Positions 1 through 64,000 of a stretch of 64,000 nt of DNA are shown in pieces. The stretch is taken from positions 8,174,448 through 8,238,447 of the forward strand of contig BDGG01000002.1 of assembly GCA_001949185.1 (NCBI GenBank), read 5' to 3'. Source of the stretch: Ramazzottius varieornatus. Taxonomy: Eukaryota; Animalia; Tardigrada. Made by a program: the position numbers and the translations under genes. Each line of letters opens with the position of its first letter. Position 1 is the first letter of the stretch. The notes beneath the pieces were generated by a model that was not told where the DNA came from, did no database searches, and saw nothing but the letters and a program-made list of their open reading frames with translations.

Positions 1-223
1 AGCGGCGCTAACGAAGCGAAACAGGTCGACCTCAGTTTTCCTTCCATTCTCAACACTGTATTGAAATATGCTTCATCTGACTATAAACAAGAGGCCTTAT
101 TGTTTAGATTATCAATCTTGGACTTCCGTTATGTAATTGCACGAGTGAGGAAGCTGAAATCCTGATGATTCTATATCTGATGTACGATCCGATATCCCTC
201 GACCGATATTTGACCACCCGGAA

Positions 224-377
224 ATGTTTGGCTGGCATATTTTTGGTAATAATGTCTTGAGCTCTTCGGATGAGGAAAGTTTGAGTGACGAAATGGAGAA
301 AGAAGGCCTGAAGATGGATGCGGAAGGAGAACTAACGTTGCATGGATTTACAGCCTTTACTCACACTATGGCTCATG
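224..377 (+). CDS. Possible first coding exon (ATG at 224 or 368; ...MAH|EHKEASAPAFTQKL)
   Basis: The open frame ends ATG GCT CAT G|GTACAG (phase 1). This matches the phase-1 acceptor TTTAG|AA CAC at 1623/1624 and gives a titin-like N-terminus ahead of the first Ig. The donor is weak and unverified. Confidence 0.35.
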
Positions 378-1623
378 GTACAGTACGCCATTAACAATCC
401 CTCGTCCCTCACCACCGCGCTTCCTCATAACAACCTTAAACCCCGTTTGCATAACGCATAACGACATGTGGCATAAACATATGCGCAAGTACGGAAGTCT
501 AACGATAACACACACGAACGTTGACGCGGAATGAGGAAGGTCCGGTCCAGTGACGCAGTCGAAACCGAAAAACCGTTTTGCACCATGCGTGCTGCAACGG
601 CGTGCGCCTACAGAAGAACAATGTTGATACTTCCGCTTGGGCGGTCAAGTATCAGCACGGTGGTATTATTCGTATGAGGAACCCAGGATGGACTCGCGCA
701 TCACAAAAGTACAGGCTAAACAACTATCAAAGTATTTTCTACAAGAACCGTAAAATGCAAAGCCTTGCAAGTACGAATTGAACGAGCCAAAATTGCTGTG
801 GGGGAAGATCCTATGTACGCATGACATGGGATTGAAAAAATTGAGCTTAAAACAATATAGACCGATACTCTTTCCTCTGTGCTTGATCTGGGAGTACCAT
901 GTAGTTTTTTGTCGGTACGACCGTTTGACTTCCGGTACGATAGGTTTTGGGGTATTTCATGGGAGAGGAAGGGACTTGTAAGGATGAGATGCGAGGCTGA
1001 CCAGTGACTAAACTACCGTGTCTTAAAATAGTTACTGTATGTATATCTGCGGTTCAATAATGCCCTGAAGGTTCCTTTTAGAAGTGACACCGCCGTCAAC
1101 AGTACGTGTGAAACGATGAGAGTGTATGACTCGTAGCTCGAGGAACATTCCCTTGAAGACTGTTGTCAACTAGCGACGCGTCTCTGACTTTGGCATCGTT
1201 AGCTACAGTACCGAAGGGAAAGGAAGAAGAAGAACTAGAAACCCTATTACTCATCTCGTCGTCCGTCCGAACTTCCGAATCCAACGGGCTTCTTCCTTGA
1301 GATCCAAGGCCTGAGCAGCAAGCGGCTTTTTTGGTCTGCACGACATAACGAGCAGCGTCGTGTAAACTTAGCCCTAACGAGCTTGATTCAGACAAGCGAA
1401 AGAAGACTAACTCGCTATCTTCGTTTGGCTACCATTATGACAGGGCAGAATCTGTTGCGAAAAGGCTTCGTATGCTCCGTCGTATACGACAACAAACGTT
1501 ATTGCAACATGTAGCAATTAAGCTCGAGCTCTTGTTTTCCTCTCACTTCCTCAATCTCTTTCGTAACTTATTGACGATGAAGTTCAAGCTATACTGACCT
1601 TTGTTCTTTCTGATCCTGTTTAG

Positions 1624-4600
1624 AACACAAGGAAGCCTCGGCGCCCGCCTTTACGCAAAAGCTGTTATCAAAAGTTGTACGACAAGGACAAAACGTCTTA
1701 TTTGAAGGACGGATTGTGGGCAACCCAGTCCCTCAAGTGACCTGGTACCACAACGGGCATCTTATAACCTCGGGAGGAAGATTTTGTATCACCCGCAGTG
1801 GAGACCTTTGCCAGCTACTTATCTCCCACGTCGAACACCGCGACGCCGGAGCAGTCAAAATATCAGCCTTGAACAAAGGCGGAGAGGCCATTTGTATCGC
1901 TGACCTTCTTGTAGCACCCGCTGACAGCGACCTGCCGCCAGTTGACACGCGTGAGCAGCACCCACATGCTCTATCGCACAACCTGCTCTACCTGAAATTT
2001 CCTTCCATCGAGACCGAAAGCGACCAGCAAAACAACATGGTAAGCAATACAGCATTCCGTATCTGTACGAAGCCTGTTCTAAGCGTATTTGAAGATATTA
2101 ATTTTTGTGAATATTTGGATTTTATGCTGTTTTATAAACAATAGACGTGCGAAGTGGTGCCGTCGGTACGTATCTTGAAGTGCAAACGACAAGGATCTCT
2201 TGCACCCGAGCCTTAAAAAAGCATTGCAGGGGAAGTTTGATAGAAAAGTTTGATCCATTTTGATAGAAAACCAATGGATTGATGGGTGATATGAGAGCCC
2301 GTTTGTTGTGGAAACTACGTGGTTTCCTGTTGTCTTAATTTTTGTCTCTTGTGTATTCGAAACAGTCCCCGCATCGGCGACGCAAGAGTTTCGAGGCAGG
2401 GAAGCACGGAGTAAAAAATTGAAACAATAGTTTATCTCTTCCTGGTATTCATATGACGCGTCTCAATTTAGGCCGGAATCTCCTGATGGTTTATCTGAAA
2501 TACAACACAGAAATTTTGAAAGGATTCCAAAAAGGTTTATGGACGATTGCAAGAACTGTGGAAGAGTATCTTAAGCTTGAAGCCTTGAAGAGCGCCTTAA
2601 AGTACCGGTAACAGTGACATATATTTTTGCAAAGTTTCTAGAAAATTATGAGAGCGAGCCTTCAAGTCTTAAAGAGCACCTCGAAGTATCGATAACTGCC
2701 TGATTTGGTCTGTTCAGTTTTCGAAGAAGAATGCGATTGCGGTACCAGATTGATCACCTCAGATGGATGGTGCTTTCGGAAAACAAATAAGGAAATTGGA
2801 AAGAAAGCGGGGTTTGGCGTCAAAGCGGCTAGAATGCAAGAAGGCTTTACCAGAAGACTGTTTACGTGTGCAGCGTTCGCTGGAATTGGTTATCGTGTAA
2901 ATATTGACAGTCTGATCGACGCTGGAAGTGTTAAGACAGAATGACGTACGCGATCTTTCGAACCTTCTTCCTTGTTCCTGCAGGCTTCCGCAATGCGGCC
3001 ACCGTCACCTGGTCGACCTTCGGGCATTCCCATGCGCGCCCCGCCCTTCTTCACGCGGACACTGCGTCCCTTGAACGTTATGGAAGGTTCGACGCTGGTG
3101 ATAGAATGCAGCGTCCAGGCTCACCCACAGCCAACTATTCGCTGGTTGCATAACGGCCAAGAATTGTCCACCACCAACGACTCAAGAATTCAGCAAACTA
3201 TCTTCCCTAATGGCACCTGCACTCTCCAAATCACTGATGTGCGTCTCTCCGACGCTGGCCAATACATTTGTCATGCCAGCAACCAAATGGGCAAACGACA
3301 AAGCGCCACCTTCGTTGTCGTCGAAGGTGAGCCTCTCTCATTCAAAATTCTACCCGCAAAAACCTGGGGGAACTCCTCCAACAGATCAAGCGATCTAACT
3401 TTCTCCATTAGCCATTTCTTCCTGCTAACCATTATTTTTTTTACCAAGAGGAGTGCAGTGACAGAATTTTTAACACGCCCAAAAAGCTTCAGCAGGTCGT
3501 TGTCTCAAATGGCGCACTCTCTTGTTCAATAACAATGAAAGGGAGAGCCACTTCAGATTACCATCTGGCGTGACGTTCTGCCAACATCCAATTTTTCGCC
3601 TGATTTTCTGCCTGTTTAGTATCTGTTCGTGATTGTTTTCCGAGGTAGACTTATCTGATTCTGGCTTCTTTGTCCGGAGTGTAGCTGGCACTTGGAGTTC
3701 GGACGTTCCATCAACTTCCTCGGGTGTTCCCTCTGGTGAGCGACAGTTGCCTCCCAGTCCCACCCTGTCAATGAAAAGCGGAATGAAACCCAAGTTTGTC
3801 AGTCTGCCACGAAGTGCCCAGCTTAACGTCAATAGCACGGCTTACTTTGAATGCAAAGTCAGTGGTGTTCCTGCGCCGGCTGTAGTCTGGAGTCGTCTGG
3901 GTCAGCATCTGCAGGATCCCTCCAAACACATCATCACTGTTGACGCACACAGCGGCGTCCACAGCCTGCAAATACTCAATGTTAAACCCGAAGACGAAGG
4001 CCAGTATCACTGTACCGTCTATAACGACTTTGGCGAAGAATCTACAGCTATCTTTCTCCTCACTCCGGGTAAGAGAAAACATCCCAGAATGTTAACGTAC
4101 AGTATTGATATTTTCAAATTCAGAAACAGTTGATTGCTTCACGCCGTTGACTGGCCAAACCTTCAACAATGGCCTTCCGAGTTGCTTTGTCTTCTCTCTC
4201 AATTTTCTGAACGGTTGTCCTACGAATACAATAGGTCCTGAGCTAATAATAAGCACTTCCGATACCCTAATAAGATCATTTACCTTCCGCAGAGAAATTT
4301 GCAGAGTGGACGCGTCAAGAGCGAAAGCGTCGTCCCTCGCTGACTCGCGGTATGTCCCCCGGTCCATCTCCACGACAATCCCCGGTCCCGGAATACAGCA
4401 GCAAGCGTCTAAGGAGTCGTCCCGTCAGTGCCGATTCCCGTTTGTCCGCGGAGCGCGATACCTATTCAATGGAGATATCAGAAGTTAACGATAATTTAAG
4501 CCGCCGGCTTCCACCGGTTGCTTACCGTCCACAATCAGCGCCTCCGCCCGTCGCGCGACGTCCCGCCTCCATGACTAGCCAGCCCAGCGAGATGGAGATC

Positions 4601-6274
4601 TTCCCCGAAGGTCATGAGACGCCTCAGCTGGAATACTATTCGGGCTTTGATACACCGGAACCGACTATGGAAGAGCCATTCGAACACGATCCCAATCGAG
4701 CCATGGAAGCGCCGCGCTTTGTCCAGAATCTTGCCTCCGTCCGATGTGCCGAAGGCGACCATATCCAGCTCCGCGCCAGACTGGTTGGATTTCCTAAACC
4801 TAGAGTAAGTTGATCAGCATCGTCACGCTAGAACATGAATGTGCTCATTGGCAAACGGCGTTCAGGAACTGGGAAGCGTAAGGAAGAAAGTTGGCCGTTG
4901 GCGAAACAGCAAGTTGGAAAATTAAATGCGAGATTTTGACCCATGTCAATCAAGGTTGCAATCAAGCAAAGTGTGCCTCGACAAATGGCCCCTCCGAAGA
5001 GGGGTTCCCCTATACTTAATTAATTCCGGGGGATTGCCCGTTCTACGCCTCGGGTGAAAATTTCAGTTGACCCAATTACGTCACCTCCGGTCCATACAAT
5101 GTTGTCGCAATGCTTGATTGCTGATTGGACGAAAACAGCTGATAATTTCGAGCTCTGAAGATGGACTTCCTGTTTGTTTCATCTTGAATCCGGAGAAGAT
5201 CCTCGTAGTCCTAATACGAATCTCGATTATCTTGCAGGTCACCTGGCTGAAGAATGGAAACCACCTACAGTCGAGCTCGTCGCGGATGGCCATCCTGTAC
5301 GATGGAGAATACTGCGTTCTGCGTTTCCGACGAGTCATGCAGGAAGATTCAGGAAACTACACGGTCCTGGCGGAGAATGCGATCGGTCAGCAGTCCACGT
5401 CGGCCACCTTGACAGTGGATCCAAGCTTTCATCGAGCACAAGGCCGAAGGTTGGTCTGACAACTTCACCTAACGATCTTATCGTCTCTCCCTTTGTTCAA
5501 AGTGGTAAAAGCAAATGCTGTCTTTTCAGTTCCTCGCAACCCAGTATACTCGGTTCATCGGCTCACCGTCTGCAGTCTCCGTCGCGAGCTGCCACACCTC
5601 ACCGAGATCTGGAATCAAGTCCCGGTGGTCTTAGCCCACAGTTCATCACCAGTCCGCCTGACAAAATCGTCAAGGAAGGCCAACTGGTACGGTTCGATTG
5701 TCGCGTTTCCGGTCGACCTTATCCGGAGCTAATGTGGTACCGTAATGGCGAGCTGGTCCATGACGATTTCACCCACAAAGTAAGCACTTTCCTGCGAATT
5801 CTTCCAGCAAACAACGCGTATCCGTCCAACAAGCACGTCTGTTGCAGGTGATCGTGAACGAGTCGGGTGAGCATTCGCTGCTCATCACCCACGCCACATT
5901 AGAAGATACCGGCTCATATGTCTGCGTGGCCAAGAACTATTCGGCGGAAGTGTCCATCGAGTTCAACTTGATTGTCGAAGAAGCCGATAAGCTGGTGGCA
6001 CCGACCTTCGTTCAGCGATTCCGCAATATGACAGTACAAGAAGGTAGCGCCATCGAGTTCTTCTGTCGAGCAGTGGGTATTCCCATGCCCATCATCAGTT
6101 GGCTGAGAGGTCCTCGCGAGATCTCGCAGGACTCACGAATGCACATAGAAACCAAACAAGGCGCTTCCACACTGACCATTCCTGATGTCCAGACGAACGA
6201 TGCCGATTGGTATTTGTGCACTGCTAGGAATTCGGCCGGTGTCGCCACGGCCAAAGCTAAACTCGTCGTTGAAC
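1624..6274 (+). CDS. N-terminal Ig block, Ig1-Ig6 with Pro/Ser/Arg-rich linkers
   Basis: Exons 1624-2039, 2984-3326, 3685-4068, 4293-4804, 5238-5449, 5530-5779, 5848-6274. All have GT/AG boundaries, compatible phases and I-set Ig signatures. Confidence 0.9.
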
Positions 6275-9200
6275 GTAAGCTTACATTTTTGTATGATATT
6301 TCCAGAGCAGTTGAATTCACCTAGAGCTTTTTTCTGTTGCAGCAAAACCAAAGTTGATCGAGGCCACCACTTCCGCTGCTCATCACTACGCCGCAGCCAG
6401 AGTGCGCGAAGCTCCAAAGCGTCGCTTTTCTCCGGAACGCGGTCCTGAGCAAGTGGAGCCAGTGGAGCTCCGCCATGTACCAAAGCATCCGCGATCCTCC
6501 TCCTTCTCGGGAGGCATCTCGCCAAGTCCGGTTTTTGACGTTCGACCGCCGGCTCCAACCCAACCACCTCGCTTCACTTCCCTTCTTCGTAACATTGACT
6601 GTGACGAAGGCCATCGTGCTCGTTTCGAATGTGTTACCAGCACTGCGGCAGAAACAGACGTTGCAGTCGAATGGTGAGCGATCATTTTACTAACATCATT
6701 ATGCAGTGAGATCGTGCGAAGTAAATGATTGGGCGCTTTGCAGAGACGAAGGTAAACCAGATCAGCTTTCTCAAGTGGCGCACGCTTCCACTCACCTACA
6801 ACGAGAACTGCGCCACTTCGGAGGAAAGCAGACTGCACGCCATCGTTTCCCAAGTGGCGCGCGCTCTCGACCAATAACAATGCTGACGCGCGCCAGTTGG
6901 AAAAACAATCTTGTCAAGATTGTTTTATCCCAAGTCGCGCACGTTTGCATTGGTATTAGTAGGGCGGTATTGGTTAAAAATAGGCGTCACTTAAGATCAT
7001 TAACTTAAGTGACGCAAGCTGCCAGTTGATAGATAATAAGAACGTGCGCCACCTAAGATAGTAATCTGGGCGAACTCGTTTCCCGACGTCCCGATTTAAA
7101 CTTTAATTTGGTTTCGCTGCAGGTTCAAGGATGGAGTACCTCTTCGCCTCAGTCCACGTCACCGTACTACCGAGAACTTTGGTATGTACGGTCTGGACAT
7201 CCTGGCAGTGTCCGCCGAAGATGCGGGCATATACACTTGCCGAGTGGTTAACGCCATCGGTGATGCCGCCACTTCCGCAACGATGAACTTCCGGCCTCGG
7301 CAGCAAATGACACCAACGCCGACGGGACTCCAACGTTCATCTCTCCGTCCTTCTATCAAGGAACCACTAAAGAAGCGATACGACGTCAACATCGACGAGT
7401 ACTTCGAGGCATACGTCGTCATTGATGCCGTCGATGAGCAAAGCTTCTCTTTCCAGTGGGTCCACAATGACCAACCAGTTATTCCCGGTATGGAATAACC
7501 ACTAAAATTTGACACTAGAATATCCAAAGTAGGCTATCGTACAGTAATTTGGTTTTAACAACCCATACCAGCTAAATGTTTTACGGCAGACGAGATGTAC
7601 AAGATCGTAACATGAAGTGGCACACCGTTTCAGCCAATAACAACGACAACGCGCGCTACTTGAGGCCGCGAGCCTTTCCTTTGCCGGCCTCCCATAGACA
7701 GTCATAAAACCTATTCCGATGTACACGCGCGCTGTTTTCTTTCCAGATGACAGAGTTCGAGTGGAGTACCAGAACGGGAAAGTGACAATACGCATTATGA
7801 AAGTGGAGTCGCGCGATGCCGGTGTTTGGATCATCAAAGTCAATAATCGTTTCGGTGAGAGCTGTAGTGCGACCAGCTTGGTAGTCAATCCACCTGGCTC
7901 CACGCCGGCCTCTCCCCACACTCCACGACAACCGGCTTTTGTCTCGCAACCCAGCGAAACTGTTTACGAAGACGAGAACAATACTCTCTTCATTGAACTG
8001 AAAGTCTCACCTTCCAACGCCAAAGTGGTCTTCTTCAAAGATGGCCAAGTTCTCACTGACTCTTCTCACATCAAAACGGTATCGAACTGGTTTTTCGCAC
8101 TATTCAGACCATTAGGCGTGGTATGAACTTTGTTCTTGTGTTCTTGCAGGTGACGGACCGTGGCTACGGTATCTTGGAGATCAACGTTGCCGGTCGCGAA
8201 GATACCGGGACGTACACGTGCCGAGCCAGTACCACCATGGGCTCCGTCGATACCACTTTCCACATCAACGTCCGCGAGCGAGAGCCAGCTTACCGCTCGA
8301 CCATGCCGACTATCCACATTGCTCCGTCTGACTCTGTTGTCGAAGAGGGAACCGTCGCTAGATTCTACTGCACCGTTACTGGTGTCCCTCTGCCCAGAGT
8401 CTCTTGGCGGTTGAATGGACAGCACATTACCACGGTGAGTTTGGTGCTCTGCAAACAGACTCAAAAAGATTATTCTTCCTATTGGCGCACGTTTGCACCG
8501 TTAGTGCACTTGAAAAAAGAGCCCCTTTGATGTTGCGCACCTTTTCAATGTTATTGGCTAAAACAGTGCGCCACTTAGGAGAACAATCGTCTTCCCAAGT
8601 CTCTCGTTTGACAATTCGTACTAGAGGTTATCACTGCAATATGTATCTCGTTGCAGGGAGAGCGATTCAAGCTGACCGGAGACAACTTCACCAGCAGCCT
8701 GGAAATCAGCCACACTCGGCAGTACGATTCCGGTGAGGTAACGGCGGTGGCTGAGAACTCAGAAGGCACTTCCACTGCACGAGCTCGCCTAACTGTAACG
8801 CCTCGCATGGCCGACATGGCCTCACGAGACTTTCCTCCCCAACCTGAGCCCGTTCGATCACCTAGTCAAGCTCTTCCTGCTAAACCCGCTTTGAAACGCC
8901 TAATTTCTCACAAGGCTCTTAACACGCATGACCAGCAACCCATAGTCACCGAGCGTTTGCAGCCGTGTCGCGTAGCCAGCGGTCAACCCGCGCGTTTCAC
9001 TTGTCAATTTCATAGCATAACCTCCACCCGCATTGAATGGTTCCGTGATAACATCAAAATTGAACCCTCGCCCGACTTTCAAACTAATGTCACCGACACC
9101 TCAGCCACCCTGTTGATGCCTCAAGCCTTTGTCGAAGACTCGGGCAACTTCACGGTCAGAATCAGCAACGAGTACGGCGTCACGGAAAGCACGGCCACCT

Positions 9201-12200
9201 TGATTGTGGAAGAAAGGCCAATGTCATCCATGGGGCCTTCCATGCTACCGAGCTTTTCTGAAGGCATCCGCGATATGCGCATTCGAGGTATCGTTGGTTT
9301 CTATTTTCCGTATTTCCAAAATTTACTTCGAGGCATATTTCGAATTCGTTCAGGCGAGTAGATTGACCACTTCGACGAAGAGACTTAAAAGATCTTTTTT
9401 TATGGGGCGCACGCTCTTGGCAAATAGGACTGCCAACGTGCGCCACTGGTTAAACAGACTCGACAAGCACCTTTCTCCAAGTGGCGCATGCTACCATGGA
9501 ACAACACTGATGACATGCGGCACTTCAGATTGTGGGTCTTGTCGAGTTTGGGTACCGAACTTTCAGTTTCCGCCATGCGAACGGAAGTTCAGTTTTGCAT
9601 ACTGTTCTTTTTGTTTTCCTAGGTGGCCAACTGGCCAGGTTCGAAGCGCGCATCGTGGCACCAGGTCCCGTCACTGTTCACTGGTTGAAGAATGGCAAGC
9701 CATTACCCGATGATGATCGTCTCAATACTTTCCGCATCGGTGATCAATGCCGCCTGTTGATCCGTAATGCTGGCCCAGAAGATACCGGCTACTACACCTG
9801 TGTCTTATCAACGGAGAGTGGTGAAGCTCGAACCGAGGCTTACCTCAACGTTGAAGGCAAGAGTGATTTTTCGTCGCCACCTCGCACCGTTCAACCTGGT
9901 CCAGATCAGCCCGAACGGGCCCCCAGTCCGCCCAAGGTCCTCAAGCCACCGTCAGACACATCGGCTTTTGTGGGAGAAGCTGTCACTTTGCGATGCACCA
10001 TTGACGGAAATCCAAGTAAGGCAGCAGATTTACTGAAAAAAAAATCAGCTTTATTTATAGCGATAAACATTAAACAAGGTGCGGCATATGTTTTCCAACT
10101 GGGAAATTGTGGAAAGAGCATATGGCTCATGCGAGTAGAAACCACATGTCTTTTGACTGGTCGTCAACGTGAAAGTGTGTGGGTTTTTTATTAGTATTTG
10201 GTATTTCTTTTTTGTCTGTAGAACCGGAAATGCGATGGTACAAAGGCCCGCATCTCGTCAGGAACTCTAAATACTACAAGACCTTTGTCACAGATAATGT
10301 TTGTACACTGGTCATTCGTCAAGCTTTGCTGGAGGACCAGGGTGAATACCGCTGTGTGGGCAAGAACCCGTTTGGTGAAGCGTCCGATTCGGCTTACGTA
10401 CGCATATTGGGTGAGGCCAAAGAATCCCCTCGCACTTCCTTTGTGATGTACTAGAGACATAGAACAACGTTCCGTTTTGCAGATGCTCCATCCGAAGCAG
10501 TCCGATTGGTTCGTGAGAAACTAGGTGAGAAGAGTACAGTGGATGTGGGAGAAGACATTCCCTTTACTGGACCGGAAGTAGAGGATTCTTTGCCCAGCAG
10601 CACAGTCGCATTCAACGGTGAAGAGCTCAAACTGAGCTGCTCCGTCAAGAAGTGTCTGCCACATCCGTCGTTTGCTTGGTATCACAATGGACAGCTGATC
10701 CATCCAGGTAAGCAAGCCTTTTCTACTACATACTGTATGAAGAGAATAACGAGCAAAACTGGTAAAGATTTTGTTTGTAGCCGGTGATTTCAAGGTCAGC
10801 GCTGACAAATGGACATATACGATGTCGATCAAGGAAGCCTATCCCGACGACGTAGGCACTTACACCTGCGTGGTATGGAACGAATTCGGGTTAATAAAGA
10901 CCTCCACTGACATCACGGTCGAAGATCGACCCAAGCCCCCTTCACCACCACCGATCGTCGAAGAGCCCGAGCCGGAGTACAAGTTGATCGAGCAGTCATA
11001 CTCCATCGAGAGCAGCAGTCACATCATGAAGGAGACCATTCGACGGGTTCGACGCAACCTACCAACCTTCACGCAAGCCTTACCGGATACAATCACGGCG
11101 GAAGAAGAGCAACCGGTGGAGTTGGCAGTCAGTACAGTTAGTGAACTGCCGACCAAGTACGACTGGAGGTTGGATGGACGACCCATTCGCCACTCGCCCG
11201 ACTACCAGATCACCACTAGCCCCAAGGGTTCGACATTGACGTTACCTAATGTTGCCAGTGTCGATGCTGGACAGTATTCGGTGGTGGCTAGTACTGGTCT
11301 TGGCCAACAGTCCAGCCAGGTCGACCTCAACGTCAAGAGCCGAAGTACGTTTTAATCTCCTGAAGTGCAAGCTCGGAAAATGACTTGAACCAGATCGTTT
11401 TCCCAAGTAGCGCGCGTTCTAAGCCAGTAACAATGCAGACGTGCGCCAGCTGGAAAAAGATCTTTTCCAGTTTGTTCTGTCACAAGTCGCGCACGTTTGC
11501 ATTGGTATTGGCTGGAAGCAGGCTTCACTTGTGATCGTTATCGCAAGTGGCGCACGAATTGGCTAATAACAAGGCAGGCATGCGCCACTTCAGGTTACGA
11601 TCTCGTTGAATTCGTTTGCCGAGCTCTCGATTTATTTGACGTGATGGTTTGTCTAACGGCAAATCTTTTGCAGCTGTTGGGCGTCACACAACACAGGCTG
11701 GTCCCGTTGAGGTGTCTCAGCCAAGTCCGACGTTCGAAGTGTACGATACAACGTACGAAGAAGAGAAGCTGGAGAACATCATGAGAACGACCGTTCGCCG
11801 CATTCGACCGGTGGCCCCACGGTTCGTCACAGCCCTAGCCGACACGATGACAGTGTATGAAGGTGAGCACGTTGAGATGGAGGTGGAAGTCCGCTCTCAA
11901 CAGCCGGTGACCTTCGAATGGGAACGCGATGGTGTGGCGGTAACGCAGTCTACGGAACGCCTCTTCGTCGTCACCGGAAGTATCACCTCCGTCCTGCATA
12001 TCACCGTGTCTTCTCTGGAAGACCAAGGACATTACACATGCTATGCCATCTCGGATGCCGGCGAGAAATCAACGGCCACCAAACTGACTGTGCTACGTGA
12101 GTTTGTGAAGCTGTTTCCGCTCTTCAGCCTTTGTCGAGGGTTGGTACTGTAACTGTATGAAATAGTACTATTTTTAATTCTCCTGTAGCAACACGCGAAA

Positions 12201-15200
12201 TGGATACCAGAAGTATCTCCCAACAACCTCAACTTGTGCCCAAGAGACCCGAGTTGGCTCCACAGGTCACAAGTAAGAAATAAGAATCGGAGTTCTGATA
12301 TAATTTGGGGCTAGACAATTAAAGTCAGCAAGATCAGTCTCCCAAGTGGCGAACGATCTCAGCCGATAACACCAACAACGTGCGGTACTCTTGTCGGGTG
12401 CGTTTTGCCGAGCTCCCGGTTATCGGTTAATTTTCAAGATTGCATGTGTGCAGTATAGAATGAATTCAGAAAATCTGATGTCTGTTTATCTGCAGCTGAG
12501 ACCAGTCAAGAGTACATCAATCAGCGTTTCAAGAACCGAATGGACTTCACCACCCAGAAAGAGTTCCTGGAGAAATTGGAGGTGCAGCCTCACCACGAGC
12601 AGTTCTTTGACTATCAAACCTCCGACGACCGGCACATTGTCCAGCAACAAATCCGAAAACGCCAGACCACGATGGAGCAATTCCAGCCAGAACAGCCTCA
12701 GCCAGGTCCCCAGTATCAAGACTACCAGACGTCCGAAGACCGCACCCTCTTGCAGCAGCAAGTCTCCAAACGTCAGTTCACTCAGCAAGAAGAAGAAGCA
12801 AGACAACAGCCCCAGTACTTTGACTATCAAGTATCCGAAGATCGCAGCTTGCTCGAACGAAACCTCCGCCAACGACGGCTGGTCACTGAGGAGGAGGGGC
12901 CGGAAGTGACTGAGCAGACTAACTTCGTGGACCATCAAAGAGTTCGTACGCTACCAGCTGTACCATCCAAACCTCAGAAGCCTCAAGATGTTTCTCAGCC
13001 TCTCTCTGCAGCTGAACAAGCGACGTTGGAATACTTCTCGCCAACTGAGCAAGGACGAGAAGGCACTCCACAGCGGGCACCATCATCAGTTAGGTCGGTC
13101 CGGCACACGCCCGAGAAGGAGTACACGGATATGCGAGCGCGTCTAAAACCCATTCCTCGACAGGTAAAACCTATCCGGTTTAGTTTGGTGGCCAACCATT
13201 GAAACATACATAGTCATTAATTTAAGTGGCGCACGCCTCCAGCCAACAAAAGGGCGAGCCTGCGCTACTTGTGATAATGTCCTCAAGTAACGCACGCTTC
13301 CAGCTAGCAACAATCGAGACTTGCGCAACTTGAAATAACGATCTTGTAGGTAGTTGCCAATGTGCAATTTGTAGGAATGTACGAAGTTTCTCACGATCGG
13401 TTACTCAACAGGTTACTCCTCAGCCTGAACGGGTGGAGATTGAACGGAACCTAACTTCCTACCAGCCCGAAGAAAGGAGGCCGGAGATGGCGCAACCAGA
13501 CTACTATCAGACTGACCGTGCCCGCGAACAGTCCGAGCAACGATCCACGAGGCGAACTGAAATGAGCGTCCAGCGAAGTGTGGAAGACCAGCGGCAAGCA
13601 ACAGGACCAGAGTACATGAATTATGAAGTGTCGGAAGACAGCAACATCCTGGAGCAGCGTATTCGACGCCGTCTGTTTTCACCGCTGGAAGAACGCCAAG
13701 CTTTAGCCGACGAACGCGGAATAACCCTGACCGAGCTGGAACGCCAGATTGAAGCTGATTCAGTCATCAAGGAAGAGTCGCCACTACCCGAACATGCCGA
13801 GGAGGACTACTTCGCTCCGACACCCGTCGTGCAAACGCTTGAAAAACTTACGGTGAGTGAACGTGTGGCTGAGCGTGAACTTCCCTATCGCCCTGTCGAT
13901 GTCACCTCTAAGGGCCCGCAAAGGACCGAGATACAGTACCGACCTGCCACCACTGTCCCCGCCAGTCCCACCCAGGTGCAAACCTTCGAGCGAAGTGTCA
14001 CCCAAATACAGTCGACAACTTTGCAAAGAGAAGAAGAGACTGAGAGTCCTCAACCGGAAATGGCTCAAGTCGATTACTATGCTCCTACTTCTTCACCCAA
14101 ACCACTTCCAAAACCATCTATGTCTGTCGATGTCCAGCCTGCCTACCAGACAGAAGTGTATGAGAGTCGGCTGGAACGTACAACGGTGCAGAGAGACCAA
14201 CAACCTCAGACGTTACCTCAACCAGAGATGGCCCAGGTCGACTATTACGTGCCTGCTCCTACTCCCGCCCAACCGTCCAAGCCTGCTCCTGTTCCTGTTC
14301 AAGACCAACCTACCTACAGGACAAGAGTGTACGAGACTCGCTTGGAGCAGACAATGGTCCGTGGAGAACAACCCGAAGGCAACGTCGAGTCTCCGCAACC
14401 AGAGATGGCCGAGCTCGATTACTACGTTTCCACACCTACTCCCGCACCGAAGCCCACTCCTACTCCTGCTCCGGTAGACCGAGCTGTGGAGAAACAGCCA
14501 TCCGTCCCCGCGCCACAGTACATTGACTATCAAGTGTCAGAAGAACGTAACATCCTGGAGCAGACTGTCCGACGCCGCACGTTTTCACCGCAACGGGAAG
14601 AACAACCCGAAGTAACTACTGAGTCATCTCAACCGGAAATGGTCGAGCTTGACTACTTCGTCTCTGCACCTACGCCTGCACCCAAGCCTACTCCTAAACC
14701 AGTCGAGGAAGCACCCGCCCCAACGGAAGACCGTACCTCGTACAGAACGGAGGTCCGTGAAGCCCGCATGGAGCAGACGATAGTTCGGCGAGAACAACCC
14801 ATTGTCCAACCCGAAGAACAGTCGGCTCAACCGGAGATGGCCGAGCTTGACTATTACGCCCCGCCTCCCATACCAGCACCGAAACCTGCTCCCACTTCGG
14901 ATGAAGACCGAACTGTTGAGCAACAGCAATTAGTGCCTGCTCCGCAGTACATTGACTACGAAGTGTCAGAAGAACGTAACATCCTACAGCAGACTGTCCG
15001 ACGCCGCATGTTCTCCCCACAGACAGACGAACAACCCGAAGTAACCATTGAATCACCCCAGCCGGAAGTGGCCGAACTTGACTACTATGCTCCTGCTCCC
15101 GCACCAAAACCTGTAATCAAGCCCTCCCCGACTCCTGTCGAGGGACGCAGAGAGCAACCGTCGTACACGAGTGAGGTTGAGGAAAGTGGTCCAGAGCACA

Positions 15201-18200
15201 CAACCGTCTATAGGGAGGAAACAAGAAGCCAAGTGCAAGTTGAATCTCCCCAGCCAGAAATGGCACAGCTCGACTTCTTTGTGGCTGCTCCTACTCCGAC
15301 TCCTGCTCGAGTTGAGCGGGTACCCGAAGGACCTTCCTACAGGACCGAAGTGCAGGAAACCCGCCTCGAATACACAACCGTCCAAGGGGAACAACCTGAA
15401 GAACAGCCTGAATATACTGTTGACTCCCCTCAGCCAGAAATGGCCGAAGTGGACTATGCCGCTCCAGCTCCCACTCCAGCCCCAAAACCTGCACTTCTTC
15501 CCGCTCGCCTTGAAGTGGCGCCTGTTCCACTCGTAGAGCAACCGTCGTATAGGTCTGAGCTCGAACAAAGTCGAGTCGAATACACAACAGTCCAGAGGGA
15601 CGAGTCGGTCTTCCGGTCTGAAGAACAGCCGGAAGTAACTGTAGAGTCGCCCCAGCCCGAGAGGGCGGAGCTTGACTATTTCGTACCTGCTCCAGCCCCC
15701 AAGCCCGCACCTACTTTCGCTCCTACCCGAGCCCCTGCCCCGGAAGCTCCAGTCCAAGAGCAGTCCACGTACAGAACTGAGGAGACTCGAGTGGAGTATA
15801 CGACAGTTCGGCGTGAAGATAGTGCCCTCGAGTCACCACAGCCCCAAATGGCCGAACTTGACTTTTATACTCCTGCCCCTACGCCAGCACCTAAACCCGC
15901 ACTAGTCGAAGAACAACCCGTAGAGCGAAGTGAGGTTCAGGTGAGTCGGAGCGAATACACAACAGGGGTACAGCGACACCCCGAATCTCCCCTCCCTGAA
16001 ATGGCCGAGCTTGATTACTATTCTCCCGCACCTGCCCCTCCCATTCCTGCAAACAAGCCCGTGCTACCGCGAGAAGAAAGTGTTGTAACTCGTACGGAAA
16101 GCCGTATTGATCTTACAACCACCCGACAAGAAGAAGCCGAAAATCAGCCTGCCTATACCGTCGAGTCTCCCCAGCCGGAAATGGCCGAGCTTGATTACTT
16201 TACTCCCGCACCTGCACCCATTCTTGCAGCCAAACCTCCGCTGCACCGAGATGAGCATACGGTAACCCGAGTCACTGAAAGCCGCGCTGACCTAACAGCA
16301 TCTCGACATGTGGAGGTTGAACGTCGGCCTGACTATACTGTCGAGTCTCCCCAGCCGGAAACGGCCGAGCTTGACGTTGCTGTGGCCCCTGTACCGCACG
16401 TAGAACATGCAGAGACGGTCCCTGACGTAGTCGGCATGTCCCGCTGGCAAACGAGTGAAACCACCGTTACCCGTTTCGACCTGGTCACTCCTCAAACCCA
16501 ACCCGAAGCAGAGTCTCCACAGCCTGAAATGGCCGAGCTCGACTTTGCTCCAGCGTTCGCTGCGACGGTTGAAAGTCGAACAGATCGAAGCCAGATAAAC
16601 CTTCCCTTTGTTGAATCACCCAAACCCGAGCACGCTGACGTAGCTTTCGCTCCTTCCCTGGTTGAAAGTGTTGTGATGCCAGTAGAGCGAACCGAGCTTG
16701 CCCACCCGGATGTTGAGTCTCCCCAACCGGAAATGGCTGAGCTTGATTTTTTGGGCGCCCCCGTACCACAACCTGTAGAGAAGGCCACTGAAATGCTCGG
16801 TACTTCTCACTGGCAGACGAATGAGACAATCGTTACCCGCTTTGACCAGGTCACTCCCCAAACCCAACCGGAAGTCGGGTCTCCGCAACCGGAAATGGCC
16901 GAAGTTGATTTTTACGCTGCTCCACAGGTCGCTCCCAGATCAAGGCCCTCCCCTATTGACCAACACCCAGCCTTTACCACGAACATAGAACGGACCACCG
17001 TTGAGATCATCCGAAGAGGTAATAGGGAAGAGGTGGCGGAAGTATCTCCTCAGCCTGAAATGGCCGAGATCGATTACTACGCCCCAGCACCTGCACCAGC
17101 TCCTCAACCTGCAACCAAGCCTACCCATAAGGTCGAATCTGTAGTAGACTTCACTACTGAGCGAAGGGAAGAAAAAATGATCGAACAAGTGGAACAACCC
17201 GAATACACCGTCGAGTCACCCAAACCGGAAATGGCTGAGTTAGATTATTACGCTCCATTACCTTCTGTTCCCTTACAGCCAACCGAGAAAACGGAAACTG
17301 AACTGGACCGTGAAGTGACGAAGGAAGAAGAGTCTGTTCTTGTTGAAGAACAGCGGATTCTGAACTACGAAGTGACGGAGGATCGAAATATCCTGGAACA
17401 AGTCGTTCGGAAGAGGACTTTCTCCAACGCGTCAATACCACAAGAAGAACAACCAACGTACGTCAACTACGAAGTCTCGGAGGATACTTCATTTCTGGAA
17501 CAGAACGTCCGAAGAAGGACTATTGAAGAAGTACCACAAAAACAGCCTTCCCTGGTGCCGGAAACGCTACCGGTCTTAGAGATGGAAGAAACGTTGCCTT
17601 CAGGTAAGTTCTCTGTAGAAAGCGTAAATCAATACCGCCGAGAGTTTACTGGGAGATCTTTGGTGGTGCGACGGTTTTATTCAGTTGATCGAATAAGTTG
17701 ATCCTCTCTGAAACTTGAACGTCGGCAAATGAATTCACCTCGACTGCTATCTGAAGTGACGCGGGTCTATATTGTTAATGACTAAGGGTGTGCCCCGTTT
17801 GACAAACGATCAGGTCTAACTTTGATTGTTTTTCCAAGTGACGCACCAGTGTACTGTTACTGGCCGGTTGCGTGCGCCGCTTTGAAAATGACCTGGTCCA
17901 TTTCACTTGCCGAGTCCCAATTGAATGCCAAATTGCACGCATTTTTTTCTTTAGTCACACCCTTTCCCACCAATGTTGCACCCTTGATTGCACCGAAACC
18001 TCGACCTGTCGATGAATTTTCGCATGCTCCAGAGTTTGCCGAGACTGATTACTTCCAGCCTGAGAGTGTGTCTGTCGAGCGCACGCCGGCTGAGGAAGCA
18101 CCCTTGCATGTACCAAGATACCTGGACGAAGGAATTCCCACTACAGATCAAACGGCATTCACCAGCACTCATATCACTTCGCAAACTATCACTCATCCAA

Positions 18201-21200
18201 AGCGTCGCTTCTCCACGCAAACATCCCAAGTGATCACAGAGACCCTTGTGGCTCTTAGACCCCTTCCTGAACGAGAAATGCCCGAACTTGACTTTTACAT
18301 GCCACAGCAGGAAACGGTCAGTTCAGAAGTACCGGCTCAAACAATAACTAGCCAGCTAGCAGAAATACGAAAAGATCATGAAGTAGAGCGGTCCAACGTG
18401 ATCACGGAAATTACGAGCATAGTCCACACTCAGGTTTCCGAAATTCCCTCAGAGGGCGCCACAGCACAGGAAACACTATTGCTTCGCGAGTCGCCACTTC
18501 TCGACTACTTTGCACCTCCGCCTGTCAAACGGGGTGAAACTCATATTTTCGCCCAAAGCGATGTAGGGGAGAACATTCTGGTGTCTCCGCGTTTTTCCAC
18601 TCAGCAGTCAGAAATCACGGCAGAGACAATGGTGTCACACAGCCAAGTTGTCGAACACGAATCTCCCGTGTTTGATCATCACACGCCACAGCCTGAAACA
18701 ATCAAAAGTACAATCGTCGTTGAGGAAGTTAATGCACCAGTGAGGGAACAGCCTCAACCGCGGCCCCAGATGCAAGCTGAAATACCTGAGTTGGAGTACT
18801 ACGCCCCGCAACAGCAAGGACGAACCGAAACAAATCTCACACTTCGCGAGTTCTCTCCTAAAGTGGATCAAGCAACTACAGAAGAGACAACAGCTGAACA
18901 AAGGCAACAGATTCCAGACTTGTTCCTCATAGAAGAAGCACCTATTCAAGCCAAGTTGGAACTTACTGATCGAACAAATACTGTGGTAACTGGTGAACGA
19001 CCCTTGGTGCATGAGCATGCTGAACTGGACTATGCTGTTGCATCAGCACCCTCTGGTGATACTCCTGCCACCTTTCCCTCGCATATTCAGAAAGAGCGGT
19101 TCTTTGTCGAAGAGTCCCCTCGTTACATCCCTGTTCCTCTCCATCCCACAGATACCCCTATGGTCCCCGAGTACGCCCAGTTCGATTACGCTTCGGCTCG
19201 GCCCGAATATACCGACTACCCTGAAGACCGTCAGGTAGAATTCCCTGTTACCCGTCCACAGTACGACCAGCCCGCCGTGGTACAATCCGAAGTGCCGGAC
19301 GAGCGAGCTCGCACGGTTACCTTCCAGTTACCCGAAACCGGATCTGTGGATACTCTAGTCCCCGAGCATGCACCTCATTTCGTGCAACCAGGTATTGAAC
19401 CATCCGTAAAAGGCAGACAGAGGACTTTTGGTTTGCCTAATTCTAGTTCACCAATCGAAGAGTACACGTGCACAGTAGGTCGGAGTAAGCCAAACAAACT
19501 CAACCAGATCGTTTTGTCAAGTGGCGTATATTTTCAGTGAAATTCGGTGGAAGCGTGCGCCACTTTGGCAAAACCGGTGTGGTTGCAGTTGTTTGCCGAA
19601 GTCCCATTTTTTATGCATATTTATCTGGCTGGGTTTTTACTCCGACAAATTTAATCATCCTCAATATTTGTTTTTAGAATTGGAGGTGGTCCTACCAGAA
19701 TTTCCTTCAGTCGAACAGGCCATTGACTTTGACACAGCCATCTCCAAAGCTCCGGTTGTCCCAGAAGTTCCTGAAGGTGTTACCACAGTTCGCCCATCCG
19801 TTGAGGAACTGGACACACTTGAAGTGACCGCCCTTGGACTAGCAGAAATTCTGCTTTCTACTAGTGACCACGCCATGCAAGCTGCCGAAGCGTATCCTCT
19901 TGTCCTGACAGAGGCCGCTCCAGTCAGCACTGATCATTACGAGACGTTCGAGAGCGATAACGTCTCGGAAAGTACCATCTACTACGACGCTCGTTCCGAC
20001 ATTTACGCCTCCGATACCGACAAGTTCTATACGCCATCACGCGGCAGCTTGGCTAGTCTGGCGGCATTCAGTGTCCGTAGTTTTGATGACTTGGAGGAAG
20101 AAGAAGTTCCGGTAAACAAACTCCACTAGATTATTTCGCGAAGTGGCGCACGATCCGAGCTAGTAACACTGCGAGCATGAGCCACTTTGAAAGCGATCTC
20201 CTCCAGTTCCACGTCTCGAAACCGTTCCACTAGACTTACGTTGACAGCCACTGTTTAACTCACTCTGTGTTTACAGGTCTACCCATTGGAGACTATGCCG
20301 GAAGAAGACTTCGTCCAGACGGAAACAACCGAAGAAACTACACACCGAACGACCGCATCGACCCTTCCCGAAACGTTTGTCCCTCAAAGACCGACGGAAG
20401 GCACAGCGCTGGTGGAGACTTCGGAACAAGAAGTGGCGCCATACGTGACAGAGAATGTTGAAGCTACCGCGATCGAGCAAGACATCGGTATGGCGCAGGC
20501 TGGACCCCAGTTTGCAGCGCTAGAAGCCAATGTGATTATCTCGAGGAGGGAATCCGTGACTGTTGTTGAAGATCGGCGGATTGAAGAAAGACCGGTGGAG
20601 GAGACTCAGATTGAGCTTACTCAGCCTGTGGCAGCAGATGTTTCACCAGTCATCGAAGATGTAACGGACGAATTCACTCAACGTACAGCGGGGGTTGAAT
20701 CAGCAACGGAGGTGAGCCAACTCTAAAATTTTAGTGGATTCTCTTTGTATGTAAGCAAACTCGACAAGATCGTTTTCCGAAGTGGTGCACAGTTTCAGGC
20801 AATAACACTGCTAACGTGCGCCACTTGGAAAAACCATGTTGTTTAGTTCGTTTGCCGAGCTCCATACATTTTAACCGATTTCGTTGTGCAGATGACTGTG
20901 CAAGACGAAACGCAGACTACCACAACGACCACAGAACAAGTCCTCAAGACGTCCATCGTGCAGATCCAGCCAAAAGAGGCACCGGTGAAAGAAACCATCG
21001 TTGACTTGACTCAGTCGATCGTCACCGAAGACCAGCGACCCATGGAAGAAACGTTGACGGAAATGGAAGTTGAGCAAGATGTCCAAACGGCTACCAAAAC
21101 TCTCACCGAGTTATCGAAAGAAGTGGTCCCAACTCCCACTAGCGAAATGGTCTTTGAAAGCGAAATGGTTGTATCGAAACCTGGAGCAGTAACTTCCGTT

Positions 21201-24200
21201 ACCACGGTGGAAGAAATAATTGTTGAAGTGACAAGACCAGAAGAGCACATTACGGTCGTTACCGACGAGACCATGGAAGAGATGGCGCAGCCGGAAGTCG
21301 AGCTGGTGACCACGACCGAAAGTATCACCGAAATTCCACAGATTACCACTTCAACCAGTGAAACGGTTTTCGAGACTGTGATGATTGACGCGAAGCCAAG
21401 CGAGAGAACCGAACTCGAGGCGGCACAAGTTGCTCCTGCTGAGGAAACCGGACGAACAGAGATCGCGGTTGAGTTTCCTGACATGATAGAGACCACGATA
21501 ACAACCGTCGATCGAATTGTGGTGGAACAGGAGGACAGAACGGCTGAGCAGGTTGTCAGGGAGGAAACGAAGGTTACGCGAACCGATCTGACCATGGAGA
21601 CACGACCGCAAGAGAAAATGGCCGTAAAAGAAACGGTAGTCGAAGAAGCCCAAGCGGATCATCAGGAAAATGGTACTATTTTCGACTTTTAAAATGGATG
21701 AATGAATGCAATTGATCAGAATTTTAAAAATTGATGAACCAGGGAGTTGAACAGGCATCATCGAATATAAAAAGTTAACGTTAAAGCAGAAACTCAAAGT
21801 TCGCTTTCCGGTCTGGCGCACGTTTTCCGTGTTAACGTCTGCAGACATGCGCCACTTGGAAAAGAACCCTGTCGAGCTTGTTTGCATAGGTGCCAATTTA
21901 TGCTTTCTCCTTCTTGTTGCAGTTGTTCTGGGAGACATGTCGGTTGATGTCCAACAGCCTGAAAAAGAAACTGAGCGAGTTACCGAGACCATCACCGAGA
22001 CATTCAACCTACTACCAGTCGCCACTACCGAAGAGGTGTATGACACGACGGTGGTCGAAGTGCCACAGCCTTCGGTCGAACGTACGGAGCTCGAAGTGAG
22101 CCGAGCTGTTCCTGCTGACCATACCGAACGAGTGGAGACAACGTTGGATTTCCCAGCTCAACCTCTGACTGTCGTGGTTCCGACCGTCGAGGAAGAACAA
22201 ACCAGTCAGGTCGTCGCTCAGGAGGAAACGATAGTCACGACCACCGAAGTCATGTTGGAAACCCACAAGCAAGAAGAAGTAGTTGAGAAGGAAGTAATCG
22301 AAGCCGCCAAAAGTGACACTGTGACGTCCGTTGAAGAAAGTATCGAGCAGCTCGAACAACCAACGACAGTAATCGACATTGTTAAGGAAGACCTAGCACC
22401 GGAAGAAGTGCTGCAAGCATCCGCCACATCGACCGAAACTATCCTTGAAACGACCACCATTACGGTGCGTCGTTCCGAAGAAGCAGAGAAACCAGTTGCT
22501 GAACAGACCGTAGTTGAGATTGCTGAAGAGGTGCAACCGGAAGTAACCACGGTCAGTCAAGTTGTCGGCGAGACTTCACAAGTTTCAACAACTACCGCAG
22601 AAACTCTGTACGAGACTGTCAAGGTTGCGGCAAAACAGCTAGAACAGGTTCCTGCTCCAACCGAGACAGTAGTGATTGAAGAAGAAGTGACGGTGAAAGA
22701 CACAACTCGTCCAGCGGAGGAAGTACCTGTTGAGACAGTGGAAGAAGTAAGTCGGGAACTCAAATCAATCGGGCCTGCGGTAACAACACCGGTAACAGAA
22801 CAGACCATCGCTGAATTTGAGCAGCAAGTCCCAAAACTAGACCAGGTACGATTCTAGCTGCGTCCGTTTACGCGAAATAAATTTGGGACGTGGGCAGGGA
22901 TGTGAGTTTGATCGTTCTACCAAGTGGCGCCCACCTCCAGCTAATGACAATGGAAACGCGCGCCACTTGAGATTGCGATTCGGATTAGTTCATTTTTTAT
23001 TCGCGTCGTTCTTTCTTCTGGCGCATACTGACAGTCTATTGCAGTGGAATATGCGCCACTTGAGATGTCGACCTGGCTCAGCTCGTTTGCCCGCGTCTCA
23101 TTTTGTATTACTTTTGGATAACCTAACCGTTGTACGTTTTTCAGGTATCGGAAGAAACCGTTACTGAGTTTGTCACTTCAACTTCCACCAGCACCGAAAC
23201 CGACGTTGGCGCCGCAGTTGTTACCCCTCGACCCGTTAGAGACGTCGAGTCACAGCTTCCTCAAGATATTGCACCTACTAAAGAAGCTGCAGAGCAATCT
23301 TCCGAGCTGACAGCCGAAAAGCTGGAGATAGCCGGCATGACTGGTCCCGAGGAAACTGACAAGAGCCTGTTGATCACTTCACTGCCCGCCGCAACACAAG
23401 AACAGATAACGGAGGCCAACATCGAATCGTACCTTGAGCAGCTGGAAAGAAGCATCGTGGAAGACTTGCCGACTATCGAGCTGGTCTCTAAGCTGCCTTC
23501 CGATCAGAGTGTAGCCATGGTTGGTGCTGCAGTCGAAGGGCCAAACATCGCCGAAGATTTGGTGATGTCCGCTTTGGAAGAGAATGTTCCGGACAAGGGA
23601 ACGATTCTGGTGGAAGGTGAGACTCCTGTTGAGAAAGCCGACGCGACAAAGGTTGAAGTGTACGACACGGCTAAAACTATTGTGGAGAGAACGGTAAAAG
23701 AACGCCCCGTAGAAGTTGTTACTACACAGGAAAAGCTAGTAGAAGAAACAACGATAGTGGTGGAAAAAGCGACCACCGAAAAACAGCGAGCAGAACAGGA
23801 CGTGTTCAAGGTAGCAGAAGATACAGCACTGGTCACGGAAAGTCTCCAACCGGAAACCGCCAATGTCGAGGTAAGGTCGGCAGCTCACACGTATCTGAGA
23901 CATATTTACTAATGCTTAATATTACTAGGTTTCGACCATTGAAATGCCGCTCGATACTGCATCCTCTACCCGAGCTGACACGGAAGAAGCAAGCCAAACC
24001 ATTGTTGAAGTTCAGGGAGTAACCACAACACATACTATCGCGGCTGATTCGGGGACTGCTCGGGAAGACGTCCTTGAGACAGTCCAACATGCAGAAGAAG
24101 AAACGCCCACCACAGTTGCGGAAGAAGAACAGACCGTGGTTTCTGAGACTACTCATTCGGAAACGGCCACGGTCGTCAAGGAGCTCGAGCGCGACCAGGC

Positions 24201-27200
24201 AGTTACTCAGCCTAAAGGCGTCACAGATGTCTCGATGAAGATAACTGACGTCCCGGCGCCAATAATGGAAGAGGTCGTGCCAAAAGAGCGTGAATCAATT
24301 CCATCTGAACGACCTTCAGAAGAAGTGACCGCTGTTGAGATGGATACAGCCATGTTGAAGGAACGACCCGAAGTGGACCAAAGCTCGATTCGAGTGGAAG
24401 AAGCAACAGAAGTGGCACCGGAAACTGCCCAGTCGGAAGAGCGACCAGTGTCGGTGGCGGACTTGGACACGGCCCGCGAATTAACAACTGACGCACTAAC
24501 CACAACTGAAGTGCAACTAACCAGTCAAACGGTTGAGACAACCGAAACAGGTAAGGAACAATTAACACGTACTAATATTCAAGAGGAAGTGGCAAGGCCC
24601 CAAGAGCTTCCAGAGGTGATAATGGAAGGTAGCTTCGAGGTGGTTGAAATCAGTCAGACCGTCCAAGACCGCGAAGGGTTGGCTGAGAAGGTCGAAATGG
24701 TTGTGTCGGCAGCCGACATACCTTGGGTTGAAAGGCTCGAGGTGGAAGATGTGACCGTAGTCGAGACAGGAGATCAAACCGAGACGGTTGCGCCAACTGT
24801 TGTGGAATCGACGTATGAGGTTGTGATTCACGAGGAGAAGCAACCGGAACTCACCAGTTCGGTGGTGGAAGTGGCGGTGGAACAACAACCGGTGGATGAT
24901 ACACCTGACGATTGGACCATTGTGGAACGAACGGAAACTACATCCGTCACCACACGACAGGTAAGACTTGGACATACAGTAATTATATGGGAGACTGAAA
25001 ACGAGACGTGCCAAGAACTTCATGTCAAGTGGCGCACGTTTCCAGCCAATAACGATAAGAGCATGCGCCACTTGAGACAGCGATCTTGAAGGCTTCGCGT
25101 TGTGTTGTCAACCTGCTACCTGTATCGATATCACGCTACTCTTCAAAAGAGAGGGGATAAACCGTTAACTATTTGTTTGACGCAGAATCTGAGTTCCGAG
25201 ACGAATGAACATCAACAAGTCGATATTCCCGACGTCGGCCACCTCACAGTCGAAGAGGTCCCGTCAGACGTTCCGACAGAACAGACCGTAGTTGTCCCTC
25301 TGGAAAGTACGACTACAACCACCATGACCGTGACTTACGTGGATATGCTTGGAGAGCAACCAGTAGACCAGGAAGACTTTGAAATGATCGAACGAGAATC
25401 ACCGGAATTGGCATCTTACGATGTTATTCCTGACGTTGAAGAGCGCGGAGTACTCAGTCAGCAACCAACTTCCGGTACGTATTACAGCCCATTATCCGTA
25501 CAGTACTCACAGGTTTTCCACTTTTGATTCTTCTGCCTGCACAGATCTCGAGCGAATGATGCCTGTCGTCAAGAAGCCTCTGGAGGAAGACTTTCGAGTA
25601 ATGGACGGTCAATCCCTGACCCTCCAGTGTCAGTTCGACGTTCAGCCCATGCAAGAAGCCACCTGGTTCCACGAGGATCAACCGGTCCGTGAAAACGAAG
25701 ATATCACCATCTACCAGGATGCCCAAGGTGTCTGCGAACTTTGCATTGCCGAGGTCTTTCCCGAAGACGCCGGTCTGTATGTTTGTCGCTTGGAAAATGT
25801 TCATGGTGTGGCGGAAACCCGATGTCAAGTGACCGTCGAAGGTACGTCAGAATACGCGCATCACATTCCTACCATACATGACATGACAGATGAGCTCACG
25901 CAGATCGTGGTCTCAAGTTATAGGTGGTAGATTGGCACGTTTCCATTGTTATTGGCTTCGACCTTGCGCCACTTGGGAAAACAATTTGCATGACTTTATT
26001 TGGCGACGTAAATTCCTATTGAACCACACTGTTTTCCCAAGTTGCGGACGATGTCAGTCCAGAACAATGGAAACATGGCCACTTGAAAGAACGATCTGGT
26101 TGGGCCTGTTTACCAACGTTCCCATTACTGACTTGAATGGTTGTTGTAGCCTACGAGTACTATCCCGACAGCGAAGAAGCCTCAATCAGCATGTACCACA
26201 CAACCGGTCGTTCGGAAGTCGTCAGGGCAGAAACGGCATCCAAGGAATGGGATTCGACAATGCCCGACATATCCGAAACAGCCTTGGAGGAAGAGGATCA
26301 CAGTGTGCTGGACATTGTGGAAGAAGCCATCGTGCCCGTCAATGAAGGTAAGGGCGCCCCGGTTTGCCGTGATTTACACCACAAATTGCACGAGAATGAG
26401 ATGGTTACAGTGCATGGTTATGATTACCTAGAGCATGTGAGTGTCCAGAGCGAGAGCGAGATGATCCCTGCCCCGCATGAAGAAGGGCCTGCACGAATAC
26501 AAACGCAACCGTTGACCCAACCGCAACCCGATGCCATCCCAACCCAAGAAACCCAAGAAATCACCACCACCACCACCACCACCACCACCAACACCACCAC
26601 CGACATCACCACAACAGAGCAACCAGTGGAGGAAACCTCATTCGACATCGTAACATCGACCACAGCGGAAGTCACCCACCGATCAGAAGCCACAGTCCTA
26701 TTTCCGTCTGAAAACCAACCGGTGGAAATCACGCTCGTTGAAGAAGCCAGGCCCGAACATGCTGAAGTACGGATTGATGTTCGAGATGTGGAAAACGTCC
26801 AGAACGAAACAGTGACGACCATCACAACCGTCGGAAGTACTGTTACGCAACAACGCCCTTTGGAGGAGACCGTGCTGGAAACTGTTCCCCAAACGACAGC
26901 GGAAATGACGGAGCAAACCGGAGCTACTGTCGAATTTCCATCACAAACCCTGCCATACGACATCGTCCCCACAGAAGAAACCAAGCCGGAAATGGCAGGA
27001 CTGCAACATGATCATGAGCAAGTGGAGGAAGTTCGACCGGAAACGGTGACGACTGTTACCACCGTAGACCAGCAAGTCCTTCAACAGCGCCCTCTGGAGG
27101 CGACGATACTTGAGATAAGCCCACGCACCACGGCCAGAGTGACGACTCGAACTGAAACCACGTTCGAGCAGACCCAACCTGCGCTGTCGACAGTTGAATA

Positions 27201-30200
27201 CACCGTGACGGAAGAAGTCAGGCCGGACGTCTCCGAAGTTCGCATGGACGTACAAAACGTCGAAGAAGTCGGACGGGAAACGGTGATGACAGTCACTACG
27301 GTGGACCAGGAAACCATCGAGCAGAGGCCTTTGGAAGAGACAGTATTGCAGACAGTTCCTCAAACGACCGCAGAAGTCACCGAACGAACGGAGGCGTCGC
27401 TGGAGTTGCCGGCGCAACCCCAGCCCGCCTTTTCGGAAGTCGAATATTCCGAAGCGAAAGAAGTCAAGCCCGAAGATGTACTAGTCCGCACTACGACGAG
27501 AAGCGAACTAACCATGGACTTCCAACCCGTAACCACAACAGTTAACGAAGCTACGGCTGTCCAACAGGGACCAAAAAGGGCCGAAATAACCGCGATTCGG
27601 GAAGGAGCTTCTACAGAAGGTCCACGAAGACAAGAAGAAGTAACATCGGCTGACTCTGTCGCAGCTGGCGGAGCGCAACCAACGGTGACCAAAGGTACTA
27701 TCCAGCAGTTGCAACCTGGTAGCGTTGCGGAAGAGACGACTTTCGAAAGTAGCACGGTAACACAAGCAACCGGCAGCGATATCACCGTCGAAAGCCCAGT
27801 CTTGATAGCACCGAAGATTACGCCAGCAGAAACTGGTGCAACGGAAGCAGAGACAAGCTTACCGCTCGAGCAACCTATCTCTGAAGCGCCATCTGTCGTC
27901 AAGGTTTTCGACGAAGCTGCCACGCTGACGAGCGTCGTAACGGAGACGGTTGCAGAAACAGCGACTATCGAGACTCAGCCTGCTTGGGCAAAGACAACCA
28001 ATGAAATGCCAGCTGAAGAAACGGTGAGTCGGAAAGAAGAGAGGATTATGGCACCAGAAACGGCCACTAAGACACAAACTTTATCCACCGAAACTGTGAC
28101 GCCTGCGAGCGCTACCCTGGTAGCAGACGTATCTGACACCGGTACCTCCGAGAGAGTCCTGCCTGAAACGACCACGGCTGAGAATGTCACAGCTACAACC
28201 ACAACGACTGTTGCCGAAACCACCGTCGTCACGGTTCCTCAAAGTGCTTCGTTGATTGAGCTGTCCACTGCCGAGACCGCTACCGCTGAAACCACGCCGG
28301 CAATAACGAGTCAAGTCGTCTCACCTGTTACTGAAAGCCTCCAAGTCACTGAAAGTACAACGGTTCAGCCGGAAGCCACACAGCCGGATGAGAAGACTGT
28401 GGGGATTCCGCAAGAATCCAGCACTTCTTCTAGCCAAGCTGTCTTTGGCACCACAACAGTCCGGATTCGACCTGATCAGCCAACTGCCCCAGACCAGCTC
28501 GAGGCAGAAAGTCCTACTGAGGTAACCAAGGCAACAGAGGAGACCGCCACGACTGTGGATGTCGCTGCAGATCACTTCGTTCAGCCAACTAGCACGACCG
28601 AGTCGTTGCTGGAAACGACGACTATCGAACAGCGACCCTCGGAGAAGACTGAGCTCCAAGTCATCACTACGGTCCCGACGGATCAGACGGAACGAACAGA
28701 AGTCACCATGGACTTTCCTTCCACCGTCGTATCCACTGTCGACGTGGTTAAACTCACCGTCGATGAAGAAGTGAAGCCTGAAGTGGCACCGCGGGAACAA
28801 CATTTCGTTACCAGTACGGAAGTTACGATGGAGAAGCCCAGCGAAATACCGCTGGAAGAAGAAACCCTCGTTGAAGTGGCGCAGCAGCCAAAAGACATGA
28901 CTGAGACAGTAAGGGAAACAATTGTGGAGACCACAGTGGTCGACACTCAGCCTCATGACACAAGAGAGGCTTCCAAGAAAGCAGTGCCGGAAGGTGCGCA
29001 GCCAATGGGGGAGATCTTCGAGCACACTGAACAACCACAACGAGCCACAGCCACGGCCCGGGAAGGGGCGGAAGAAGTCACCCAAAGGTCAACAACAACT
29101 GTGGAGACGCTGTATGAAGCAGTCGTCGTCAGACCAGAGGGACTATCTCCAGCGGCGGTTGCTGCAGCAGAAGAAGTGACGTTGGACAGAAAGCCTGTAG
29201 AAGAAACCATATACCCAGATACCCCGGTCGTTCCATCGAGTACAACAGAGATAGTGACTGAAACTGTCACAAGAACTACCGTCGTAAGCGACGCACTTCC
29301 CCAGGACCTGGTTGAAACAATGGAGGAAGCCGTCAATGTTGAGAAACGCCCAACGGAGAAGACGATAGTCAAAGAAATGGCGCCCGCTGTGGAGGAAGAA
29401 GGACTCGTCGAGCTTGTGCCTTCCATTGAGCATCCCACAAGGCCGTCCGAAGAAATGGCGCCAGAGTTCCTCCGCGTCACCACAAGCACCGTGGAAAGCG
29501 ACACGGTTACGGCTGTCACCCTTCCGCGACCGACAGAGGAGACAGAAACTCAGTCGACTGAAGAGGCTGTCCAGCCGGTAGTACAGACCGATGAAGCGGT
29601 GCGCAGCGATGTACGCCAGCAAGACAAGTCTGCCCGTGGGGAAATTCCTCTAACCGAAAAGAGCTTGTTGATTACGGAGGTTGGACCTCAACCGCAAGAC
29701 GAGCTCTCCGAGGCAGCGTTAGAGAAATACCTGGATCAGTTGGAGCGGAGTGTGGTCGAGGAGCTGCCTACAATCGAGCTGGGTAGCAGAGTCCCAACTC
29801 AGCAAAGTCTGATTGTCTCGGAGGCGCTGGTTGAGCAACCCTTCACAACGGAGAAGAGCGAGGTGTCGCCAGTGGAGACGACTACCCCACAAAAGGTTAT
29901 ACTCACTGTCGAAGAGAATGTCCCACGTGGTCAAACGGTTTCTTTCGACGTTCGAGTGGAGGAAAGTACGAGAGTTGTCAGTGAGGCTCCTCAAGTCACC
30001 CCGAAAACGACTGAACGCTTTGTGACGGTCATTACAGAAGAAAAAAGACCGGAAAAAGAACAAGTCCATGAGACGGTCACTCAAACCTTCGTGGACGTGA
30101 GCGATACCTTCACAGCAGCCCGAGATGAAATCCGCAGGCCTTCGTACCGAGTAGAATTCCCCGCCGAGATCCGCGACGTGCCAATCTTGATCGAAGACAC

Positions 30201-33200
30201 GTCGGTCATGTCCATCCACGAGACACTAGCAACGGCTTCTGATGAAATTTCATACATGGTCGACGTCAGCGAGTTGGAAGCCGACGCCTCGGAAGCTCCG
30301 GAAATCGAAGACATGGTGGTGGTTGAAACGACCACGGTGGAGCTTCGACCGGAGAGTTCCCCTCAGCCCGAACGAGCGGAAATAGATGTGGCTCGACCAG
30401 TGCCCGCTGGCCCAACTGAGCGAACCGAAGCCCTTCTGGACTTTCCCGCCCAACCAGACCTAACCACGGTTGAAGTCACCATCCCGCAAGAAGTTGTACC
30501 CGAGTATAGCGAGTTGACGACCACACAGCATAGAACGGTTACCGAGGTTGTGGTGGAAGTCCAGCCGGGTCCACAAGCGCCAACAAAACAAGGGAGTGTC
30601 ATCGAGGAAGTGACCATGGAGAAAGCCAGGCCAGTTGTGACTACTGATGTGACTACGGAAGTTACGACGACAGAAGCGGAGTTCCCTCAACCAGAAATGG
30701 TCAAGGGGGACTTTGCGAAACCGGAAGCGGTCAATGTCGTTCTTGTCGAGCATGTCCCCACCGAGTCAACTAACGTCCAAGGTATGCCTGACAGCTCGTG
30801 ATACGAATAAAATATAACTATATGGCTTTCAAAGATCTTCTTTTAGCTGTCATCACTGAGGAAGCCATACGGATCGAAGAGATTATTCCATCATTGGACC
30901 ATCGTCCGGAAATCGCTGAGCTCGACTACACCCAGCTCACACCAGCCGAAGCTACTCCATTGCCAGGAAGGACCGAACTGGAGTACTTCACAGCAGGACC
31001 TGAACTGCAGTCCCTCACAGTCAACAAAACGACGGCTCCGGTCCTTACCGAAAAAAGTACCATTGCAGTTACGACGACTCGCGTGGAGATGGTTACTGAG
31101 CTGACCAAGCAGGAAATGGCGGAATTCATCGAAGAGGTTCGTTTGCCATGTAATATTAATACATCAGATCGGAGCAACGTACATGATTTTTGTTTAAAGT
31201 GGTACACGTTGCTAGTGTAATTGGCTGGAAGAGTGCGCCACTTTGTTTTATCTGATTAGTATAGAATCCATTTTGTTGTTTCTCTAGCTGGCGCCGACAG
31301 TCGAATTTCCGCAGGCGGAAGTGGCGGAAGAGGAATACACAACCGTCACCTCTTTACCTGCAGTTCCGGACCACAGCGAAACAGTGAGAACCGAGACGAC
31401 AGTCACAACGTTCGCGACTGCCACAGCGGACCAACCACGACCCGACTACACTGTCGAGTTCTCACTGCGCGAAGCAGCGCAGCTTGACTTAGCTGAAGGT
31501 CCTGTACAAGAAGTTCCAAAGCCATCGGAAAAGACCACTGTAACAACGACTATCGTGGAAGACGTTACCACTGCCCAAGAAGAACAGCCACAACCAACGG
31601 ACATGACAGAGGTTGTGTTACAGTTTCCTCGTCCTGAGACAGCTGAACTGGACTATATTCAACCGACAAGCACCGCAGAAGCCATTGTGTCTGCGCCATT
31701 GGAGGAACACTTGACCACCACTACACGCACCGAAGTCACTACCACTGTTCGACATCTCCCCGATGATCAGATTGAGTTTTCACGACCGGAAGAAACTCCG
31801 TTGGACTTGGTAGCGCCATCTACGGTCGAAGAAACACTCCGGCCGGTGGAGGAAGTCGCCCCTGAAGAGCAAAAGTTCGCCGAAACTGTCGAGCAATTCC
31901 CGGCACCGGAAACAGCCGACGTGGACTTTTACCAGCCAACAAAAGTCATGGAAACAACTACGACACCTGCACCTCAGGGTCAGGTTACAACCATTACCCA
32001 CATGGAAGTGACAACCACGGTTCGCCAACAGCCGGAGAGAAGCGAAACGGGAGAATACGTGGTGGAATTTCCTCAACCAGAAACCGCCGAAACTGACTTT
32101 GTCCAACCAGAGGACCGAAACTCAACCACAACTAGAACCATCACCGAAACAGTGACGCATGTGCGACAGCAGCCTGAAAGGCCGGAAACGCAAGAGTACG
32201 TCGTGGAGTTCCCTCGGCCAGAAGTAGCCGAAACTGACTATCAGCAACCCCAATATACCACAACATCCACCACAACGGTTGTCGAAACTATCACCAGAGT
32301 TCGGGATCAGCCTGAGCGGGAAGGCGTGTTTCCTTCGGCTGAAGTGGCCGAGCTGGATTATTTTCCCCAACAACCACAAGTCATCCAGGGCACGGAAGAA
32401 TATGTAGAAGGTGAGCATGATTACGCAGTGTAATACTATCGATCTCGGCATAATTATTGGCTCAATGGCTATACACTATCTATAAAACTTTAGGATCTGT
32501 ACCAGCCCAAGAGACCATCACGGAAACCATAAGCACAACAGTCACGTCCGAGCGAAGCACTGCTGAACAAGCGACGATCGATTTTGTCTCTCCGCACAAG
32601 CCGGCTGAAGAGCTCGTGCAGCAACCAGAACAACCCGAGACGCAAGAGTACATTGTGGAGTTCCCTCGACCGGAAATAGCCGAACTTGACCACCAACAAC
32701 CAGAAGAAGCTACTACGACTATCACAACAACCACAACGCTAGTCGAAACTATCACGCAGGTCAGGAAGCAGCCTGAACGAGAAGAAATATTTCCTTCGGC
32801 TGAAGTGGCTGAGCTGGACTATATTCCGGAACAACGCCCGGTCACGCATGATACTGAAGAAACAGTCGAAGGTGCCTATGCAGAATCCATATAATATGTC
32901 TCGTGTATCGTATAGAAGACGTCTTTATCTCCGATGTACTGTTAACGACTTCATCTTTAGGACCTGCACTCAGCCACGAAAACACAACGCTACAAACCGT
33001 TTCTACAACCACTATTGTGAATTCCCAACGTCACGATGTCCCCGAGCAGGCGCTAGTCGACTTTCTTGTTCCGCAGAAAGAACTCCAGCAGCCAGAACAG
33101 CCGGAGTTACAAGAACACGTTGTAGAGTTTCCGCAACCGGAAATGGCCGAAACGGATTACGTCCAACCTGAGGACAGAACCTCGAGCTCGGTTACAAGCG

Positions 33201-36200
33201 TTACCGAAACTGTTACACAGGTTCGCCAGCAGCCTGAGACCTCTGGGACGCACGGGTACGTTGTTGAGTTTCCGGAAATGGCCGAGCTTGCTTTCGCCCG
33301 ACCTGAAGAAACAACCACCACGACTACCGTCACTACTACCGAAACCGTCACTCGAGCTCGAGAGCAACCTGAAGAAGGCACCGACTTTCCGACGGCAGAT
33401 GTCGCTGAAGTCGACTATGTTCCGCACCAGCCAGTAGTTACAGAGGGGAAGCTGGTAGCTGAGTCGGTTTTCAGAGGTAGGTGACAGGGCTTCCTGCTTT
33501 CTGCTTATCTATGGCCATCAGTCACGTAAATATTCGTATGCATAATTATAGGCCCAGGTCCAGCGGAAGAAACAGCGACCCAGGAGACAGTGGTAATTAC
33601 TACTACAGTCACAACTGAGAAGCCCTTGGTACGGGAACAAGCAGAAATCGACTTCTTCCTGCCTGAGAAACCCGCCGAAGAGTTTTCCCAGCCGGAAATG
33701 GCTGAAATCGGCTTTGTCAAACCGGAGGGGAGAACGACAATAACAACAACAGTCGTCGAAACCATCACTCAGGTACAACAACAGCCGGAAACCGCAGAAG
33801 TCCACCCTTCGCCCGAGATTGCTGAATTAGACTACGCACCAGAAAAGCCTGTCGTCATTAAGCAACAGCCAGTCACTGAAGAGAATTTGCAGCGTAAGTT
33901 ATAATTTCGTAATCTATCCTGTATTTGTTTTGGTCGTTATTGAATCAACGTGATGCACTATTGCAGGAGTTATTCCAGCTGGAGAGGTTGTCACCCAAGA
34001 AGCTGTCGTCATTACCACCACTGTAACGACTGAACGTTCTTCCCTTCCTGAACAAGCTGAAGTCGACTTCTTCCTTCCCCATAAGCCCACCGAAGAGTTC
34101 CCCATACCAGAGGTGGCGGAACTTGATTACGCCAAGCCCGAAGAAAGTACAACCAGCGTGGTTGAGACCATTACTAAACTTGTTGAACAACCCGAGACAA
34201 CCGAGTATGTTGTTGAGTTCCCTCGACCCGAACTAGCCGAGGTTGACTTTGTCAAGCCGGAAGAAACGGCCTCAACCACGATCAGAGCGGTGGTTGAAAC
34301 TGTCCCGCGGGTACACCAACAACTCGAAGAAGCGGAAAATTTCCCTTCGGCTGAAGTGGCCGAACTGGATTACGTGCCTGAAAGATCGGTGTTTACCGAA
34401 GAAGCTCCATCTGCAGGCGCTCCGACGACGGAGAGCTCAACATTGACGGTCGAGTATGTTACAACATTGACCGTCGTTTCTGACAAGCCCGAGCAGCCTG
34501 TGAACGAAGCGTTCCCCGCGCCGGAGATGGCCCAGCTGGACTATCTGGCAGAAATACCGGTGGATGTTGAAGAACAGCCAATCGTCACTGATCACACTGA
34601 CGGTAATAAGAATCTGGAATATTGGGTTTCTGGAAAGGCAGCAACCGATTTCACCCAGATCGGTATTTTAAGTAGCGCACGTCCACATTGTCACTGGCTG
34701 ACAGCACACACCACTTGACAAATTTGTCTTACCCAGTTCTCAAGTAGCGCACGCTCAATTGTTATTGGTCAAGACCGTGCGCCAATTGGGACGACGATCT
34801 GGGTGAAATCATTTTGCCGAAGTCCCAATTTGTCCTCTGTCATAGCGTAATCATACATGTGTATTTTGCAGTGACTACCGTGGAGTATACCGCCACACTG
34901 ATCAAACCAACCGAGACACCGCTACAACCTGAGGAGATCGTGCAAGGTCCCAAGCCAGAATTTGCCCAATTGGACTTCGTTCTCGAAAGACCGACTGCCG
35001 TGGAGGAATTCCGGCCAGTTCCACGAACAACGGAAGATATGACGACCGTCGAGTACACTACCACGCTTAGCAGAGTACAGGACCAGCCAGAACGAAGTGT
35101 ATATACAGCAGAGTTGCCTGCGCCGGAAGTGGCCGCAGTCGACTTCATCCCGACGCCCGTTCCAGAAGATGTTCCCACAACCGAAACCACCGTAACGCGA
35201 AAGACCACGGTCACGACGGTGACTTTCGAGCAGCTAGAAAAGCCTGAGCAAGAAGATTTTCCCAAACCGGAGATTGCTGAGGTGGATTTTGTTCCAGAAA
35301 GGCGGACTGAAATATCTGCGGAAGAAACTGTCAGTACGGTAGAGTACACCACGACGCTGTCTATGAAGCCCGAACAACCAGCACAGCCAACTGAAATTAC
35401 CGAGTATACGCTGGAGTTCCCAGCTCCAGAAATGGCTGAAGTAGAGTTTGCGCCAGCTCCAGAAGGACCCACGGCCACGGAGAGCATTGTGACCAGGAAG
35501 ACGACCGTCACAACAGTCGGGACGAAGACAAAGGTAAAAATAAGCAAACATCGATCTAAAAATTTGACACTTAAAAGACCAACGGGGTGCCCCGGTTGCC
35601 TAGCGCACCCTAAAAGCCTTGCGGAATGTCTTCTGTTGAACCTTTTCGTCTCAAATTTTCGTGTTTGCTTTCAGAAACTTTGTCGCTTCCAGTTAAAAAA
35701 GACGTGAACTGGCTAGCAGCTTTCTCGAAATTTCGAGAGGATTTTTCGTTTCTGACCAGCTTTTGTCTTGAGTTGACAGACCAAATTTTCACTTGAGAGC
35801 TGGCTGACGAAAAGCCTCCTTAAAAATTGGACAGAGAGCTAGTACATTGGTACCGTCTTAGAAGCTTCAGTATGTTCCATGCTGCGTGACCAGTGGTCAC
35901 AGCAAAAATGAAAAGGTCTGGCACTTTGGTTCATTTTACTCGAAAAATGCGAAGCGTACATGTGGTGATCGGTCCGATCTGACCCCACCCACGATTTCAG
36001 CCAGTTAAAAAGTGGGGAAGGTGATCTACCCCCCCCCCCCCCTTGTACTCCCAGAGCTCGGAATTGCGTGGTCTTTTAATTGTTAAAAAGCGAAAACCAG
36101 AATGAATGAAAGATAAACCTGCGACGGTGGAAAATTGAAGAGATACACTTAGATCGATTTTAAAAGTGGCGCACGCTGTTGGCCAATGACAACGACAACG

Positions 36201-39200
36201 ACAACGTGCGCCACTTGGTTATCGAGTGGGTTATAGTGAACGAATTGGTTTTTTAGAAGCCAGAAGGAGTGGAATACACGGTGGAGTTCCCCCAACCCGA
36301 AGCAGCCGAGCTTGATTTTGCCGCTCCAGAAATAACGGAAGTGGAAGAAGCTGATACTCAGCGCAGCACCACTGAGACCACTATTTCAACCACAGTCGAT
36401 ATCATCACGAGACAAAGAGACCAACCAGAAGACGATCGGTCGGAAGTCTCGATGGAGTTCCCCACGAGCGAAATGGCCGAACGGGTCTTCTTTATCCCGG
36501 CCCCTGCTGTCGACAGCACGATCATCGACGTCAGACCGACGGAGACCTCGACAATTGAGCGGGCCATGACCACCATGGAAGTGACAGCGGAAGAACAGCC
36601 AACGTACGAGGTCGAGTTCGGCCAGCCGGAAAAGGCGGAAGTTGATTTTGCTCCAGGCCCGACCACACAAACCACCGAGACAAGGGTCGACTTGACCCTG
36701 ACGACACTCGATCGTCCCGAGGAGAAGCCGGAAATGGCCCAGGTGGAGTTCGTTCTTCCGGAAAAGGCAGAGGTGGACTTTTATGTTCCTGCGCCTACTC
36801 ATGAAATGGCCGAGGTGGATTACGTTGCCCCTACTCCTGCTGAATCTACAGCATCAAGGACCGAGTTGACTATGACTACGATACAGCGTCCGGAAGAGAA
36901 GCCTGAAATGGCGGAGTTCGACTTCGTTCCTCATCCTCGACCAGTCGAAGAGTTCCCCCAGCCGGAGATGGCGGAGTACGGACTGGTCGAGGAAACAGTA
37001 ACTGTCAGTACAGCTGAAACTGTGATCAAAGAGGATAACAAGAAAATGCCCGAAAGGGGAGTGGCGGAAGTTGACTTCGCGGCACCAACGAATGAAGAAA
37101 TGACCACCATGGTCCGCACCGACGTTATCATTCAGAGGCCCAAAGAGACCGCACCCGAACGTGAGCATGCAGAGATTGATTTCTTCCTTCCACAACGACC
37201 TGTCGAAGAGTTCCCCAAGCCTGAAATTGCGGAGATCGATGTAGCGAAGCCAGAAATCGCCCAGTTGGACTTCCCGGTGTCACCTCCACTAGAATCAGAG
37301 AATGTCGAAGAAACGGTAACAAGCACCACGTCCGAGACAGTAGTAAGGGAGGGCACCAAGGAAATGCCGGAAAGAGAAATGGCGGAAGTTGGCTTCGTGG
37401 TACCAAAGAGTGAAGAAACGACCACCGTCGTTCGTACTGCCGTCAGCATCCAGAAGCCAACACAGCCCGCAGTTGAACGTGAGCAGGCGGAAGTTGACTT
37501 TTTCCTCCCACAACGACCGGTTGAAGAAGAGTTCCCCAAGCCTGAAGCTGCCGAATTTGACGTCGTCCAGCCAGAAATGGCCGAGTTGGACTTCGTTGCA
37601 CCAGCCCGGGTTGAATCGACGATTGTTGAAGAGACGGTGACAGTTACTACCACCGTCACGACTGAAAAGCCTCAGACGCTAGCTGAGCACGCCACCGTGG
37701 AAGTCACACCAAAACCGGTCGAAGAGTTCCCTCGGCCTGAGATTGCCGAACTGGACTTTGCTCCGACTGTTCGATCCCAAAGCACCGACATTAGCTTCGT
37801 GGCTTCTACACCCACTAGTACAACGGTGACTGAAGAGACCGTGGTCGTAACCACAACGATTACGTCACAAAAGCCCGAGGAAGCAAGACCTGAAGTCGAA
37901 CATGCGGAAGTGGACTTCTTCGTACCGAAACCAGAAATGGCCGAGCTTGATATCGTAAGGCCTGAGATGGCAGAGATCGATTTCGTAGCACCCACTCCGG
38001 TAGAGTCAACGAAGACTAAAGAGACTGCCACACTAACCACAAGCGCAACGGCAGAACGACCCGAAGAAACTGTACCTCAGATTGAGCATGAACACACAAA
38101 AATGGACTTTTCCCTGCCCAGGAAACCACAACCGGAAATGGCGGAACTTGATTTTGCCCCAGAAGTCAGGCCGGAAATGGCCGTGGTGGACTTTATTACA
38201 CCTACTCCAAGTGCTCCTACAGTTGTGGAGGAGACTGTGACACTTACAACCACTGTCACCACAAGCAAACCGCAGGAAACCGTAGTAGAAGCTGAACATA
38301 CTGAAGTAGATTTTGCTCCAGTTCGAAAAGAAGAAGTTCTTCAGCCGACGGAGGAAATGGTGCGGGAGAAGATTACTACGTTACGCACAGGGCAGAGACC
38401 TGTCGAGATGAACATCGTTGAAGACTTCTCTGCAGCGGAGACTGCCCAACTGGACTTTTTCCAGCCAACCGTAGATAGGGAGGAATCAGTTACTCAGCCT
38501 GAGACTGCCAAACATGTCACAACCATCACCCGAACGGAGACCACCACTTCAGTCCGAGACCAGCCAGCGACAACCGAAACGCAAGAGTATGTGGCCGAGC
38601 TTCCTCAAGCGGAGACTGCCGAAACTGATTATGTCCAGCCCGAAGACAGAATGTCAACGATGGTCACAACCATTACCCAAACTGTCACACAAGTCCGACA
38701 GCAGCCTGAGAAACCTGAGTTACAAGAGTATATTATGGAGTTCCCTCGACCGGAAGTAGCCGAAACTGACTATCAGCAACCCCAATATACCACAACATCC
38801 ACCACAACGGTTGTCGAAACTATCACCAGAGTTCGGGATCAGCCTGAGCGGGAAGGCGTGTTTCCTTCGGCTGAAGTGGCCGAGCTGGATTATTTTCCCC
38901 AACAACCACAAGTCATCCAGGGCACGGAAGAATATGTAGAAGGTGAGCATGATTACGCAGTGTAATACTATCGATCTCGGCATAATTATTGGCTCAATGG
39001 CTATACACTATCTATAAAACTTTAGGATCTGTACCAGCCCAAGAGACCATCACGGAAACCATAAGCACAACAGTCACGTCCGAGCGAAGCACTGCTGAAC
39101 AAGCGACGATCGATTTTGTCTCTCCGCACAAGCCGGCTGAAGAGCTCGTGCAGCAACCAGAACAACCCGAGACGCAAGAGTACATTGTGGAGTTCCCTCG

Positions 39201-42200
39201 ACCGGAAATAGCCGAACTTGACCACCAACAACCAGAAGAAGCTACTACGACTATCACAACAACCACAACGCTAGTCGAAACTATCACGCAGGTCAGGAAG
39301 CAGCCTGAACGAGAAGAAATATTTCCTTCGGCTGAAGTGGCTGAGCTGGACTATATTCCGGAACAACGCCCGGTCACCCAAGATATTGAAGAAACTGCGG
39401 AAGGTTAGCATAAATATATGGCGCAGTTAGTATGATTCCACATAAACAGACATTATTTCTAAGCGTTTGCTAACTTAACAGGACCCGCACCCGTCCAGGA
39501 TGCCATCACACAAGAAGCCGTCAGAATAACAACTACAGTAAGGTCTGAACGTCCCGCCGCTCCCGAACAGGCCGCAGCCGACATTTTCGTTCCACAGAAA
39601 CCAACGGAGGAAATGCCACAGCCAGAAGAAACGGTGACACAAGAGTACATTGTAGAGTTCCCGCAACCCGAAAGGGCCGAGTTCGGCTCTGTCCAACCCG
39701 AAGACATCACTACGACCCTAACTACAACGGTTGTCGAAACTATCACGCGGATAAAAGAGCAGCCGGAAGTGGAGGAAAGGTTCCCAACAGCTGAAGTGGC
39801 GGAGATGGACTACGTTACCGAAAGCCCGCTGGTGACCACAGACACAGTACCCAACTTCAAAACGGCGCAAAGTCTGGTCACGTCCGTGGAAAAAACCACC
39901 ATTGTGACGATCGTATCCAATCAACCAGAAGAAGAGGTGCCGCAGCCGGAAACCGCTCAGCTGGATTTCGCTCCGGCGCAGCCAGAAATAACTAAAGGTA
40001 ATTTTCTGCTCCAATGATGCTTTTAGGTTTATGGTAAAGTGATATTCCTTGAAATGCACTTCAATCTCGATCTTATTTAGAACTGGCTCCTGCGGAGGAC
40101 ACCGTCACAGAGGAGAACGTTACTACTACCACTACCGCAACATCCGAGCAGCCGCTGGTACCAGAGCATGCCGAAGTCGATTTCTTCGCTCTACACACGC
40201 CGCTTGAGGAGTTTCCCCAAGCAGAAATGGCCGAGTTTGAGCTGGTTGGAGCTGCTCCGACTACCACCGTTACGACCCATGTAACCACCAGGGTGATCGT
40301 AACGTCCACCAAAGAAGGACCGAAGGTCCAAGAGGAAGAGGCGCAAGTGTTCAAACCAGAGGACGCCACCGAAGAGTTTCCACAACCCGAAATGACGGAG
40401 CGTGATATGGTGCATGCCATTCCCACCACAATGGTCGCTGATGTTGCCATCGAACAGAGGCAAGCAGTTCCCGAGAAAGCGGTGACGGGTGAAGTTGATC
40501 AGGTCGTCGAACGGAAACCTGTCAAAGAGTCTCCCCAACCGGAAGAGGCCGAACTTGATTATGTGCAACCGAGAGAAACCACTACGACAACGGTTACAAC
40601 GACAACGGAAACTGTAACAAGAGTCCAAGAGCAGCCAGAAGTAGCCGAAATAGACTTTGCCCCGGAACAGCCGATAATCACTGAAGTGGAAGATACTACA
40701 GATGGTAAGTCAGTTACAAGTAGTCAAACGAATTCAAGTCTACAAGTAATATAATTACTCATAGCTCCCACATCTACCACGGAGACCCTGACGGAGAAAA
40801 CGGTGGTTGTTACAATCACAGAGACATCTGAACAACCAACTGCACCTAAACAAGCCACGGTCGACTTCGTCCTGCCGCGCAAACTTGTAGACGAGTTCCC
40901 AACGGCAGAGATGGCCGAATATGAAATCACCCAAGCAGCGCCCTCTGTCGAAGAAACCCTGTCGACTGTCGTGGAAGCCGCCCCTGACGGCGCTGGAGCC
41001 GATTTAGTAGTATCGAAACCGGTTGAAGCGGTGGTCCCAGAGGAAACTACTGAACAGCCGCAAGCCGAGTTACCGCTGCCGGAAGAAGCGAAAGTTGACT
41101 TTTTCTTACCGACAAGTCCAGTGGAGGAAGTGCCGGAAATGGCGGAATATGACTTTGTCAGAACAGTGCCAGCTGTAGAAGAGAAGCCGCTGGTAAATAG
41201 TTTTCGGAATTGACGGCAATGACATTTTTGTATTTAAATGTTTACGAGTAATCCTTATCTCTTTATTGCAGGAAACCGAGGAGACCGATACCACAGAAGA
41301 GGCAACAACAGTAAATGCGACTTCCCAAGAAGAGTTTCCAACACCCGATATGGCCGAAGTTGATGTGATCGAAGCTGCTCCCATGACCACCATTAGAAGC
41401 CAGGAAACAACCGAGATCACCGCGGCTTCGGAGAAAGAGCAGCCTGAGACTGGAGAAACGGAAGTGGAAATGATCCGACCTTTCGAATTAACCGAAGAGT
41501 TCCCGCGACCAGAAATGGTTGACTTCGAGCTCGCCGAAGCAACGCCGGTAACTACCATCACCACCCAAGAGGCGACGAGAATAACAGTAGCGTCTGGACG
41601 AGATCAGCCGCAAGTCGAGCAGAATGAGGTAGAATTACTCAAGACAGACGAAATGTCCGAAGAGTTCCCGCGACCCGAAAGGGCTGAGTTCGATCTGGTG
41701 AAAGCTATGCTCACAACAGTCGTAGCTGATTTTGCCATTGAACAAAAGATACCTGTGCCGGAAACACCAGTACAGAATCAGGTGGATGTTATTGGGCCAA
41801 ATCAGCCAGCGTTTCCTCTGCCGGCGTTTCCTCAGCCAGAGTCAGCTCAAGTCGACTTCTTGAAGTCGGCTGCTGAGAAAGAAAACACCACGGAGGAGAG
41901 TACAACCTTGACTAACACTGCATCCACGGAGAGGCCTGAAGAGGAAGAAGTTACCTTTGTTCCGTTGGAAAAACCGCTTGAGGAGTTCCCGCAACCAGAA
42001 ACTGCCGAACACGAATTTGTCAAGGTAAAATAGTGGATGATTGTAAATACTCCTGGTTGTGGAAGCAAAGCCTCCTCGGGCTTAAAATAACCCGTGGGAT
42101 GATCCGTTGAACTGACAGTGTATTTCTTCTTTACAGCCAACTGAACGAACCGTTTTCACCGAGGAAAGCAAGACCGTTACGGTTCGAAAACCGGAAGAAG

Positions 42201-45200
42201 CTCCACAGACCATCGAAAATCAACTAGACAGTAACCAGCCGGAGCAAGTTGGTCAAGAGGCCCCCAAGCCGGAAACGGTTGCATTGGACCTGGCTGAAGC
42301 GGTTCCCGCCACGGTGGTCACAGACGTGGCTATTACAGAGAAAGAAGCCATTCCGGCTCAGTCTCTCAGCGAAGAAACTACGGTTTCCACGGCCGCGCTG
42401 GTGAGAGAAGAAGGACAAACGGAAACACCGGAGCATGGTAAAGTCGACTTGGTCAAACCGGATAAACCTGCTGAAGAACTTCCCGAATCCGAGGTCGCAG
42501 AATACGAGCTGGTCATGGCTACCCCACTTCAGACAAATGTGACAGCAGTCGAAGAAATGAAGGAAACACCACAGTCCGAGAAGACTGAAGTGGGTATCTT
42601 CATGCCCGATCGACCGACGGGAGAAACTTCGACCACAGAGAGCTTGGCTGAACTGATTGAAGCTGTGCAGAATCTGGAAACAATTGTCCTGACGAGTGAA
42701 AGAATCGAACAGCCAACGAAACCGCAGTTTACCGAAGAGAAATCCATCGTTCTAGAAATTCCAGAAGACATTGCACCAAATGCGTCTCCTGCTGTGGAGG
42801 ATCAAATCTCAAAACCGGAAGGTAACTGGGAAAAACATTTATGTCATAACTAAGATTTCAATCTTAGATTTCAATCTTAGTTTGAAAAGTTAAAGGGAGA
42901 ACGGACTTGATAAATTCTTCTATTCGACAGAGACATTTAAAACCACACTGGAGACAGTCACGGTGGCAGAGACGAAGCCGGAATACAGCGACACGGAAAA
43001 CAGTTTCACACTCACTTGTCGGACTTCAGAGACTATCTCGACCACCGACACGATTGAAATTCCGCGAGCCACAATCACTGAGAAAGAAGAGCAGATATCC
43101 GCAGAGTGGAAACCTGAGGAGAAGCAGTCAACTGAAGCACCGGTAGGCACCACGGACACTGTAGAGCACTTCGAGGAGACCGTAGAAGTGGAGAGATTAT
43201 CTGTGGGGGAGATACCGGTCAGCGTTTCAGAGACCTCGACCACGACCTCCAATGAAACTTTCGAAGCTACGACAGTAACTGTTCAGCCTAAAGGAGAGCT
43301 CCCCCGCGAAGGAGTAGTGCTCGACGTCATCCAGCCGGTGCCGGCAGATGAAACCGAGCGCGCGGAAGCTTTGTTGGATTTGCCTCGTGGACCACAGCCA
43401 ACAATGGACAATGTTGAGCTGACCGTTGTTCGGGATACTGAGGAAGTAGCTGATGTCGTCCTGACCGGAAAGACAACCAGCAAAACAGAACTCGCAGTGG
43501 AAACGACGCTAGAGCAAATGAAACCACTGGAGCAAACTTCTGAGCAGTCGACACCCGCTGCGTTCCAGCCGATGCAACAGAACACCAGTACCGATACCAT
43601 CTCCGTTGTTATTGAAACTCATCCCGGAGAGGTTGCATCACTCGAGACAACGCGACTGACAGTGTCCGACATTCAGACCGAGATAGCAAGCGTCGTACCG
43701 CACCCAGCAGTACTGGCCACACAATCACAAAGAGCACAAGACACGATAGGCCTTGACCAGGAAGCAACAGAATCGAATCAGCCCCCGGATACTACCCGTA
43801 CGATTGCTCCGAGTTCACATCGTTGTCCGATCTACATTCAATCTTCAGACAGTTGCATGTGTGCATGAAACGTGAACGAGCATGGCGAAACAACTGTGGA
43901 CCCTTTGTTAGACAATAACGCTAACCACTGCAATGTATTACTGAATAACGATTTACTCCGTAGGCGCCCGGATAGAACAACAACTGCAGGACCGAACGCA
44001 AACATCCACCACCACCACAGAAGAGATCCACGAGACCGTCACTGTGACCAGGCCGGTCGAAGAGCAGCCTGAAGAGGCCGAGGTGACTTTCGGCCGTCCT
44101 ACGCCTGTCGACAGCGAGGAAGTGACCACTGAAGAGACGGAGGTAACCTTCACTCGACCAGTCAAGCCTGAGGCGCCAGTGGAGGAAGTCAGTATGGAAC
44201 TGCCACGCACGACTACCACCACAGAAGAGATCCACGAGACCGTCACTGTGACCAGGCCGGTCGAAGAGCAGCCTGAAGAGGCCGAGGTGACTTTCGGCCG
44301 TCCTACGCCTGTCGACAGCGAGGAAGTGACCACTGAAGAGACGGAGGTAACCTTCACTCGACCAGTCAAGCCTGAGGCGCCAGTGGAGGAAGTCAGTATG
44401 GAACTGCCACGCACGACTACCACCACAGAAGAGATCCACGAGACCGTCACTGTGACCAGGCCGGTCGAAGAGCAGCCTGAAGAGGCCGAGGTGACTTTCA
44501 GCCGTCCTACGCCTGTCGACAGCGAGGAAGTGACCACTGAAGAGACGGAGGTAACCTTCACTCGACCAGTCAAGCCTGAGGCGCCAGTGGAGGAAGTCAG
44601 TATGGAACTGCCACGCACGACTACCACCACAGAAGAGATCCACGAGACCGTCACTGTGACCAGGCCGGTCGAAGAGCAGCCTGAAGAGGCCGAGGTGACT
44701 TTCGGCCGTCCTACGCCTGTCGACAGCGAGGAAGTGACCACTGAAGAGACGGAGGTAACCTTCACTCGACCAGTCAAGCCTGAGGCGCCAGTGGAGGAAG
44801 TCAGTATGGAACTGCCACGCACGACTACCACCACAGAAGAGATCCACGAGACCGTCACTGTGACCAGGCCGGTCGAAGAGCAGCCTGAAGAGGCCGAGGT
44901 GACTTTCGGCCGTCCTACGCCTGTCGACAGCGAGGAAGTGACCACTGAAGAGACGGAGGTAACCTTCACTCGACCAGTCAAGCCTGAGGCGCCAGTGGAG
45001 GAAGTCAGTATGGAACTGCCACGCACGACTACCACCACAGAAGAGATCCACGAGACCGTCACTGTGACCAGGCCGGTCGAAGAGCAGCCTGAAGAGGCCG
45101 AGGTGACTTTCGGCCGTCCTACGCCTGTCGACAGCGAGGAAGTGACCACTGAAGAGACGGAGGTAACCTTCACTCGACCAGTCAAGCCTGAGGCGCCAGT

Positions 45201-48200
45201 GGAGGAAGTCAGTATGGAACTGCCACGCACGACTACCACCACAGAAGAGATCCACGAGACCGTCACTGTGACCAGGCCGGTCGAAGAGCAGCCTGAAGAG
45301 GCCGAGGTGACTTTCGGCCGTCCTACGCCTGTCGACAGCGAGGAAGTGACCACTGAAGAGACGGAGGTAACCTTCACTCGACCAGTCAAGCCTGAGGCGC
45401 CAGTGGAGGAAGTCAGTATGGAACTGCCACGCACGACTACCACCACAGAAGAGATCCACGAGACCGTCACTGTGACCAGGCCGGTCGAAGAGCAGCCTGA
45501 AGAGGCCGAGGTGACTTTCGGCCGTCCTACGCCTGTCGACAGCGAGGAAGTGACCACTGAAGAGACGGAGGTAACCTTCACTCGACCAGTCAAGCCTGAG
45601 GCGCCAGTGGAGGAAGTCAGTATGGAACTGCCACGCACGACTACCACCACAGAAGAGATCCACGAGACCGTCACTGTGACCAGGCCGGTCGAAGAGCAGC
45701 CTGAAGAGGCCGAGGTGACTTTCAGCCGTCCTACGCCTGTCGACACCGAGGAAGTGACCACTGAAGAGACGGAGGTAACCTTCACTCGACCAGTCAAGCC
45801 TGAGGCGCCAGTGGAGGAAGTCAGTATGGAACTGCCACGCACGACTACCACCACAGAAGAGATCCACGAGACCGTCACTGTGACCAGGCCGGTCGAAGAG
45901 CAGCCTGAAGAGGCCGAGGTGACTTTCGGCCGTCCTACGCCTGTCGACACCGAGGAAGTGACCACTGAAGAGACGGAGGTAACCTTCACTCGACCAGTCA
46001 AGCCTGAGGCGCCAGTGGAGGAAGTCAGTATGGAACTGCCACGCACGACTACCACCACAGAAGAGATCCACGAGACCGTCACTGTGACCAGGCCGGTCGA
46101 AGAGCAGCCTGAAGAGGCCGAGGTGACTTTCAGCCGTCCTACGCCTGTCGACACCGAGGAAGTGACCACTGAAGAGACGGAGGTAACCTTCACTCGACCA
46201 GTCAAGCCTGAGGCTGCAACCCGGGCGGAAGAATACAATATGGAATGGCCGCGACGTCGCTCGTATGTTGTCGAAGTTCCGGTAGAAGTCGTCGATGTTC
46301 CAATCGTCGTTGAGGAGATTTCGGTAATGGATATTCATGAAACTGAGCAATCCGCGACGGAAGATCGGACGTATCTTGTGGAAGGTGAAGATTTGGAGGA
46401 GGACGTCTCAAGGGCGGAATCAATCGAAGAAACTGTTGTTGACTACGATTCAGTCACTCGGCCTGGTGCCGTGGAGCAACCGGTGAAGCCGGTCGCCGCG
46501 TCGCCGCGTGATGGTAAGATCTTCAGTTGTCAGTGGTGCGCTTTTTTAAATAATACTGCTAACGCTTTACATTTCAGCTAACGTTTCAGTCGTCTCCAGG
46601 CTTTTCTTAGGCTTACCGCTAACGGCTTTGCAAACCGCTTTCCGTTTGTGCTCCGTTCGCGTTCCGTTAGTGATCATGGTTTTCCATGCACTTCCTCTGT
46701 AATGAAAAGTCTTTCGTGCTTACAGTGTTTGGTCCAAGTGTCCTTATTCTGCCAACTTTCGAAGAAAGCTCCGCTCCGAAGTTCACAACAGAAGTATCGC
46801 AAGTGGAGGTACGGCCTTTCAGCTTTCTTTTTTTGCGATCGGTCGTAGGTCAATGCGATGTTTTCTAGACTGCCGACGAGAACAGGGATACAGTGCAATA
46901 CACTGCAACTGTCCATGGAATTCCTCAGCCATCGGTAACGTGGTATGATAACGACGAACCGCTATACGAGAGTGAACTCGTTCACATTCAACATGTCCAA
47001 GATGCAGTTCAGATCACCATCGAAGGTCCAAGGAGTCTCGAACATGGTACTATAACATGTGTGGCCAGCAACGATCTGGGAACTGCTACGAGCACTGCCC
47101 CAGCTCCTGAAGTGACTGCGGACGAACAGTTACCGGTACGCAAGCCTAGACGCCCACGAGACTTGCCGGTTGAAAGAGCTTTCCTTGACATGGTCACAAA
47201 GGTTCAAGAAGAAGAGGTATCCGAGGACACGAAAGAGCAAACGACCCCGTCCGTGACTCATGAAGAGGTACAGGAAGATCGGACAACTTCGGTCGCTGAA
47301 GTTGAGCAGGAAGTTTTTGGGACGACGGAGACCATCACGGAAGAAGCCAAGCTCGAACAACCAACTGAGGAAGAAGAAGCCACGTTCAGACTACAACCAG
47401 AGAAACGTGCTGAAACTGAGGATGTCGAGGCCGAAATCTCATTCAAACCCACGAAGCCTCAGCCAACCGACGAGGCACTGTCGGAAGCTGTGTTTGAGGT
47501 ACCAAAGATGCCGGCTGTGGTCGAAAGTCCTTTCGAAGAAGAGACCACTTTCCACGTTCCTCGGGGCGAAGTGCAAGACACCGTGGAAGAAGTCAGCTTC
47601 CGAAGACCGAAGCCAGAAGCATCTGCTACCGAAGAAGCGGCTTTGGTCTTATCGGCAAGACGAACAGACGAGACAACCGTGGAACAGGTTGAAGAAGATA
47701 CCACCGTGAATATCCAACAGAAAGCTCAGCCCGAAACTGAAGAAGATATTAAGGAAGAGGTGGTGTTCAAAGTCACGCGCAAAGAAAAGATTTCCGACGA
47801 AACAGAAAAGACTGCAGAGGATACGGAAGAGACTGTGGTCAGCAGCGTTCGGCGAACCAAGGAAGAAAGTCCCGTACCGGAAGAAGATACCACGGAAGTA
47901 GTTGGTCTCGGACGGAAACCCAAAATGGCAGAAGAAGTGACAACCGATGAGTTTGTTATTACGAGACAGGAGGACACGGAAGACCAAGAAAGGGTCTCCG
48001 TCACGGTACCTCGCAAGCCTGAAGAAGCCCCGGTTGAGGAAACCACAACGGCTGAGATGCCTGCGCGTGTCCAACCCGAAACCACAAAAGAGGCGGAAGA
48101 AGAAACCACCTTCCGAGTCACGCGAACGGATCACACTGACATCACCACCGAGGAGGAGACAACGGACACTACGATTGTGGACATGAAGAAGCCAATACGA

Positions 48201-51200
48201 GAACGTCTCGAAACGGAAGAAGCCACAGTGTCACTTCGACCAGCTGCTCGTCCAGAGAAGGTTGAAGAAGAGACCGCGGTGGCTTCTCTAACTCGATCAC
48301 AGCAACCAACTGCAGAAGCGCTTCCCGAACAAGACGCAAAGTTCGAGCTGACACGAGTTCGGGAGGACAACAAGGAGAAAGAAGAAATTGTCGAAACGGA
48401 GGAGGTAAGAATAATTATTGCTCATCAGCCGTCGATTTTTTGCTAATATCTTATCTCTCTTAGCAGATTCTGATGAAGCCAGCTCGCCCTCGACAGGAAA
48501 GCTTGCCAATTCATGAAGCCTCGTTGCAGCTACCACAGAAAGTAATGGAAATTGTTCAGCCGGCTCCAGAAGAAGTTAGCGTATTGCAGGTGGACCAGGT
48601 GGAAACTGAGCATGATCTGGACAGTATTGCCGAGATTGAAGATAACGTGTGGGAAACTGTGTCGGCGGTTGAAGACTTGCGACGCGACTCTCAGGTATGG
48701 CAGGGTGCTCTCGTGTATACTACTTGCTGTTCATTAAGTGGGACCTAGACAAATTAACTCGACCAGATCACGTTCTTAGCCAACAGTACTGAAAACGTGT
48801 GCCACTTGGAAGTATAACCAAACTCGACAAGATCGACCTTTCAAGTGGCGCACTGTTTTATCCAATAACACCGAAAACATGCGCCACTGATAAAAACAAT
48901 CTTACTGATTTTGTTTGCCGAGCTATTAATTTAATTGTTCTGACCATGCAGGAGGCCGTTGAGGACGTGGAAGAAAATAAGAGTAAACGACGAGTGCGCA
49001 TCGAAGATACTCCAGTGATCATTGAAGATTACCAACTCCTAACCGAAATGACGGAATCAAAGTTCGAGCAAGAGGACGTTTCGCTAACTGAGGAGCTGGG
49101 TGACCTTGAAGAGGATGATGTCGAAGTCCAGAGACCCAGTGAAGAAGTACCGCTGGAGACCTTCCTGGATACCTTAACCGAAGCTCAGTTGGCGGACTAC
49201 ATCGAGTTGACTGCACCGGAGACCGTAATTGAAGAAGAGAAACCTCAGATCATAACTGAGGAAATGGTGGAGAAACCAGCTGAGCTTGTCCCTGAAGAAC
49301 GGAAATCTCCAGTTGAAATCAAGACGGCGGAAGTCCAGCCTGAAATTACAGTAGAAGAAACTGAAGTCAGCGTTCCGTTCAGAGTCAAACCGCAAGAGAA
49401 GCCGGAAGATGTGGAAAGTAGTGCCGCGTTGAAGACTGCAGCAGCTGACAAACCTGTTACTGAAACTACAGACGTGACACTCGCTCTCGCTCCCAAAGAC
49501 AAGCCGGAAATTCCAGGAGAAGAAGAGCAAACGGAAACTTTGTCCATGAAGAGAACTCGACCAGCACCCGTCAAAACAACCGACGGCCAAGAAGTTGAAG
49601 AAACGACCACACAGTTTGTGGCAGAAACAGCTAAGCCAGTTGAGAAGGCACCAGAAGACGAAGGAACCTCGGTGAGTTTCCCGGTACGGAGACCCAAGGC
49701 CGTTGTTGAAGAGGTCGAGAGTACTGCTGAACTGAGCCCAGCACCCAAGCCCAAAGTTCCTACAGTTGAGAAAGAGGAAGAGGCAGAAGCAACTGTGGAG
49801 ACGACACGAAGAGACGATACGGCGGAAAGAGTGGAAGAGGAGGAAGCCACCGAGAGCCTTTCGGTCAAGCGAACCCGACCACAGCGTGAAACAACAGTCA
49901 CAACCACGGAAGAAAAGGTCGAAGAAGTACCGGCTGTTGAAGAGACGGTAAAGGACGAAGCTGTGCTGGAAAATATACAGGTGAAGGAAGACAAACGAAC
50001 GGAGGTTGTGACGCTGAAGGAAGAACAGCTTCAGGACGAGGAAGTATCAGTGAAGTTTCCGCTGTCAAAGAAACCTACGAGAGCACCTGAGGAAGTGGAG
50101 AGCGCGGCCGTGATGAAACCGAAAAAGCCGGTCAAGACAGAAGAGGAAAGTGCGGATATTACGCTGGAAAAGACGAGCGAAGAGAAGGTCGAAACGGAAA
50201 CAGCGGAGGCTTCGGAAAGTCTCTCCATAGCAAGAACTCGACCAACAAAGCCGGTAGCGGAAGAACGGGGACCCATCGAAGAGGTCGTTGGGACGGAGGA
50301 TACTGCCGCTGAGAAGAAAAATGAAGTCACTTCTTCAAAAACTGTAAGCCACTGAAGTGCTTAGTTCATTTCTCCTTCCTATCGTCCTTTTCTATTATGG
50401 TCTTGTGGTCATTCAAGTTTGATTCCAGGAGGTGGAGACCATAGAGGAAAGTACTCCATTAAAGGCCACAACTAGAAGCGAATCAGTGGAGGAAACCTCG
50501 ACAGTAAGCTTTCCGCTGGGAAAGAAGCCAAAAGACAAAGCGGAAGACGTTAAGTCCTTCGGAGAGGTAGGTCGTCACTTTACACTAGAGGTTGCTTACT
50601 CTCATATCCAAATTTCATTTTCTTTCTCAGGTCAAAATGACACCAAAGACACCTAAGGTGGAAAGAGTTCCTGAAGAAGAGACTGCTGGCGCCACCCTTA
50701 CAACTAACCTTCCCGAAAAGAAAGAAGAAACTGACGAGGAAGCTTCGGAGAACCTTTCAATCAAGAAGCCTCGCCGTCGACCTGCCGAAACGAAGCCAGC
50801 AGAAGTCGTCGAGGATATACCGACAGCGGCAACCGTGACGGACATAACTCCGGCAGTTGAAGAAGAAGTGCCACCGACGAAGATCACTGAAGCAACGCCG
50901 CTGGGACAGACTGCGGAAATGAGAAAGACGACGGTTCGACAAGAAGAGCGGGTGGAGGAAGGCACCGAAGAGCAGGCGACCACAGTGCGGGAAACGGTGG
51001 AGATGAAACCAGCAGAAGTCGATGTTGGTCTTCCTGCTCTGACTAAGCCAGTCGAGGAAAAGCCGGCTGAAGACGCGATTGCGCAACTCGAACACCCAGT
51101 AAGGAAATCTACAGTCAAAGAGACCACAGAAACTGTCGTCGGTCTCCCCGCTATAACTAAGCCCGTAGAAGAAGCACCTATCGAAGAAACCATCGCGGAA

Positions 51201-54200
51201 ATTACACGACCTAAGACAAAGCCGGTAGAAGAAGCGAAACCACAAGAAGCTTCGGTAACCTTACCTACCACCAAGAAATCAAAAGAGGAAGAGAAACCCG
51301 AGGAAGAAACTGTGGCCACATTGTCTTCGCCAAAGAAACAACAAGAAGAAAAGCCTGTCGAAGAAGCTATGGCTGAAATTCGAAGACCAACGGGTCGAAA
51401 GCCGGTTGAAGAGAAAACAGAAGAAACCTCGGTAAATTTGCCTTCCCCCGTCAAGCCAAAGGAAGAGGAAAAGCCGACGGAGGAAGCGATCGGAGAAATT
51501 AAACGGCCAAAGGCAAAACCAGCCGATCAACGGCCAACAGAAGATGCTTCCGTCAGTCTGCCTCTTACGAGAAAGCCCAAGAAGCCCGAAGAATCAGAAA
51601 ATGTCGAAAGCTCGGCACAGCTGCAACGAGCTCCGGTCAAGAAGGCGGAAGAGGCAGCGGCAGAAGCCGCGCTGATTTTGCCACGAGAAGAGGAACGCAC
51701 CGAGACGGACGAGGAAGCATCGGAGAGTTTGTCACTGTCTGCTTCTCGACCTAAACGCCGATCTTTGGATGAGGAAATGAAAGAGGTCGAAGGGGAGAAG
51801 ACCATAAGGATGCCAGCTGCCGTACCGCAAGTCGAGGAAATCACATTGGTGGAAGAAACCGTTTTCGCCAAAGGTAATCAAAATTAGCGATAATTACGTA
51901 TGTTCGAACTGAGAATCATACTGGCTGAATTTCAGGTATCAGCGAAACGACAGTGGCGGAAGAAGAACAAACCGTGGAACTGCTGGTGATTACTAAAGAA
52001 GAAACGACGACGGAATGGACGATAGCTGAGACAAACACCGCAATTACTAACTCTGAGAAGTATACGATCGTCGATGACGGTCTGGTCCATAAATTGGTCA
52101 TCCACAACGTTGAGAAAGCAGACGCCGGGAAGTATATCTGTAAAGTCGGCACTGAAGAAACAACAGGGACGCTGATGGTCAGGGATCGACCTGTCCGCTT
52201 CACCGAGCTTTTAGAAGACACGACCGCTCAGCTGGGCGAAGATGTGGTCCTTATGGCAGAAGTGTCGAAGGACAACGCCACGGTCATATGGAAGAAACTA
52301 CGAAGACCCATTCAAGAGTCGCCGAGGTAAGCTGCGACATATCTCCCAAGTTTGACTCATTCAAACAGAAATCAGGCATCTTCTGACTGGACCGCCTGTA
52401 CGCGGGAGCCTGCTTTCTATTTTTGCTCAGCCATATGGGTTGCTGCAGTAGGAACCATGCGGTCGCTCACAGTTGGCCCGTGTGGAGACGCCTGATTTCT
52501 GTTTTATTGTCGAGGTTGGCTTATAGACTTTCTATGATAACTTCGGCTAAGTCCTCTTTTAGGATTGTTATGACGGCGGAAGGTAAGAAACGTACGTTGA
52601 CCATCAAAAAGGCAACATTTGAAGACAGCGGAACATACACCTGTCAAGTCGAGGATGAAACTACGAGCTCCAGGGTTCTGGTCCAGGCCGTGCCGGTTTT
52701 CAGCACTGAAGGAGTGCCGACAGAAGTAACACTGGACATTGGACAGCTATATCGCTACAAGATTCCGTTTGTCGGGGCACCAGAACCCACTGTCACCCTC
52801 CTCCATAACCGACAGGAAGTACCGCAGTCCGATGTGATTGCCTACCGCGTCGAAGAAGACCATGTGGCGGTCGTGTTGAAGAACGTCAAGGAAGCCAATG
52901 CTGGAGATTATACTGTCAAACTGGATAATGAACTTGGCCAAGATACCTTCAAGTTCTCCGTTACCATACGAGGTAAGACTATGAATGCCGGTAAACCGAA
53001 CGTGCAAGCTCGTTATCGAAGTGGCTTATGTCACCATCATTCTTGGCTGGCAGCGTGCGCCACTTGACATTATGATCTTGTACCTACGTGTCGCATGTAG
53101 ACCTCCCCAATAAACCACGGAAGTCTGGAGCCAAAGTGCGTCCAATGAAGCTTAGCTGACGTTAGTACTGTTCCATAGGTAAACCGTCGGCACCAAGGGA
53201 AGTCAAAGTGACGGAAGTAACCGGAGAAACCATCACGGTTGAATGGAGCGTACCCGAGTCAACCGGTGGCAGTCCCATCACCGGTTACGTTGTGGAGCGA
53301 CTGGACACTGAACGACGCAACTGGAAGCGTACCGCCACCACCAGTGACACCAAAGCCACCATCGTCAACTTGATCACAGGCCAAGCTTACAGGTTCCGAG
53401 TATCTGCGGAAAATGCCGTCGGCTTCAGCGAGCCCACCGAAACTACCGAGCCCGTCGTAGCCAAAGAACCCTTCGAAGTATCCAGCGCGCCTTCCCAACC
53501 CACCATCAGCGAAGTGAGCGGACCCAGCGTGACCATAAAATGGGCTGCTCCAACGGAAAACGGCAACACGCCCATCCTGGGTTATCATGTTGAAACGCGT
53601 CAGCTGCCATCCAAGAAGTGGGTAAAGGTAACCAAAACGTTAGTCACCGCCGAAACTTACACCGTGACGGAGCTGTTAGAGAACAACGAATACGAGTTCC
53701 GAGTCATCGCTGTCAACAAAGTTGGACCGAGTCCCCCCAGTGTGGGAACGTTGCCCATCAAAATCAAGCCGCTGTACGAGAAACCTTCACCACCGACAAA
53801 TGTCTCGGCGGAAGTGACTTCGGCCACTTCAGTGACTGTAACTTGGAACCCACCCACTAGCGACGGTGGTACTCCCGTCACCCATTACGTGGTGGAGTAC
53901 AAAGCGCTGGATGATCGTACATGGAAAGCCACATCCGATATTCCAGGTAGGAATTTGGGACATGGGTGAATGATTCGAACCAAATAGCTCACTGAAGTGG
54001 CGCACACATGCAGCCAGTTGCAATTGGAACGTGCGCCACTAGAAATAACGACCTGTTCGAGTTTGATTGTTTCCTAAAGCAGCGCACGGTTTCAGTATTG
54101 TTGGGTGAAAGCGTGCGCTACTTTGAAGCGATCTCATTCGCCCCTTCGATATTCTTTGACTAAACACATTTATTTTTTAGCGCCAACTACGAGCTTTAGT

Positions 54201-57200
54201 GTTGAGAAACTAAAGACCGAGGTGGAGTACACGTTCCGCGTGAAAGCCGTCAACAAAGTCGGCCCAAGTGACACGGCGCAAGCCGAAGGAACCTTCCGAC
54301 CAACACCAGCTAAGCCACAAGGAACGGCGCCGAAAGTGACGCCCGTCGAAGAAACCTCGTTGACTATCAAAGCGTTGGAAGGTCAGCCGATAAGCGCAGT
54401 GTTCGACGTGACAGGCCAGCCGACTCCCACCGTCACATGGACCAAGAATGGTAAAGTGATCAAATCCAGCGAAGATCGTCGGCTGACAGTGGAAGACGGT
54501 AAAGCCACCATGACCATCGAGCATGCCGAGCTGCTGCATTCAGCGACCTACACTGTGGAAAGCACCAACCCGTTGGGAAGTGACAAGGCGACGTTCGCTG
54601 TGATAGTTCAAGCGCCTCCTACAGTGACAGCTGATCAAGTTGAACATAAAGTGGTTTTTGAAGAAACTTGCACCATGAAGGTAATTTCCCGCAACAAGCT
54701 GGAAGCAAATTCGACACTATTGTTTTCCCAAGTGGCGCACATCTTCAGTGTTATCAGCTGAAAGCGTGCGACCCGATCTTGGCGACTTTGTTCGTCTAGA
54801 TTCTGACTGGTATACAAGTGAAAAAATCTTAATTCGTAATTGGTTTCCGTACAGGTTAAATTCAACGGTGTACCGCCACCCACCATCAGCTGGACGAAAG
54901 ACGACAAGCCCGTCGTAGTTGACCGTCGAACACAGATCGACACCAACGGAGCCAGCTCGAAGTTGACCATCAAGAAAGTACAGCCGGACGACCAAGGCAC
55001 CTACGAAGTGACAGTCAGTAGCGAAACCGGTCAAGCTACCGTCTCCATGTCCCTGGCGGTCTCTTCTGCCCCGTCTGCACCAAGCGGTCCGCTGACCGTC
55101 AGCGACATAACCGACACCACCTGTAAGATCACCTGGGGACCCCCAGAAAGCGACGGCGGCCAGCCACTGACCGAGTACGTCATCGAGAAGCGTGATGTAA
55201 GGAAGACGACGTGGGTCCGCGTCAAGACGGTCAAGACCGACGTCACAAGCACCACAGTGGAAGGACTGCTGGAAGGCGTTGATTATTTGATCCGAGTCAG
55301 TGCCGTCAACAAAATCGGCACCAGTACGCCTCTGGAAACCGACAAGCCCGTCACACCCAAGAGCCAATTTACGGTGCCGTCTGCCCCAGTCGGACCGTTG
55401 ACGTCTTCCGACATTACGACCGAGTCGGTCACGCTGAGCTGGCAACCACCAGCCAGTACCGGTGGCCAACCCTTGCTTTCCTACACCATCGAAAGGAAGG
55501 AACATCTGAAGCGAGCCTGGACGAAAACGGCGGTAACGGAAGGCAACATGACAAGTTTCACCGTCAAGAAACTGACGGAAGATACCGAGTACGAGTTCAG
55601 GGTGTTGGCCGTCAACAGCAAAGGCCCCAGCGAGCCGCTGACGACAGAGAAGACGGTCAAAACCCGACGAGCGCTACAAGCCCCAGGTGCACCAGCGCCA
55701 CCTGTGCGAGCCACAGCCACCTCAGAGACGCTGGTCTTTGAATGGTCACCACCAACGGAGAACGGAGGCGCCCCCTTGACGGAATACGAAATTGTGATCA
55801 CAGACGTCACGACTGGCAGTAGCAAGACCAGAACGACGAAACCCTACGAGACATCGTACGAAGTGACAGATGTCAAGGTTGAGCATACTTACGTGGCGGA
55901 AGTTAGGGCGGCTAATAAGGTTGGCAAAGGACCATCGACCAAGTCCGATGAAGTGACGGTACTGGGTAAAGTGCAACCGCCATCGTCACCTAGTGGTCCC
56001 CTGACCGTCGACCAAGTCGGCGACAGCGCCGCGACGTTAGCCTGGCAGCCACCTGAGTCGGATGGCGGAGCTCCTGTAACCAACTACCTGATCGAAGGAC
56101 AGGATAACGTCTCCAAGAAGTGGTACTTGATGAAAGACAGAGCGGCCGCAGAGCTCACGCTCCGGACTGACAAGCTGGAAGAGGACCGAGAGTACCAGTT
56201 CCGCGTCTCCGCCAAGAACGTCGCCGGTATCAGTAGGCCACTTGAGACCAACCAGCCATTCCGCCTGCGCAAGCCCACACAACCTGAAGGACAGGAAACT
56301 AACCTGACGGATGTCCTGCATGTTATTGATGCTACACGGACCTCTGTCGATCTAGAATGGGACAAGTACGAAGCAACGCCTGATCAAGAAGAGCCCATCA
56401 CCTATCGCATCTACAAGCGAAACTCGGGTCGAACCACCTGGATAAAAGTGACAGAGACTATCGAGCGACGGGTGAAGGTAAAGGACTTGGACAAGAATAC
56501 CGCATATGACTTCAGCGTATCAGCTGTGGCCAAAGACGAGAAGGAGAAGCCTCTCTTCGCAGTGTCGGACGTCCACACCAAAGACACCGGTAAGTATCTC
56601 ACTAATTGGAAGCTCGGGAAACAAACTCTGTCACATGGTTTTCCAAAGTGAAACATGCAGCCAGCCAATGTCACCGACAACGTGCGCCGGTTTGGAAAAA
56701 ACAATCACACGTGAACAGGACTTTATTCTAAGTGGCGCACGCTATAAGCCAAAAGCCTCGACAATATGGGTCACTTCAGGAAACGATCTTGTCGCGTTTG
56801 CCGGCCGAGATTCCAGTTATAATATTACTGTAATGCTTCTCCAACTTCGCGAAACACGTCATAATACGCGCGGAACATCTCCCGGGGGTTGGTAGGGTAT
56901 AGTCACCGGACCAGCGTTTAACTCCACGAGTACAATCACGTGATTCGCGAAGTTCAAGAAGCACTACAGTAGTTTTATATATTGATTAGTTTTGATGGAT
57001 TTGTTATTATAGAAGCGCCATCGGCACCTGAGAACACTATCCTGACTACCGACGCGGAAGGCCATCCCGTGCTGGAATGGAAAGCTCCAGCGGACGATGG
57101 TGGCGCCGACGTAATCGGCTATCACATTCACTTGCGTCACAGTGGTTCTACCACCTGGAAGAAGATCTCGACACAAGTCATCCGCAAGTGTCGTTATGTG

Positions 57201-60200
57201 GTGGACAACCTCAAGGCCGGTGACGAAGCCGATGCCCAAGTGACGGCGGTCAACGAGAAGGGCGAAGGCCAACCCAGTCGACCACCCGTCCACATCGTCA
57301 TGCCGGAAGCCCAAAAGCCCAAGGAGCTGCCACCCGGCATGGAAGCCCCCACTATCACAATCCGCAGGCCCCTTATCGAGGTACCTTTGAGTGACTCATT
57401 CACGGTCGAAGCCGCCTTAACTGGTTTACCTTACCCCACAACGCAATGGAAATTCAACGATACCGCCATCACTGAAACCCGAAGAATCAAAATCGAAGAA
57501 CGCAAGACAATCAAGACGGTCAAGTTGACAAACAGCAAGTCGGAGACCACCGACAGCGGAACATACACCATCACGGTTAGTAACCCCGCGGGAGACGCTA
57601 CCGCCACCGTCACAGTCAAGGTCCTGACCAAGCCTGGTCTGCCAGCTTCCTTGGGGCTCGACCAAGTCACCAGCGACTCTGTCAAGCTGATCTGGACAGC
57701 GCCCGAAGACGACGGGGGCAAACCTGTCAAGTCGTACATCGTCGAGAAACGTCTGGCCAACAAAACGCTGTGGACCAAGGTGGAAACGACAACGAATACC
57801 GAAGTCACTGTTACGAAGCTGACCAAAGGCACGGCTTACCATCTGAGAGTGAGAGCAGTGACTGACCAGGGAGAAGGACCCAATGCCGAAGTGGGACCTA
57901 TCACACCGGGTGAAACGGTACCTGAGGAGAAACCGCTGACAGTCGAGGAAGAGAAATTACCAGAGGAGAAAACGGGAAAGGTAGCGCCAGGTGAAACTGT
58001 GGAACCAAAGACGGTGAAGAAGAGCCTGGGTGAAACAGCACAGAAGCCAACTTTGAGCTTCCAGGACGAACAAGTGGAAGCCAAAGAAGGCCAGCCGATC
58101 AAGTTGGCGGTTAAGTATACCGGAACACCAACGCCGCAGATTAGTTTTTACCATGAGGATGAAGCCAAGCCATTGACGCCATCACGAAAGGTCCAGATTG
58201 AAGATCGACCGAAAGAGTCAACCGTTACGTTGACTATTCCCAAAGCGGAAGTGACGGATGCCGGAACTTACACTGTCAAGGCCCACAACGCCGAAGGTGG
58301 GTTAAATGAACTGTGCTATGAATCAAAAACGAAATCGGCAAACAACAGCAAGATTGCTTCCCAGGTGGCGCACATTTTTGGCGTGCGCCACTTGGAGGAA
58401 CTTAACCAGATTGTTTGCCCGAGTGGCGCACATTTTCCGTTTCACGGGCTAGCGGCGTGCGCCACTTGGGAAAATGATCTTGTTGTGTGGGTTTGCTGAC
58501 CTCCCGAAAATGATTATAAACAGTTTCCAGTAAATTTAATTTTCCATTTCAGGCGACGAGCTGGCGACGGCCAGCGTAGTCGTTTTATCCAAGCCATCCG
58601 TACCAGAGCGCTTGGCGGTTTCGGACGTGACGGATACGTCGGTAACGCTGACATGGGATGCACCAAAGACCCTGGGTGACGACCAGACCAAAGTTAAGTA
58701 TACCGTGGAACGACGAGCTGCCAACAGAACTGTCTGGCAGAAAGTGACCACCACGAAAGATACGAAATTGACGGTGGAGGACTTGAACAAAGATACCAAG
58801 TACCATTTCCGCGTTACTGCGGAGAACCCACAGGGACAAAGCCAGCCGGTGGAAGTTGGTCCCATTGCCACCGAAGCAGTCAAACCAAGTATGTGTTAAA
58901 TGACGGGAGGACGGCACACGCGCAAGATCGGGCTCCCAAGTGGCACACGTTCTCGCTGTAGTGAACTGGAAGAGTGCGCCACTGGAGAACGTCATGTCAA
59001 GCGGCGCATGTTTCCATTGCTAATGCCTTGTAATGTGCGCCACCTAAGATCTCAGTCTTGCGCATTTCATCTGCCGCCTTCCCAAACCACGATGCATTCA
59101 TCGGTTAGACTTTTGATTATCACATATCTCTCTTTTAACAGCAGTGAAAGCGCCGAAGGAAAAGTCGCCGGTATCAAACGTACCGGAATCTTTACCGATC
59201 GAAGAAAAGGACTTGCCTGACATCATCGAGCTCATCCAGACACCCAAGCCAGAGCGCCGTGATGAGACCTTAGTTGCCCCAACTGTCAAGTTCCAAGCCG
59301 CAGAAGTAACGGTAGCCGAAGGTGAGCCCATCAAGCTGAAGGTAACTTACTCCGGAACACCAGCACCGAAAGTTCACTTCTATCACGACGACGAGACCAC
59401 TCCACTGACGGCTTCTCGAAGACTCAAGATCGACGAATCACCCAAAGATACTTCCGTCACGCTGACCATCCCGAAAGCCGAAGCTCCCGACGCGGGAACG
59501 TACACGGTGAAGGCTATGAACGAGCAAGGCGAGGAAGTAGCCACAGCTAGTATAACGGTCCTGTCAAAGCCGTCAATGCCCCAAGATGTGGCAGTGACTG
59601 ACATGACGAACACATCCGTGACGCTGACCTGGAAGGCACCAGCTATTCCAGGGGATGACCAGAAGAACGTCAAGTATGTGGTCGAACGAAGGGCAGCTAC
59701 GAGGACGATATGGCAAAAAGTAACGACCACGAAGGAGACCACGGTGACGGTGGAAGAGTTGAGCAAAGGCACTAACTACTACTTCCGCGTCCGAGCGGAG
59801 AACCCACAAGGCCAAAGTGAGCCCGCGCAGATTGGACCTATCGAAATTCAAGCACAACCGCAAGGTACGTCAGCTGAGACGATTTTATTTCCTGTAGGGT
59901 TTTAAACTCAGTTGATGACTTGATTCTAGAAGAAAAGCCCCTTGAACAAAAAGTATTAACTGCGGAAGTGAAAGAAGAACCGAAAGTCAAGCCAGCCAAA
60001 ACAGAGCAAGTCATGACGGAAGAACCTGGAAAGAAGGAGAAATCAGTAGAGGCTCAAACTGCGGCAAAAGCCACCGAAGAGAAAGTCAAGCCCGTAGAAG
60101 CAGAGGTGGCGCCAACGGTAACGCTCAGTAAGTCTGACATTACAGCCAGCCTGAAAGAAACCGTCAAGATAACCGCCACGTACACGGGCAAACCTCGTCC

Positions 60201-63200
60201 CACCATTACCTGGCTGAAAGACGGTTCACGGCTCGCCCCTTCTCGAAACATCTCAGTGGAAGATCGTGTGCGTGCTAATGTATCCGTTCTAACCCTCACT
60301 AACCTCACTGCTGAAGATGCCGGTGTGTACACTGTCTCGGCTGACGACGTGACAGCTGAATGCATGGTGAAGGTCCTGCGACCGCCCGGAAAGCCCACCA
60401 ACTACTCGGTCAGCGATGTGACACAGGACAGTGCAACGTTGAGCTGGGACGCTCCTACCGACGATGGAGGCGAACCGGTCAAACAGTACATCATCAGAAA
60501 GAAGGTAACGGGTAAGACTACCTGGACCAAAGTTACCACCAGCAGAGAACGAAAAGTGGTGGTGAAGGACTTGACCAAGGGTACGTCCTACGACTTCAGC
60601 ATCTCTGCAGAAAATCCACAAGGTACGGTACAGTAGATGAACTGGAACCTTAGCCTTCGAGAAGATCGTTTTCCTAGGTGGCGCATGTGTCTAGCCATTT
60701 GCGCCGAATACATGCGCCACTTGGCAGAACAGTCTTGAAGTGTTTGTTTGCCGAGCTTCCATCTAACGTTGGCTAGAAGTTTTATGTAACATTTCACTTG
60801 GCCTCAAGGCGAAGGAACACCGCTGGAGATTACCGGTATCACAACAAAGCCCGAAGAGCCCCTTGTCAAACCAACCAAGCCACAAGTCACACCTTCCCTG
60901 ACCATCAGCCGAGCCGATCAAACGGTCAAGCTTGGCAAACCCGTCGATATTGATGTTACCTTCACCGGAGAGCCTCGCCCTAAAGTCACCGTCTACTTCA
61001 ACGATGTCGAAGTCACCACGTCCCGTCGTGTCAAGCTAGAAGAAGCCAGGAAAGAGCCCCGAGCCACATTCACCATCACCCAGACCGAGCTGACCGACAG
61101 CGGCAAGTATACCATCAAGGCCACCAACGACGCGGGAGTGACCACAGCCGAGTTCACTCTACGGGTAGTCACAACGGCCAGTCAACCCAGAGAACTGACC
61201 GTGACGGAGATTACGACGACTAGCGCGACCATCAGCTGGAAGGAGCCTGAAAGCGACGGCGGAAGTCCAGTTACAAGTTACGTTGTACTGAAACAAACGT
61301 CGGGTGGACCGTGGCAGAAAGTGACCACGGTCAAGGCTACGGAAAGGGGTTGCGCGATCAGAGATCTGCTGCAAAAGACCAAGTACTACTTTCGGGTTGT
61401 GCCTGTCACGGATCAAGGTGAAGGACAGCCCGCGGAAGTTGGACCAGTAACTGCCACCGGTAAGTAAGGCTGTGCAACTGCAAAAGTGCGCCACTTGTAT
61501 AACAATCAAACTGGACAAGATTATTTTTCCTGTGGCGCACCCTATCGAGTTGTTACAATTAAGGCGTGCGCCACTTCAGATAGCGATCTGGGTGAAGTCT
61601 TTTGCCGATGTTCCATCTCCAAACAGTATTTGAATTAACTCAATTTGATTTTTCTATTCGCAGAAATCACGAAAGAAGCTCCAGCACCTATTCAGCCAGC
61701 GCTAAAACCCGTAGAACCGACCAAAGCCATTCCAGAAACCGTTCCGACTATCACCCTATCCAAGCCAGCCGAAGCCATCACGGTCGGTTCGCCCTTCGAC
61801 GTCGACTTTACTATCAGTGGCCATCCCAAAGCGGAAGTGACCTGTTACCACAGCGATGCAGTCTTGAAAGAAAGCCGACGAGTTACACTGAAAGAGCGTC
61901 ACACTGGAAAGTTCACCCTGAGCATCACCAAGGCCGAAATGAGCGACAGCGGAACGTACAGGATCGTCGTCAAAAACCGCAACGGCGAAGCCGAAGTGGA
62001 ATTCACGCTAAAAGTCCTGTCGAAACCCACAGCGCCGGAGAGTCTAACAGCCACCGAGATCACTTCTCAATCCGTCACGCTAACTTGGACAACACCAACG
62101 GAAGATGGTGGCAAGCCGTTGACACACTACACGGTCTACAAACGAGTGACGACAAGAACTGTCTGGCAGAAAGTCACTCGCGTCACATCGACCACCACCT
62201 CGGTAACGGTGGAGGAACTACAAGCTAGCACCGCTTACGACTTTTACGTCACAGCCCAGAATGAAATTGGCGAGAGCGAAGGCGCCGAACTCAGCCGCAT
62301 CCGAACTGAAGAAGCGAAGAAGCCTGAGAAGGTGGCGCCACGAGGATCCGTTGATAAAGGTGATAGACGTAAGCCATCGTTGGTGCCCGCCGAAGAGAAG
62401 GAAACGCTGGTCACACCAACTATTCATCTGAGCAAGAGCAACGTAACAACGACCATCAACCAGCTTGTTCAAATATCGGTTACCTTCTCGGGAGAACCAC
62501 GCCCGAAGCTGACGGTGTACCATAACGATGTCCTGATCGACACGGTGGCATCGCGTCATTATCAACTGGACGAACGTCGACATGATATGATGGCCACGTT
62601 TAGCATCACAAGAACGGAGCTGAGTGACACCGGAACCTACAAGATCAAAGCTACTAGCCCTGCTGGAGAAACTAGCGCTGAATTTACTCTAAAGGTAAAT
62701 AGAAAAATGCCCTTGTTTGAGCCTAAAAAGTAGAAACCAGTCTCCTGCATCATGGCTGACATGCACAGGTTACCATGATTTCTATGTTTTTTTGCAGGTT
62801 TTGACCAAAGCCGGCCCTCCAACTCAAGCCTCCGCTACCGACGTTACTACCGCCAGTGCCACCATAAGCTGGCAGCCTCCTACACAAGATGGTGGCTCGC
62901 CCATCAAGCAGTACATTATTGAGAAGAAGGTGTCCACTCGCTCAACGTGGATTCGAGTAACGACCACCAAGACCACGGAAGTGACCATTACCGAGCTGAA
63001 CGAAGACACCAGCTACGACTTCCGCATTCGAGCAGAGACGGACTATGGCGAAGGGGAGAATGCCGAGTTGGTGAATGTCAAGACCAAAACTGTGGAGATC
63101 AAGAAGGAAGTGAAGGTAGTCGAGACGAAGAGAGAGCAAGGACCAGCTGCGACGACGCCAACAGTTACCATCAGTAAATCCAGCATCTCAGTGGGAACTA

Positions 63201-64000
63201 ATCAGATGATGCAGGTTGATGTCTCGTTTACTGGTCAACCACGACCGCAGTTGACGTGGAGGCATAACGGAGCGGTACTAGAGATGACGCGTCGTGTCAC
63301 CATTGAAGAACGACGAACACAAATGGTGGCCACTTTCACCATTAAGAAGACGGAACAGACTGATGCCGGAACTTACACCGTTACAGCCAAGAATGACCAC
63401 GGTGAGGCTTTGGCTAATCTAACTCTGGTAGTCTTGGATAAAGCTGGACCGCCAAGGAACTTGACCGTCAGAGAAGTGACGCCCAAGACGGCAGGGCTGA
63501 CATGGGAAGCCCCGTTGACCGATGGTGGAGCACCTGTTAAACATTACTTGGTGGAAAAGAGAAGTGCCGGAAGGACCACATGGACCAAGGTGACCACTAC
63601 CCAAGAAATGAAGGCTGTTGTCACCGAGCTTGTGCAAGGAAACAAGTTCGAGTTCCGCGTTAGAGCTGTCACCGACCAGGGCGAAGGAGCAGAAGCGCAA
63701 GTTGGACCTATTACCGCTGACTACACTTTCGGTCAGATAACAGGGAGCTCGGCCAAGAAACTGCGCAAGCTCGTCATCTCCAGTGGCGCAGGCTTTCGGC
63801 TAACAACATTGACAAGCTCGCCACTTGGGATAACAATCTTGTCGAGTTTGTCTGCCGAGCTACCAGTAGCGTTCAATCTTTGACATTTGCGATGTTCGGG
63901 CTCATTTACGCTTTCCCTATTTACAGATGTTCCATCAGCACCGGCAGCTCCTTCAGTCAGCAACGTTACTTCCAAGACTGTAACCTTAACCTGGCTCCCA
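1624..64000 (+). CDS. Titin/connectin-like (kettin/sallimus-type) giant sarcomeric protein; 66 exons traced; 3' incomplete
   Basis: Successive + strand ORF pieces carry I-set Ig motifs (P-x-F...G-x-P-x-P-x-V-x-W...D-x-G-x-Y-x-C), PEVK-like low-complexity tracts and Fn3 motifs (W-x-x-P-x-x-D-G-G, Y-x-F-R-V-x-A-x-N). They join in frame across 65 GT-AG introns with matching phases. Exact orthology (TTN vs sls/kettin vs TTN-1) cannot be fixed without a search. Confidence 0.93.
6343..12272 (+). CDS. N-terminal Ig block, Ig7-Ig16
   Basis: Exons 6343-6673, 7123-7487, 7747-8078, 8150-8434, 8657-9287, 9623-10015, 10222-10410, 10483-10707, 10781-11344, 11674-12096, 12189-12272. Split Ig domains are rebuilt across the junctions (e.g. 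VE-W|FKDG). Confidence 0.9.
6745..7092. repeat. Intronic hairpin family, ~4-unit composite
   Basis: Repeated CAAGTGGCGCAC/GTGCGCCACTT-like arms near 6772, 6852, 6932 and 7005. Confidence 0.85.
7583..7692. repeat. Intronic hairpin family, single unit
   Basis: CGGCAGAC..CAAGATCG..AAGTGGCACAC-loop(CCAATAACA)-GCGCGCTACTTG..TTTGCCG. Confidence 0.8.
8443..8605. repeat. Intronic hairpin family, 2-unit degenerate
   Basis: TGGCGCACG and GTGCGCCACTT arms; loop in the TGTTATTGG orientation. Confidence 0.75.
9370..9565. repeat. Intronic hairpin family, 2-unit
   Basis: GGCGCACG..CGTGCGCCACT, then ACTCGACAAG..CAAGTGGCGCATG..CATGCGGCACTT..CTTGTCGAGT. Confidence 0.85.
11369..11627. repeat. Intronic hairpin family, 3-unit composite with outer inverted termini
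   Basis: Starts AGCTCGGAAAA and ends TTTGCCGAGCT, enclosing three core hairpins. Confidence 0.9.
12308..12418. repeat. Intronic hairpin family, single unit
   Basis: CAAGATC..CCCAAGTGGCGAACG..CGTGCG..TTTTGCCGAGCTC. Confidence 0.8.
12496..20111 (+). CDS. Low-complexity region I: Gln-rich and ESPQPEMAELDYY-motif exons
   Basis: Exons 12496-13163, 13412(or 13424)-17603, 17955-19391, 19678-20111. Includes the 1422-aa ORF. Confidence 0.85.
13220..13360. repeat. Intronic hairpin family, 2-unit
   Basis: AAGTGGCGCACG..TGCGCTACTTG; CAAGTAACGCACG..TGCGCAACTTG..CGATCTTG. Confidence 0.8.
17720..17920. repeat. Intronic hairpin family, 2-unit
   Basis: TCGGCAAATGAA ... TTCACTTGCCGA outer arms with two inner cores. 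Confidence 0.8.
19477..19606. repeat. Intronic hairpin family, single unit
   Basis: CAAACAAACTCAACCAGATCG..CAAGTGGCGTA..CGTGCGCCACTT..TTGTTTGCCG. Confidence 0.85.
20105..20222. repeat. Intronic hairpin family copy overlapping the 5' splice site
   Basis: CCG|GTAAACAAACTCCACTAGATT resembles the consensus left arm TCGGCAAACAAACTCGACAAGATC. Confidence 0.75.
20277..25474 (+). CDS. Low-complexity region II: Glu/Thr/Val/Pro-rich exons
   Basis: Exons 20277-20711, 20892-21672, 21923-22845, 23145-23870, 23929-24960, 25186-25474. Confidence 0.85.
20751..20863. repeat. Intronic hairpin family, near-consensus single unit
   Basis: CAAACTCGACAAGATCGTTTTCCGAAGTGGTGCAC..CGTGCGCCACTTGGAAAA..TTTGCCGAGCTC. 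Confidence 0.9.
21780..21895. repeat. Intronic hairpin family, single unit
   Basis: TGGCGCACG..CATGCGCCACTTGG..TGTCGAGCTTGTTTGC. Confidence 0.8.
22885..23099. repeat. Intronic hairpin family, 2-unit with G-U-compatible outer stem
   Basis: GGGACGTGGGC pairs with GCCCGCGTCTC; two inner cores. Confidence 0.85.
24989..25115. repeat. Intronic hairpin family, single unit
   Basis: TCAAGTGGCGCACG-TTTCCAGCCAATAACGATAAGAG-CATGCGCCACTTGA. Confidence 0.9.
25545..25841 (+). CDS. Isolated I-set Ig domain exon inside the PEVK-like region
   Basis: 297-nt phase 1-1 exon encoding PVVKKPLE...LQCQFDVQP..ATWFHED...IAEVFPEDAGLYVC...VTVE. Confidence 0.9.
25880..26123. repeat. Intronic hairpin family, 2-unit
   Basis: Loop CATTGTTATTGG plus TGCGCCACTTGGGAAAAC; second core TTTTCCCAAGTTGCG..GCCACTTG. 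Confidence 0.8.
26150..31136 (+). CDS. Low-complexity region III: giant Thr/Glu/Val/Pro-rich exon(s)
   Basis: Exons 26150-26347 and 26432-30781 (or one 26150-30781 exon if the 84-nt in-frame intron is retained), then 30847-31136. Confidence 0.85.
26563..26589 (+). repeat. (ACC)9 coding microsatellite (poly-Thr)
   Basis: Direct read; encodes the TTTTTTTTT run. Confidence 0.9.
31190..31250. repeat. Intronic hairpin family, core only
   Basis: AAAGTGGTACAC..GTGCGCCACTTT. Confidence 0.75.
31288..43797 (+). CDS. Low-complexity region IV: EFPxPExAE(L/V)D(F/Y)-motif exons
   Basis: Exons 31288-32410, 32494-32871, 32961-33476, 33552-33893, 33967-34602, 34872-35533, 36257-38942, 39026-39403, 39482-39997, 40081-40704, 40765-41192, 41272-42024, 42137-42821, 42931-43797. 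Confidence 0.85.
32221..32845 (+). repeat. Copy 1 of a 625-bp identical internal duplication (exon end, intron, exon)
   Basis: Matches 38753-39377 at offset 6532, including the 83-nt intron. Confidence 0.93.
34630..34827. repeat. Intronic hairpin family, 2-unit
   Basis: Outer arms GATTTCACCCAGATCG / CGATCTGGGTGAAATC are perfectly complementary. Confidence 0.88.
36150..36228. repeat. Intronic hairpin family, core with expanded (GACAAC)n loop
   Basis: AAGTGGCGCACG..GACAACGACAACGACAA..CGTGCGCCACTT. Confidence 0.85.
38753..39377 (+). repeat. Copy 2 of the 625-bp identical internal duplication
   Basis: Matches 32221-32845; the ORF-track translations are identical over this span. Confidence 0.93.
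43964..46513 (+). CDS. Exon carrying the 68-aa tandem repeat array
   Basis: CCGTAG| acceptor and GATG|GTAAGA donor; 2550 nt, phase 1-1. Confidence 0.85.
44008..46214 (+). repeat. Coding tandem array, 204-bp unit x ~10.8
   Basis: The same text recurs at 44041, 45061 and 46081 (multiples of 204). Only two variable positions seen. Confidence 0.97.
46726..51873 (+). CDS. Isolated Ig followed by Lys-containing PEVK-like region
   Basis: Exons 46726-46808, 46869-48404, 48464/48467-48694, 48952-50343, 50429-50566, 50631-51873. Ig motif APKFTTEV...VHGIPQPSVTWY...GTITCVASN; K content rises toward 3'. Confidence 0.85.
48740..48925. repeat. Intronic hairpin family, 2-unit
   Basis: AACTCGACCAGATC..GTGTGCCACTTGG..AACTCGACAAGATCG..CAAGTGGCGCAC..TGCGCCACT..TTTGCCGAGCT. 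Confidence 0.88.
51936..56589 (+). CDS. Ig x3 - Fn3 x3 - Ig x2 - Fn3 x5 block
   Basis: Exons 51936-52326, 52563-52972, 53179-53946, 54181-54680, 54855-56589. Canonical Fn3 motifs (WxxPxxDGGxP, YxFRVxAxN). Confidence 0.9.
52363..52504. repeat. Unrelated intronic inverted repeat (21-bp arms)
   Basis: AAACAGAAATCAGGCATCTTC (52363-52383) vs GGAGACGCCTGATTTCTGTTT (52484-52504). Confidence 0.75.
52987..53107. repeat. Intronic hairpin family, single unit
   Basis: GAAGTGGC..CGTGCGCCACTTG..GATCTTGT. Confidence 0.75.
53957..54145. repeat. Intronic hairpin family, 2-unit
   Basis: AGTGGCGCAC..GTGCGCCACT; AGCGCACG..CGTGCGCT. Confidence 0.85.
54697..54800. repeat. Intronic hairpin family, single unit with right-arm deletion
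   Basis: TTTTCCCAAGTGGCGCAC..CGTGCG..GATCTTGGCGACTTTGTT. Confidence 0.8.
56608..56814. repeat. Intronic hairpin family, 2-unit
   Basis: AGCTCGGGAAACAAACTC ... CGATCTTGTCGCGTTTGCCGGCCGAG. Confidence 0.82.
56828..56969. mobile_element. Unrelated 142-bp MITE-like element with ~48-bp TIRs and TA flanks
   Basis: TA|CTGTAATGCTTCTCCAACTTCGCGAAACACGT ... ACGTGATTCGCGAAGTTCAAGAAGCACTACAG|TA. Confidence 0.75.
57013..64000 (+). CDS. Fn3 followed by ~8 [Ig-Fn3-linker] modules; runs off window
   Basis: Exons 57013-58296, 58553-58888, 59142-59864, 59930-60622, 60809-61459, 61664-62694, 62798-63731, 63927-64000. Confidence 0.9.
58333..58506. repeat. Intronic hairpin family, 2-unit
   Basis: Two GTGGCGCAC/GTGCGCCAC cores inside CGGCAAAC..GTTTGCTG arms. 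Confidence 0.88.
58905..59083. repeat. Intronic hairpin family, 2-unit
   Basis: Outer arms GGGAGG.CGGCA..GCGCAAGA / TCTTGCGC..TGCCG.CTTCCC. Confidence 0.85.
60640..60760. repeat. Intronic hairpin family, single unit with compensatory changes
   Basis: CTAGGTGGCGCATGTGT / ATACATGCGCCACTTGG. Confidence 0.88.
61470..61615. repeat. Intronic hairpin family, 1.5-unit
   Basis: Orphan GTGCGCCACTTG, then a full GTGGCGCAC..GTGCGCCAC core and TTTTGCCG end. Confidence 0.82.
63743..63863. repeat. Intronic hairpin family, single full-length unit
   Basis: GAGCTCGGC...CAGTGGCG..CGCCACTTG...CTTGTCGAGTTTG.CTGCCGAGCT. Confidence 0.88.

What the first reader, a model, noticed from the sequence alone, without database searches (positions are those of the whole stretch)
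3475..63863. One palindromic hairpin family occupies 29 of the 36 longer introns of this gene and none of the short ones
Seen: a ~115-bp element with by-eye consensus GAGCTCGGCAAACAAACTCGACAAGATCGTTTTCCCAAGTGGCGCACG-[~22-nt loop, often CAGCCAATAACA or its reverse complement]-CGTGCGCCACTTGGGAAAACGATCTTGTCGAGTTTGTTTGCCGAGCTC. It recurs in introns starting at 3327, 6674, 7488, 8435, 9288, 11345, 12273, 13164, 17604, 19392, 20112, 20712, 21673, 22846, 24961, 25842, 31137, 34603, 35534, 48695, 52973, 53947, 54681, 56590, 58297, 58889, 60623, 61460 and 63732. Copies are highly diverged, but the GTGGCGCAC/GTGCGCCAC core is preferentially kept, and I see no consistent target-site duplication. Established: MITEs/foldback elements are short inverted-repeat elements and often intronic. 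Inference: near-saturation of small introns by a single family is unusual. It suggests either an intron-tolerated or intron-targeting mobile hairpin, or a domesticated structured RNA element of pre-mRNA processing.
Basis: partly seen in the sequence, partly recalled or inferred. Interest (0 to 1): 0.9.

Follow-up and report, generated by a model that had tools for sequence, protein, structure and literature searches.

The report
Ancient palindromic repeat lodged in introns
A decayed ~119-bp palindromic mobile-element relic, present some 13,000-18,000 times in this tardigrade genome, landed 46 times in the short introns of a titin-like gene and simply makes those introns long; the hairpin is not maintained, but a central pair of 10-bp motifs at fixed spacing is unexpectedly well kept.

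Summary
"None of the short ones" is a size tautology, because a 119-bp element cannot fit in a 60-90 nt intron. With the element bases removed, these introns have a median of 82.5 nt, against 78.5 nt for element-free introns. So long introns are ordinary short introns plus 1-4 independent insertions.

The family is genome-wide: about 0.24 copies per kb, about 2.4% of a 55.8-Mb assembly whose metrics match Ramazzottius varieornatus. It is old, with arms about 35% diverged, best genome-wide relatives 75-83% identical, and no detectable target-site duplication. A crude annotation puts it about 4-fold denser in introns than in non-genic DNA. It also clusters in distal contig domains, one of which holds this window.

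It is not an introner, since splice sites lie outside the element in 28 of 29 introns. It is not a maintained RNA structure either, since arm pairing has decayed freely.

One real oddity remains. The central inverted 10-mers and their 27-nt spacing are far better conserved than the termini (752 against 7 intact pairs), in introns and non-genic DNA alike.

Other first-stage readers flagged the same family in six other windows of this genome.

The parts
2763..64000 (+). Host gene: a giant titin/sallimus-like gene. It has Ig domains at about 3-12 kb, a PEVK-like E/T/P/V-rich region at 13-46 kb, and Ig/Fn3 domains at 46-64 kb. It runs off the window's right end, and its 5' end was not settled.
   Evidence: Pfam I-set and fn3 hits on single exons. 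The best relatives are titin/twitchin proteins. Gene models come, and spliced RNA contigs.
3327..3619 (.). Intron (the 3' end is model-only) with 1 copy at 3469-3568.
   Evidence: nhmmer 38 bits; sequence read.
6674..7121 (.). 448-nt intron with 4 adjoining copies: 6734-6852, 6842-6925, 6914-6996 and 6972-7100. 81 nt remain without them.
   Evidence: an RNA contig resumes at 7122.
7488..7746 (.). 259-nt intron with 1 copy at 7575-7695.
   Evidence: the splice junction is seen in RNA contigs.
8435..8656 (.). 222-nt intron with 2 copies: 8438-8506 and 8535-8616. 71 nt remain without them.
   Evidence: the splice junction is seen in RNA contigs.
9288..9622 (.). 335-nt intron with 2 copies: 9356-9477 and 9452-9569.
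   Evidence: the splice junction is seen in RNA contigs.
11345..11673 (.). 329-nt intron with 3 copies: 11363-11477, 11452-11534 and 11511-11635. 56 nt remain without them.
   Evidence: RNA contigs end at 11344 and resume at about 11675.
12273..12495 (.). 223-nt intron with 1 copy at 12302-12421.
   Evidence: the splice junction is seen in RNA contigs.
13164..13411 (.). 248-nt intron with 2 copies: 13207-13283 and 13282-13370.
17604..17954 (.). 351-nt intron with 2 copies: 17712-17821 and 17793-17926.
19392..19677 (.). 286-nt intron with 1 copy at 19490-19612. This is one of the best remaining hairpins (z = -6.4).
20112..20276 (.). 165-nt intron with 1 copy at 20110-20209. It is the only intron whose donor GT lies inside the element: terminus GGCAAAC reads GTAAAC here.
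20712..20891 (.). 180-nt intron with 1 copy at 20751-20870, the best-scoring copy in the window (98 bits). 60 nt remain without it.
21673..21922 (.). 250-nt intron with 1 copy at 21771-21903.
22846..23144 (.). 299-nt intron with 2 copies: 22877-22999 and 23006-23106.
24961..25185 (.). 225-nt intron with 1 copy at 24984-25121.
25842..26149 (.). 308-nt intron with 2 copies: 25884-26004 and 26020-26126.
31137..31287 (.). 151-nt intron with 1 truncated copy at 31181-31244.
34603..34871 (.). 269-nt intron with 2 copies: 34631-34738 and 34732-34833.
35534..36256 (.). 723-nt intron (model only) with 1 copy at 36122-36254, near its 3' end. This copy has a long spacer (31 nt between the 9-mer cores, against 25).
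48695..48951 (.). 257-nt intron with 2 copies: 48733-48811 and 48816-48932. There is no intron at this position in the relative's contig L028.
52973..53178 (.). 206-nt intron with 1 copy at 52988-53081.
53947..54180 (.). 234-nt intron with 2 copies: 53952-54071 and 54065-54143. There is no intron at this position in L028.
54681..54854 (.). 174-nt intron with 1 copy at 54701-54808. There is no intron at this position in L028.
56590..57012 (.). 423-nt intron with 2 copies (56602-56699 and 56702-56809) plus one copy of a second, younger palindromic family at about 56826-56971. L028 has a frame change, and so probably a short intron, at the matching place.
58297..58552 (.). 256-nt intron with 2 copies: 58342-58396 (short form) and 58394-58508.
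58889..59141 (.). 253-nt intron with 2 copies: 58897-58995 and 58986-59072.
60623..60808 (.). 186-nt intron with 1 copy at 60655-60766.
61460..61663 (.). 204-nt intron with 1 full copy at 61502-61618 and a fragment at 61470-61506. There is no intron at this position in L028.
63732..63926 (.). 195-nt intron with 1 copy at 63744-63866. Both termini are still recognisable.

Best explanation
The element is a relic of a non-coding, palindromic MITE/foldback-type DNA repeat. Its consensus is about 119 bp: 55-nt inverted arms around a 9-nt loop.

It amplified long ago to roughly 13,000-18,000 copies in a 55.8-Mb genome. By its assembly metrics that genome is the tardigrade Ramazzottius varieornatus.

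Copies that landed in exons were lost. Copies that landed in the tolerant middle of pre-existing short introns stayed: downstream of the donor, and at least about 19 nt upstream of the acceptor. Each copy lengthened its intron by about 119 nt.

The titin-like gene has about 60 short introns and lies in a repeat-rich distal domain of its contig. It therefore collected 46 independent insertions in 29 introns. These introns are still spliced normally from their own splice sites.

Shown here:
- family membership and copy number
- the intron arithmetic
- independence of the copies
- old age of the family
- decay of the hairpin
- splice sites lying outside the element

Inferred: mobility by a DNA-transposon-like route, and retention through selection against exonic and regulatory insertions.

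One further point is shown but not explained. The two central inverted 10-mers (AAGTGGCGCA and its complement) and their 27-nt spacing evolve about three times more slowly than the rest of the element.
For: Family and abundance:
- The core count is 28 in the window against 0.59 expected.
- The strict core pair occurs at 752 genomic sites, with reversed-pattern controls at 0.
- A random 200-kb sample holds 48 copies, or 0.24 per kb and 2.4% of bases. The window has 0.72 per kb.

Intron arithmetic:
- Element-free introns have a median of 78.5 nt. Element introns minus element bases have a median of 82.5 nt (Mann-Whitney p = 0.48).
- Copies per intron are near-Poisson: mean 0.78, variance 0.91.

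Splice sites outside the element:
- The 5' flank ranges from 3 to 108 nt and the 3' flank is at least 19 nt, with a relative position of 0-0.84.
- Only intron 20112 has its donor inside the element.
- Four element-bearing introns are spliced out in RNA contigs.

Independent insertions:
- Window copies are no closer to each other (0.529) than to copies elsewhere (0.534).
- Intron flanks with the element masked share no similarity.

Old age:
- Arms are about 65% identical to the consensus.
- Linkage between variable columns is nearly absent (mean r2 0.010 against 0.008).
- The best non-self genome matches of two good copies are 75-83% identical.
- Intact terminal or inner-arm 11-mer pairs occur only 7 times each.

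Hairpin not maintained.

Regional density: strict sites with a GCCAAT loop cluster at 7.38-8.95 Mb of contig C2 (8 of 12 sites). The window lies at 8.17-8.24 Mb.

Introns as a refuge: a second, younger palindromic family sits in intron 56590-57012.

Organism: 55.8 Mb in 200 contigs. The fourth contig is 4.74 Mb, which equals the published N50.
Against: - No target-site duplication and no autonomous partner could be shown, so the transposition mechanism is inferred, not demonstrated.
- The density in this gene's introns is about 6-10 times that in other predicted introns of the sample. Regional clustering explains the per-kb excess of the window, but not obviously the per-intron excess.
- The intron versus non-genic contrast rests on my own crude gene finder and only 200 kb of sample.
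- A plain neutral relic does not predict the slow-evolving central dyad.
- In the one relative available, four of six mapped element-bearing introns have no counterpart. Intron gain is therefore not excluded, although all three mapped element-free introns are missing there too.
Confidence: 0.8

Rival explanations
1. The central dyad is a working module. Two inverted 10-mers held 27 bp apart would form a binding site for a sequence-specific, probably dimeric, DNA-binding protein, such as an architectural or insulator-type factor or a domesticated transposase. The repeat would have dispersed this site, and purifying selection would then hold it at many sites. The arms would be dead transposon sequence.
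For: - In halves not used for detection, the 10-mer columns are 83-91% conserved against about 65% for every flanking column. The drop is sharp on both sides. The core CpG is kept while arm CpGs have decayed.
- Core divergence is 0.11 against 0.33 in the arms, and does not track arm divergence (rho = 0.11).
- Intact 11-mer pairs genome-wide number 752 for the core, against 7 for the termini and 7 for the inner arm.
- Spacer length: 59 of 69 copies keep exactly 27 nt. Indel events are 0.011 per nt in the spacer against 0.03 in the arms, although the spacer sequence is not conserved.
- Conservation is the same in intronic and non-genic copies.
- Core changes are one-sided, not compensatory (111 single, 4 double). 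This points to sequence-level rather than pairing-level constraint.
Against: - No binding protein is known, and no motif match could be tested. My recollection of a partial likeness to CTCF- or E2F-type motifs is untested.
- 55 of 57 motif occurrences lie inside elements, so there is no independent, element-free use of the motif.
- Selection on thousands of sites is demanding.
- An alternative remains open. If only copies with an intact core could be mobilised, long chains of source copies would conserve the core without any host function. A 1% sample of the family cannot exclude this, although the lack of close relatives argues against recent activity.
- Fewer indels in the spacer may be partly an alignment effect.
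Confidence: 0.3
2. Intron targeting. In this reading the family was not merely tolerated in introns. It inserted preferentially into transcribed or intronic DNA, or into a chromatin state typical of such genes. That preference would produce the intron excess and the hot spot in this gene.
For: - Predicted introns hold 0.71 copies per kb against 0.17 per kb in non-genic DNA in the random sample. The stricter gene finder gave 0.83 against 0.19.
- About 48% of this gene's introns are hit, against roughly 6% of predicted introns in the sample.
- Another loaded gene was seen in L009.
- Six other first-stage notes on this genome call the family intron-enriched or intron-restricted. These are unchecked AI notes.
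Against: - Non-genic clusters exist, for example L009 7028-7204 and 9311-9558.
- In a genome with about 1.1-kb intergenic distances, selection against promoter and UTR insertions could give the same pattern.
- The family is too old for insertion sites to be told apart from retention.
- My annotation is crude.
- The excess per kb of window equals the regional excess, about 3-fold.
Confidence: 0.25
3. Introner-like origin. In this reading the element created these introns by inserting into exons and being spliced out.
For: - In the relative's contig L028 there is no intron at the positions of window introns 48695, 53947, 54681 and 61460, all of which carry the element. L028 also holds no copy of the family.
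- In intron 20112 the donor is made from the element's terminus.
Against: - The element never spans the intron. A median of about 82 nt of unrelated sequence surrounds it, the size of a normal intron here.
- Donor and acceptor lie outside the element at variable distances in 28 of 29 introns.
- Several introns hold 2-4 copies.
- The three mapped element-free introns (51874, 52327, 62695) are also absent from L028. Two element-bearing ones (56590, and probably 52973) are shared. The relative is simply intron-poor.
- A sizeable share of copies lies outside predicted genes.
Confidence: 0.05
4. Domesticated structured RNA. In this reading the hairpin acts in the pre-mRNA, for example by bringing splice sites together, giving rise to small RNAs, or binding a splicing factor.
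For: - The consensus folds into a perfect 55-bp stem of -107 kcal/mol.
- The copies are transcribed as part of introns.
- There is a weak excess of one loop orientation in this gene: 23 against 10, p about 0.04, and the orientation calls are poorly determined.
Against: - Pairing between the arms of one copy (0.536) barely exceeds pairing between arms of different copies (0.508).
- Median folding energy is -34.7 against -27.4 kcal/mol for shuffles. The median z is -2, and only 28% of copies fall below -3.
- There is no compensatory change in the core.
- Position within the intron is variable.
- 30 introns of the same gene do without the element.
- Non-genic copies keep the core equally well.
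- Both cores are kept symmetrically on the sense strand, 13 plus against 15 minus.
- There is no Rfam family at gathering score.
Confidence: 0.03

Closest known systems
MITEs and foldback-type palindromic DNA repeats of animals and plants (class II non-autonomous elements)
   Same: Short (about 119 bp) and non-coding. The whole consensus is an inverted repeat. There are thousands of dispersed copies, absent from exons and common in introns. Copies sit next to or inside one another.
   Different: The termini are the least conserved part and the centre is the most conserved (7 against 752 intact pairs). This is the reverse of what transposase-bound terminal repeats usually show. No target-site duplication and no autonomous partner were found.
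Introner elements (Micromonas, Aureococcus, dinoflagellates, fungi and others; recalled from my own knowledge of Huff et al. 2016 and Gozashti et al. 2022, not read here)
   Same: One repeat family is found in very many introns of unrelated positions. One intron (20112) uses element sequence as its donor.
   Different: Introners make up the whole intron and bring or create the splice sites. Here the element lies inside an otherwise normal short intron at variable positions, often in several copies, and also occurs outside genes.
Transposon-dispersed protein-binding sites (for example CTCF sites carried by rodent B2 SINEs, or E2F sites carried by Brassica MITEs; recalled from my own knowledge, not read here)
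   Same: A short motif inside a repeat is kept far better than the surrounding repeat sequence across many copies. Its dyad spacing is kept too.
   Different: No binding factor, chromatin data or motif match is available here. The motif has no detectable use outside the repeat.
Bacterial REP/BIME extragenic palindromes (analogy only)
   Same: Small palindromes in very many copies, confined to non-coding gaps of a compact genome, with a conserved core.
   Different: A different domain of life, with no sequence relation. The metagenome contigs that hold the core pair are unrelated GC-rich hairpins.

Membership tests
MITE / foldback-type class II repeat | Short, with no coding capacity | tested here: met
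   The consensus is about 119 bp, and copies span 55-138 bp of profile match.
MITE / foldback-type class II repeat | Terminal inverted repeats | tested here: met
   The left and right halves of the consensus are reverse complements, from the GAGCTCGGCAAAC end inwards. The consensus folds as one 55-bp stem. Individual copies have mostly lost the termini.
MITE / foldback-type class II repeat | Target-site duplication of fixed length | tested here: inconclusive
   The nine best-preserved copies show no shared duplication. A grid test on 52 copies gives no excess over shuffled flanks. At about 35% divergence a 2-4-bp duplication would be invisible.
MITE / foldback-type class II repeat | High copy number, dispersed | tested here: met
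   There are 752 strict sites on many contigs. A random 200 kb holds 48 copies, which extrapolates to 13,000-18,000.
MITE / foldback-type class II repeat | An autonomous element sharing the termini | not tested
No Repbase or Dfam library is available.
Introner element | The element makes up the intron and supplies or creates its splice sites | tested here: not met
   A median of 82.5 nt of non-element intron remains. The donor lies outside the element in 28 of 29 introns, and the 3' flank is at least 19 nt of unrelated sequence.
Introner element | Element-bearing introns are lineage-specific gains | tested here: inconclusive
   In L028 (56% protein identity), 4 of 6 mapped element-bearing introns and 3 of 3 element-free introns have no counterpart. 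There is no outgroup to polarise the changes.
Structured RNA family | Match to a curated RNA family | tested here: not met
   There are 0 matches at gathering score over the whole window.
Structured RNA family | Base pairs maintained through compensatory change | tested here: not met
   Arm pairing is 0.536 within a copy against 0.508 between copies. Core changes are 111 one-sided against 4 two-sided. Folding z has a median of -2.
Transposon-borne protein-binding site | Motif conserved above its flanks in unselected copies | tested here: met
   In the partner-half test the 10-mer is 83-91% conserved against about 65% for the flanks. Genome-wide counts of intact pairs are 752 against 7 and 7.
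Transposon-borne protein-binding site | A protein binds the motif in vivo | not testable with these tools
   No chromatin or binding data are within reach.

The most novel reading that the evidence does not exclude
The repeat is the vehicle of a dyad-symmetric binding site: AAGTGGCGCA, 27 bp, TGCGCCACTT. This site would be held by purifying selection at thousands of places in a 56-Mb animal genome, in introns and between genes alike. That would amount to a genome-wide network of sites for an unknown tardigrade DNA-binding protein, seeded by one ancient burst of a palindromic element.
Probability: 0.3. Interest if true: 0.7.

Novelty: new member of a known kind. Interest (0 to 1): 0.42.

Why it matters
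For this finding, the striking statistic is explained and is ordinary. In a compact genome with 60-90-nt introns, a 119-bp repeat decides which introns are 'long'.

For tardigrade genomics, a single undescribed family makes up about 2.4% of the genome. That is over half of the 4.3% reported as classified transposable elements for this species. It accounts for much of the intron length variation, and gene models and intron-size comparisons between tardigrades should take it into account.

The part worth following up is the slow-evolving central dyad with fixed spacing. If it is a protein-binding site, it offers a ready-made, genome-wide motif for looking for chromatin-organising or domesticated-transposase proteins in tardigrades. 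If it reflects a requirement for mobilisation, it points to a transposition mode that reads the centre of the element rather than its ends.

Tried and rejected
- Rfam at gathering score over the window found nothing.
All are GC-rich with unrelated perfect hairpins and no arm similarity, so they are not the family.
- Literature searches returned nothing about this family. I tried the organism with introner, MITE and palindromic-intron terms, and also the motif itself. The two genome papers and a transposon survey do not describe it.
- Protein searches with the PEVK-like exon and with an ORF of sample locus L004 gave no hits.
- My first codon model, trained on the titin-like gene, under-called genes elsewhere. 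A self-trained model over-called antisense shadows until the strands were resolved jointly. Both classifications are reported as crude.
Local tests found no duplication.
The density estimates therefore rest on 200 kb.
- Origin of the 46 copies by duplication within the gene is rejected.
- Subfamily structure as the cause of arm divergence is largely rejected. Linkage is weak, and compensatory double changes are only a modest excess, 123 of 242 against one third expected.
Full report
WHAT IS THERE

The core GTGGCGCAC occurs 28 times in the window against 0.59 expected. With one mismatch allowed, plus- and minus-strand cores pair up at a 34-nt offset in at least a dozen introns.

I built a profile from 16 such copies. 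It finds 46 distinct copies, all between 3469 and 63866.

A consensus from 72 copies is a near-perfect palindrome of about 119 bp. It has 55-nt arms running from a GAGCTCGGCAAAC terminus inwards through AAGTGGCGCAC and an inner stem (TTTCAG/CTGAAA), to a 9-nt loop, CCAATAACA. It folds as a single 55-bp stem of -107 kcal/mol.

THE HOST GENE AND THE ORGANISM

Single exons carry Ig I-set and fibronectin-III domains. The long middle exons are E/T/P/V-rich and match no family. The nearest proteins are titin and twitchin. The host is therefore a titin/sallimus-like giant muscle gene on the plus strand.

The assembly has 55,842,812 bases in 200 contigs, and its fourth contig is 4,740,345 bases. The published Ramazzottius varieornatus assembly has 55.8 Mbp, 199 nuclear scaffolds plus a mitochondrial genome, and an N50 of 4.74 Mbp. 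I take the organism to be that tardigrade. This rests on assembly metrics, not on a sequence identity test.

CHECKING THE INTRON STATISTIC

Contigs from RNA-like runs laid on 6600-12550 (5,951 letters) skip nine GT..AG introns exactly. Four of them carry the element: 7488-7746, 8435-8656, 9288-9622 and 12273-12495.

I combined these with a splice-aware dynamic-programming model for the rest. The result is 58 introns between 6.6 and 64 kb, 28 of them with the element.

Adding the intron at 3327 gives 29 of 36 introns of 100 nt or more, and none of 23 shorter ones.

The contrast carries no information, however. An intron that contains a 119-bp element cannot be short.

The informative number is what remains after subtracting the element. 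That remainder has a median of 82.5 nt, against 78.5 nt for the 30 element-free introns (Mann-Whitney p = 0.48). Long introns here are ordinary short introns plus one to four insertions.

ARE THE INTRONS MADE BY THE ELEMENT?

No, for these reasons:
- The element lies 3-108 nt from the donor and at least 19 nt from the acceptor, at relative positions from 0 to 0.84.
- The sequences between splice sites and element are unrelated among introns.
- Only one donor, at intron 20112, is made from element sequence, where the terminus reads GTAAAC.
- Copies per intron are close to Poisson.

A contig of a relative is available: an ENA metagenome contig with 56% protein identity, fetched as L028. It holds no copy of the family.
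- It has no intron at the positions of four mapped element-bearing introns (48695, 53947, 54681, 61460).
- It also lacks the three mapped element-free introns (51874, 52327, 62695).
- It appears to share the positions of 56590 and probably 52973.

The relative is therefore intron-poor overall. With no outgroup, this neither supports nor excludes gain.

GENOME-WIDE PICTURE

The strict core pair (11 + 11 bases, 20-30 nt apart) occurs at 752 sites, and the reversed-pattern controls give 0.

Twenty evenly spaced 10-kb stretches hold 48 copies, which is 0.24 per kb and 2.4% of bases. The window has 0.72 per kb. Two of the 48 sample copies are strict sites. Both routes give roughly 13,000-18,000 copies.

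I had no annotation, so I wrote a crude gene finder.
- The strict version puts 23 copies in predicted introns (0.83 per kb) and 24 elsewhere (0.19 per kb).
- The permissive version, with the two strands resolved jointly, gives 0.71 per kb in introns, 0.17 per kb in non-genic DNA and 0.08 per kb in 'exons'. The last are probably false exons.

The family is therefore intron-enriched about 4-fold but not intron-restricted. Clusters such as L009 7028-7204 and 9311-9558 lie outside any predicted gene.

The 91 strict sites with a GCCAAT loop are strongly regional. On contig C2, 8 of 12 lie at 7.38-8.95 Mb. On C3, 14 of 20 lie at 4.1-5.3 Mb. The window is at C2 8.17-8.24 Mb, and its 3-fold excess per kb equals the regional excess.

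Per intron the gene is still richer than the sample: about 48% of its introns are hit, against roughly 6%. I cannot explain this fully.

The 46 copies are independent insertions. They are no more alike than copies from elsewhere (0.529 against 0.534), and their intron flanks are unrelated.

A run of 11 consecutive element-free introns covers 36.3-48.7 kb (p = 0.006). That stretch includes very young internal duplications.

AGE AND STRUCTURE

- Arms are about 65% identical to the consensus.
- Variable columns are almost unlinked.
- The best non-self matches of two well-preserved copies, searched against the whole genome, are only 75-83% identical.
- A second palindromic family in intron 56590-57012 has copies at 78-92% identity.

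This looks like one old burst followed by decay.

The two arms of a copy match each other hardly better than arms of different copies (0.536 against 0.508 +/- 0.008). Present copies fold at a median of -34.7 kcal/mol against -27.4 for shuffles. Nothing maintains the hairpin. There is no Rfam match. These results, together with the variable position in the intron, reject the structured-RNA reading.

THE REAL ODDITY

I used each well-matching half only to locate its partner half, and then scored the partner. This removes detection bias.
- The ten columns AAGTGGCGCA are 83-91% conserved. Every flanking column, on both sides, is at 41-78%.
- The CpG inside the core is kept (0.91/0.88). CpGs in the arms are at 0.50-0.70.
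- Per 10 nt, the core has 1.1 changes and the arms have 3.3.
- Core decay does not track arm decay.
- Core changes are one-sided (111 single against 4 double), so the sequence is kept rather than the pairing.

Genome-wide counts agree: intact 11-mer pairs number 752 for the core, 7 for the termini and 7 for the inner arm.

The distance between the two 10-mers is exactly 27 nt in 59 of 69 copies. The spacer shows about one third of the indel events of the arms, although its sequence is as diverged as the arms. Part of that difference may be an alignment effect.

Conservation is the same in intronic and non-genic copies. The motif hardly occurs outside the element: 55 of 57 occurrences lie within it.

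There are two readings.
- Constraint after insertion on a dyad binding site.
- A requirement of the core for mobilisation, acting along long chains of source copies.

The star-like decay and the lack of close relatives favour the first, but do not prove it. I give it 0.3.

COMPARISON WITH KNOWN KINDS

The family meets the MITE/foldback criteria that could be tested: size, inverted repeat and copy number. Target-site duplication was inconclusive, and an autonomous partner was not tested.

It fails the defining introner criterion and the criteria for a structured RNA.

It behaves like transposon-dispersed binding sites in one tested respect, motif conservation. Binding itself is untestable here.

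I found no description of the family in the searchable literature. No Repbase or Dfam search was possible.

Six other first-stage notes on other windows of this genome report the same family as intron-enriched, at 9-15 copies per window. That fits my genome average and marks this window as about 3-fold richer.

VERDICT

The headline statistic is explained by size arithmetic, an old abundant repeat, exon intolerance and a repeat-rich region. It is a new member of a known kind, with one unexplained and testable feature: the conserved central dyad with fixed spacing.

LIMITS

- Density by genomic class rests on 200 kb and a home-made gene finder.

Noticed in passing
window 56818-56979 (element about 56826-56971): A second, unrelated palindromic repeat of about 146 bp (57-nt arms, 81% complementary) sits in the same intron as two copies of the main family. 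The genome holds at least 40 copies at 78-92% identity, so it is a younger MITE-like family.
   Followed up: partly
window 44008-46347: An in-frame tandem array of 11 units of 204 nt (68 codons), 99-100% identical, lies inside the PEVK-like exon 43964-46513. It is a very recent expansion or is being homogenised.
   Followed up: no
window 31981-32423 and 38513-38955: A duplication within the gene, 6,532 nt apart. The 83-nt introns 32411-32493 and 38943-39025 are 100% identical, and the exon lengths 378 and 516 recur. The following stretch, 36.3-48.7 kb, has 11 consecutive element-free introns.
   Followed up: partly
window 52358-52509 (intron 52327-52562): A hairpin with 33-nt arms (79% complementary) lies in a 236-nt intron that lacks the main family. 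It is unique in the genome by DNA search.
   Followed up: partly
window 20110-20125: The donor site of intron 20112 lies inside the element. The terminus GGCAAAC reads GTAAAC here, so a repeat end may have been co-opted as a 5' splice site.
   Followed up: partly
L028 10001-12133 and 17670-20261: The relative's titin-like gene (ENA metagenome contig, 56% identity) carries in single open frames what the window splits into three exons each. Seven mapped window introns have no counterpart there, so intron turnover between the two lineages is heavy.
   Followed up: partly
G000 C2 7.38-8.95 Mb and C3 4.1-5.3 Mb: Strict copies of the family cluster in distal parts of the large contigs, and C4 (4.74 Mb) has only one. 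This suggests repeat-rich chromosome-arm domains.
   Followed up: partly
window 6842-6909 (read laying tables 5c and 7): One RNA-like run holds a contig of depth about 242 that matches an element copy only partly and runs on into other sequence. Some other copy of the family appears to sit in a highly expressed transcript.
   Followed up: no
L009 2649-6224 and 7028-9558: A random locus at C2 0.5 Mb holds 13 copies in 10 kb. Seven lie within the span of one predicted gene (five or more in its introns) and five lie in two clusters outside any predicted gene. This is another hot spot, also near a contig end.
   Followed up: no
Read-laying runs X8-X11 (organisms B-E): Runs labelled as other organisms hold contigs identical to this window, including one spliced junction (10015/10222). 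They are probably the same species under other labels, or carry-over.
   Followed up: no
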